A DNA stretch of 64,000 nt, from assembly GCA_977017645.1 (NCBI GenBank), contig OZ360247.1:15190001-15254000 (forward strand), read 5' to 3'. The stretch is from Torpedo marmorata (taxonomy: Eukaryota). The notes under the pieces were generated by a model. That model was given only the letters and a program-made list of their open reading frames with translations, had not been told where the DNA came from and did no database searches. The position numbers were made by a program, and so were the translations under genes. This document shows positions 1 to 64,000 of this stretch, piece after piece. Each line of letters starts with the position of its first letter. Position 1 is the first letter of the stretch.

Positions 1-669
1 ATTCGACAAATTTATTTATGTCTGCAGTTTTGCAACAAAAATAATTGTTACTGATTATTTTTAAAACTCCTGAACTATTTGAAGAATTATTTAAAAGCAA
101 CCAAGTTTAAATGACAGTTTGCAGCACTCCAAACACCTGTCTGAAATATTTATATCCAGCAAGGGATGATTTTATCACTCCTGCTAAGTACCGTAGTTCA
201 TTCTACCGGTGGTAAGATTGATAGCACAACTCCTTGAGATGATGTTTTGCTATTGGCATCAACAACTATGTCACCCAATATCGAAATGCTTTCAAACAAC
301 AAACAAAATCAAGTTTCCCACTGATTGAGCCGCTGTCTGTTTTGGGGTTAGTTATTTTGTTTTTATTGTGACTTTTTTCTCCTTTTTGACTTTTACGGTT
401 TTTTTAATTGTCATTTTAATGACTAACTCATGATTTTTGGTGCATTTCCAGATTTGAAGATGCCTTCCTTGACCTGAAATGCATCATCGTAGTTTTTTGG
501 AAGGAATACGGTTGATCTCGTTGCTTGAACTTTTTCTGTGAATTGTTTTTTGATAAATTATCATCAGTTATGTTCATACATTGTACATTACGTACTTCAA
601 GCAGAGACAATCGAAAACTTCAATTACGTAAATGTCTGTGTTTCAGTATTTATTTAATTTATGGTAGCA

Positions 670-740
670 TCAGTGCGGCCCGCCGTTCAACCACTGACAC
701 ACCATCCGGCCCACGCATGGTGAAAGGTTGCCTATCCTTG
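670..740. mobile_element. Possible terminus of an old hAT-type DNA transposon abutting the NPEPPS acceptor region
   Basis: gtgcggcccgc...ccggccc...aaaggttgcctatccttg followed by ctctaact resembles Charlie-type ends and the NTCTARAN target. The partner end is not visible. Confidence 0.3.
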
Positions 741-772
741 CTCTAACTCTTTCCCTATATTTTGTTTTCCAG

Positions 773-880
773 CCAACAGATGCAAGGAGAGCATTTCCAT
801 GTTGGGATGAACCTTCCATTAAAGCAACATTTGACATCACACTCATTGTTCCAAAGGACAAAGTTGCCTTATCAAACATG
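773..880 (+). CDS. NPEPPS: NPEPPS exon (108 nt): [36 protein letters not shown]
   Basis: Acceptor ttttgttttccag, donor ATG|gtaagt; branch-point-like ctctaac at 741-747. Confidence 0.96.
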
Positions 881-3800
881 GTAAGTACAATTGTTTGTTT
901 TTTTTCACTGATGAGCCTAGTGACAAATAGTTGAAGAAAGGAGTGGTATTAATTAATAAATCCAGAAATGGAAATAAAATGTGGAAATTACGGTAATTGG
1001 AATATAAGAAATGGGAACAGAGTTAGGCCAGCTGAATCTTGAGACCAGCTAACTCTATATTCAGTCCAATTTTTCTCTTGCTGATTCTGCAGCAGTTCCT
1101 CCAACATGTGTTTGGTTTCAGTTTCCAGCATCTGCAGTCTCCTGTGTGTCTTCAGTCAAATCATGACTGATGTAGCTTTAGGCTCAAACCACTTTCCTGC
1201 TCTCTTACCATACCCCTTGATGCAGTTCAAATAGATATTAATCTTCACCTTCAATATATTCAATGACTTTCTAAGGTGGAGAGTTCCAAAAACATGAACA
1301 CCCGAAAGGATAAAGTTCTTTTCATCTGTCTTAAAAGGGAAATCTCTTATTCTGAAATTGTCCCTTCCTTCCAGATATCCCCACAAAGGGAAACATTCTT
1401 TCAGTCTTACTCCAGAGTCTTTTGCATTTCAGTAAGATTGCCTTCTATTTTTTTGAAATTCTGTAGGCCCAACATGTTTGCCCTCTTCATACACCATTCC
1501 CTTCATCCTATTAAACAGTTCTTTGTGCTAAAGTGCACGATTAAATACTATATCTTGAGGATGTGTTGATTCTAGTGATATTACTTAACCATGATATGAA
1601 GGAAAATGAGCTGGACAAGGTTTCTAAATTTAACAGAACACTTTTATTTGGACTTCAAGGGGCAAAATTGATGTCTGTGACAATTGCTATGTTTAGCCCC
1701 AACAACTCTTATTTTCATACAAGTTTTATATATTGTACCTGATTTTATTACTGTTCTCTTATTCTCTTTAGGCTTTCTGTCAACTTCATCATATTAGAGT
1801 ACAAAAGATTGTCAAAGGGATTTGCTTTTTGTATTTACTGGAGTCCGATTTCCTCTTTTCAATACTGCAGTAGGGTCATTGGTACTTTGTGCCTTTTTGG
1901 AGATTATCAACTTAAGATAGGTTCAATAATGTCCATCGTCTCTCACTTGGCACTGAAACTCTTGCTTCTTTAATTTAAAGCTTACTAAGATCCAACTGTG
2001 TCATTTCACACTTTGTGAGGAGTGGGGAACGAAAGGAAAAAAAAAGTAGTGTATTGTTGTAGCAGCTGTCGTTTTGATTAGTATTTTATAATGTGAAGAC
2101 AGCAATCAATAAACTTTGATTGCAGAAAATGATTAATTTTGTCTTTCCAGATTTGGTTTTCCAACTGCAAAACCTTAAATATGTCTTTATGTTAGCAGCA
2201 TCACATACATTTGTCTCTAATATAACTACCTTCATCAATTTGGTGGTGAGGTCATGTCTATATTAGAAATGACATTAAGGTTTAATTTGAGTTTTCATTA
2301 TCGTCTCTGATGAATTTACTGCTGGAGAGATCAATTGAGGACTTGGGGAGTTGGTGGAAAACGGAGCGTAATTAGAGGGATTTAGCATTCAACAAAAGTA
2401 CACTTTTGCCTGTAAATCAATATTTTGAATGTTATGAGCATGTGTATTTATGATCGATACCAGAGAGGTAACGTTTACAATTGTTGTAGTTAAACAGCTT
2501 GTGTAACTTAAACTGCTTGAAATTTACATTGAACAGTAAATTAGTGTCGTGACTTGCAAATCAATGCAATTAAATTGCTTAAAACAATGTATTTAACTTA
2601 TTGCAGCTACAAGTGCTGTGGTGCTACAAAGCCATTAGGGTGGTCTTTTAGAAGACGATTGATAATGCAGGTACGACAGTTGTGACATGTCTTCACTTGT
2701 ATTCAGTAAATTGAAACTGAATGTTAATTTTAGGAGTATGTTTGTGGGATATGATGCTAAGAAGTTCTGTAGCTGGTAGAGAGCAAAAGATGATGGCTGG
2801 AATTTCAACAGAATTTTGAAGAGATGTATGATATAATGCAATGAAAATGTAAACATTTTGATATTTCTGTGTAAGATATAAAGAATTGATTTTTAAAAGA
2901 ATACTGTTGGCTCCTTCCTCTGTCTGCAAATATAACTGACCTCATTTCTATTTTGAGAGGAATTAGTAATTTCTTTATTACTGTATTGGTTGTCTTTCCT
3001 TGCCGTATCTAAATTGTGTTCACTATTGCCAGTTTTAGCTGAATGTTGTGTCCAACAACATTATGAAGTTAAAATACAGTAATGGAGATTACTTCACATC
3101 TCTTGGGCTTGCTACTGTTAAATAGGTATTGGCTACATGAAGGGTATTCTGGTCTTTTGGTAGCAAAACCCTGCTGACACAGTTGAGTTGTAGTGAACTG
3201 AGGCTTTTTCTCACAAATATAACTGGCACATGGTGGATTGTAGCTCTGGTCCTTGATGCTGGGAGGCAATGCAGTAAGCTCAAGGACATGACCATGTTCT
3301 GATTTCAGATTTTAAATCTCCTTTCAATTACCGTATATTTCGGCATATAAGTCGACCGGCGTATAAGTCGACCCCCCCTTTTCAGCCTCATTTTAATGGT
3401 TTTATGGTATATCCGGCGTATAAGTCGACCCCAAAAATCGCAATGCCTGAGATGTTGCGCATTGACCGGCGTATAAGTCGACCCCCAATTTTCAGGCTGT
3501 CTGGGTCTCCCAGCAACAACCCAAAATTTGTTACAACATCCCAATCGCCAAGTAACAAAGCTGTAAATTAAGCAAGTACCGGTAAGTAAAAAAAACCTTT
3601 GCTTCTGGCCGGGAAGATGCAGGTGCGGCGACGTCTTTCTCCCGAGCAGGAGCGGGGAGCTCATTCTCCCGAGCAGTAGCGGGGAGCTCGTTCTCCCAGG
3701 CAGGAGCGGGGAGCTCGTTCTCCCAGGCAGGAGCGGGGAGCTCGTTCTCCCAGGCAGGAGCGGGGAGCTCGTTCTCCCAGGCAGGAGCGGGGAGCTCGTT

Positions 3801-6800
3801 CTCCCAGGCAGGAGCGGGGAGCTCGTTCTCCCGAGCAGGAGCGGGGAGCTCGTTCTCCCGAGCAGGAGCGGGGAGCTCGTTCTCCCGAGCAGTAGCGGGG
3901 AGCTCGTTCTCCCGAGCAGTAGCGGGGAGCTCGTTCTCCCGGGCAGGAGCGGGGAGCTCGTTCTCCCGGGCAGGAGCGGGGAGCTCGTTCTCCCGGGCAG
4001 GAGCGGGGAGCTCGTTCTCCCGGGCAGGAGCGGGGAGCTCGTTCTCCCGGGCAGGAGCGGGGAGCTCGTTCTCCCGAGCAGGAGCGGGGAGCTCGTTCTC
4101 CCGAGCAGGAGCGGGGAGCTCGTTCTCCCGAGCAGGAGCGGGGAGCTCGTTCTCCCGAGCAGGAGCGGGGAGCTCGTTCTCCCGAGCAGGAGCGGGGAGC
4201 TCGTTCTCCCGAGCAGGAGCGGGGAGCTCGTTCTCCCGGGCAGGAGCGGGGAGCTCGTTCTCCCGGGCAGGAGCGGCGACCTCATTCTCCCAGGTAGGAG
4301 CAGGGAGCTCAGGCTCTACAATTGTAGAATGTCTGGGTGGTTTATGGCGGCGCCCGGCGGTGGGGAGGTGTCGGGGAGCTGCGGCGCCGGCGGTGGGGAG
4401 GCACTTCCAGGGTCGACCTATACGCCGAATCGTGTTTTCAGGGGTCGACTTATACGCCGAATCGGCGTGAACTCGATTTTGAGCTGATTTTAAGGTCTCA
4501 AAAGTATATCCGGCGTATAAGTCGACCCCCGTTTTTGAGACATTTTTGAGGGTTTCAAGGGTCGACTTATACGCCGAAATATACGGTACTTCATAATCAA
4601 GTGTTACGTGGAATTAAAATTGATTGGGTAAATCTAGGACCATGAATTACTGAAATAATTTGGTATTTTCTGTTTGTTTACCAATTTGCTGTTGAAGTAC
4701 CGGTAGTTATTTCTTGTCAGTCTGACTCAGGTTTAAGACTATAAACAAGATCTATTTTCCAACAGCTGACAAGCATTAAACTGGGACTGTGCACTCCTCA
4801 CTTCCTATGCACCATTCATGCCAGATCTTTTGCATTATTTTGCTTTCAGTGATCCATCTGTGAACCTGATACTGAAAACCAGCTAATCAAACAGTATTAC
4901 TTCCATTGCAATCAACTAAAATATTCGTGTTGAATCCCAAAGTCAACGACTGCAGTCAATTAGTGTTTAACTATGATCTTTGTTCAAGAATATTTGTACC
5001 TCTGCATATAATCAGGCTGTCCCAAAGCGATGACAGCCACAAAAAGGGTGGCGCGGTTAGCGTAGCGGTTAGCGCAACGCTGTTACAGCGTCAGAAACGG
5101 GTTTGAATCCCGCGCTGACTGTAAGGAGTTTGCACGTTCTCCACATGTCTGCGTGGGTTTCCTCTGGGTGCTCCGGTTTCCTCCCACCCTTCCAACCGTA
5201 GGTCCATTGAGTGTAATTGGGCGGCAAGGCTCGTGGGCCGAAAGGGCCTGTTAACATGCTGTATGTCTAAATTAAAAATAAATTAAAATTAAATTTATTC
5301 CAGTGCCTCCAGCACTGTTGATAGATTTTATTTTCAAAATTCCTTGGAAATCTCCATGTACAGTGTGGTCTTTGGGCAGTGAGGTGAGGCACTAGGGAAA
5401 GAATCCTAAATTTCATGCTACATTGATGTTTCCGAGCTGTGGGCAGGAGTCCTTAATGCTAAACACTCAGTTATGTATTACAAATAGGAAAAAAACTTGA
5501 TTCTCCATAATTTGAAATGATTCAGACTGTTGCATAACTGGCAAAATTCTTAGTCATACAGCACAAAACCTCAGTCTCTTGCCCACACCCTAGCCTCCTC
5601 TTTCCTTACCACCCCTCAAAACATCCCACTCCTTAACTTAAACTTGCACTCTAGTTTTAGATATTTCTACTCTTTGGGAGAGAGGGTAGTTACCTATGCC
5701 TGCAGTTATGTATACCTTTCCACCCCATTCCAGACTTCACTGCTCCAGGTAGGACATGTCCAGTTTCTTCTCTCAACTGAAATGCTCCATTCTGGGATAC
5801 ACCATGGTCCGGAGAAATGCAATTTCATCGGGTTGTATATGTACTGTCAGATAATAAACTTGAATATCATGTGTAAACTATCCGATGTAATCAAGTCCCT
5901 GATGCCGATTTATTTTGCTGAAATCTTCCCAGCTAATCTCGCATTCATGCCCAGATGCTATGTCAAAATATGTATATTGCATGCCCAAATTCTCTCATTG
6001 ATAAGATTTAAGCTCTTATTCTAAATTAATAATTCAATAGAGATCTCTAATAGAGATCTCTAAAATCATGTGCACTGCATGTCTTTGCTTGATTTTGGAA
6101 AAACTGGAACTTTTGTTTCTCTATTAATAATCACTCTTGCAAATTCAAACCATAAACGATGAAGCTGCTTCCACTGCACTTCTAAAATGTGAGTCACCTC
6201 CCCTCCAAGTGCAGCATGCTTTGCTTTTCATTTTTCGCAGTACCATGCTAAATACTTGCAGGTGTGGAAATGTGAACTTCACTACAAGAGCCTATGCAAA
6301 CAGTTACTGTATTTGACAGCATATAGGACCCCCCCATTTTTAGCGTGAGATTTCAGGAAAAAATTGTTTTAGTGTATTTACCTTCACAGCAGCAACACGT
6401 CCTCCTGCCCGCCGCACGCCGAGGCTCAGGCTGCTTCCCCCCCACCGTCCAAACGCTAATTGATTGACAGGTGTGCCGGGACCTGCGGGCGCACGAGGGT
6501 GGGAGGGAGAAAAGCCGGGACAACGGGCAGGGCCCAGGCCCACCGTCGCGGGGAGCAGACAATCGATCGCTTGCTTTGAGGGGGAGCGCTGGGCCTCAGT
6601 GATCAGGCTCCATGCTGAGCCTTTGTTCGATGCGCACGGCCTCCCGAACAGATTGAATGACGCGCGGTGGCAGTGGGCAAGCGGCCTGTTGAGCTGAGCT
6701 TGACAGGCCGCTCGCTCACTGCCACCCGCCCCCGCGCCTCATTCAATTTGTTCGAAGGTCCGTGCTCGTCGAACAAAGCCTGATCATCGAGGCCCAGCGC

Positions 6801-9800
6801 TCCCCTCAAAGCACTGTTGGTGAGAGAGAGAGCGAGAGGGAGCGCGGGGGCGGGGAGCAGGCGGGCGGGGAGAGCGAGGGCGAGCGGGGAGAAAGCAGGC
6901 GTGACGAACAGGCGGGGAGAAAGCGGGCGTGACGAACGGGCGGGGAGAGCGAGCCTTCTTACTGGGGGAAGTGAGCGGCGGCGACTCCGGAAAGCACGGG
7001 CCACCCAAGGGAAGATGGTCCGCGAAGCTGTGGACCAGCTTCCTGGACTCCAATCGGTGCCCAAAATGGCGGCACCAAAATGTCACCATCGCGTATAAGA
7101 CCCGGGGTGGTTTTTGAGGCGATTTTTTGGGAAAAAAGGGGGGTCTTATATGCTGTCAAATATAGTGTATGAAGAATGCCAAACTGAGTACTTTGTGAAG
7201 TCTGTCTGGGATTTGAATACTGATGTGAATCTTTGCTTTTATTGATATATTGTTGCCTGCTTACAGTCAACCCAAAAATTGCATACCTACCCACATGTAG
7301 CAAGTACAGTAAAATCCTCGCACCTACGGGGATTGCGGATGCCGGATATGCAAATTTTCCGGTTGCCTGAGACACACTCTTACAATGCCTAACGAAGATA
7401 CCTGCATTAAGAATAAATAGTTTAAAAGACAAAAGACAATGTAAAATGTAAAGTAATTTGAAAAAAATCAGTCCTTAATTATGTAAAGTTCACTTCAATT
7501 AAGTAATTCCGTAACTTACTAAATTTAAATTTGAACCCCGGTCGCTGGCGCTGTAACAGCATTGCGCTAACCGCTACGCTAACCATGCCACCATCATAAT
7601 TAAACCTCCCCACTCATGTTTACAGATAAAGCCTTACTAATGTACTTAATACTAATGAAGATAAAGACTCTGACTAGGCAGGGATAAGGAGACACTCTAG
7701 GAGAGTCGGCCGGCTCTTCATCCTGGGCAACACTATTTTATTCAAACACAACTTTCAAACTTTATTCAAACAGCTGGTGCAGGTGGGGCACGAACATTGG
7801 CTGAATGTTTACTTTTACAATTTTAAACTTTTGTTAAATTTTTTATTTATTTAAATTCTATTTATTTATATCTTTTTTTTGCCGGTTGCTTGAATTCCGG
7901 ATACTGGGGACTTTGATGTATCAGCAAAATATCACTTTCATTGGTGGACTGTTAACTATAGCTTCAAGCAAAGCTGAAACTCTGTAAATGGTCAAAAAGC
8001 TGGTCATCAGTCTTCTACGTTTTTCATCAAGTCTGTTACTGCAGACAATTATTTCCAATAAACCCTTTTGTCGGACCAAAATGCTTATGTTTTGTCCTCC
8101 AACATCCTACAAGGTTCTCTTGAGTTTCAACTTCCCCATTGACTTAATGTATAAACATCTTGAGTAGTTGGAATTAGAAAATGTCCCAGCCAGAATAGTA
8201 ATTAGATTTTTACAGTTGAATTTGGAAGTGGGTAGAAAGATGCCCTACTCTTGATTGTTCTTGTGATGGATCTGTGCACAAGGTAGACATTTTATAAATA
8301 TAAAACCAGTCTCGGCTGTAACGCTTTGGACTCCGTGTCTTGGTTTTCCAGGGCTACCAACAAGCGCATGTACGCCATGTCCCAGTTTTCCGGGACTGGT
8401 TTTATACCCAACCATGTACTGTACTTTAATACTGTAAAGGTTTACCCATGGATCCAGTCCGGAGTATATATGACAAAAGGTTAAAAATGGCTGGAGTCCA
8501 AAGGGTTAATATCTAAATCCCAAAAAAAGTATAACTTCTGGAAATCTGAAATAAAAATAGGAAATGCTCAGCAGATCAGGCAGCATCTGTGGCGAGAGAA
8601 ACACAGCTGAGTGTTGAGATCACTTTGTTTCTTTAACAGTTGGCATTTGTTCTTTCACGTTGTTGGCAGCCAAGACATGCTATCTGATGCAGGACATATG
8701 AACATGGAACAGTACAGGAACAGGCCCTTCCGATTACATGTCTGTGCTGAATATGATGTCCAAATCAAACGAAACCTCTGCTGCTATTTGCACTTTCTCT
8801 CTTACTGCCAGATGACGCTTTGTCTGCCTTACGGCAGGCAGAAGGCAATTTTGTGTAATATTACATGTTCTTTACTATTACATGATAATAAAGGAACTTT
8901 GAATCATGAATATATATTCACGTATCTATCCAGAAGCCTTTTGAACACTGCTTTTGTATCTGCTTCCACCACTATTCCTAGCAGCCCGTCTCCAGGCGCC
9001 CACCACACAGTTTAAAAAGAATTGCCCCGCACATTTCCCTTAAACTTCCTCCCCCTCACCTTAAATGCACATTCTCTTGTGTGTTACACTTTTACCCTCG
9101 GCAAAGATTCTGACTGTCCACCCTATCGATAATTCTCATGATTTTATAAGCTACTTTAATTGCCAGATCCATGGTCCAAAAACAGGAAAGGAACAGAGGA
9201 CATTTTTAATTTGTAAGGTATATCATTATTTGTGTCTGTACAGGAGATTTCTTCAGCTCCACTAAATTGCTCTGTTTGTAGCTACTTTAGAGTGTACATT
9301 ATGTGGTCGTTAGTCACAGAAACGTGGCTAAACAAGGACATTCCGGACACGGCGCTACAGCCCAAGGGCTACACCCTCCACCGCACTGACCGAACACCGG
9401 CGTCTGGAAAAACGAGGGGAGGCGGCGTGTGTGTCATCATCAATTCATCGTGGCGCACAGACGTGACGGTCATGTCCCAGTCCTGCTCCCCCGACCTAGA
9501 ACATCTGGCGATCAAGTGTCGCCCATTCTATCTGCCGAGGGAGTTCACCGCCATCATCCTGGTCGCAGTGTACATTCCGCCCCAGGCTAACGTCAAGCTG
9601 GCACTGGAGGGACTGAGCACTGTGATAAACAGCCATGAGACAGCACATCCTGATGCCTTCCCGATCATTGTGGGAGACTTCAATCAGGCCAACCTGAAGA
9701 AGTCACTGACAAACTACCACCAACACATCACTTGCGAGACCAGGGGAACCAACACACTCGACCACTGCTACACCACCGTGAAGAACGCATACCGAGCCAT

Positions 9801-12800
9801 ACCACGACCGCACTTCGGCAAGTCTGATCACCTGGCTGTACTTCTACTCCCGGCGTACAAGCAGAGACTAAAGTCCACAGCAACAGTGGAGAGGACAGCG
9901 AAAGTGTGGTCAAGGGAGGCGGAGGAGCGTCTGCAGGACTGCTTTGACTCGGTGGACTGGAACATATTCAAGCACTCAGCCATAGACATAAATGAATATG
10001 CAACAGGTGTCACCGACTTCATCAAGACCTGCGTGGATGAGTGTGTGCCCACGCGCAAATACCGGGTGTTCCCCAACCAGAAGCCCTGGATGAATCAAAG
10101 AATTCGCAACTTGCTGAGGACGAGAACAAGGGCGTTTAAAGACGGGGACCGGGATCTTTACAAAAAGTCCAGGCACGACCTGCGGAAGGCCATCTCTGAA
10201 GGAAAGTGGCAATTCCGAAGGAAGCTAGAGACAGAGACAGATACACGCCAGCTATGGCAGGGAGTGCAGGCCATTACAGCCTACAAAACGAGGGCGAACA
10301 CTATAGACGGCTGTGATGCTTCACTACCCGATGAGCTGAACACCTTCTATGCCCGCTTTGAGAAGAAAAACAAAACAGTGCCTAATAGAATCCCTGAGAG
10401 GGCAGAGGACCCTGTGATATCTGTCTCTGAGGGCGACGTCAGAACATCATTCAAGAGGGTGAACCCTCGCAAGGCGTCAGGCCCTGACGGCGTACCTGGC
10501 AGGGTATTGAAAATCTGCGCCAACCAACTAGCCGGAGTGTTCACGGACATTTTCAACCTCTCATTGCGGCAGTCAGAGGTTCCCACCTGCTTCAAAAGGG
10601 CATCAATCATCCCGGTGCCCAAGAAGAGTAGTGTGAGCTGCCTCAACGACTATCGCCCAGTAGCACTAACTTCTACTGTGATGAAATGCTTTGAGAGGCT
10701 GGTCATGGCCAGAATTAACACATACCTAAGCAAAGATCTGGACCCACTGCAATTCGCCTATCGTCACAATCGCTCCACAGCAGATGCAATATCGCTGGCT
10801 CTCCACTCAGCTCTGGATCACCTCGAAAACAGCAATTCATACATACGGCTGCTCTTCATAGACTACAGCTCGGCCTTCAATACCATTATTCCCTCAGTGC
10901 TGGTCAAGAAGCTACAAACTCTAGGCCTCTGTACCCCACTCTGCAACTGGATCCTTGACTTTCTCATCGGAAGACCACAGTCAGTACGAATTGGAAACAA
11001 CGTCTCCTCCTCACTGATTATCAACACAGGCGCACCCCAAGGATGCGTGCTTAGTCCACTGCTCTACTCGTTATACACTCATGACTGTGTGGCCAGGCAC
11101 AATTCCAATGCCATATACAAGTTTGCCGATGACACCACAGTTGTCGGCAGAATCACAAACGGCAACGAGGAAGCGTACAGGAGGGAGATAGATCAGCTCA
11201 TTGAATGGTGTAATGACAACAACCTCGAGCTCAACGTCAGTAAAACCAAGGAGATGATTGTGGACTTCAGGAGGAAGTCAGGGGAACACAACCCAGTCCT
11301 CATCGAGGGCTCAGTCGTGGAGAGGGTCAAGAACTTCAAATTCCTGGGTGTCAACATCTCCGAGGATCTGTCCTGGAGCATCCACGTGGATGCAATCACA
11401 AAGAAGGCTCGTCAGCGGCTATACTTTGTGAGGCGATTGCGGAAATTCGGTATGTCGCCAAAGACTCTCGTGAACTTCTACAGGTGTACCGTGGAGAGCA
11501 TTCTAGCTGGTTGCATCACTGCCTGGTATGGTGGTGCCAACTCCCAGGACAAGAGCAAACTCCAGAAGGTTGTTACCTCGGCCTGTGACATCACGGGCAC
11601 CAAACTTCACTCCATCAAGGACATCTACATGAGGCGATGTCTTAATAAAGCAGCCTCTATCCTCAAGGACCCCCACCACCCAGGCCATGCCCTCTTCACG
11701 CTGCTTCCATCGGGGAAAAGGTACAGGAGCCTAAAGACGAGCACTCAACGGCACAAGGTCAGCTTCTTCCCTGCTGCCATCAGATTCCTGAACAATCAAT
11801 GAACCAAAGACACTAGTGCACTATTGTTTATAATTTTTATATAGTAATGTCGTTAGAATGGTTAATATGAATGTTAATTGCACTATGATGCTGCCGCAAA
11901 GCACCGAATTTCATGACTTGTTCATGACAATAAATTCTGATTCTGATTCTGTTAGTATGATCTATCAACTTCGGTGCATTTTATTAGACTTCAGTTTTTG
12001 TTTCAATTCACTGTGCGTAAATTGGGAGCAATAGAAAATAAATCTCTTAAACTGTTCTAAATTTAAAATGTCCACACGCCCAACATTACAAAAACAGCTC
12101 CTTCCCTTCCGCCATCAGATTTCTGAACAGACAATGAACCTATGGACACTACCTCACTTATTCTCTTTTTTGCACTAATTATTTTTTTAAATCTTATATT
12201 TACGGAATTGTAATTTATTAGCAATTTTGCACCTGTAATACACAATACAGCTGCTGCAAAACAACAAATTTTGTGACACGTTCATGATTATAAACCTGAT
12301 TCTGATTCCTCCCAATATATTACTTGAGGTTGTTCTAAATTTTGCCAAATGTAGCAGGTGATTTCCTCATCTTAATATCCATGCTTGCATGAGAAGTGGA
12401 TGGGAATCCATGCAGGAGAGACAAACATGAAAAAAGATCAAGCTTAAACCAGATACCTCGAGCTGTGGGGCAATTGATTTGTGTACGGGAAGTTCCTGAA
12501 AAACATTTCTCTCCTTTTAATGGTGCATTGGGGTCTTTTAAAAGTTAGAGCTTTGATTTTTTTTTTTTTTTTTTTGCATTGCATTCAAAATCTGCTCAGA
12601 AATGGTAACCTTAAATATTGACTGGAAATTGAACACTTGAATTTATGATGTACACAGCGGTGCTAATATAGATCAATTTGGTGAGAGTAAATGTAATTCT
12701 GAAATTTGTACCTTGTCAAAGTTGCTCTGTTCATGCGACTAAATGTTGATGCTAGATTTGCATGTAACTATTTTACATTCCAGTGGATTTGCTCAGTGAA

Positions 12801-15800
12801 GGGTTAGAATTTCTTAACCACTACTACTTGTAATACAAAAGCTTTTCTGATTTTATTTTAACATTCCTGTTTATTTTAGAACAAATATTTTTACAATACT
12901 TTTGAATTTTGAATACTTTCAGGTGGCGCATCTTGTTACATTGTTACTCCACTCTGCCGCTTATAACCTGATTTCTATCTTCAATGTTACAGAATGTGAT
13001 AGAGCGTAACCCATATCCTGACGATGAAGACCTGGTCGAAGTCAAATTTGCCAAATCACCGATAATGTCCACATATTTGGTAGCATTTGTAGTCGGTGAA
13101 TATGACTTTGTGGAAACCAAGTCATCAGACGGCATTCTAGTTCGTGTCTACACGCCCATTGGAAAAGCGGATCAAGGAAAATTTGCTCTCGAGGTTGTTT
13201 TTGTTTTTTTATACTGTTAGCCCTTAAATGGAGAGGCAGAAGTTGCCTTTTTCTAAAATTCAAGGTCTCATAAATACATTCCATTTCCCCAAGTGAAGCT
13301 TAAATAATATTTGATTGCTCAGGAAGGTAGCTTTAGGTGGATTCCTTGTGTACTTCTGAATTTTAATTTTCAATTATTTACTGTTTTAATATCCTTTGGT
13401 TATTTAGTCATACACCTTGCTCTGTAATCCAGCTGCAAAGAGGAGTGGTTTAAGTTCTAGTTTGTGAATTTCCAGTAGCATGAGGCACAAATCAAGACTC
13501 CCAATTGCTTCATGCAGAGTGGAGATGCCGAAGGGCAAGACTAGTTGGGCTAACCTGTGCCCACCTTTGTAACAATAAGAATGGGGTAATTGGAAATTGG
13601 AGGTCAGTTGCACTTGGTAATTAATTGGGAAGAATCTAGAAAAGGCAAAATAATAGCCGGGTGAAGAGGGAAAATTTTCTAATCGCCTGTAATTGAGTGA
13701 TTTGTTTTTTATTAAAATAAATTAAATGCTATTGCACATGATATTTTAAACTTGTGTTTATTTGTTACAAAATACCTAGTACAGTGAGAAGGGTTTTTGT
13801 GAGCAGACTAACAGGTTATCTCTAACATTCATACAGTCATGTAAAGAGCACAATTTAGAGTATAGGATTGCAATGAAAATAAAGATCAATTTGCACCAAG
13901 CCAGGGTAGAATGATAGTACTGTCATGGAGTTTATTCAGGAGCCTGATGGCTGCGGGGAGAAAACTGGTTTTGAGCCTGTTGGTGCATGCTTTTACATGC
14001 TTAAGCCTTCTCCCCGATGGGAGAAGAGTGTGTGTCTGGGGTGTGATGGGTCATTCAGTGTGTTGGCGGCCTTTTCTAGGCAGTGGTAGATGCAGATGGA
14101 GCCTATGGAGGTGAGAGAAGTTTACATGATGTTCTGAGTTGCATTCACTACCTTCTGTAGATTCTGATCGAGAGCACAACAGCTCCCAAACCATGTTGTG
14201 ATGCATCCAACAAGTATGCTATCAATGATGCATGTGTAGAAGTTGTTGAGGTACAAGAGGGACACGCTGAACGTCAGTCTTCTGAGAAAGTAGAGGCTTT
14301 GGTGCACTTTCTTGACTGTCGCATCAACTTCATTGAGATTCAAAAAAATTTATTGTGAAACGTGTCTGAGATTGGCCATCATAGTAATTAATTTTAGATC
14401 GCTTGCTCCCCATTGAAAATAGCCTCACCACGCACAAGAATGTCCTGTGGCATCAAAATAATTGGATTCTGAAGCTTGAGATAAAGAATAATACTTGCCA
14501 TTTTTTTAACTCCTCTGAAATATCCACCAAACCTTTCTGAAAGTGCTTGCGTGTGTGCACCAGCATCAAGCAAAAATGTCATCTAGCCTGCTGTACTCAT
14601 TGTTCAAACCTTAAAAAGCATATTTACTATTTGAATGCAACTCTGGAGGATGGGTTTCTGGTCACTATTTATTAATATTCCAGTAAAAAGTCAAATCCTT
14701 CAGGAAGAAAAGGAAGGGACTGGTATGGTGTGCAAGGTTGAAATTGGAGAGAAAATTGACGTTCAAATTCTTATTCAAATACATACATGCATTACATGCT
14801 GAAGCATTTTGAATTGTGTGCTACTGTGTTCTGCATAAATCAAGTTTGTAACTACTGCTATTTTCCATATTGGCAACGACATTACTCATCCTCCTGCTAT
14901 AACTGCTGATTCATAGGGGCCAGGTTTCCCGGTTAAAAAAATAAAGGCTGTCTGGGACTCAAAGTAATCTTATGAAATGAATCGCAGGATAGTATCCACC
15001 AACCAAATTAGGTTTAAGTGTACTTTTTTTCCAGTAGAACTTTATTAAAATGAGCATTAGGACATTGTTTCCTTACAGAGCGATCAGGAAGAAGGAATGT
15101 CACTGGCCATTTATGTATTATTGTATTTTTTTAAAGAATGGTCATTTCCCTCTCTAGCTCGAGTATTATGCATTTCAATTCTTTTTTACTGTAGTGAAAC
15201 CTAAAGGGAGTTGTAGCCTTGTTTTCTGTATTTGCGGAATGAAACTGGACAACTGAAGTTCTAATTACTGCGTAATAAAATCACGTTTTTTTTTTCTCTC
15301 TCCCCGTTAGGTTGCTGCCAAGACACTACCATTTTATAAAGAATATTTCAACATTCCATATCCTCTACCAAAAATTGATTTGATAGCCATTGCGGACTTT
15401 GCTGCAGGTTGTTATCTTGAATTATACAACAGTTGTTGAGTTTCTGATCAAGATTTAGCAGAAGTGATTTGAGATGTTATGAGACGCATGATTAAAGTGC
15501 AGTTTTCATGCCAAGCTGATGGTCACCTGATTATTTTAGTTCTTTAATTGCCAAGTAATTTATATTTTTTGGAAAACTTGCAATAATCGAGGATGTTTAA
15601 AAATTGTGTGTTGTTAAAATCCCTACATTACTGTTTTGACATTGCCTCTGCTTGTTACCTTTTCTCCTTCCCACAACACCATTCAGCTTGGTAACTGCCA
15701 GTACTGCTGTTGCCTACTGATAAATGATCTATGCTTGTCAGAGTTGATTTTTTTTTGTATTGCATTTATATGGGGTCATGGGCTCCTGGACCAGAAGGGC

Positions 15801-18800
15801 CTGTCACCGTGCTGGATGTCTAAATTTAATGCTAGACTACTCCCTCCCAGAAACAATGCATCCGAATTTCCAAAAAGGAAAAATGTTGTGGCCTCAATTC
15901 ACCACCTCTTTGATAGTATGCTTGGCATGGGAAGCCCATTTGCTATTAGTCTGATCCCAGAAATTTCTTATCAGATTATAAGGAATAGAAGCTGGGTAGG
16001 CTATCAACCTATGAACCTACTCTAAAAATCAGCAAGGTTGTGGCTGACCTTAAATGCTGGAGAATTCAAATATATTGTCATGCTGAAATTTAACGTGTGA
16101 CTTTTTATTCACAGGTGCCATGGAAAATTGGGGTCTTGTAACCTACAGGTATTTTACATTTACTTACTTTAATGCTGTAATTTTCCCCACTGGGGGTTGG
16201 TCTGTTAGTGGATGTTTGGTATAATGCAAAATTGTTGGATCTGCCCTCAAAATTAAAAATCTGGATAGATCTCGTCTCAGATGAGAGAGAGCATCCTTCA
16301 GCTGAGCAAATGCTCTACTCCAATTCCAATTGACATATTGGCACCAAAGCCATTTTCTTTGGGAAGGTACCGGTAAGTTCCTGGGCTTTTGTTGGATAAT
16401 TGATCCAAACTGAATTAAGATGTAGTTTCAAAGACTCAGAGTAAGAGGGAGCAGATAGATCCCGAGTACATTGCACACTCAGGCTCTTTAGAGGGCCTAT
16501 GCTATTGTTCAAAGACCCTCTGCCAACTTTTAAATTTGTTCCAGACCAATAAGATGATGGAAACACTATTCAGGTCAGGGATGCTGCCCAATACTTATTT
16601 AACACTGGTAAATGTGTATGTCATTCATACTGGACAAAAGATGGAAATTATTGTTGGACATTTATTCAGAGTTTTGATTTGTTCATTTACAGGATGTGTA
16701 TTGTTGGCCAGACCAGCATTTATTGTCAATCTGTAGTTTGCCTTTGTAAAGGTGATGGTAAGCTGCCATATTAAACCAATTTATTTTTGCACATTGAAGG
16801 TGCTGTCTCTCCAAGTCAGGATAGTGTGATGATGCTGGTATTTGTCATTCTAGTTTTGAGGCATTGTTTTAGGGTTTTCCAATCAAGACATTGAATATGG
16901 GTGTCATAGCAGAGACAGTCAGATTCATAACTCTTGCTGTGGTGGGTAATTTTGTATCTTCTGGGGTGAATCAATTCACTGAAAATTAGCTTCTGTGATG
17001 GCCTTCCCCATTGATAAATATATCAGGGCTGGACATTTCTTATTTGAGATGATTGCAAGCACTTCAACTGTGTTTCTGGACTCTCATGCTAGGTCTGTCA
17101 TTCTTGATTATGGGCACAATGTTGAAGGCTGAAATGTTGTTCTTTTTAATTACATTTGTTGCTGCTTCTGCCTTGCTCTCCTATACTCATTAAAGCAGAG
17201 TTGATCCCCAGCATGAGAGGGCCATGTTCTCAGTCCTGAGAATATTTATTTTGGTGGAATATAATTTTGTTGCTGATGAGTCAGTGTCTCATGGATGCTT
17301 CATTTTGAACTGCTAGATCATTTCTAAATCCAACATATTTAGGGGCGGCACGGTTAGCGCAACGCTGTTACAACGCCAGGGATCGGTACCAGGGTTCGAA
17401 TCCAACGCTGTCTGTAAGGAGTTTGTACGTTCTCCCCGTGTCTGCATGGGTTTCCTCTGAGGGGGGCTCCGGTTTCCTTCCACCGTTCAAAGATGTACCA
17501 GAGGTTGTTGGTCAATTGGGTGTAATTGGGCGGCGTGGGCCGCAATGGCCTGTTACCCTGCTGTATGTCTAAATTTAAAATTAAAAAAAAATTAAACATG
17601 ATGGCACCAAACAGCTTGATAATATCCTCGATGTGATAAAAGGTACTTTATGTCCAAAGAAACTGTGAAACTGATGTTGGCAGTTGCATCTCCATGATGT
17701 AAATTGGCGAGGATAGGTTAAATAGCTTTACTTATTTTATAAACCATCTGCCAGAGACCTTTCTGACATCTGTCCTTCAGGATTCAGCCAGATTGGTCAG
17801 TAGTGTTGTTACACCAATCTTTGTAGCATTCTGTGTGCTTCTCCCAACATGGTGGTCAATTTAGAAGAGTAATGATTCATCTGCTGAGCCGGCACTATAG
17901 ATCACTTTCCTCTGTGTAACCCAATGCCATGAAACTTAATGGAGTTGGGAACACATGCTGACAATTCCAAGGGCCATTCCTTCCTGACTGTAATCTGTCC
18001 TTTTGCAATCTTCAATGGTTCTGATCTGCTGGTAGGATGAGATTTTATCAGAGATCGTGAGGGATGTGTCAGGTATATTGGTTGAAAAGAAGATTATGCA
18101 AGGATGGTTATGTTGGGCCGTTCCTTAAGATCATGATTGATGTTTATCAGGAAGGTTATGGTCAATCCAGTTTTATATTTTGAAATACAAGAAAATACCA
18201 TGGAATTAAGTAGATAGATCAACATCTGCGCTCCTGAGCATTTGTTCAGAGAAATCTCCAGATATGCAAGCATAAGTTGACTGGAATGTCCATAAACATT
18301 GGTGGAGAGGGGGGGGGGGGTTGCGGTTGGGAAAAACCATCTATTATCAAAAATGCGTACATTATTAGAACTCTGGTGTTGGAAAGCACTAATTTATGCT
18401 GTGTTACAGTTTTGTGACAGCACTGGTCCTTGCTGACTTGTGAGTAGAGAATGTCACCCAATTCTAAATATTTTTTACACCCTCTATTCTATGATCTGAA
18501 GTGTTCTTTCTTAACCATCCTATATTCATTGGAAAGAATCTGCCACAATTTCATAAACCTTCATTATTTTTGGAATTGATCTACTGATCAGTAAACTCCT
18601 GCAGTCCTTCATCTGGTGTAACACTATTTCCTCCTAGCAAAAAAATTGACTTTCATTCACAAGTATCACTTGCATATGCTGTGCTAAAAATGACCATCAA
18701 AGTGATGTTCATGTCAAGCTGCAGTGAAGAATTGCCTTTCCCTTTTTCCATTTTCTAATAAATTCTTCAGAAGGCAAAATGACATATTGGCCTTTTTGTC

Positions 18801-21800
18801 AAGGCAGTTGTAGTTTAGAAATAGAAAAGAATTGTTACAATTGTGCAGGGTTCTTGTGAAACCGCACCTGGAAATCTGTGTACAGTTTTGATTCCATAAT
18901 TAAGAAAGGATATATCAGCTTTGGACACAGTCCAGAAAAGATTCACGAGGCTAATTCCTGGAATAAGAGGGCTGGCCTTTTAGAAACAGCTGAAATGTTA
19001 GATCTGCATTCTTTGGAGTTTAGATGAATTATGGATGATGGTATTGAAGTGTATAAAATCTGAAGGGATTATGACAGAATAGATGGTGAGATGATTCTAT
19101 TCATGGGAGGGCCTTGAACAAAGGTACGTAGAAATCAATTCTTCCATAGGATGATGAATTTCTTGAATTCTCTACCCTGGAGGACTGTCGAGTCGAGACA
19201 TTGGAGGTATTTAAAAAGGAGGAGAATACCATTTCAAAAATCAAGGAATTGTGGACTATAAGCACAGAAGAGGAGTTGAGGCTTAGGGTAGATCAATTAT
19301 TATATTGAGCGGAGGAACAGGGGCAAGGTCTCCTACTGCTGCTCCTAATTACTGTTCTCCATGATTTCTTTATTTTCAGATGTTTTATCTGTTCTGAAGA
19401 CAGTGACTATATGTAACTTTTTTCATGGGGATACAGCTGTACATTTCCGTAGACCATCGAGTGATGAGAAGGGGGGAGTCGGACTTCCAAGTAACTGCGA
19501 TGCATTTTTTTGCTACGGACAGAGCAACTTTTACAAATTGAATTTGGAATTTAGATAATCTGTTGCTTATGTCCATGAGGTTTCCTAAAAGATACAACTC
19601 CGGGTCTAGTGGAAAGGCTACTCCCGTAATCCAAGTTAGTACGTTAGCTAAATCATGCCAAAGGGGCCTTACCTTTGCACATGACCAGGTGGAGTGTAAA
19701 AAGGATCCAATTTCTATCCCACACCTGAAACACATTTCTGATATTTCTGGTTTTGACTTGTGTAATTTTTGTGGTGTGAGATACAATTGGTGTAGGAAAT
19801 TATATTGAACCAGTCTATATTTGGCATTAATGACTGCTGTCATGCTGTCTAAACACCAGTCAGCATCGTTCGTGAATTGTTATGCCCAAGTCCGACTCCC
19901 ACCTCTCCCTCGATCTTTGTAGGCCCGGCTTAGGGCTTTCGCTTTGGAGTACAAAACAACCAGTAATCCATCTTGATGTGAATCTTGACCTTCAATGAAA
20001 TATAAATAATTGATCATGGACCTGACAGTCCAGGGTAGAGCAGCAGGCTGCTGTCAAGAATTTCCATCCTATTTGCTGAGCTGGGTTTAGCATCCATACT
20101 TGGGCTCCAGCTGACGTTATCTGATCTTTGCATTTGCGAGTGAGTTACTTGTCTTTAATGGACTAACTTGTATCTGTGCTTGTATTTGTATATTTTGTTA
20201 TTGGTGAAGTTAAATTGGAGGGTTATAATCTCTGGATAACTTAAATGTAGAGTCCAAAATGTGTATTTTGGTGTTGAAATTTGCTTGTCACCAAATCTCT
20301 CTGTATAGAAGATTTTCAGTTGCCATGGTAGAATGCAGTATTGGATCAATATTGAAGTTAGAGTGAGAATACACATTACAAGGTTCATCACAACCTACAG
20401 ACTGTTAGCTCCAAAGGGTGAAATACACAAAAGTGTTGGTGAAACCCAGCAGGTCATGCAGCATCCATAGGAAGTAAAAGGCAATCAACATGTCAGGACT
20501 GAGTTTCCTGAGGAAGGGCCCAGGCCAAAATGTTGATTGCCTTTCACTTCCTGTGGATGCTGCGTGGCCTGCTGAGTTTCTCCAGCACTTTCGTGTATTG
20601 CACTAGACCAAGCATTTGCAGATTTTCTTGTTTAACTCCATTTGACGCCAAAGAGTCTTGTGCTAAGAAACTGAGCCAAAACATACTTGTGAACTGCTCA
20701 TACAAATTAACATTTCCCATCAATTTCTTTTCAAGTTTATCTATCTTAAAATTGTCTAAGATTTAAGGTCATACCTTTCTGGCAAATTCCCATTATTTCT
20801 CTTTATATTTCCTAGCATGTGGTTACTGTTATGATTCTGATGCATAGGAATGTGATTTAGTCTGCCCTCTGAAATAGTCCAGCAAACTTTTAATTGGACA
20901 CAATCGTGGGCAATAAATACCAGTCTACTCTTTGACCCTTAAATCTCACAAACAAAACATAAAATTATTATTTATCTATTGAGATGCAATCCTTGTTTAA
21001 TGAAATGTATCACTATTCTTTTCTCCAGAGAAACGGCCCTCTTGATTGATCCAAAAAATTCCTGCTCATCATCAAAACAGTGGGTTGCTTTGGTAGTCGG
21101 CCATGAGCTTGCTCATCAGTGGTTTGGAAACCTCGTCACTATGGTAATATTCTAATCTTTGGAAAATAGAGTGGATTTGTGAAAACTCAGCTGCTTCTGC
21201 TTTAAACGAGAGATTTGTCTCTCGGCAAAGGCTTGCTTGCATCTTAGAATTTCAGTGTACCAGTGAATCATTGCTTTTAAAATCGGTCGTGATTCAATCT
21301 TAAAAGATAATGGGAGTTGGAGAAGGTGGATTAAATAAGCCACTTCAGCTCTCAATAGATTTTGATGCTTGATTCTAACAATGTTTATTTACTTTGTATT
21401 CAGCAGTATTTGCATTCCTATTTGTATATAAAATGCGATTTTTTTTTTGGGGGGGTTTTTTGCTGTAACATTTTAACTAAATTTGGAACTGGAACTGTTT
21501 AATTTAAATAATTTGCTCCACCCAGGTATGGACCAGAGTAGGTAAGCAGTTGTCCTTACGAATTTTCTTCAGGTAGATATTGTAATTTGTGATTTATTTT
21601 CTTGGGGTATATATTACAATTTGTAGCTGTACCTGAACTCCTGAGATCAACTATTTCCAAAGCTGCCATGTTAATGTCAGCCAGGATCATACAAGGGAAA
21701 CTGTGTTTTGGTGTATATTTTTTGACAACTTTTGATCAATCTGCACATATGGAACAAGAACACATTTATCATTTACGTGATGGTGAGCTGGTCCTTGATA

Positions 21801-24800
21801 GGGAACTCTTCTGTTTGCATTCTAACCAGCATACTTTCTACATGTGAACCGGTAGATCTTATTTGTTGACTCAAAGAACAAAATCTCTGCCAGTATGTGA
21901 ATGTAAACAGGAGTTAAACACGAACGTCTGCAGACACTGTGATTGAAGTAAAAACACAATGCTGGAGAAACTCAGCAGGTCAAACAGTGTACTTTATAAA
22001 GCAAAGATACAGATATATAACCAACGTTTTGGGCTTGAGACCTTCATCAAGGTATGAGCAAAATGTAGGCAGCCACCCGAACAAAATGGTGGGAGGGGCA
22101 ACTGTTCGAGCGACTGCCTACATTTTGCTCATACCTTGATATAGGGCTCAAGCCTGAAACTTTGGTTATGTATCTTTATCTTTGTTATATAAAGTACACT
22201 GTTTGACCTGCTGATTTTCTGCAGCTTTGTGTTTTTACAATCCATGTGAGCACCAGTTATGCACTTTGGATTGAAGTGCTGGCTGTTTGGGTTACAGCTG
22301 AGCCAATTTCCCTGTCAGGTCACATCTGGAAAGAGAAACCGAATTTGTTTCAGGTTAAATACCCTTCGTCAATTCGCATTGCCTTGTCAGTGCAATTTTT
22401 TTAGGTCAAGCAAAAGTAGCCTCGTTGGGATGATTGCTGAGTTAGCAATCTAATCAGATTGTTCTGCAATATTTATAGTGGTGTAAATTTACTATACAAA
22501 TCCAAGCACTGGTATGTATGGGAGTTGGTCATGGACATGAATACAATGTACAAATGCACCAAAATCCTTCCTTGCTGCAGCCACACTTGTTTAAGATTCA
22601 CCAACAGTTGCATAACTTGTCACAATATGGCATGAGACAGAAAAAGAAATAATAAATATAAAAGGATAGATGAATATTCACAATATAAAAGGGTAGATAA
22701 ATAGGATGTTTACAGCAATCTATTGAAGTTTCCTTTGAAGGCTTGTCAGCATGTTTATTGTAGCCAAGTAGTCTACTGCCACTATCCAGCTTGATTGCAC
22801 TTCATAGTCAAGTGGCTAGTGGCCAGCATGAAAATCCCATTGTTACACTGGTGTTTGTCCCCTCTGAAAATGCATGGAAAAGCAAACATGGGGTACTGTA
22901 GAATAACTTGATATGTATGTAAAATCGAAACAAGGAGAGATTATATCCGAATTAAATAGATTCGAGCTGCATCCTGATTGGCAATGATGAAACTGACCTT
23001 TTGATTTACTTCCTTTTTCTTTTATATAAAAAAAACCTAACATTTCCTTCAAAACTGAGAAACTATTAATGATTTTTAGGGAAGTCCATTTTTAATCCAT
23101 CGTAGGAACACTATTTAACTGCAGTCAGAGTCTAGTCAACATGTTTGTGGGTTGATTAATTCAGCTTCATTAAAATTTCAACCCAAAACGCAGCTTCTCC
23201 TGATTTGTATATTTAAAAAATCTTGTACTGATAATACCTGGTCTTTATTCATGCTTGATCATTTGTAATTTAGGGTGCCTTTGTAGGTTTAAGCTATAGC
23301 TACACAAATCTCCAGCTCAGTTTTTTGTAGGGCCAGCACTGGGTGGGCTGATGGTATAAGAACAGAAGATGTCTATTGGATCCACTGCAATTCGCCTTCT
23401 GTCACAATCGCTCTACAGCAGATGCAATATCACTGGCTCTCCACTCAGCTCTGGATCACCAAGACTATAGCAACACATCTGGATCCTTGACTTCCTCATC
23501 GGAAGACCACCGACAGTACGAATCGGAAACATCGTCTCTTCCTCACTAATGACCAACACAGGTGAACCTCAAAGATACATGCTTAGCCCACTGCTCTACT
23601 TGCTTTACATCCATGACTGTGTGGTGAGGCACAATTCAAATGCCGTCTACAAATTTGCCGATAATACTACTGTCATTGGTAGAATCACAGACGGCAATGA
23701 GTTGTACAGGAGGGAGATAACTCAGCTAGTCAAGAGGTGTCACAACAACAACTTTGCACTCAGCGTTGGCAAAACCAAGAAGTTAATTGTGGACTTCAGG
23801 AAGGGGAAATCAGGAGAATACGAACCAGACCTCATCGAGGGGTCAGCAGTGGAATGGGTTAAGAACTTCAAGTTCCTGGGTGTCAACATCTCTGAAGATC
23901 TGTCCTGGGGTCTCCATGTTGATGCAATCATAAAGAAGGCTCACCAACGGTTGTACTTCGTGAGGAGTTTGTGGAAATTTGGTATGTCACCAAAGACTCT
24001 TCCAAATTTCTACAAGTGTACCATGGAGAGCATTCTAACTGGTTGCATCACTTTCTGGTATGGAGGTGCCAATGCACAGGACAAGAAAAGACTACAGAGA
24101 GTTGTAAACTAGGCCAGTGCCATCACGGGCATCAGTCACCACTCCAGTGAGGACATTTACAAGAGGCGATGTCTTAAGAAAGCAGCCTCTATCCTCAAGG
24201 ACCCCCACCACCCAGGCCATGCCCTCTTCACACTGCTACCATCAGGAAGGAGGTACAGGAGCCTGAAGACAAGCGCCCAGCGACACAAGGACAGCTTCTT
24301 CCCCTCGGCCATCAGATTTCTGAATGGATAATGAACCATGGACACTACTTCACTTTCTCTTACTTTGCATTAATTAATTTATTTTTTTGTAATTTATAGC
24401 AATATTTGCACTATAATGCTGCCACAAAACAATGAATTTTGTGACATGTTCATGACAATAAATTCTGACTCTGAATATCATGGTCTATTGAGCCCCTCCA
24501 GCATGATCATTCAACAAGACTATGATTTTCGACCTTGAACACCTTTTTTCGGTATTTTCCCCATTTCCTTCAATTCATTTAACACCCACAAATCTATCAT
24601 TTGAGTAGAGTTAATGACAAAGCCTCCACAGCCCTCTGGTTTAAAGAATTCCAATGATTTGCCACCATTTCAGTGAAGAAATGTCATCTCATTTCATTTC
24701 TAAACAGTTGATCCATTGTCCATGGCTTCAAGTATTGCAAGGTTAAGGCCATTTGTAAATTGGAAGAACACTACATTTCATCTCAGCAGTCTCCAACCAG

Positions 24801-27800
24801 ATCAATATCTAATTCCCCAATTTCTGGTAACCTTTCTCCCCCCCTCTAGCTTTCCCTCATCCTTCTGCCTTGAGCTCCTTGCCCCTTCCTCCTATCAGAG
24901 AGCATCTTTTCCAGCCCCTATCACCTCTCAGCTACTTTCTTCTTCCCCCTCCAACCTGTATGCACCTATCACCTCCTTGCCTATGCTCCTCCCCTTCTCT
25001 CACCCAACCCCCCCCCACCCCCATCTTATTTTGGCAGCAGCCTGATTTTTAGCAACCCTGAAGGAGGACTCTGGCCTGAAACATCAATGGCCTATTACTT
25101 TCCATGGATGCTGCATGACGCTAGTTCCTCCATCACTTTTGTGTACTGAGGAGAGCATAATGTATTGGAGCAGGATTTTATCCTCGCACTGGAACCTAAA
25201 GATACTCTTTTATCTTTTTAATCAGTGTCTGGAGGCTCATCAAACTGAGAACTGGGCAGTTTTCCTTTGGGAGTCTACTTTAAGAGAAGGCCAGGGTATA
25301 TTTACTTTTGATACTTCAGATGGATGTATAACATCAAAAGGAAGTAATTTTGTTTAATTCTAACCATTTGAAAATAAACATGAAAAAAGGTAATGTATGT
25401 TGTCAGTGAGGAAGCCTTTTTAGAATGTATGCAGCTCTGAAAAATGTAATTGTGAAATAAGGTAGAGATGTGAGAGTGCATCAACAATTGGGAATTCATA
25501 ATCTCAACATTGTGTTCAAATCAAGAATAAGCACAGATAATAATCATCAATGGGAATTGTCCTTTACCATGTGGTAACTGTCAATGGGATGGAAGGAAAT
25601 AGAGCCCACAATTAACTGTAGAGAAAAGTAAAAACAGCAGGTTTCTAGGTCATCATTGGGAAATCCACAAATGCATTGCATATGGTGTGAAATGAATATG
25701 CATGACATGGCCAATAAATATTGGTTTACTAGATTTGTTCTTTCTACCTCAAGCAAACAACTATTGGTCTGAAACACTCATCCATAGATTATAGCAAGCA
25801 AGATTTATGGACTGTGAATTTCCCTGCAGGGTAAAACAGCATTCAGGCTTGGATAATTGTGCTCGGCTGCTGTCTCTGACAGATATGTTTTCTATGTTTT
25901 GAGTGTATGGAAAGTTTTCAGTGATCTTCAGAAACAGTCTGCAAGATTCCAAGTTTTTGCTTCAGTTTGAGTTTGTAGTCAAGTCACCTTTATTTGTCGT
26001 TCATTACCATATACACAGTAAGACGAGATAGCGTTTCTCCAGGAACATGGGCAAATGTACAGAAATATCGTAATACAATAAAAAAAAAACTATAACATGC
26101 TAATACACATATATATCTAAACATTGAGGAGCCTGATGGCTTGGTGGAGAAAACTTGCACAATCTGGGCGTACGAGCCCGAATGCTTCGGTACCTCCTTC
26201 CAGGTGGCAAAAGGGAAAAAAATGTACAAAAAGTGTGTGAGAAGTCCTTCACAATGTTATTAGCCTTCCTCATGCATCATGTTGTAGATGTCCGTCATGG
26301 TGGGAAGAGCGACACCAATAATTTTCTCCGCTGACCCCACTATCCTCTGCATGGTCTTTCGGTCCGAGATGGTACAGTTTCCAAACCAAGCGGTGATGCA
26401 ATTGCTCAGAATATTCTCAATACATCCCCTGTAGAATGTAGTAAGGATAAGGGGTGGGAGATGAACTTTCCTCAGCCTTCGCAGGAAGTAAAGGCGCTGC
26501 TGGGCTCTTTTGGCTATGGAACTGGTGTTGAGGGACCAGCTGAGATTCTCCGCCAAGTGCACTCCAAGAAACTTGGTACTCTTGACGACCTCAACGGTAG
26601 AGCCGTCAATGGAGAATGATCCCCCGGGCCCTCCTGAAGTTGACAACCAACTCTTTCGTTTTATTTACATTCAGATGCAGGTTGTTGGCTCCGCACCATT
26701 CCATTAGCGACTGCACCTCATCTCTGTATGCTGACTCATCGTTCTTGCTGATAAGGCCCACCACAGTCGTATCATCAGCGAACTTGATGATGTGATTCAA
26801 GCTGTGTTTTGCTGCACAGTCATGAGTCAGCAGAGTGAACAGCAATGGACTAAGCACACAGCCCTGGGGAGCCCCCATGCTCAATGTAATGGCCTTAGAA
26901 GTGCTGTTTCCAATCTGGACTGCCTGAGCTCTTCCCGTCAGGAAGTCTAGAATCCAATTACAGAGGGTGTTGTTTAGGCCCAGCCCGCTCAACTTCCCTA
27001 TCAGGTACTGAGGTATGATCATGTTGAATGCCGAGCTGAAATCAATAAACAGCATTCGAACATACGCGTCCTTATTTTCCAGGTGGGTGAGGGCTAGATG
27101 GAGGGTGGTAATGATGGCATCATCCGTAGAGCGGTTTGATCTATATGCGAACTGCAGGGGGTCCAGTGAGGGGGGCAGCAGAAGCTTGATGTACCCCATG
27201 ACGAGCCTCTCGAAGCACTTCATGACAGTAGATGTGAGTGCAACAGGGCGGTAGTCATTGAGGCAGGACACCGTCGACTTCTTCGGCACGGGGACGATGG
27301 TAGCAGCTTTGAAGCACGTTGGAACCACGGCACTGCTCAGGGAGATGTTAAAGATGTCGGTGAGAACATCTGCCAGCTGGGCCGCACATCCCCTGAGCAC
27401 TCTGCCGGGAATGTTATCTGGACCAGCAGCTTTCCGTGGGTTAACCTTGCTTAACTCTTTCCTCGAGTTGGCCACTAAAACACAGCACCTGATCATTTGG
27501 AGGAGGGGTGGTCTTCTTTGCCGCTACATCATTTTTCGCCTCAAAACGCGCGTAGAAGTTCAGTGCATTTGGGAGGGAGGCATCACCAGCACAGTCAGAT
27601 GGTGTGGTCTTGTGATTGGTGATATCTTGAATGCCCTTCCACATGCGTCGCGTGTCCTTGCTGTCCTGAAAGTGACTCTGAATTCGCTGGGCATGTGCAC
27701 GCTTTGCCTCCCTTATGGCCTTAGACAGCTTGGTTCTCGCAATAGCTAGGGTTACCTTATCGCCTGCACCGAAGGCAGAGTTTCGGCTCCTCAGCAGCAC

Positions 27801-30800
27801 ACACACTTCTGCAGTCATCCATGGCTTCTGATTAGAGCGAGTAATGATGGTCTTGGGCACAGTGACTTCGTCAGTACACTTACTAATGTAGCTAGTCACT
27901 GATGCCGTATGCTCCTCCAGGTTGATGCAGTCGCCATCGGTTGCTGCTTCCCTTAACGTGCCAATCAGTACGCTCAAAGCAGTCCTGAAGTGCATGGATG
28001 GCACCTGCTGGCCAGGTTTTAACCTGCTTCAGAACTGGTCTGGAGCGTCTGGCGAGTGGTCTGTATGCTGGGGTTAGCATTACAGAGATGTAGTCTGAAT
28101 ATCCGAGGTGGGGGCGGGGCTCTGCCCGATACGCGTCGGAAACACGTCCAAGCTGTATTTTAAAACAATGCAAGCTCCACATAGGTCATTTCCTGGAAGC
28201 AAAACTGGAAGGGTGTTGTGGTCATCATTTTATCCTTGGGGGGAACTGTAAAAAATTTGTGCTGTAATTATGCAAATATAAAATGTGCGTTCAAATGTAA
28301 TATCTATGATTGTAGGAGTGGTGGACTCATCTGTGGTTGAATGAAGGCTTTGCTTCTTGGATTGAGTATCTATGTGTTGATTACTGCTTCCCTGAATATG
28401 ATATCTGGACCCAGTTTGTATCTGCTGACTACACACGAGCGCTAGAACTTGATGCTCTTGACAGCAGTCATCCAATTGAGGTAAGGCTGCTTTACTTCCT
28501 TTCAGGTAAGGGTTCCATTATTGTCACGTAATACTACATTTAGAATGTAACATACTTGAAATTCTTTAATTTTTGTCTACCGTAAGGCAGACAGAGAGTC
28601 GCTACTCTGTCCAGCGCCCCTCACAGAAACCTCCAGCAACTGGTGTTCCTAGGCGATCTCCCCTCCAAGTACTGACCAGTCCTGTGCCTGCTTAGCTTCC
28701 GAGATCAGACAATCCCAGTCGTATTCAGGCTATTGGTGTCTCTGCAGACACCACAATACTTTGATGCTTAATCTCACAACAACCCACAAATATTCCTTTT
28801 TGTAACAGGGATTTTAAAGTTTGTCAAATGATTATTTGTTGAAGTTACTTTCTAATCTGTGTAATTTAAATTTGTTCTGTATCAATTTTTTTAACATGAC
28901 TTTTGTACCTTTATTTTCTGCAGATTTTTCTCTTTTGCTTTTTTAAGTGTTAAATTCAATGGGTAGTACATAACTGGCCATTCTGTAAGTCAAGATAATG
29001 AAGGCAATCTGTTCAGTTTGTATAATGATTGAGATTGTTTCCAGTATTAAGATCTCCCAGTCTACAAAGTTATGCACTTTCCTGTCAAAGTTCCCAAATA
29101 GCAATTGGATGTAAGAATCCTGATCCAATCCCTGGCAATGTATTGATGTCCTGTGTTATGGACCATGACTGACCATTTGGACTGCGGACGGTCAGCAGGA
29201 AGGATGAAGTCTTTTGGAGTACACACTGGGACCAGGTACTGAAAGAGTTAACGCCCAGGACTGGATGTGCTCACAGAGAGAGAGAGAGACAGGCTGTGGA
29301 AAGATACTTTGTTGCACTTTTGCAAAAGCAGGTGCAAAACTCTGCAAAAAGCATTCAGTCTGGAGTTGCAAGAGGCTGGAACAACACAGCAAAACTAGGC
29401 TTGTGCATCCTAGGGGGAAAGGCTGGGAGAATACCACATGGCCTCCTGTATCAGCAAAATCCTGATTTAAATCAACTTTCGTGGAGAACAGGCGTGAGAT
29501 CAGCGAGACCGGCTGGGAGATCTAAGTATACGCCTCAATCAAAACTGATTTAGAATCGCAATCCTCGTGTACCGACCAAAAGGGAAAGTCATCAGGGAAG
29601 AAAAGCAGGCCAAGCATTCGTAAGCTTAAACAGTTATTGTCTCTCTCTCTCCAACGTTCATTAAGAAGTCTTTCGTGCCAGCACACAGAGCTGTATTTGG
29701 ATCTGAACATAGAGAGTAATTTTTGTGGACTGTATTTTTGGGACTGACTTATTTTTATGACTGACCTGGGGGTTTTGGGGAAGGTTTTCCATTTTTACGA
29801 GGGTTGGGCACAGACTGTAATGGTCTGGGCTTTATACACACACACTCACTCTTTAGATAAGAATAGTGTTTATAGACGTTTAGAGTGGGGTTAATTGTCT
29901 TTAATAAATATAAATTTCAATTTTACCCCTTTTGCATTGTGTCTTCTGTCGTTGCTGGTTTGAGTTTGTAACACCTGGAACGATATAAGTCAGATTTGGC
30001 AGGATCAGCTACTTTGTTCACCGATATAAGGCCAAAGCTCCCAAAATGATGCAAAGTACCATTTTTCAACAATGGAAGCATCTTAATGTTTTCTGGTGTG
30101 TAACATTAATGTAATTAATTGAGATATGGAGCTTTTGATAGGGAATTTAATTTGGGAGATTGGTTCCCTGGCCAGGCTACATTTTCCTGCAACAGTCATT
30201 TTCCAATGCAAAATTAATTCCTTTGCTGAAATAATAATTAGCTATGTCACAGGCTGGAGACCAGGAAATTTAAAGACAGAAAACATCTAATCTATAATGG
30301 ATTTCAATATTCTGCCAAAACGCACATCTGAATTTCTTGAAATATATGATCACTAATGGGTTAGCACTGTAGCTACCATTAAACTGCATATTGTCATCTC
30401 TGTTGGTGGGGCTAAAGGTATCAGCAAATGGGACATAAGTGATGAGGATATTATTGTTGCTCAGTGTGACTTTTGTAATTTGCACAGTCACCAATGTTTC
30501 TAGGATATATGGTTTCTAGTTATAGAAATCTTTTTGAACTTTTTTTGCATACAAGTAGTTATCTAGTATTTCTTCCTTCTCAAGCAAATCATAGTGCAAG
30601 ATTGAATTTTCAACTAAGTACAGTACCTTTGCTAAAATCAATATACCACGAAATTGTTTTGTGTAAGAGCAGATGGCATTGACAAAAAATACAATTAACA
30701 TATTACTTTTAAAAAAACACCAGGTACCTGTGCACTTCCTACCAGTTCTCTCATTCTGAAATACAAAGACCCTCTATAACAAGATCATCTCAGAATTGTT

Positions 30801-33800
30801 GCATCAATATGGAGAAAGTGTGTAATTAATGCACAGAATGTAAATGGATTGATAATAATATAAGAATGAATATGTAGAAGTAGAATGTGTCCAAATTCTG
30901 TTTGTCTGTCTTGGTTCATCTCTCTTTCATTTGCTAGTCCTTGAATTCTGCATCAATGCATCCTTTCTAAGCTGGTCATGATCTTGTGCTCTCGCAAACA
31001 TTTTTTTGCTCCACAAATGTTATGGACCATGGACTGACCTTTTGGACTGTGGACTGTCATTATAAAGGATGGAATTCTGCTGAGAACTCTGTGACTTGTG
31101 GTACAGCTGAGTGCTGACTCGCCAAGGTCGAGCTGTGCAGACAGAGAGACAATGGAACAGCAGTTGGAGCGGCAGAACGGCAGTTGGAGAGCTGTGTGAA
31201 ATGCACATGCCTCATAAGTGAGGAAGGGTTAAAAACCTCACTTTGAGAACCAAGGGAAGTCACCTGAGAAAGCCTGAAAAAGGATTCGTAAGCTTACTGC
31301 AACGCAACAGTCATTTCTCTCTCCAACGTTCAATACGACATCCTTTGTTATCAGTTAAAGAACTGAACTTGGACATTGAACTTTGAGATTGAATTTTGTG
31401 GACTGTGTTTTTTTGGACTGACTTACTTGACTGACTGACCTGGGGTTTTGGGGATTTTTCCTTTTTGAATATTGGGCACAGACTAATGGTCTGGGTTTTT
31501 CACATACACACTGTTTATAAATATATGATATCTGTATATTTGCTATAGATACTTATAGTGGGGTTAATTGTGTTAAGACATTATATTATTAATAGTCATT
31601 AATAAATATAGAGTTAAAATTTTACCCTTTTGAATTGCGAATTCTGTTGTTGCTGGTTTGAGTTGTAACAAAGAGCACAATTTCAGATTCTCAGTCCAAC
31701 TTTGGAGGTGAAATCTCACATTTCTGGAACCATCTGGCAGCCTATCTAGGACCTTAATATCCTTCCTAAAATGTGATGATCAGAATTGATGGCCAAATTC
31801 CAATTGTATCCAAACCGTTCTTTTATAAGGTTTGCACATAACCTATTTGCTTTTGCATTTTATGCATATGGAGCATATACACTCGATCACTTCTGTTCCT
31901 GCACACTTCAGAATTGTCTATATTGTCCACACTTGATTGTTCTTTGTTTGGTTTTATATTTCATCTGCCACCTATCAGCCCACTCTGATGACCTGTACAT
32001 ATTTTATATATTCATTGCAATCTATTGCTATTCTCACCTACAAGTTTGCAGATTTTTAAAAAATTTGCTCTGCGTCACCTCATCCAAGTCATTGACTTCT
32101 ATTTAAAAATGAAGAGCAGTGTGCTACCAGCATTGAACATGGTGGAATGTCACGGTATAAAAGTCGAAAGTTGTGTATAAAATTTCGGTTGGGCCATATT
32201 TGCAATATTGTGTGCAGTTCTGATTGCCACACTACAGGAAGAATGTGGAACTTTTGGAGTGATGCAGAAGCATCGTCCAGATTAGAGAGGAATAGATATC
32301 AGGAGAGTTTGGACACATAATTTTCTCTGAAGCGTCAGTGCTGAGGGACAACCTGATGGAAGTGTACAAAATTGAGAGGCAGAGGGTAGATGGTCTTTAT
32401 CCCAAAGTGGGAATGTCAATACCATAGCTTTAAGGTGAGATGGGGAAAGCCAGTTCCCTCCCTTACCCTAATGGTATGTTCCTGGAATGCACTGGGCTGG
32501 TGGGGGTGGGGGGGGGGGAGGGTCGTGAAAGGTTGGTAGAAGCAGATATGATAGCAACCTTTAAGAGATATTTAGACGCCTTTACAGCGCCAGCGATCGG
32601 GACCGGGGTTCGAATGTTCTCCCCGTGTCTGCGTGGGTTTTCCCCAGGGGCTCTGGTTTCCTCCCACCCTTCAAAACGTACCGGGGGTGTAGGTTAATTG
32701 GGTGTAAATTGGGCGGCACGGACTCGTGGGCCAAAATGGCCTGTTACCGTGCTGTATGTCTAAATTTAAATAAAATTTTTTAAAACAATATGAACAGGCA
32801 GGCAATAGAGAGATAAAGATCATATGCAAGCAGATGGGATTAGTTTAATCTGACATGGTCAGCACAAACATTGTGGGTTGAAGAGCATGTTCCTGCACTC
32901 TACCGTTCGGTTTTATAATTATCCCTCAAATTTATCTGGCTGTTACCAAATTGCTTTTTGTATGTCCATCCTACATTACTGCAGTAATTACATATGGGAA
33001 AAACTTCTAAGTGTAAAGTGCTTGGGGCATTTGAAGTCCTGAAAGGCAATATATAAACGCAGATTTAGAATTAGAGTATAGTTATTTAAACCTGACACGA
33101 CTGGCTTTTGAGTACCACTTAGTTGAGGTTCATTGCCTGTAGAGTAAGTGTGCTTCCATTATGGTTGAAATTCTTCATCTTTTAAACATGCTTAAAGCGA
33201 CATCTCTCCTTTTTTTAATAAAGGTCACTGTAGGACATCCAGCAGAAGTGGATGAAATATTTGATGCAATTTCTTATAGCAAAGGAGCATCAGTAATTAG
33301 AATGCTGCACAATTACGTTGGAGATGCGGTAAGGCTCTTTAAGCATAACTTAGTGTGTGTTACTGTGATTTTTGTGATTTCATTTCAAACTGATTTGGGA
33401 TGTATAGAATTTGAGCTTTTCAAAAGTTCAAAAATGCAACTTGTTTTGATGTTTGCATTTGAAAGCTGACAGTTCTCTATTGATTTTGGAGCAGTAATAT
33501 CTGAAATTAGAAATCTGAACTGTATGCTGTAGCACTGAAGTCTTGCGGAGAGCGAGGTGTAGGTACATTTATCCCCAGCTATTTTCATCTCCCTCTGTCT
33601 CCCACCCACGTTATAATTTTAAACGTTGCATGGCTGAGTGAGTCACACTGTTGTCTGAGTTGGATTATTATGGGCTCAATCCCTGTTCCAGAGGTTAGAG
33701 CATAAAATCTAGGGTGATACCCCAATACATTATCACTGGACATAGTTTTAGCGTCACATCTGTAGTGTTTTGAATAAAGCATCAAATATCTGCCCCAGTC

Positions 33801-36800
33801 ATTGCAGTAGAACCTTCATCAATTAATAAATGGAGTGCTTTTTCCCTGATATGATGCTCAGTGTTTGTCTCGTGCAGCACCTAAAACAGATGATCTAGTC
33901 CTTATCTCAGTGTTGGTGGTAGAGCTTATTGCACACAAATTGGCTGTCATGTTTCCCCACTTCACAACATTATGAGGAGGCAAGAAAGTGCTCTGGAACA
34001 TCCTTAAGGCATTAAAAATGTTAAATGTATTTTTCTTTATCTGGGTTCTTACCATGTAAAAGGTCAAATGAAAGTGCAAATAAAGAAATTTCCGGAACTA
34101 CATAGTGGGACAATCAATCATTGTAGAGAGAAAAAAACAATTTAATCTGTAGGATGTAAGTGGTTCATCAGGACTGAATTCTGATGAAAGGCCTATCCCT
34201 GCAGCATTAACCTGTCTTTTCTCTTTACAGCCTTCCCTTCTGTTTATTTCCAACATTGTATTTGTGTGTATTTCTTTGTCATAATTTGATTGTAGGTGTA
34301 GACAATCAAATACCTCCTGTAAGATCTGAAAACCCAGCTATCAAGCTGCTCTACATCCAAACAGGTTTTGTACTCTAAAAGTGTATTTTTCTTGTTGGGG
34401 AGGGGGAGAACTGGGGAGATGTGAATAAGGGATAACAGGAGGTGATTACAGGATGTAATTTAATAAATGCTTGGGTATAATGAAAGAAAACAAAAGTTTA
34501 CAATACATTTGAATGCTTCATTAAAATGCACACCTTAGAATTTCACCTTTATCGTATATAAAAAAAAACTTATTGCCTTTCTAAGATCTTAAATCACTTT
34601 TTAAACAGTAGCATTAGTGTCATGGATGTGATCAATTAATCCATGATCATGCTCAAACTGCAGCATAATTAGTTGAAATAGAATTACCAAAAATATATTT
34701 TAAAATACATTTACTCTAATTGAGAATAAAATTGATAAAAACAATTTACTCCCCAAATTGGGCCAGTATTTGGAAAGCCTTGTATTATTAACAATTTTAA
34801 AACATTGATGTTTTATTGAGATTTTAGGATAAAGATTCAACAAGTCAAAATAAAATTCTTCTGGTGCAGCTTTTTCATGTGTTGCTAGATTGATGTTGTG
34901 ATTTTACATAATCCATGGCTACAGGACCAGAGTCATGCTTATTCATGGACCTCCTTTGTCCACAGTCTTAAGTCAAGTTATGAAGCATCATGCGACTGGT
35001 TCTAGAGCTGAGGAAGGAAGCAGGTGGGGTGGCAGAAGCAAGTAGAATGAATGTGTAATCATCATCTGCATTTCTGCAGAGTACATTTAAAAAAAAATTT
35101 AAAAAAATAAGTTTCAAGATCATTAATCTTGTTATCAGTGTTCTTCCGATTTGGCAAGGTTATGGAAATTACTCTGCAGTCTGTTGTTACAATGCAAAAT
35201 TGAATTGTAGAGGAAGCACAGATTATCCCCTTGTCCTTATAACATGTTTACATAGTCCAGGCATGTGGGCATCAAGATATATGATGAGATACTTCAACTT
35301 GAAAGTTTCATAATAAGATCTTCATGTCCTACTTCACGTAGGTGGGCCCAGTTGCATCAGGCCTTGTGCAGGAGTTCATAACAACTCTGAGTATATCTGC
35401 AAGTCTTGGCAGAGGGCTGAGGAAAAAAATAAACCCTTCAAGGTCAAGTTACAATTCTTTCCATTTTCCTTAGCTGTTGTTTTTGCAGAATTTTAAACAA
35501 GAAAATATTTTGAACCATAACATTTAAGAGCTTACACAATTAAATATTAATTTTTCAGTTGAAAAAGTATATGATTGCCATAAATGTGGCATGCTTTCTA
35601 GTTAAAGTAGTAGGCTGTGCTGAAACACATTTGAGTTCTATTTTGCCTCATTTTTTTTTTCATTAGCCTAGTAATAACTGCCTGAGATATAAAAATGCAA
35701 ATGTTTGACATAATTGCATAACAGTTCTCTGTCAGCTATTTTTGAAACAAGAAATAATCCATTTGCAGTTAAATGAGTTACAATCCTTTTAAAATAGGTG
35801 GGAAATATTGTAGGTGTTCTTAATGTTTGCTCAATGTTTCTGGGCTAATCAAAGCACAGTGGGCAGTAACCAGGTTCCGTGCAGAAGCACTTGTTTCAAT
35901 ATCAAGCTTGTGAAGGATCAGATGATTTTAGAAATTGGGGGCTGGGTTACTCTCACAACCCTTCAGAAATCAGGAAGGACAAGATTGTTGTAGAACCATG
36001 TCATATAAATTCTATTAATTTATACATTGTATTATGCCATAATGGAGTTCTAATGCTAAATGTCGATGCATTTAAGACCAGACTTCCTTTTCTCTTCCAT
36101 TGTCAAAACAAAATGTCTTTGTATGTAATACTATTTAGCCCATCAGCTGAGATCTTCAATGCAGGTTTCTAGTTATTTTGATGCAATGCTGTCATTTTGT
36201 TCGAAGAATATGTAACAGTATTTGATAGGTTACAGTGAGTGCCAGGTATGACTCATTTTCTTTTTATTTGTAAAGATTTGGTGATGCAAACATAATAAAA
36301 TGGTTCATGGAAGAGACAAGCAAGACTGCTGTTACCTCTGAATTTATTCATATTTTGTGTGTTAGCAGAATAAACTGATTTTTCAAAAGACTCATCATAA
36401 TTTTTTATTTTGTTTTTGGGTTGGGATGCTATATTGTACTTATTACCTTTATTGATTAGCTAAGTGTATTAAAAAAAATATGCCTCTTTACAGGATTTCA
36501 GAAAAGGAATGTACTTGTACTTGAAAACGTTTCAAAATAAAAATGCAGCAACAGGTAAGCAATCTTCAACTTAAAGCCCAGTGGAGGAAGCCTTTGTGGA
36601 ATAGGTTTTTGGAAGAAGACTAGAGAGTTATCCTTCCATACAGAAGTGAGATAGAGGCTCATGGGTGACGAGGGAAGAGGGGATGAAACCACATCAATTG
36701 ACCAGGGGAAAGGAAGGGGAGGTGAGAGGATGGGAAAGGTGAACTGAAGAAGAAAGCCAGGTGGATAGATATGTGGGTGATGGGCTGATGGAACCAGGAG

Positions 36801-39800
36801 TGGGAGAGGAAAGTCTAAAATAGAAACATCTTGAGAACAGATGTGGCATAGATGGAAAAATTGAGAAAAAGTAGTGGCATCCTTGCAGGAGGGAAGAGGT
36901 GTAGTCAAATTGGCTGTTGGAGTCTGTGGGTTTATAGTTAACATTGGTGGTTAGTTTTACAGCATGGAAACAACCCTTGGGTCCAGCTTTCCATGTTGAC
37001 TAAGTTCTCTCCCCAACCTAGAGCCATTTGTCTGCATTCAGCCCATATCCCTCTAAACCAGTGGTTTTCAAACTTTTTCTTTCCACTCACATACCACTTT
37101 AAGTAATTCCTATGCCATAGGTGCTCTGTGATTAGTAAGGGATTACTTAAGGTGGTATGTGAGTGGGAAAAAAAAGGTTGAGAACCGCTGCTCTAGACCC
37201 AATTGTTACTGAAATATTTTGCTTGAGAAAAATTGTCATTGGACCATTTCCTTTGGAGTTATGAAACCGTGCACATAACGAGTCAATTAGGTACGATTAA
37301 AACAGTGGTTTTCAAACTTTTTCTTTCCACTCACATACCACCTTAAGTAATCCCTTACTAATCACAGAGCACTTCTGGCATAGGGGTTACTTAAGGTGGT
37401 ATGTGAGTGGAAAGAAAAAGTTTGAAAACCACTGCTCTAAACCTTTCCTATCCATGTACCTGTCTAACTGACTCTTAAGTTACAATTGTACTCGCCTCTA
37501 TCACTACCTCTGGCAGCTTGTTCCAGATGCCCACCAGCCTCTGGGGGAGGGGGGGGGGATCGTCCCTCAGGTCCCTTTTTAAATCTTTCTCCTCTTGCCT
37601 TAACTCTGTCTTGTAGTTTTAGATTCCCAAACCCTGGGGTGAAAGACTACTTCGTGATTTTATAAACTTCTATAAGCAAGCAATCCGGCAGGAAGCAGAT
37701 TCGAAAGTAATTTTCAAAAGAATTGGATACAGTTTTCCAGGGTGGAGCTGGGCTGCAGCAACAGCTGAGAAGTTGGACAAATTGGCTTTTTAAACGACAT
37801 AGCACAGACTCAAGGAATCAATCAGCCTGCTGCTGCTGTATTGTTCTGTGGTTTTATGCAATTGTAAGCTTAAATTTTCAAGTTCTTTTGAAAATGTTTG
37901 AATAATGTTGATGCTAGTTCTTAAGAGGCAACACCTTCTGAAATGAAAAGGTTTTCTGATTGGTAGAGTGTTTTCTTAAGGTTCTAGGACACCTGTTTAG
38001 TTCCTGGTGGAATAGCTGGACTGCAGTGAAAAGGAGCTGTTCTGGAATGCAAGTGGCTTCCCCCTTAACTGGCATCATGGTGATGAAGGGTAGGGAGCCA
38101 AATTGCTCATCTTTTTAGGTTGCACAACCAATGTTTTAAAGGTGTGGGTTCAGAGTTCTATGAAAATGGTTGGAAAATACTTGATGTATTTTGTCTGCAG
38201 AACAAATTTGAGATGGATCTAACCAATTGTTGGCCCAATTAATATTGGTTGCCAGACGTAGGTTCAACAAAACTGCAAGGAATTTTACATTATAGTGACT
38301 AAATTAAAGAGACAATTTAACTATATAGTGGCAAAGTATATGCACTAGTAGAATCAGCTTTGTTGTGTGACATCAGATGCTTTAGAATTCCAAATATCCA
38401 TTCCACCAAAGGGTAAACATGAGTATCTTGAGATGGCAGAATTGAAAAATTAATTTTTTATTAGATTTGTCATCCCTTTGGGGTCTCAGAATGTGGCTGA
38501 TGATTGGCCTGCAGACTCTACCATGGGTGGTATTGAAGGCACTTGACAGATGGGGATGTGAATTGTATGGGAAATGGTGCTTTCCTACTGCCATATATGT
38601 TGACTTTCTGTGTGCTGTAGTAATTACATTTTGAATAATTGTTGGCCAGGGATTCCCACAAATTCTTAGGAATGTCACGCTTTTTCAGGAAGGCTTTGAC
38701 AACATCCCTGTGTACATTTAGTAATTTTTTTGCAACAATGCCTGGAGTAGAATGTCTGTGTCAGGGGGGAGTTGTTGGGCAAGTAATTGAAGCCTCTGTT
38801 GGCATTGGAGACTGCGGAAGTTGATTTGTACGATGATGGTGGATGTGGAGGATTTTGCACAGACAGCCTTGACACTTTAGTATTCTGAGGTACATGCTAT
38901 ACATGCAGACAGGAGCAAGGATTTCTGCTACCCAGTCGACCACGAGTTTAGTGCTGAATTTCCTTGCTAGTGTTTTGTAAAAGCTTGGCATAATTTCCTT
39001 TCTGTTGTGCAATCTTACTAAAACCTTGAACACCAGTGTTTTTATTTATAACAGCTTCTTTAACTTGCCTAATGTTCAGAGATACGAGAACATACTTTCC
39101 ATAAAACTCTCAGATCCCATACATCCTTTCACAATTTTGTATTGCCTCATACAAATGTACACCCGAATTAGGATTAGGAGTAAGCCACGTGGCCTCTCAA
39201 GTTCCTCTGCCATTCAATTATACTCCAGACGTGGTCTCAGCAGTGCCTATTATCCCTGCTACATTTGTTACCCTTTACTTCCTCTGGATGCTGCGTGACC
39301 TGCTGAGTTTCTTCAGCATATTTGTGTATTGCACCCACTTGTCTGATTGTGATAGACATGAGATTTTTTTTTAAATCTCCTCTTACTGATTTGGGCAATT
39401 TTAACCAGTTCCCTGGTGAGATCTTCCAGAATGAAAAAATATAAATGAATTAGATTAAGTTTGTGTTTTAGCATCAAGAAAACTGGGATTGTAACAGCTG
39501 TTTGACAGATTTGTTTGAAGTTCAGTTGCAACTAAATGGAATGGATTAGGTTTCACTGACCCTGCCGCCTCCAACCCAGGAAAAACGACCACTGTGCCTT
39601 CATTAGATAGTGCTGCATTTCTCAGCATCTCTTATGAGGATGTTTACCCACCACCAATTTGTCTAAATGAAAGGGAATTGGGTTAAATGCATAGTTTGTG
39701 TTCCATGGTTGAATAAGGTAATTTATTTTTTCCCATTGTTTAAAATAAGAGAGGGGGGAGGGGGAACTGGAAAATAGTTTCAGTAAAACAGCGTTGATTT

Positions 39801-42800
39801 TGTTCAAAGGCAGAGCAGACCCGAGGACTCAAATGGCCAACTCCTAGTCCTATTTTATTTCCACAAGACATATAGATATTAGAAGATAACAGCTCATCTC
39901 TCCATTCTCCATTGAGCTCTCTCTCCGACTTCCATACTTCTATTAGCAACTATGTGGTTGGACATTTGTTTTGAATTAAGAATTTCAGGAATTTGAAATG
40001 GGCACATCAATGGCCCTTTGTGAAATAATTTATCTTTTTTTCTCTACAGAGGATCTTTGGCACTGTTTGGAACAAGCCAGTGGAAAGCCTATTAATGATG
40101 TAATGAGCTCATGGACAAAACAGATGGGATTTCCTCTCATTTGTGTTGAAGAAAAGCAGGTAGGTGACTTAGTTCTATCTATATATCTATGCCTTTTGAG
40201 AGACCAAGAAAGAGTGAAATTGTACAAACTTGTATTGCAGGTAAACTTGCAACACTATGACAGGTAAAATAATGGATGAGGTCCTGGAATTTGAACTTGG
40301 GAAGCTAAAAGGGAAATTAAAAAGGATTGAAGGTTGTAATCTCTGAATTACCTCCAGTGTGCTAGCAAATAAAGGGATATAGTAGATGAATACATGGCTG
40401 GAGTGATGGTGTAGAAGGGAGGGCTTAAAGCTCTGGATCACTGGGACCATTTCTGGGGTAGGTGGTCCAATAAGAACACAAGAAATGGGAGCAGCCTGCT
40501 CCGCCATCAAATAAGATCATGGATATCGCCTCAGCTCTATCTCCCTGTCTTTTCCCCATGACCCTTAATTCCCCTATCTTCCAAAAACCTATCTGTCTTA
40601 AATGTATTTAATAAGTTAGCCTCCACTGCTTCCTTGGGCAGAGAATTCCACAGATTCGCTACTCTGTCATAAATCTACTCTCCTGAATGTTGAGGCTATG
40701 TCCCCTAGTTCTAGTCTCACTTACCAGTGGAAACCACTTTCATGCCTATATCTTATCTATCACTTTCATAATTTTGTATGTTTCTAGAAGATCCCCTCTT
40801 ATTCTTCTGAATTCCAGTGATTATAGTCCTAGGTGACAATCCCTCCTCAAAGGCTAACCCACTCATCTCTGGAAGGAACTTGATAAACCTCCTCTGCACC
40901 AGACTGATTCCAGAGATAAAGTCCTTGTGGGGTTCTGCTTTACTAGTGCTGTTGAAAGTCTAAACTAATTTGCCTGGGTAATGGGACACAGAAGAGAAGT
41001 ACAATAGGATGTGAGGAACCAACAAATATAGAAGGAAAATTAATCCTCTGGACATGCAGATTGGATTGCATCTATTTTTAACACAAAGGTGTTGATCAGA
41101 AAAGCTGATAACTGAGGGCAGTGATTAAAATGGGAATATGACATTGTTGCTGTAATGGAGAGGGTTGAAAGATAGATAGGGCAGTGAATGTTCCAGGATA
41201 TAGAAGCTTCATTGGAGCATATAAAAGAGGTGACTGCATTATAGTATTAATCACAGACTACATTTCTGCAGTAAGAAGGAAGATATTCCAGAAGGTTCTT
41301 CAAATAAGGCCTGATGGATGAAGCTTAGCAACAAAAAGGGGTGATCATTTTGCCAGAGAGGTGCTCTATAGGCCTCCACGCTATCATCAGGAAATAGGGG
41401 ATTAGATATGAGAGACCTAAGAGATGACCTGTGCATGATGCTGGAGACCAGGTCTTAAATAAATATTAAATAAATAAATATACTGTATACCTTGATGAAG
41501 GGCTCAAGCCCAAAACGTCGGTTATGTATTTTTATCTTTGCTATATAAAGGACACTGTTTGACCTGCTGAGTTTCTCCAGCTTTGTGTTTTTACTTCAAC
41601 CATGGTGTCTACAGATTTTCGTGTTTTACTTAAATAAATACTTCTCATTAGTATTCGCTGTAGAAAAGGGCATTGTGGTTGGAGAACAGGATAGGCTGGG
41701 TTTGTTTTTGTCTGATTCCATAGGAGGTAAAGATATATAACCAATGTTTTGGGCCTGAGCCCTTCTTCAAGGGATGCCTACCCTGAAGAAGTTTTCCTCC
41801 TCTCTTCGAACTGCTGAGTTCCTCCAGCACTTCTTTATATTTACTACAATCACAGCGTCTGCAGAGTGTTCAACAGTACTTCATGAAAAGCAAACCCAGC
41901 GTATCCTATGATCCAGACAATGTCCTGGTGCCTGTTCTCTGCACTCCCTCCACTGTAATTACATCCTTCATGTGGTGTCGCGACTAGAACTCCTCCAATA
42001 TTCCCAGTACGGTGTCACTAGTGCAATACACAAAGGTGCTGGTGAAATTCAGCAGGGGGTCACGCAGCATCTACATGAAGTAAACGGTAACCAATGTTTC
42101 GGGCCTGAGCCCTTCGTCAAGGTAGGAGCAAAAAACAGGCAAGTGCCTGAATAAAAAGGTAGAGGAGAAGGGGGTAGGAGTGGAGGGAGGAAGGAGGAGC
42201 ACAGCCTAATGGGTAAAAGATGGATACAGGTGGGAGGGTAAAAGAGAAAAAAGCAGAGAAGTGATGGGGGAGGGGGCAGCTCTGATAGGAGAGGGAAGTG
42301 GGTGGGGAGCTGGAAACAGGGTTAGGGAAAGAGAGAGACTCGGGGGAGGGGTTTAACGGAAATTGGAGAAGAGATGCTGCATGACCTGCTAAGTTTCTCC
42401 AGCACATTTGAGGCGGCACGGTTAGCGTAGCGATTAGCGCAATGCTGTTACAGCGCCTGCGATCGGGGCCGGGGTTTGAATCCCCCAATATCTGTAAGGA
42501 ATTTGTACGTTCTCCCTGTGTCTGCGTGGGTTTCCTCCAGGAGTTCCAGTTTCCTCCCACCCTTCAAAACGTACTGGGTGTTGTAGGTCATTTGGGTGTA
42601 ATTAGGCGGCACGGGCTTGTGGGCCGAAAGAGCCTGTTACCGTGCTGTATGTCTAAATTTAAATTTGTTTGTGTATTGCACTCGACCCCAGCATCTGTGG
42701 ACTTTCTTGTTTAACTCCACAGTCTCACTAGTGTTTTGCAGAGTTGCAATGTAATGTCACAGCTTTAATATTTCTATACCCTAACTTATGAAAAAGACCA

Positions 42801-45800
42801 TGCCATATTCTTGATCGCTCTATCTACCTGTGCCTGTCAAATTTGCAGAACTATGGACTTGCACCCCTACCATTCACTGTGCGTGCATGTGTTGTATCCT
42901 ACATGATTTCCTCGAGTGCATCTGTTCATGTCCGAATTAAATTCCATCTGATCTATATCCTGTTGCAGTCTTGAACATCCCCGCCTCATCAATTTTGTTT
43001 CAGTCACAAACTCATCATACATCTACATTCACTTCCTAGTCATTACTGTAAATCACAAATTCCAGTTGCCTTTGTTATGTCTCCATTTTTTTCAATCAAA
43101 TCTTCAGTATTCTTTGTCACCCAAGGATCCCTTATCATACTGCCTTTGCCATTCATTCTTACTAGAACATGCTGGCTCTGAACTTGTTACTAACTCTCTT
43201 TAATAGATTTGCATTTATCAGATGTTTTGCCCTCAAGCATATTTTACAAAGTCCACTCTTGCGCAGTTGAAATTGACCTTCTCACATTTAACAATGACTA
43301 ACCTTGTGCTTTTCCATAACTACCTTAGAATTATGGTCACTTTTCCCAAAGTGTCCCCTCTTCTTCCCCCCACCCCCCCCCCCCCCAAAAACTGCATTTG
43401 CACCACTTGCACAGCTTCATTTCCTAAGACGAGGCCAAGTACTGCCTTAAAGGGCGGCGTGGTTAGCTTAGTATTTAGCATGTGTTTCCTCTGGGTGCTC
43501 TGGTTTCCTCACACTGTTCAAAACGTTCCGGGGGTTGTAGGTCAATTGGGTGTAATTGGATGGCATGGGCTCGTGGGCGGGAAGGGCCTGTTACTGTGCT
43601 GTATATCTACATTTAAATTTAAAACTGTCTAAATATTGTCCTAAAAAATTCCCTTGGATGCACTTAACAAATTCCACCCCATCTGCGCACCCCTTCCACT
43701 AAGGCAATCAAGGTCAATGTCGGTAAAGTAAAAAAAACCACAACTCTAACTCTATTATTCATGCACCTTTCCACAATTTGCTCACATAATCTGTTCCTCT
43801 AATTCATGCTGATTATACTGTTGGGAGGCCTACAGTACAATTCCTGTATAAACAATCACACCACTTTTGTGACCTCGTAGGACATTGCCTCCAGGATATC
43901 CCCCTAAATACTGCTCTGACGTTCTCTCAAATCCATAAAGTGACCTCCAACCCACATTTGGAATGTCAAAACCATGGTACATCAGTCTGCTGGTCCTCCC
44001 CTTCCCTCAACCACGTTTCTTTGACTACATTAATATAGCTCCTGATTCACACTCTCAGCTCATCTGATTTGCCTTTGAAGTTCCTTGTAGTAAATCCAGT
44101 TGAGCATGCCTGCCTTGTCTGCTCTACCTACAGACTTTGATTTATCCTCTGTTTGCCTTGTGAATATGCTTCCCATCCCCCTGCTAGAGTGTGAGCAAAC
44201 CTCCTTGCAAGAATACAAATCCCCTTCCCAATTCGGGTGCAGATTGTCCTCCTTGTCCAGGTCCCACCTGCCCCTATTCCATGCACCTGCCCTTTAGCCA
44301 CTGGTTCATCTGTCCTGTTCTTATATTTGTACCCTGACTAGTTCGTGGCACAAGGAGAAATCCTGAAATATGACCCTGGATGTCCTGCTTTTTAACCTTC
44401 AACCTAACTCCCTAAGTGCACTTTGCAGTACCTTGTCCCTCTTTCTACCAATGTTGTCAGCACCATCATGTACTACAACCTCTGACTGTTTTTCCTTCTG
44501 CTTCAAAATGTTCTGTACCCGATCTGAGAGAACCCCGACCCTGGCACGAGGGAGGCAACATATCATTCTTGAGCGTTACTCTTGGTCGCAGAAGCATCTG
44601 TTCCCCTCGCTAACTAATCCACTACCTCTTCTGCTTGCCTTGACTTTTCTCTCCCCTGTTGTTCAGAGCCAATTGTACTGATACAAAACTGGCTGTGGTG
44701 CCATTTTCTTTTAAGAGGCCATCACTCTGCCACCGCCCCACCCCCCACCCCTTCCCCCACTCCCCCAATGAACATAGTACTATCCAAAATTATGTACTTG
44801 TTAGAGGGGATTGACAACGGGGGACTCTTGCACATACTGCCCTTCAAAGTGGTTACTCGTCTCCTTTTTTCTGTACCTGCAACATGACCAACTCGCTAAA
44901 TGTACTATCTACCACCTTTTCTGCATCCAAGATGCTCTAGCAAGTCTAAATGCAGCGCTAACTGCTCCCTGTCTTTCTGGATACTCCACTTTGAGCCATC
45001 ATGGGGCAAGAATTCCCATTTGTTAGGTGAGGATGATCAGTTTTTCCTAGGAGACTGAAAATATTCTTGTTTTACCAGTCTTTCTGGAAATCTCTCTCCA
45101 TCCTTTCTGTAAAGTACCATATTTTCTTTTTGGCATTTGTGAAATTGCTAGCATTATGTATCCCATTGAAACATCTATAACTTTGCAGTTTCTTCATTCT
45201 ACTTAAATGTATTGTAGATAGGAATTTGAGATTGGAATCTTGTCACAAAACCTTCAACTTTGTTTTCTTCATGACATTGGCTACATTAGCATCTAAAAAT
45301 AAACTAAAATTCTTTTTCAGGAAAGAGATGACCGAATTTTGAAGATTTCCCAGAAGAAATTCTGTGCCAGTGGATCATTTAGTGGTAAGAACATGTGCTG
45401 CTTCTTTCAATATTGAGAAACCTCTTTATCCAATATTGAGAAACCTCTTTACTCCAGAATTGGACACTTTTCCTTTTCATAGAACATTAAAAATAATACC
45501 TGTTAATTTTCTATGTATATTTCAATGCAAGGTGCTGTGTTCCTCAAAGGATTTCAATTATACCATACTTTGTTTAATCCACAAAAATAACAATTTGCTT
45601 GAGAGTTTTTATACTCAATGAAAAGATTAGGAGTTAAGGAATTAAATATTTTTTTAATTTTACCATAGCAACCAGACTTCACAACATGGAAATAGCAGGC
45701 ATTTGCTGTAGTTTCAACTTTCTGTCACTGTGCCCAAACAATGGGAGAGACAAAAGCAAATGAGCAACATTTTCAATTAGTGTTATCTAGACTAATTTCC

Positions 45801-48800
45801 CTTAAATTTATTATTTTCAAAACTTCACAAAAAAAATCAAGTACAGTATTCTTGGACTAACGATTTTGAACAGGAGAGAGATTGTCATCACCTCCAAGTG
45901 GTTAGGAATGAGGATTGAAACCCAGCTTCAAGGTATCTGTCATGGGAGGCAAAATTTGAATTTTTGTCAATGTTCTTATATGAAGCAGAAGAAAAAGGTC
46001 CTGCTGACACATTTGGCAATCTTTTATGTGAATATAATTAGAGGTAAATTTTACATCAAATGGAGTTGACCATATCATATTTTACTCTTTCATTTCTAGC
46101 ATGCTAATGAATCCAGAGTGATAGACACCCCTCTCCCAGTGAAAAGATAGAGGAGATAAACCACAATAGGCTGATAACAGTAATCACCAACATTAAAATG
46201 CAATGGATAGTTGTTGCACTGGGGTTTAATGTCCAGCAGCCAAACAGCACAATGCATGTGTAAAAACTGCATTGGATTAAGCTAAGTGGATCGCTGGTTG
46301 ACATTTGTACTCAAGACTCAATCATGGAAAATGATCACTTGTGTGAGATGTAAAAACACAATGCTGGAGAAATTCAGCAGGTCAAATAGCATACTTTATA
46401 TAGCAAAGATAAATATAGATAAGCAATGATTCGGGCCTGAGCACTTCATCAAGGTGTGTGAGATGAAAAGGTCTCCTGCTCTTAGAATTGTAGCTCAGAA
46501 GATGGGTATTCTGAAGAGGTAAGGAAATGAATGATGGGGAAGTACCTGAAGATGTTGGGTTTGTTGTTTTTTTGTTTTCCTTTAGGAAACAAGCTGAGAG
46601 ATTTCCATTTTCCTTTGAGATTTTTTTACAAGAATTCCCTTGTTTCACCTTCATGGTGACATCAAGTTTATGAATTGTCTGCTTTCCATGTTTATAAAAT
46701 TTTCATAAATTTGTGTACTGTATTTCCAAACTTGAGAGTGAAGAAGGTTCAAAAAGATCTTTAAACTTTAATTTTCTTCTTTCACGAGTATCTTGTGACT
46801 CTTGTCAGTCTGGAAATTATTTTGCATGTGTTAATCTGAGGCACTCTCTGCTGTTTTGCTTTCCCTTCTCAAGCTTCTCCACACCTTTGATTTGGTATTT
46901 GCCCAAACACTAACCAAATATGGGGATTCATGCAATCGAATGAGAATCTGAAATCTATCGTGTCTGGTTAATAGAGCATTCTAACCATGCTTACCCAAAT
47001 TGCATTTTAGTTTATCAACTTGATCTACTTGCATTTGGTGACATTTGTCTCCTTGGAACCTAATGGTAACCATGTTCATCAGTAACTCCAATTAAACATA
47101 AATTATAAGATCATAAGACAAAGGAGCAGAAATAGGCTATCCAGCCCATCAAGTCTGCCCCACCATTCAATCATGAGCTGATCCATTTTCCCACTCAGCC
47201 CAACTGCCCGGCCTTCTCCCCATAACCTTTGATGCCCTGGCTAATCAAGAAACCATGTTATTTTCCCCCAACAATTATTGGAATGCAAAACATTGTCAGC
47301 ACACCAGATTTGTGGCAATGGATATTTGAGTGAGCTTAATTTAATAAGTAGGAGATCTTTTGGAATGGCAAATTCTCCCACAATAATGTCATGAAGGTTT
47401 CAATGGGAAATATGCTGAGGAATGAATTTGAGGATGAAGACCTTGGGTCCATAACTTGTGTTTTCAAATGAAACAAGGTTGATTATTATTGGTATTTTGA
47501 GGGGGGGGGGAGGAGAGAAAGGAGGAGAGTTGGCAAACAAGATACAGATCAGCAGAGGAACAGAGACAGATACTTAAAGAACTGGTTTATAATGCTCAGC
47601 AAGTGGGATTCCATGAGAAGGGGGGATAACGTGCAGTTAACAAACAAGGTGAAGGGTAATGTTATATTGAAGAGGAGGGTATACAAAGTAGCAAGGGCTA
47701 GTGGTAAGAGTGGGAAATTTATTGGAGTCTGCATCGGAAGTTCAAAACGTTTATGGGAGAAGATGAATTTTGAAACAAAACTTGCATGCAGTATAAAAAG
47801 CGCACAGTAAAAGTCCCTATGGATATATAAATAAGAGCATGGCTAAGATAAATGTGAGGCCTATAGTCAAGTCACCTTTATTTGTCGTTCATTACCATAT
47901 ACACAGTAAGACGAGATAGTGTTTCTCCAGGACCATGGGCAGATGTACATAAATATCATAATACAATAAAAAAACTATAACATGCTAATACACATATATA
48001 TCTAGGAATTGAGGAGCCTGATGGCTTGGGGGAAAAAACTGTTGCACAGCCTGGATGTACGAACCCGAGTGCTTCGGTACCTCCTTCCAGATGGCAAAGG
48101 GGAAAACAGTTTACCAAAGGGGTGTGAGAAGTCCTTCACAATGTTTTTAGCCTTCCTCATGCATCGTGTGTTGAAGATGTCTGTCATGGTGGGGAGAGAG
48201 ACTCCAATAATTTTTTCCGCTGACCTCACTATCCTCTGCAGGGTCTTTCGGTCCGAGATGGTACAGTTTACAAACCAAGCGGTGATGCAATTGCTCAGAA
48301 TACTCTCAATGCATCCCCTGTAGAATGTAGTAAGGATAGGGGGTGGGAGATGAACTTTCCTCAGCCTTCGCAGGAAGTAAAGACGCTGCTGGGCTTTCTT
48401 GACTATGGAACTGGTGTTGAGGGACCAGCTGAGACTCTCCGCCAAGTGCACTCCAAGAAACTTGGTACTCATTACGACCTCAACGGTAGAGCCGTCCATG
48501 GTCAAAGGAGAATGATCCCCCCCCGGGCCCTTCTGAAGTCGACAACCAACTCTTTTGTTTACGTTCAGCTGCAGGTTGTTGTTTCCGCACCATTCCATTA
48601 GCGACTGCACCTCATCTCTGTATGCTGACTCATCGTTCTTACTGATAAGGCCCACCACGGTTGTATCATCAGCGAACTTTATGATGTGATTCGAGCTGTG
48701 TTTTGCTGCACAGTCATGAGTCAGCAGGGTGAACAGCAATGGACTAAGCACACAGCCCTGGGGAGCACCCGTGCTCAATGTAATGGCCTTAGAAGTGCTG

Positions 48801-51800
48801 TTTCCAATCTGGACTGCCTGAGGTCTTCCCGTCAGGAAGTCTAGGATCCAATTATAGAGGGTGTAGTTTAGGCCCAGCCCCCTCAACTTCCCTATCAGGT
48901 ACTGAGGTATGATCGTGTTGAATGCCGAGAGAATGAGGGTGGTGAATTATAACGGCAAACTAAAAACTGGCAGTTATGTTCAATGTTTTTTGCATCAGTC
49001 ATCACCTTGGATGCCATTGTTAGTGTTCCTAAGATATCTGATGGGCTAATTAAAACTTGCATGGTAGAACTTTAAAAAAATCCTAATTGCAAAGTTTAAA
49101 GTTTTGGAGAAACTCTAGGCTAAAGGTGGAAGGTCACCAGGACCCGATGGATTGCATGCCAGGGTTTCAATTTCATTTGAAGATACTGCACGATAACGGG
49201 CCCTTCCGGCCCATGAGCCCACGCTGCCCAAACACTCGTGACCAATTAACCTTCTAACCCTGTGCGTCTTTGGAATGTGGGAGGAAACAGGAGCACCTGG
49301 AGGAAATCCACATGGATACAGGGAGAACAAGCAAACTCCGTACAGTGGTGGAAGCTGGATCATTGGAAACATTTAGAGGTAGAAAAAATTAATAGATTGA
49401 GGAATAGAGGGGTATGGAGAAATGACACGAAAGAGGAGTTGAGGCCTTGAAGATAGATGGCATCTTGGTTCTGAAGAGAACAAGCGGTGTAAGCCAGATG
49501 GTTGCAGGTTCAGGTGAAATGGTGCTCAGCAATGATGACAAGGAATGACTATTTCAGGCATGGGGTTAAAGTTAAGTTTTCAGTCTTCCCTACATTGAGT
49601 TAAAGGAAATTTCTTGGGCGGGATGTTGAGCAATCAGTCTTATCATTTTGCAGAAGTGGCGGGATCAAGTGAGGTGCTGACATGGATGTGGGTATCATCA
49701 GCATTCATCTAAATGCTGAACAATTAAATGAGGAATGGCAAAAATAATAGTTGGGGAAAAGAAACCATTAGTGGAGTACTCTAGACCTCAAGCTCGAACT
49801 GGATAGGTAAATATGAACAAAAGCTAGTACAGTTGGACAGCAAAGGAGATGTATTGAAACAGACTGATCTTGTCAACCGTGTCCATTTCCAGTTGGTGCT
49901 GAATTAGGGATAAGGAATCTTCCTTATTCTTCCTAGAAAGTAAACATTTGTCTGTGAATGTAGCCTAATGTGCTTGAGGTGTATGTTTAGGGATTGCTTT
50001 ACCTTTTGTCAAATTGTCGCCTTGTGCTTGTTGTCTTGGGCTGGTAGGAAATGAACACTGGATGATAGATTGCAACCAAACACCAATGGATTTCATCTTT
50101 TGGAAAATGAGTGTGTAAAAGGGGATGCTGCTGGTTATGTTTTGTTTTCAAGTTGCTGGGGGTTTTAGAATGCAAGCATTTCACCAAATTTCACCTATAT
50201 GGGAGAGTTATTTTGACTGCTAGCTGATTTGACTACAGACAATTGTGCATCACATTTTGTGAACCCAATGATTTTTTTCTTAATGTTAATTTCTGCCAAG
50301 CACACTGTATTTGACTGACTTTAAGAAACAATTGGATAAATTCAGAGGAAACTCCTGTTTTTGCTCCTTGACTGATGAAAATATAATGACTCGCATATCA
50401 TGTTATATTCATGGTACTTGCATTACACATCATAGGGCTGGGATTGATGGAGGATGTACCTGATAGCCATTACCTTTTTAAAAAGTATTTAGCAGAAAAC
50501 AAGATCTTAAAGGTACTCGATGAATTCCACAAAGGTTTTTTTCAAGCACATAAAATATAGTTTACCAGAATCAGACTTCGCTAGTCTTTGGAAGTAAGCT
50601 GGTTAAATATTGGGAATTTCAGAATCAGAATTTATTGTCATGAACAAGTCATGAAATTCGGTTTAAACAGTTTTTAAGTAATTTCCCTCCGTGCTGTGCT
50701 CCTGTACTTCATTGCTTGGTGACTGTAGAGTACCAGTATTAAAACAGTCATATGAATACTTTAGCTTATCACTGGTCTTATTTCAAAATCTTATGGATAA
50801 TTAACCTACATTTTGCAATGTTTTGGCGCAGAGGCTCAGAAGCTGCAGCAGGGAAACGAGCCCTTCAGCCTATCAACAAGTTCCCATTTACACTGACCCT
50901 ACAATAAACCCATTTTATTCTCCCCGACATTTGGATCAACTTCCTCCGATTCTGTCACCGAGCTGCATATCAGCGGCAGATAACAGAAGCCCATTAACCC
51001 ACACGTGTTTCTGATGTGAGAGAAAACCACAACACTTAGAGGAAACTCACATGGTCACAGGGAGAACATGTAAACTCCACACGGACAGCAGTAGAGATCA
51101 GGACTGAACCTAGGTCACTGGGGCTGTGAGGTGGCAGCAGCTGCATCACTGTGGCATCCCTCAGCTTAATTTCTAACTTGTGTGTTCCTTTTTATCTGAA
51201 TGGAACTTAATAACCAGTTTAATTTAAATATTCAAAGTTATTAAAGTGATTGACTTCAGTCATTCTAAAAGCACTTTGCACTCTTTAATATTATTAATAT
51301 TCATAAAATGTTACCCAAAGAAACTCCATTCCAAATTCATGGTGGGGTTTCGGTAACCTCTGAAGAAGCCATTTTCTCCCTCTTGGAGCTTGTGCTGTGA
51401 TAGCTCTGGAGGAGGAGTTGCATTCTGTACCAAGGACCTATTCATAGTGTCTGATTACTGAAGTGACTCTCTTTTAACAAAGATCTACTGGTACAAATGC
51501 ATCAAATTCATGCTTTGTTAATATGGGAGAACTGTTGAGTGAATTTGGTCTGTTGTAGTGAGTGGAATAAGGACATAAAAGTAGCATTAAATTGACAAAA
51601 TATGGCATTGGATGGATCCTTCTATCTTTTTGAAAAAGTTTAATGAATCTACAGAATGTTTTTATCATTTAGTGATATTTGTCTGTCCCAACTAACTTCA
51701 TAGAGAGTGGAACCCAGCAAAGTCAGCTCAAGGTCTGTTTAAATTCCTATTTAAAAAAAAAAAAATCCTTTGTTTTTCACTTTTCTTCCATTTCTGGTTC

Positions 51801-54800
51801 TGACTCAAGCTCCAGGCGATATCTAATATCAAGAACTTCTTCCAAATGGTAATTCTGTGTGTGCGTTTCCAGGCAGGGAGGTGATTCATAGACAAGCCTC
51901 TCCTAACTGGCTGACCTAATCATCTTCCTGATAAATATCTGCCTTCCCTTGGGTGGTAATGAACAGTGAAGCTCTGGCTAGTTTTTAAACCCCATCCATT
52001 TTCATGGGACTCTTGAGATAAAATTGTAGCACATCTTCCAGGCATTTAAGTCTCGTTTCAGCTATTAGATTTTGTCCATCTGCTCTTTGGAACAGTTGTT
52101 TCAATTAAGTGATGTATTCTTCTCCTTTTGACGTCATTTCTGTCCTTTGAGGGAAATTGGAATGAAGCTTCTCGGGGCTCTACTACATAAATCCATTCAT
52201 GTATAAGTACACCTCTCCTGTGTTTCCCAGGTAGTGACTGTCCTCACTGGATGGTCCCTATTAGTATCTGCACCAGTGAAGATGTAAGCTGTGATAATAT
52301 GAAGGTGTTACTGGACCAGCCAGAGATGACTATCACTGTGAAGAATGTGAAACCGCATCAATGGATAAAGGTAGGTCACCAGAGGGCTTCAGAAGTAGTT
52401 TAGGGTATGTATTCTTTTGTATCTTTGAGTAAAACAGACTTTTTCTCTATCCTCTCGAGGTCTTTGCAAAAGAGCATGCAGTCAGGCAACGTGTCTCTTA
52501 GGGCTTTGCTAACATTGCTCTTTAATGAACTGCTTCGTGCACAGTGAAGTCAAAGTGACTAATCGAAAGCATCCTTTTTTGTCTAACACCCTTTCTAGTG
52601 TCTACTTGAAGACATTTCGATAAGATTAGAGGTTCTCTTTGTAAGGATTCTGTTTGTTTTTTTTAAAAAAAGTACCGGTATATATTTCATTGGAGCAGTG
52701 CATTTCAGTCTCAGTGCAGAGTACCACATGCATCAACAGACCATATCATCCTTGATATTTGCAACAAAAAAAAGCTGAATGTAGCCCTGGTACAAGAGGG
52801 AAGAGATCATTGCATTACTCTTGTGTTGGTTTCAGAATAGCTTTGACAGAGAGGGAAAAAAAACATGGTTCATCATTATCCAAGAAAGGGCAAGGTAAAA
52901 AGAAAAGTTTTTTGTTCAGAGTAACTGCCAGTTGTCCAAGATGGATCCTGATCTGTAATCTTTTATTTTGCAAATAATTTCCAGATGGAGATCATAGCAC
53001 ATTATTGAACTATTTCCATTTTCCAAAATGTGTACTAGCAGGTTGTTTGGAACAGTTTAAAAAAAAAAGTTTAAAAAAAAATATGAAACTAAAAGCCCTA
53101 GAAAAATAACAGGAAATGCTGGAAATGGACAGCAAGCCAGTCACCATCTGCAGAATGGAAGTGGGTAAAACCTCTTGGTTGTGTACCTTTCTTTAGATAT
53201 TCATGCCAAGGCAAGTTTTTTTTATTCTCGTTTTGTTTATGGTGTTCCATTGTTAATGTCCAGATTTATGAATTACAATTGAACCTTCAGGAAGGATTAG
53301 TGACGTAAAAAGGGAGAGATCTCTCTACCTTGCATTACCTTTAAGATGATAAAGTGCAGATTTTGGTGCAGGTTTAGAGTTCCACATGTTTGAGACCAGA
53401 CAAGTTTGACCTTCATATCACCAAACACTTCTTTCTTCATGCAGCAGCTCAGTAAATTTATTCCAGTGAGGCAACTCGATTTAACCAGCATAATTTTTAT
53501 TTGCATCACATTTTGGATTGAAACCTGTGATTCTGCCACTATTTGTCTGTCTCTTTGTAGTTACACATTTTTGTTTCTGATGGCCTGTGTCTTTCTCTGC
53601 TTGGATCCTCCCTGAACATGCTTTTGTCTTCCACATGCTTTTGTACTCTTTCTCATCGAGTAACTGATTCTTGCTTCTCTTTGTGATGCATCTGTGGCAC
53701 GTCTTAATTTGTCCTTGAAAATAAACAATGTACTCTCTTCAAAGCTCATTAATTCGCTCTGCCTCTGCTGCTAAATGATTTTTATTCTATAGTCCCTGTG
53801 CAGTTTAAACTCAGTTTAGATCCTAAAGTCTGTCAATTTTATGTGTGTGTTAAGGTACTTCACATTTGTTTCTTTGTATGAAATTTGGTGAAATGTTAAA
53901 TAGATTTGCTGATACTCACATTTGGGGAGTGGGAGGGCAGAGGGTTGCAGTCAAAGTGCTAGTTGATATGATGCTGTTGACTATTTTGGCATAAAATGAG
54001 GCCTTTTTTTAAACGTTCATTTTGATACATGATCATTAAATACTTGGCTGTAGGTTTCATTCCTTTAGGACGTGGATATGTTGGCAAAGCCAGCATTTAT
54101 TGCCCATTCCTAATTGAATTTGGGAATGTAGAAACAATGCTCTTTAAAACTATCATCACTTCACACCCATGGTAACTTAAAATGGAAGTTTGAACATTGT
54201 TATCGTGTCTTGAAACACTTTTTAAATTTCCTAATTGTGGTGTCAATGGTCTGCTGATAGTAAAATCACTTTCTGATGCATTTGGCGTAATTTGAACTAA
54301 AACTAGGGGAAAGTTAGGCAATTGGATATTTTGATAATTGTGAACATCTTCATTGCATACATTGTAGTAATGCTTAAATCCAAGTAGTACAAAATTAGGG
54401 GCAACAAATTCCTCAGCCTATCCAGTACCCCATCCTGTTTAGTTGATCCGTTTGCCATCTGGACTACTATCATTCCTTGTACCTCGGGAGGAAAAATATG
54501 GCTTTCTTCAAACTCTCCTTCCCTTCCTCAAAGCAGCTAATCGTCTAGTATATTGACGAGCTATTCGTTTGTATTTCACTGCTGTATTTGTCCGCATTAA
54601 CAGGTGTTTTCATGCTTGTTTTAAACCCAACAAATAACGCTTATCTGTGTATGAATCAGAATTCTGCCCAATTTGATAATTTTAAAAAAACATTAGAATG
54701 GTGAAAACAAACCTCACACCAAGTATCTGCAATTCACGCCTGTGATTACCACCCATTTTCTGCTCAGATCTCCCTAATTCTCAAACTAGCATGGTTCAAG

Positions 54801-57679
54801 AGATGTAGTTTGCATTGCTTAGTTTCCAAAAGTACCAGCCTGTTTAGGTTTGCACATTTGTGAACAATCCACTAAATGTAAATCATCAATTAAATCTTCA
54901 GTACACCAGGGCTGAAGAAACTCAGCAGGTCATGCAACATCTATGAGAAACAAAAGGCAGTCGGTGTTTCGGGCATGAAGGCAAATGCAGTGTTGGCATT
55001 CATATTCAGGGGAATAGGATACAAGAGCAGGGATGTGATTTTGAGGCACTGATGAGGCCTCACTTGGAGTACGAGGTACAGTTTTGGGCTCCTTATTTAA
55101 GAAAGGATTCAATTCAATTTCAATTTATTGTCATATAATATGACACGGTTTTATTACTATGAAATTTCTTTTTGCCTGCTGCAAGGCAGACAGTTTCGCC
55201 ACCGGCAGAAATTGCCTAAGCGCCTCTAACATTCCTTCCAGTCAGAGAAAGGGAAGCAAAAGAGAGTCCTCCCAGAGTCACCAGTGTCCGTAGATTCACC
55301 TCCAGCGCTTCCGCAGCCACTGAGTCCCACAGATAGGCTGGCATTGGAGAGGGTTTGGAGAAGATTCACAAAAATGATTCCTGGAATGAGGGATTAGTAT
55401 GAGGAACGTTTGACACCTCTTGGCCTGTACTCTTTGGAGTTCAGAAGAACGAGGGGGGACCTCATTGAAGCATTTCAAATGTTGAAAGGCCTGGACAGAG
55501 TAGATGTGTCACAGTTATTTCCCATGGTAGGGGAGTCAAGGATAAGAGGGCACAACTTCAGGATTGAAGGGCGCCCATTTAAAACAGAGATATTTCTTTA
55601 GCAAGAGAGTGGTGAGTCTCTGGAATTTGCTACCACGGGCAGCTGTGGAGGCCAGGTCGTGGTGTGTATTTAAGGAAGAGATTGATTGGTATCTGAATAG
55701 TCAGGATATCAATGGTTATGGGAAGAAGGCGGGAGTGGGGCTGAGTGGGAGAATAATGGATAAGCTCATGATGGAATGGCAGAGTGGACTCGATGGGCCG
55801 AATAGCCTATTTCTACTCTTTTTTAGACATACAGCATGGTAACAGGCCCTTTTGGCCCACAAGCCCGTGCTGCCCAATTACACCCAATTAACCTACAACC
55901 CTGGTGTATGTTTTGAAGGGTGGGAGTAAACGGGAGTGCCCAGAGGAAACCCTCCCAGACATGGGGAGAACCTACAAACTCCTTACAGATAGTGCCATTC
56001 GAACCCTGGTCGCTGGCGCTGTAACAGCATTGTGTTAACCGCTATGCTAACTGCCGCCCTAATAAACCTATCTTAATGTCTTGTGAGCTCAACTGCCTGT
56101 TGCTTTCTATGGATGCTGCATGACATGCTGAGTTTCTCCAGCACTTTTGTATGATGCACTCGACCCCAGCAACTGCAGATTTCTTATTTACACAATTAAT
56201 TTAACCTGACAGTCTATGATATTTTTACTTATAAATTAGAGGATGAAGGAAACAGATGGCTCAGCGCATTGCTGTACTAATGTTGGTTTTCATTTTGAGA
56301 TTCTGTTAAATCTATAATATGTAGCGATACAGTTCTAATGAACCGATCAATTCTGTTGAAATGCAGTGGGATGTTTTTACAAATTGTCGTAGTCTAATCT
56401 TTGGACTAACTTTTAGGGTCAGAATTTCCTATTCCACATTCTCACCGTTAATTGAGGCAGCTGTGAATAATGAGAATTCCTAGTAGAGAACGTTATTTTC
56501 TGCTTTTCCTTGTGAATGACTTTATGAAAGGTGGGCAGAATGAGTGGTTATGTTCCTGTTACAACAAGAATGCTGGTGGTCAGATTCTGATGCTTTTAAC
56601 GTTGAAGCTCTGAGCCCACCACTGGACAATGAAAGATATTGATTTGGTGCTGTTTTCAACTGGTCTTTCTGGGCAGTGCCTCAGTTATACACACACCAGT
56701 TCTTCCAAAACAGCAGTTCATGGATTAAAAACTCAGTAGAACCTCTCCCTTCATGACATTTCAAAGTTTGGAGCTGAAGTATCAACACAAGGTGGTGACC
56801 ATTGCATTGCACCAGAGTATCAGGTCCAATAGTTCTGTGGCAGCTTTCCATGCAATGTTAACGGGTTGACATTTTCCACAACACAAGAAAATAACGAGCA
56901 GGGATAGGCCATTAGGCCCTTCAAGCCTGTCCCATCATTTCGATGCTGGCTTCAGGTCCACTTCTGTGCCATTTCTCCATACCCTTTCATTACTCCATGT
57001 CTCAAATAATTATCCATCTCCACTTTAAATACTTCTAATGGTCCAGCTTCCACTTCCCACCGGGGACCGAGTTCCAGAGGTTCACCACCCTCTGCAAGAA
57101 GTTGTTCGACTTGCTTCAGTTTTCAATGAGAAGCCTCTTATTTGGGGTTATGTCTACTTGTGTGAGACTCTACCACTGATGTAAACACTGAAAGAGAGTT
57201 CAACAGTATATATGTCTGCTATACTGACTGTGGCCATTAATGTAAACCAACCTAAAATAAAAACAGTGCTAGAAGTGCACAGCAGGTCATGCAACGTTTG
57301 TGGTGAGAGAAAAAATATATATTTGAGAATTGCAACATTTCTCACCATGAATATTTTTAGCATTTTCTGCTTTTTTGCTTAAGATTACCAAGATCAACAG
57401 TACTTTTCTTTAAAAATCCATCTTCCGATCAGGTTTAATTTCAAAGAATAATGAAAATCGATGTTTGGGTAAATTAAATACGTTCGTTAAAGCTCTATAA
57501 GGATGCATGTTAAACATTCCTCTGTACTTTTGTTTAATCTTCAGTTGAATCCTGGAACAGTGGGCTTCTGTCGAATTCAGTACAGTCCGACAATGCTCGA
57601 GAGTTTATTATCCAGTGTCCGGAACCTTGCACTTCCTCCTGCAGACCGACTAGGGCTTCAAAATGATTTGTTTTCACTG
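773..57679 (+). CDS. NPEPPS: Puromycin-sensitive aminopeptidase (M1 zinc metallopeptidase), internal 12 exons: join(773..880,12993..13193,15311..15407,16115..16148,21029..21143,28316..28480,33224..33328,36494..36554,40050..40159,45321..45384,52231..52370,57545..57679); partial at both ends
   Basis: All exons are bounded by AG/GT with compatible phases; total 1335 nt = 445 codons with no stop. Motifs: [53 protein letters not shown] (HExxH-x18-E), [29 protein letters not shown]. These match NPEPPS as I recall it. Confidence 0.97.
3331..4586. mobile_element. Tc2/pogo-like (Tc1-mariner superfamily) non-autonomous MITE
   Basis: 27-bp TIRs CCGTATATTTCGGC(A/G)TATAAGTCGACC with 1 mismatch; TA TSD at 3329-30 and 4587-88; several subterminal copies of GGCGTATAAGTCGACC at both ends. 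Confidence 0.9.
3635..4310. repeat. 27-bp GC-rich minisatellite, about 25 units (CTCGTTCTCCCGAGCAGGAGCGGGGAG), inside the MITE
   Basis: Tandem units counted directly; they give the 9-aa SSPLL(L/P)GRT periodicity on the minus strand. Confidence 0.95.
5046..5296 (+). mobile_element. tRNA-derived V-SINE (HE1-like)
   Basis: A box TAGCGTAGCGG, B-box-like GGTTTGAATCC, V-domain GGAGTTTGCACGTTCTCC...GGTTTCCTCCCAC, CR1-like tail GGGCCGAAAGGGCCTGTT, AT-rich end. Confidence 0.88.
6307..7165. mobile_element. Second Tc2/pogo-like MITE with a CpG-rich interior
   Basis: TIRs CTGTATTTGACAGCATATAGGACCC vs CTATATTTGACAGCATATAAGACCC (2 mismatches); TA on the left, TG on the right; subterminal GCGTATAAGAC like the 3331 element. 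Confidence 0.8.
7307..7918. mobile_element. Tigger/pogo-like MITE with a V-SINE fragment (about 7521-7593, minus) inside
   Basis: TA|CAGTAAAATCC...GGGGACTTTGATG|TA; shares gcaccta(c/t)ggg and ggttgcttgaattccggata with the 62393 copy. Confidence 0.7.
8322..8505. mobile_element. piggyBac-like MITE
   Basis: TIR C(G)CTTTGGACTCC / GGAGTCCAAAGGG; TTAA on the right, GTAA on the left. Confidence 0.65.
8700..9150 (-). mobile_element. CR1-type LINE 3' fragment, interrupted by a + strand Rex-type tail fragment (about 8805-8910)
   Basis: gaacagtacaggaacaggcccttc is the reverse complement of the CR1/HER1-type 3' end; the insert ends tattacatgataataaaggaactttgaa. Confidence 0.55.
9315..11950 (+). mobile_element. 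Young 5'-truncated Rex1/Babar-type LINE with an uninterrupted APE endonuclease-reverse transcriptase frame (to 11802)
   Basis: APE motifs TETWL, GGGV, VYIPP, GDFN, LDHCY, SDH; RT motifs [38 protein letters not shown]. 3' UTR has AATAAA and a (TTCTGA)n tail; TSD GTTAGT at 9309-14 and 11951-56. Confidence 0.93.
12080..12307 (+). mobile_element. 3' fragment of a related Rex1-type LINE
   Basis: ttcccttccgccatcagatttctgaac...ttcatgattataaacctgattctga parallels the 3' end of the 9315 element. Confidence 0.75.
12993..13193 (+). CDS. NPEPPS: NPEPPS exon (201 nt): [39 protein letters not shown]...GKFALE
   Basis: Acceptor gttacag, donor GAG|gttgtt; [12 protein letters not shown]1 motif. Confidence 0.95.
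13900..14335 (-). mobile_element. Old Rex1-type LINE 3' fragment
   Basis: Minus-strand peptide [13 protein letters not shown]...[20 protein letters not shown]. Confidence 0.75.
15311..15407 (+). CDS. NPEPPS: NPEPPS exon (97 nt): [32 protein letters not shown](G)
   Basis: Long pyrimidine tract ending ccgttag, donor CAG|gttgtt; [10 protein letters not shown] motif. Absent from the ORF track. Confidence 0.95.
16115..16148 (+). CDS. NPEPPS: NPEPPS exon (34 nt): (G)[10 protein letters not shown](R), GAMEN exopeptidase motif
   Basis: tttttattcacag|GTGCCATGGAAAATTGGGGTCTTGTAACCTACAG|gtattt. Confidence 0.95.
16690..18130 (-). mobile_element. Highly degraded LINE remnants (CR1/L2-like)
   Basis: ccagcatttattgtcaatctgtagtttgcc end motif, also seen near 54090 (ccagcatttattgcccattcctaattg); no long ORF. 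Confidence 0.35.
17342..17596 (+). mobile_element. tRNA-derived V-SINE (HE1-like)
   Basis: Perfect B box GGTTCGAATCC, V-domain and tail as in the 5046 copy. Confidence 0.88.
18760..19360 (+). mobile_element. Degraded CR1 LINE 3' region
   Basis: Encodes the remnant [14 protein letters not shown] and [10 protein letters not shown] typical of the CR1 ORF2 C-terminus. Confidence 0.7.
19385..19950 (-). mobile_element. L1-clade LINE ORF2 C-terminal fragment
   Basis: Peptide [14 protein letters not shown]...[18 protein letters not shown] (CCHC zinc knuckle)...[10 protein letters not shown]. Confidence 0.8.
20422..20640. mobile_element. Palindromic Penelope-end element
   Basis: About 70-bp inverted arms (cagcaggtcatgcagcatccataggaagt / acttcctgtggatgctgcgtggcctgctg) around a degenerate ctgagga-agggcccaggcc-aaaa motif. 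Confidence 0.7.
21029..21143 (+). CDS. NPEPPS: NPEPPS exon (115 nt): [38 protein letters not shown], zinc-binding HExxH
   Basis: Acceptor ttcttttctccag, donor ATG|gtaata; HELAH motif. Confidence 0.97.
21910..22238. mobile_element. Inverted pair of Penelope-like termini (about 135-bp arms, 19-nt spacer)
   Basis: 21948-22083 is a near-perfect reverse complement of 22103-22238; each arm carries a decayed hammerhead-like motif. Confidence 0.8.
23377..24474 (+). mobile_element. Older truncated Rex1-type LINE, same lineage as 9315
   Basis: RT remnant [32 protein letters not shown]; internal deletion and stop; tail gacaataaattctgactctga. Confidence 0.88.
24735..25148 (+). mobile_element. Penelope-like element 3' end (GIY-YIG C-terminus remnant, pyrimidine-rich UTR, terminal motif)
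   Basis: aaattggaagaacac...tttcatctcagcagtctccaaccagat reads [13 protein letters not shown], as in PLE endonuclease C-termini; then a C/T-rich tract, cctgaagga...cctgaaacatc and gatgctgcatgac. Confidence 0.72.
25977..28150 (-). mobile_element. Second Rex1/Babar-type LINE family, 5'-truncated and frameshifted
   Basis: Minus ORFs with [32 protein letters not shown]; 3' end gacaaataaaggtgacttgac shared with the 47865 and 62706 copies. Confidence 0.92.
28316..28480 (+). CDS. NPEPPS: NPEPPS exon (165 nt): [34 protein letters not shown]...SSHPIE
   Basis: Acceptor attgtag, donor GAG|gtaagg; third zinc ligand Glu in LNEGFA. Confidence 0.96.
28505..28740 (-). mobile_element. 5S rRNA-derived SINE (SINE3 type)
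   Basis: Minus strand GTCTGATCTCGGAAGCTAAGCAGG...CTGGTCAGTACTTGGAGGGGAGATCGCCTAGGAACACCAGTTGCTGGAGGTTT matches vertebrate 5S rRNA (box A, IE, box C); followed by a non-5S body and a GACAATAATGGAAC tail. Confidence 0.85.
29154..29973 (+). mobile_element. Solo LTR (Gypsy-like)
   Basis: TGTTA...TAACA termini, 4-bp TSD CCTG (29150-53, 29974-77), AATAAA near the 3' end. Confidence 0.85.
31018..31670 (+). mobile_element. Second solo LTR of the same family (diverged, shorter)
   Basis: Starts TGTTATGGACCATG and ends GTTGCTGGTTTGAGTTGTAACA like the 29154 copy; TSD imperfect. Confidence 0.8.
32140..32910 (+). mobile_element. Degraded CR1 3' fragment containing an internally deleted V-SINE (about 32579-32775)
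   Basis: gggccatatttgcaatattgtgtgcagttc CR1 motif; SINE V-domain and tail present. Confidence 0.65.
33224..33328 (+). CDS. NPEPPS: NPEPPS exon (105 nt): [35 protein letters not shown]
   Basis: Acceptor ttttttaataaag (AAG type), donor GCG|gtaagg; catalytic Tyr in ISYSKG. Confidence 0.95.
33625..34030 (+). mobile_element. Ancient Deu-domain SINE (SacSINE1/AmnSINE-like)
   Basis: aaaacagatgatctagtccttatctcagtgttg...gagcttattgcacacaaattggctgtcatgtttcc resembles the DeuSINE consensus as recalled; related pieces at about 32925-33065 and 62230-62390. Confidence 0.55.
36494..36554 (+). CDS. NPEPPS: NPEPPS exon (61 nt): [20 protein letters not shown](E)
   Basis: Acceptor ctctttacag, donor CAG|gtaagc; phase fits both neighbours. 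Confidence 0.93.
36600..36950 (-). mobile_element. Penelope-like element fragment (RT C-terminal region plus purine-rich tract)
   Basis: Minus strand reads, across frameshifts, [15 protein letters not shown] and [21 protein letters not shown], matching the PLE RT motif YxKPTD...PxSQxLRxxRICS. Confidence 0.75.
36960..37670 (-). mobile_element. CR1/HER1-type LINE 3' fragment hosting the hAT composite
   Basis: cagcatggaaacaaccctt...ccatatccctctaaac|ctttcctatccatgtacctgtc is continuous once the insert is removed. Confidence 0.7.
37059..37434. mobile_element. hAT (Charlie-like) composite MITE: two about 130-bp palindromic units around a 112-bp spacer
   Basis: TIR CAGTGGTTTTCAAAC at both outer ends; perfect 8-bp TSD CTCTAAAC (37051-58, 37435-42); units at 37059-37190 and 37303-37434. 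Confidence 0.92.
40050..40159 (+). CDS. NPEPPS: NPEPPS exon (110 nt): (E)[36 protein letters not shown]
   Basis: Acceptor ttttttctctacag, donor CAG|gtaggt; WTKQMGFP motif. Confidence 0.95.
40290..41460. mobile_element. Mosaic of CR1 LINE fragments in both orientations
   Basis: CR1 5'/EN-like pieces on +; a minus-strand 3' end (ataagaacacaagaaatgggagcag...) at about 40470-40900. Confidence 0.55.
41486..41630 (+). mobile_element. Penelope-end element, sense orientation
   Basis: ataccttgatgaagggctcaagcccaaaacgtcggtt...gacctgctgagtttctccagc; flanked by a taaataaata duplication. Confidence 0.75.
42024..42718 (-). mobile_element. Penelope-like 3' fragment with an inverted terminus, interrupted by a V-SINE (42411-42666, +)
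   Basis: Minus strand has a FSNFR* ORF end, pyrimidine tract and hammerhead-like motif; 15-nt TSD ac(g/a)gt(g/c)tcactagtg at 42009-23 and 42719-33. Confidence 0.78.
42734..45000 (-). mobile_element. Long degraded CR1 LINE with a V-SINE fragment (about 43451-43622, +)
   Basis: CR1-like pieces (gaccctggcacgagggaggcaaca, tccccttcccaattcgggtgc); no intact ORF. Confidence 0.55.
45321..45384 (+). CDS. NPEPPS: NPEPPS exon (64 nt): [21 protein letters not shown](G)
   Basis: Acceptor ttctttttcag, donor GTG|gtaaga; SQKKFCASG motif. Confidence 0.93.
46350..46460 (-). mobile_element. Penelope-end element
   Basis: gtaaaaacacaatgctggagaaattcagcaggtcaaa...ttcgggcctgagcacttcatcaagg; same family as 21910 and 57718. 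Confidence 0.72.
47865..48930 (-). mobile_element. Rex1-type LINE family B, 5'-truncated, inserted in CR1 remnants
   Basis: 294-aa ORF 48002-48886 with [26 protein letters not shown]; 3' UTR nearly identical to the 25977 copy. Confidence 0.92.
49184..49350 (-). mobile_element. Diverged V-SINE
   Basis: gtgggaggaaacaggagcacctggaggaaatccac...gggagaacaagcaaactcc; a similar diverged copy lies at about 50855-51160. Confidence 0.7.
50619..50662 (-). mobile_element. 44-bp extreme 3' end of the young Rex1 family
   Basis: Reverse complement is identical to 11903-11946 (accgaatttcatgacttgttcatgacaataaattctgattctga). Confidence 0.8.
52231..52370 (+). CDS. NPEPPS: NPEPPS exon (140 nt): (G)[17 protein letters not shown]...[10 protein letters not shown]
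   Basis: Acceptor tgtttcccag, donor AAG|gtaggt; WMVPI and QWIK motifs. Confidence 0.94.
54980..55820 (+). mobile_element. CR1 LINE 3' portion, interrupted by a minus-strand non-autonomous retroelement fragment (55108-55331)
   Basis: Peptide [29 protein letters not shown]...[10 protein letters not shown] and [14 protein letters not shown]. Confidence 0.85.
55822..56060 (-). mobile_element. tRNA-derived V-SINE
   Basis: Reverse complement of the 5046/17342 consensus. Confidence 0.85.
56885..57180 (-). mobile_element. CR1 3' fragment
   Basis: aagaaaataacgagcagggataggccattaggcccttcaagcctg end motif; similar pieces at about 1003-1500, 24480-24700 and 47105-47250. Confidence 0.55.
57545..57679 (+). 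CDS. NPEPPS: NPEPPS exon (135 nt): [22 protein letters not shown]...[12 protein letters not shown]
   Basis: Acceptor aatcttcag, donor CTG|gtaagt. Confidence 0.95.
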
Positions 57680-57717
57680 GTAAGTCGGGGGGTGGGGGAT
57701 AATGGATTAATTATTAA

Positions 57718-57875
57718 AGTAAAACACGACAGTCTGCAGACACCGTGATTGAAATAAAAACGATGCTGGAGAAACTCAGCAGGTCAAACAGTGTACTTTA
57801 TGTAGCAAAGATAAAGATTCATAACCAACGTTTCGGGCTTCAGCCCTTCATCAAGGTATGAACAAAATGTGGGCA
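57718..57875 (-). mobile_element. Penelope-end element with the best-preserved hammerhead-like motif (57818-57862)
   Basis: Minus strand: ttcatacc-TTGATGA-a-gggct-ga-agccc-GAAAC-GTT-ggttatgaa. Confidence 0.78.
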
Positions 57876-57955
57876 AAACCTTTTGAAGCATTGTAAGATG
57901 TCTGTAAATCATCTCAGTTATTGCGGAATTCCAAATGTCTTCAAGTAAACTCTTG

Positions 57956-58730
57956 TTCAAGATGTTCAAGATTCAATTTATTGTCATAGTAATAAGACAG
58001 TGTCATATTCCATGAAATTTCTTTTTGCCTGCTGCAAGGCAGACAGATTCGCCACCGGCAGAAATTGCCTAAGTGCCTCTAACATTCCTTACAGTCAGAA
58101 AAAGAGAAGCAAAAGAGTAACCGAGTGTCCATAGATTCACCTCCATCGCTTCTGCAGCCACACAGAGTCCAGTCCAAACCATCGGCAACCCAAGCTCCAG
58201 ATCCGAACCTCCAACACGGTCAGGTCGCCCTCGCATCCCGGTTCCGATACCTGGTATTCCTCCAGCCAGTTCGAGCCAGCCTCCAGCAGTCCGCGTGAGT
58301 CCCCCGACAGCAGTCTCCAGCAGCCCACAGCCTCCGCGGGTTCCTCGCCTTGAGTCGCCAGCAGCCCGCCGCATGCACTGGTCCTTCAGCCTCAGAGCCC
58401 CTCACTGGTCTGCCGCCGTGGTCACCGTCCCGTGGGTCGTTTCCTCCACTTCTCCTTCTCAGATGGGGGGTGATCTTCCCGTCCTCTGGTGCCCTGCTCC
58501 AGTCCTCCGCTTCCCCAGAGTCTGCAGCCCCTCATGGCTGCTGCCGGTTAAAAGGCGCTGCCATCTTTGGCGCAGACCCCGTGGTCGCGGGATCTTAAAT
58601 AAAACCACCGTCGGCTCCTTTAACGGGCCGTTCAAAGCCCGTGCGGAACCGACGACAGTAGACTGGGCGGCTGGACCCCGCGGGAGCGCTGTATCTCCGC
58701 TCCCCGCGGGTCCGCACCAGCGCCGCCATT
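57956..58730 (-). mobile_element. About 775-bp non-coding, non-autonomous retroelement with a GC-rich 5' end and a Rex-type tail
   Basis: Minus 5' end AATGGCGGCG (YY1-like); tail atgacaataaattgaatcttgaac; the 3' 230 nt are homologous to 55108-55331. Confidence 0.72.
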
Positions 58731-61120
58731 ATACATTGTGTGGCCTATATTCAATTTACTTCCAAATTCATTGTGAATTAAAATTCATTGTGGTAATCGA
58801 TACACCAGACTTTTCTCCCTATGAAATAATAAATGGGATTGAGTCAGACGTTTAAATTATGTAGTATGAGTGAGGCTGTTGTCATGTATAGTTAGTCTTA
58901 TAATTATATTTTAAAATTAGATTTTTCCCCCCAATGTTAACTCATGAACCTGCATGTTGGAATGCTGATACCCAGACTTTACAATAACTTTGGGAGTACT
59001 ATTTTCTCATATTGCCATGATTTTTAAATGTAACAATTAAGTGTAGGATTAGAATAAGAATTAGCATTAATCCCTATTTATCTTATTGTTGTATTTAAAA
59101 AGCCTTCCTTGATCAAATTTATGGGTTTTAATATATCTAACGAGTTGTGCTCTTAGAGAGATTGCTTCTTAAGTCACCAACATTCTATTTGTATTTTTTT
59201 CACCAGAGCAAGAATATTTCAAAATGCTAGTGTTATTAAATGAAACATTGATACTGAGTCATGTAATGATTAGTATTAGGACAAATTATCAAAGGTGTCA
59301 TCAAAACCAGTTTATAATCATAGTATCCCAAATTTTTGAAAGAATGTTCTCTCCCATCACAATGAGTGTGTGTATCCATTTTCATAACTTTTCCCACCTT
59401 CTCTGTATCTCACATTGGCAGAAGTTCTCAATGAGTGGTATTGTCGCTTTCAGTCTTTTACTCCCAGCATACCCCTTGTCCGCTTCTCTTAACACACTCT
59501 AAACTCTGGATCATCCAGAAGACTATTTCCTGCTCTGCATAAGGTTCTTCCTGGCTCTTTCCCTCTGTATCCGTGCACATTTGTATTAGATCCTGTATTC
59601 ATATTGCCTCAAATTTAATGTGAATCTAATAATTCAATCCGGCCAGTGTCCCTGTTTTCTTTCTCTGAAATTCCATTTTTCAACTGTCTGTGAATTATTC
59701 CTGTTCTTCGACTTTGAACCCCCCCCCCCCCAACCTCAAACATCTTTTGCACAATTGATTTTCTTTTCTGGCTCATAAGTTTACTCCTGAAATCCCTTTT
59801 GCCTCTTATATGGATTGTTGGCAGATATTCTACACTGTGTGCAACTTCCATTCTAAAAGCCAAGTATTTAGCCCATAGGAACGCACCATTATGTGATAAT
59901 TCAATAATTGGTCCACTTTATGATCAGATTTAAATCCCATACTATATCTGTGCTCTCACAACACTTCTCGCTTCTTTCATGTGGCTGAATATTTTGGCTT
60001 GTAAATCGTGAAGGCTCTTTCATTTTAAAAGAGCAATTGAATGTATGGAGCAACATTTGTCATCGTATTTCACTCTGCTCAATTTTACTTCCCCTTTCAT
60101 GAGAGAGATAAATTTCATCATATTTCCCCAGGCAGGCTTTTGATTTTAGCCAGCCTTTTGGGTCAGTCTTGTGCAAAATGCATGAGTTTTTCTTTGCTAG
60201 GTTATGCATTCCCTCCTATATTTGATTGTTTTTCCCTCTTCCCATTTTAGATTTTAATTTTTCCTCGTGTTTTATGTGCCTGGGAAGCTGCAGCAAGTGC
60301 GACTTTAATTGCATCTATACGTTGTACTTGTGTTGTGGCAATAAACTTTATTCAATCATTCAAGTTGGATACAAGTGGTGCACAATTTTGGTTGCAATTC
60401 TGCTGCAGTTTTCCACCTTGTAACAATGTTAGTTGCAGGAGGCATCCGATAGTAACAGTGAGGTCAGGCATTTTCAGGCAAAGTCACTTTGTGCTGTCCT
60501 TGCATATATGAGAGTGTTGATAAACAGAAGTTATTTATTCGTGCTATCAGGAAACTCAGAAGAGGGTGAAATTTGTATTTGGATAACTGAAGTGTGAAGC
60601 ACCAAGAAAATGTTCCCTTTGGATACATCTGATATCATTTAATATTACTGACATGTTGATTTGGCTGTTCAAAATAATTACCTCCCCTAAACTTAACCTC
60701 ATGAAAATCACTGACCTGAAAGATTAAGTGTCATTCTCTTGATTGTTTTTATATCTGCCCTAAATCTGCTTTGGTCTACATCTATCCCCCATTTTTTTTG
60801 CCACCCACCAGTTGCCAAGCTCCATTACTTTATAGACTGTTTTAACAATCTACTCATTTACAGAATGTGCACATCACTGATGTGATATTTCTTGCCTATT
60901 TGCCCACAAAGTGCTGGTGAGTTGTTTGACGTGATGCAGCTGTTCACAGTGTGTCAGATGCGGCTCGAGTGATTTGATCCAGGAGTGGAGAAAATTCAGA
61001 AGCATGGTTGTCTGTCATCTTGACAATAACTTGAGGACATACTCCTATGTAATTGTTACTCTTGTCCTTTAGGTGGTAGAAGTTGTGGATTTGGGAGGTG
61101 CTGTTGAATAAGCCTTGGCA

Positions 61121-61375
61121 GTTTAAATTTTTTAATTTAGACATTCAACACAGTAACAGGCAATTTCGGCCCACGAGCTCCTGCTGCCCAATTACACCCA
61201 ATTGACCTACACCCCCGGTACTTTTTTGAAGGGTGGGAGGAAACCGGAGCACCCAGTGGAAACCCACGCAGACATGGGGAGAACGTACAAACTCCTTACA
61301 GACAGCGCCAGATTTGACCCCCGGCTACTGGTGCTGTCACAGCGTTGCGCTAACCGCTACGCTAACTGTGCCACC
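61121..61375 (-). mobile_element. tRNA-derived V-SINE within degraded LINE sequence
   Basis: Reverse complement of the 5046 consensus, full length. Confidence 0.87.
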
Positions 61376-62392
61376 CGGTTGATGCAGTTAATTTTGTGCA
61401 TGGCACATGCGGTAGCCATGGTGCGTTAATGGTGAAGGGATTGGATATTTAAGGATATTATGAGATGTTGATGATGGTATTGGATTCAAATTTATGGGAT
61501 CCTTGTTTAATCCAGCCTTGTCGGTTGTGGAAAAGCCTAAGGGAGTTGCTAAATTCGTCATTGACACAGAATACCCAGCCTCTGGCATCTTCCAGCCAAA
61601 GTATTTGTGTGGCTATGCATCTTGGGATATGTGACAACAAACAATTCAATTCAAACATGTAGTGGTCAAAATTGCCTCCCAAATGTCAGAGAAAATAAAA
61701 TGTAAAACTATTATAGCCGTTTTACCATAGTTACTTTGTCTGGATGAATTCTAAGTTTAAGTTCCTTGTTTAACAAGTTCAGGTGAATCCTTCTCAGCTC
61801 TTCTCAATGCAGCACAGGGTACAAACTAATGGGCTCTTACAATTATCATCCCGAATAATGATGAAGATTTCATCTGAGGAAATAACTTGTTGTTTAGGAC
61901 AAAGGATGATTTTATGCAACAATATCTAATAATCTATGAAGTTAAATTGTCCTAATTTTGTCAAGTTTTCACATGTAAATAAATTGGTCTATAATTGAGC
62001 AACAACTGCACCCTGCCCACTGAAATTAAATGCCCAAATCCCCCACATTACATGAAGAAAAACTTCAAGCCAATTAAGTATGCCTTATAGTATAAGGCTT
62101 ATACAAACAATACAACATTTAGGATGTACCATTTATACCCACAGGCTATCCCAGAGTTGTTTAAAGCTGATGACTATCCAGTAAGAGAATCTTCGACTCT
62201 TAGGTGCCTGGAAGTGCGTAGCACTTTGACAGAATTGTGCAGACTCAAATCCCATTCTCAGACTTAACCACGTAATTCGGGCTCATACTTCAGCTGAGTG
62301 CTGAGGATGTGCTACACTTTTTGAGCTCCCATCTATCTGATCTGTAGTTAAACTGTAAACCTGTCAACCTTCACTTCAGGTGAATCCATATA

Positions 62393-62593
62393 CAGTAAAA
62401 CCCCTGGAATCTGGCACCTATGGGAATTGGAAGATGCCAGATAAATGAATTTTCTGGTTGCTTGAGACTGTGTTGCGTGAGTGGCGAACTAACGGCGAGG
62501 TCCGCCAATTTTAACTTCTGTATTTTTTACCTATTTATTTTCCGCGATTATCTTTATGCTGGTTGCTTGAATTCCGGATAACGGGTTTTACTG
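62393..62593. mobile_element. Tigger/pogo-like MITE (201 bp)
   Basis: TA|CAGTAAAACCC...GGGTTTTACTG|TA. Confidence 0.85.
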
Positions 62594-62705
62594 TAATTTA
62601 CTAATCAGGGAAGGAATAAGGAGGTTCTTCTGTGAAAAACAGTTATTAGCTTTTCCATACTAATTTGCAACACATGAATTGGTTGCCTTGATTCCCATAG
62701 TTCAA

Positions 62706-64000
62706 GATCAAGTCAAGTCACCTTTATTTGTCATTCATTACCATGTACACATTAAGACGAGATAGTGTTTCTTCAGGACCATGGGCAGATGTACATAAAT
62801 ATCATAATACAATAGATAAAACTATAGCATGCTAATACACATATATATCTAGGAATTGAGGAGCCTGATGGCTTGGGGGAAAAAAACTGTTGCACAGTCT
62901 GGACGTACGAGCCCGAGTGCTTCGGTACCTCCTTCCAGATGGCAAAGGGGAAAACAGTTTACCAAAGGGGTGTGAGAAGTCCTTCACAATGTTATTAGCG
63001 TTCCTCATGCATCGTGTGTTGTAGATGTCTGTCATGGTGGGGAGAGAGACTCCAATAATTTTCTCCGCTGCCCTCACTATCCTCTGCAGGGTCTTTCGGT
63101 CCGAGGTGATACAGTTTCCAAACCAAGCGGTGATGCAATTGCTCAGAATACTCTCAATACATCCCCTGTAGAATGTAGTAAGGTGAAGTAGGTGGGAGAT
63201 GAATTTTCCTCAGTCTTCGCAGGAAGTAAAGACGCTGCTGGGCTTTCTGACTATGGAACTGGTGTTTAGGGACCAGCTGAGACTCTCCGCCAAGTGCACT
63301 CCAAGAAACTTGGTACTCTTTACGACCTCAACGGTAGAGCCGTCCATGGTCAATGGAAAGTGATCCCCCCGGGCCCTCCTGAAGTCGACAACCAACTCTT
63401 TTGTTCACGTTCAGCTGCAGGTTGTTGTTTCCGCACCATTCCATTAGCGACTTCACCTCATCTCTGTATGCTAACTCATCATTCTTACTGATAAGGCCCA
63501 CCACGGTTGTATCATCAGCAAACTTTATGATGTGACTCGAGCTGTGTTTTGCTGCACAGTCATGAGTCAGCAGAGTGAACAGCAATGGACTAAGCACACA
63601 GCCCTGGGGAGCCCCCGTGCTCAATGTAATGACCTTAGGAGTGCTGTTTCCAATCCAGACTGCCTGAGGTCTTCCCGTCAGGAAGTCTAGAATCCAATTA
63701 CAGAGTGTCGTTTAGGCCCAGCCCGCTCAACTTCCCTATCAGGTACTGAGGTATGATCGTGTTGAATGCCGAGCTGAAGTCAATAAACAGCATTCGAACA
63801 TACGCGTCCTTATTTTCCAGGTGGGTGAGGGCATCATCTGTGGAGCGGTTTGATCTATATGCGAACTGCAGGGGGTCCAGTGAGGGGGCAGCAGAAGCTT
63901 CATGTGCCTCATGACGAGCCTCTCGAAGCACTTCATGATGGTAGATGTGAGTGCAACAGGGCGGTAGTCATTGAGGCAGGACACCGTCGACTTCTTCGGC
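62706..64000 (-). mobile_element. Rex1-type LINE family B, running off the window end
   Basis: RT motifs in frameshifted minus ORFs; same 3' UTR as the 25977 and 47865 copies. Confidence 0.92.

What the first reader, a model, noticed from the sequence alone, without database searches (positions are those of the whole stretch)
20422..57875. Family of Penelope-end mini-elements carrying minimal hammerhead-ribozyme-like motifs
Seen: at least 9 copies of (C/T)TGANGA-A-GGGC-loop-GCCC-GAAAC-GT(C/T). The best, minus 57862-57818, has stem I UUCAUA-CC/GG-u-UAUGAA, core UUGAUGA, an extra A, stem II GGGCU/AGCCC, GAAA, a palindromic AACGUU in place of stem III, and a GUU triplet. Other copies: minus 42086-42126, 22020, 41745, 46430; plus 20507, 22131, 25058, 41489. 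Some are attached to PLE ORF ends (24735, 42355). Known: Penelope-like elements carry minimal type I hammerheads thought to act as dimers. Unusual here: U3 instead of C3 with G8 unchanged in most copies, and apparent spread as 150-330-bp units. Inference: a non-autonomous ribozyme-bearing retroelement family with a variant core.
Basis: partly seen in the sequence, partly recalled or inferred. Interest (0 to 1): 0.7.

Follow-up and report, generated by a model that had tools for sequence, protein, structure and literature searches.

The report
Wobble-core hammerhead in Penelope retrotransposon ends
These nine motifs are decayed tail-ends of a very abundant protein-coding Penelope-like jumping gene, not a separate mini-element; its small hammerhead RNA motif inherits a U-G wobble where a C-G pair is normal, while the rest of the core stays unchanged across subfamilies, so it is likely a slow self-cutter kept by selection, though cutting is untested.

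Summary
The nine motifs are real. They are 60-430-bp 3' ends of a 3.9-kb Penelope-like element (RT + GIY-YIG, Neptune-type linker) with the motif in both pseudo-LTRs. Copies share 3' ends and vary from 0 to >1,500 nt upstream, so the 'non-autonomous 150-330-bp unit' is not supported. U3 is the master state: 92,955 exact U3-G8 cores versus 2,011 C3-G8 and 1,784 U3-A8. Stems I and II covary. Older families use C-G, U-G or U-A at 3-8, almost never C-A. Across six U3 subfamilies the other ten core bases never change while flanks differ by up to 31%. The youngest subfamily (7,908 exact copies) adds U2.1 and G10.1-U11.1. Short copies begin at the motif's first bases, not at the cut site, implying uncut templates. 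Only one window copy keeps the full core and palindrome. Minimal PLE hammerheads are published, and a U3-G8 example stands in Cervera and De la Pena's 2014 supplementary alignment (Saccoglossus). This scan has noted the same family repeatedly in this genome and another. Verdict: a modest variant of a known kind, useful as a natural test of whether PLEs need cleavage.

The parts
57719..57875 (-). 3' end of the PLE (subfamily B) with tail; best-preserved motif, U3 at 57854, predicted cut between 57827 and 57826
   Evidence: 92% to another copy, from -20 to +137 relative to position 3
46347..46454 (-). Short PLE end starting at the motif's 5' edge; U3, G10.2 and A15.1 mutated
42024..42371 (-). 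PLE end of older subfamily E with 3' UTR and last ORF codons; U3, C7, palindrome broken
42369..42410 (+). Inverted tail fragment joined to the 5' side of the 42024-42371 copy
41717..41775 (-). Inverted motif fragment (U3, G12 mutated) fused to the ORF start
41764..41865 (+). ORF-start fragment of the element (MPTLKK, unit positions 179-225) followed by a tail fragment
41487..41631 (+). PLE end with tail starting at the motif's 5' edge; U3, G12 mutated
   Evidence: 96% to L010
24717..25146 (+). Old PLE end with endonuclease C-terminal remnant, 3' UTR and a C3 motif with A9 mutated
21910..22092 (-). PLE end with tail, left arm of a head-to-head inverted pair; U3, G12 mutated
   Evidence: (I3)
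22103..22237 (+). PLE end, right arm of the inverted pair; U3, G8 and A9 mutated
   Evidence: (I3)
20424..20503 (-). Inverted partial end lacking the 5' half of the motif
   Evidence: (I16)
20507..20638 (+). Old PLE end starting at the motif; C3, G12 lost
39255..39334 (+). Tail-only fragment of the same family, starting inside the motif's 3' half
54911..54978 (-). Tail fragment with the 3' half of the motif
56094..56190 (+). Tail-only fragment

Best explanation
The window's motifs are decayed 3' ends of a 3.9-kb protein-coding Penelope-like retrotransposon whose pseudo-LTR carries a minimal type I hammerhead with an inherited U3-G8 wobble, and that hammerhead is likely a slow, dimer- and protein-dependent self-cutter still under selection in the active masters. 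Shown: element anatomy, U3 as master state, covariation, constancy of the other core bases, where copies start and end. Inferred: a transcript runs motif-tail-ORF-3' UTR-motif-tail; the encoded endonuclease nicks DNA and the RT primes at one of two sites about 105 and 140 nt past position 3; synthesis stops early, giving nested ends; priming in the 5' repeat would run off at the RNA's start and give the 105-145-bp stubs that begin at the motif. Templates were mostly uncut. Two motifs would pair through ACGU to form helix III; the wobble would keep cutting rare or late. Genomic stubs are inert.
For: Full units: L041 (motifs 3,889 bp apart around RT and GIY-YIG frames) and L267 (3,848 bp, youngest subfamily, ATG 180 nt after the motif, one frameshift); 111 full-length RT-endonuclease relatives at E<=1e-30. 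30 of 30 loci share 3' ends while upstream sharing ranges from about 10 to 1,500 nt. U3-G8 92,955, C3-G8 2,011, U3-A8 1,784 exact cores; 49 of 52 core-aligned random copies have U3. 56-row alignment: 5 of 8 pairs change on both sides, 0 of 500 shuffles reach the score, slid controls far lower; position 3-8 C-G 23, U-G 22, U-A 10, other 1. First 100 of 220 old stem-II U-A cores, tallied by hand: C-G 14, U-G 50, U-A 35, C-A 1. Six U3 subfamily majorities differ at 0 of 10 other core sites, flanks 2-31%, while N7 takes U/A/C and N17 C/U; 61 of 62 copies reaching past -30 keep the motif, so no motif-less subfamily is hidden. 14 of 74 tail-anchored copies start at -11..+3, none at +23..+32 around the cut (p 0.0006-0.003 against upstream). 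In the anole PLE the hammerhead needs protein, its mutants still insert, and uncut RNA is the main template (PMC11167929).
Against: No cleavage or expression data. C3 is part of the consensus core, and single 3-8 mismatches (C3G, G8C) abolish activity in PMC11167929; that C3U slows cleavage strongly is recalled, the papers were not held. The lineage has added U2.1 and then U11.1 (7,908 copies), which looks like erosion. Monomers fold into an inactive rod and the active dimer is 5-21 kcal/mol above the tandem minimum in 10 examples, C3 forms included. Pairwise constancy tests are individually weak (P 0.03-0.2; the summed estimate of 0.002-0.007 rests on a rough tree length). Alignment A1 rows were mostly chosen by core patterns, are related, and stem I is only 71% paired. 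Constancy cannot separate catalysis from another use of the fold.
Confidence: 0.58

Rival explanations
1. The fold is kept for a non-catalytic job (protein binding, transcription start or RT stop) and no longer cuts; wobble changes are tolerated because only the shape matters.
For: Copies start at the motif's edge and not at the cut; successive C-to-U changes at 3, 2.1 and 11.1 all give wobble pairs, and A1.1 restores a pair with U2.1 in 41 or so of the first 100 youngest copies; PLE insertion does not need cleavage in vitro; Naiads thrive without hammerheads (PMC8557442 passages).
Against: The constant positions are exactly the catalytic ones and the variable ones (N7, H17, loop) are those that hammerheads leave free; C-A at 3-8 is avoided.
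Confidence: 0.22
2. The ribozyme died at C3U and the motif is a neutral relic carried along by a successful element.
For: Youngest masters carry three departures from consensus; 8 of 9 window copies are damaged.
Against: U3-G8 spans subfamilies whose flanks differ by up to 31% with no other core change, even G12 in a CpG; it also dominates matching contigs in public runs of organisms A, B, C and E; stems changed on both sides within U3 families.
Confidence: 0.13
3. One reading: a non-autonomous 150-330-bp ribozyme mini-element (retrozyme-like) that spreads as a unit.
For: Many copies are 105-145 bp and start at one place; a few short tandem arrays exist elsewhere in the genome.
Against: Continuous 5' truncation into the ORF; short copies match the coding subfamilies at 92-99% with no private changes seen; no tandem arrangement in the window.
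Confidence: 0.05

Closest known systems
Minimal hammerheads (min-HHR) in pLTRs of metazoan Penelope-like elements (Cervera and De la Pena 2014, PMC4209133; first 20,000 characters and supplement part 2 read)
   Same: Type I layout, extra base between 9 and 10.1, palindromic 15.2-16.2, no stem III, place in the pLTR, many solo truncated copies. Supplementary Fig. S3 lists a PLE-linked Saccoglossus motif with UUGAAGA (U3-G8), and the text describes U3-A8 in Schistosoma.
   Different: Here U3-G8 is the dominant state of over 90,000 exact copies and many subfamilies; the youngest also loses the G10.1-C11.1 pair to a wobble. The parts I read do not discuss U3-G8 or test it.
Poseidon-Ac of Anolis (Frangieh et al. 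2024, PMC11167929; first two of four parts read)
   Same: Tandem pLTR-ORF layout, two 3' ends 35-40 nt apart (tail), uncut RNA as template.
   Different: Canonical C3-G8 core, ORF starts inside the hammerhead; here the ATG lies 180 nt downstream and the protein has a Neptune-type linker.
Neptune clade EN+ PLEs (Craig et al. 2021, PMC8557442; passages read)
   Same: RT plus C-terminal GIY-YIG, C-x4-C-x2-C linker, partial tandems, inverted 5'-truncated partners, optional tail.
   Different: No tree with named reference elements was built; Nematis shares the linker.
Non-LTR retrozymes (Li et al., bioRxiv 10.64898/2026.07.22.740005; parts 1-3 of 5 read)
   Same: Type I hammerhead derived from PLE ends.
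   Different: Defined as tandem units each with a hammerhead; the window's copies are solo or inverted truncations of a coding element.

Membership tests
EN+ Penelope-like element | Single ORF with RT and C-terminal GIY-YIG | tested here: met
   Pfam hits are below cut-off (RVT_1 E 0.004, GIY-YIG E 0.0007) but 111 relatives of 806-1547 aa, many with PF00078 and some with PF01541, cover the RT-EN part; 1,012-codon open frame in L197
EN+ Penelope-like element | Pseudo-LTRs from tandem or partial-tandem insertion | tested here: met
   L041, L042, L267
EN+ Penelope-like element | 5' truncation, inverted partners, optional 30-40-bp tail | tested here: met
Neptune clade | CX2-5CxxC linker between RT and EN | tested here: met
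   C-x4-C-x2-C in the L197 and L218 proteins; definition
Neptune clade | Phylogenetic placement with reference Neptune RTs | not tested
   No named reference sequences were held
Minimal type I hammerhead (min-HHR) | C3 of the consensus core CUGANGA | tested here: not met
   U3 in masters; filed as a variant, which the 2014 alignment itself includes once
Minimal type I hammerhead (min-HHR) | U4 G5 A6 G8 A9, GAA, A15.1-U16.1, H17 | tested here: met
   Constant in six subfamily majorities
Minimal type I hammerhead (min-HHR) | Covarying stems I and II, 3-8 pair | tested here: met
   with the caveats on row choice and relatedness
Minimal type I hammerhead (min-HHR) | Extra base after A9; palindromic 15.2-16.2; G10.1-C11.1 | tested here: met
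   Met in five of six majorities; the youngest has G10.1-U11.1
Minimal type I hammerhead (min-HHR) | Match to an Rfam hammerhead model | tested here: inconclusive
   No hit at E<=10; the motif lacks stem III
Minimal type I hammerhead (min-HHR) | Self-cleavage as a dimer | not testable with these tools
   Needs an in vitro assay
Non-LTR retrozyme / non-autonomous mini-element | Tandem or fixed-length non-coding units | tested here: not met
   Lengths 60-430 bp in the window and up to full length elsewhere
Non-LTR retrozyme / non-autonomous mini-element | Circular RNA | not testable with these tools
   Only contigs, none on record as RNA

The most novel reading that the evidence does not exclude
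A vertebrate retrotransposon lineage has been turning its hammerhead down step by step (C3U, then C2.1U, then C11.1U, each a wobble, one later repaired to U-A) and became more successful as it did, keeping the hammerhead fold as the structure that marks the RNA's 5' end and stops the RT, so that the PLE 'ribozyme' is being converted to a non-cutting structural element in real time.
Probability: 0.2. Interest if true: 0.65.

Novelty: new variant of a known kind. Interest (0 to 1): 0.36.

Why it matters
Why Penelope-like elements keep hammerheads is open: they cut poorly, mutants still insert in vitro, and some clades lack them. This genome holds a dated series of natural alleles (C3-G8, U3-A8, U3-G8, then U2.1, U11.1, A1.1) in one element family, including a recently active one, so cleavage rate can be set against evolutionary success with a handful of 45-nt RNAs. 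The window's copies themselves are ordinary dead repeats.

Tried and rejected
Rfam scan: no hammerhead hit. No RNA holder listed among public runs; laying contigs of 8 run-slots (7 runs) showed the family in other coded organisms but cannot show starts, ends or splicing, and no convincing splice joint appeared. GUU as CpG decay: my first reading, rejected for subfamily B, whose unselected copies read GUU-GG without the matching GUC-AG product. Register shift making C3 with an inserted U: rejected, since both C2.1/C2.2 have G partners and older families show U3 after a different stem I. A U3-A8 compensation in the main lineage: 1.9% of U3-G8, a sporadic level; U3-A8 belongs to older families. 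Near-identical young copies as passengers of another repeat: rejected, flanks and 5' ends differ. In one search about 17 rows starting at +63..+68 were T-rich false matches; the count was redone with 16 chosen references. Folding energies did not separate C3 from U3 forms (crashed). A genome-wide listing of upstream bases anchored on the tail was not obtained, so the start-site counts rest on 133 held copies. Lunse et al. 2017 and three mutagenesis papers were not held; supplement file 1 of PMC4209133 and the bioRxiv supplements were not seen and may mention U3-G8 or shark elements. Paper searches for U3-G8/C3U and for shark PLE hammerheads found no treatment; the C3U and G8A 'hits' were only the core string.
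Full report
Observation. A profile built from 60 held copies found 9 in the window and 57 in 910 kb taken at round coordinates, with 0 in reversed DNA; that rate would give roughly 390,000 copies in the 6.2-Gb genome (G000), the window being about twice as dense. Seven window copies have U3, two C3. Only the copy at 57854 keeps the other ten core bases and the ACGU palindrome. Rfam gave no hammerhead hit. That the host is a cartilaginous fish is my recollection from its repeats, not a call result.

What the copies are. Thirty loci around an exact 32-mer share 3' ends about 105 and 140-150 nt downstream, while upstream sharing runs from about 10 to 1,500 nt. L041 holds two motifs 3,889 bp apart around RT and GIY-YIG frames; L267 shows the same for the youngest subfamily, with the ATG 180 nt after the first motif and one frameshift. 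The protein has 111 long relatives at E<=1e-30 and a C-x4-C-x2-C linker, the mark of Neptune and Nematis elements. Inverted head-to-head partners, as at 21910-22237 and 20424-20638, and the optional tail are standard PLE features. Window copies measure 60-430 bp; two include the ORF end. They are truncated ends of a coding element.

Is U3 ancestral? Yes. Exact counts: 4,926 U3 versus 49 C3 for one 32-mer; 92,955 U3-G8, 2,011 C3-G8, 1,784 U3-A8 for a general core. In random DNA 46 of 52 aligned cores are U3-G8, 3 U3-A8, 3 C3-G8. Contigs at least 85% alike from runs of coded organisms A, B, C and E show no other letter at position 3 above 10%; the likeness filter favours this result. Small C3 subfamilies exist.

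Is the fold selected? On 56 rows, 5 of 8 pairs change on both sides, no shuffle of 500 reaches the observed score, and slid controls are far lower; stem I is 71% paired, stem II 98%; position 3-8 reads C-G 23, U-G 22, U-A 10, other 1. Most rows were chosen by core patterns and are related, so this is supportive, not a probability. In old families with a U-A fourth pair in stem II, the first 100 of 220 matches, tallied by hand, gave C-G 14, U-G 50, U-A 35, C-A 1. Using only copies not chosen by a pattern (63 assigned of 87), six U3 subfamily majorities differ at none of ten other core sites, while flanks differ 2-31% and N7 and N17 vary; C and E rest on 3 and 4 copies. Of 62 copies reaching past -30, 61 keep the motif.

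The trend in time. A tree of 74 long copies built from sequence outside the motif is a ladder from older families through B (C2.1) to A (U2.1) to a youngest group with end branches of 0.002-0.003 (midpoint root). That group, 7,908 exact copies, 97-99.8% alike over shared spans in most pairs, adds A7 and G10.1-U11.1, and part of it has A1.1, which restores a Watson-Crick pair with U2.1. Every master-level change is at a free position or leaves a wobble or standard pair. The direction by which U-G first arose (from C-G or U-A) is not resolved.

Templates. Among 74 unselected tail-anchored copies at least 85% alike to a reference (of 133), 14 start at -11..+3, 8 at -49..-12, 9 at +4..+22 and none at +23..+32; the cut would be at +28 (p 0.0006, or 0.003 with inverted pairs collapsed). 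All keep the tail behind the cut site. So templates were mostly uncut, as found for the anole element, whose hammerhead cuts only with protein and is dispensable for insertion in vitro. The lead on start sites came from earlier AI notes after I had seen such junctions; the count is mine.

Mechanism. Most likely a slow, dimer- and protein-dependent hammerhead under selection in masters (0.58). A non-cutting structural role (0.22), a dead relic (0.13) and a separate mini-element (0.05) are the rivals. Monomers fold as an inactive rod and energies do not distinguish alleles. Nothing here shows cleavage or expression.

Novelty. Minimal PLE hammerheads and U3-A8 are in print. A U3-G8 PLE motif from Saccoglossus is in the 2014 supplementary alignment. 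Searches found no paper treating U3-G8; Lunse et al. 2017 could not be read. The scan has 47 notes on Penelope hammerheads in this genome, several on this family. Interest 0.36.

Noticed in passing
window 41764-41810; L041 3070-3130; L267: The ORF start (MPTLKK) contains a second hammerhead-like half core, CUGAAGA-A-G, in a hairpin over the AUG; no convincing stem II or GAAA follows in the 6 real examples seen.
   Followed up: partly
G000:C25:171643333-171643599; L222 5673-5720: Short tandem arrays of the motif: C3 cores at a 48-bp period and a 47-bp duplication; retrozyme-like.
   Followed up: no
L208, L209 (G000:C2:8478000-8499499), L210: Near-identical canonical C3 motifs repeated 2.4-5.9 kb apart with no long PLE frame found between them.
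   Followed up: partly
window 28628-28749 (-): 5S rRNA-derived sequence, 41.1 bits, above the Rfam cut-off; likely a 5S-headed SINE or pseudogene.
   Followed up: no
window 9217-11802 (+), 23471-24112 (+): LINE with an 861-aa open frame (endonuclease remnant, RT) and a second, 83% alike fragment.
   Followed up: no
window 25976-27523, 47864-48946, 62710-63832 (-): Three copies of another RT-bearing LINE, 81-97% alike.
   Followed up: no
window 3511-4458: GC-rich 27-bp minisatellite.
   Followed up: no
window 37054-37439: Nested inverted repeats (142-nt arms, 90%), MITE-like.
   Followed up: no
window 36827-36957 (-): Isolated remnant of a PLE RT-thumb region without a motif.
   Followed up: partly
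window 5058-5293, 17351-17595, 32605-32786, 42431-42679, 43456-43633, 49242-49354, 55822-56058, 61130-61375: Another abundant SINE-like family; recalled as a shark-type SINE, not tested.
   Followed up: no
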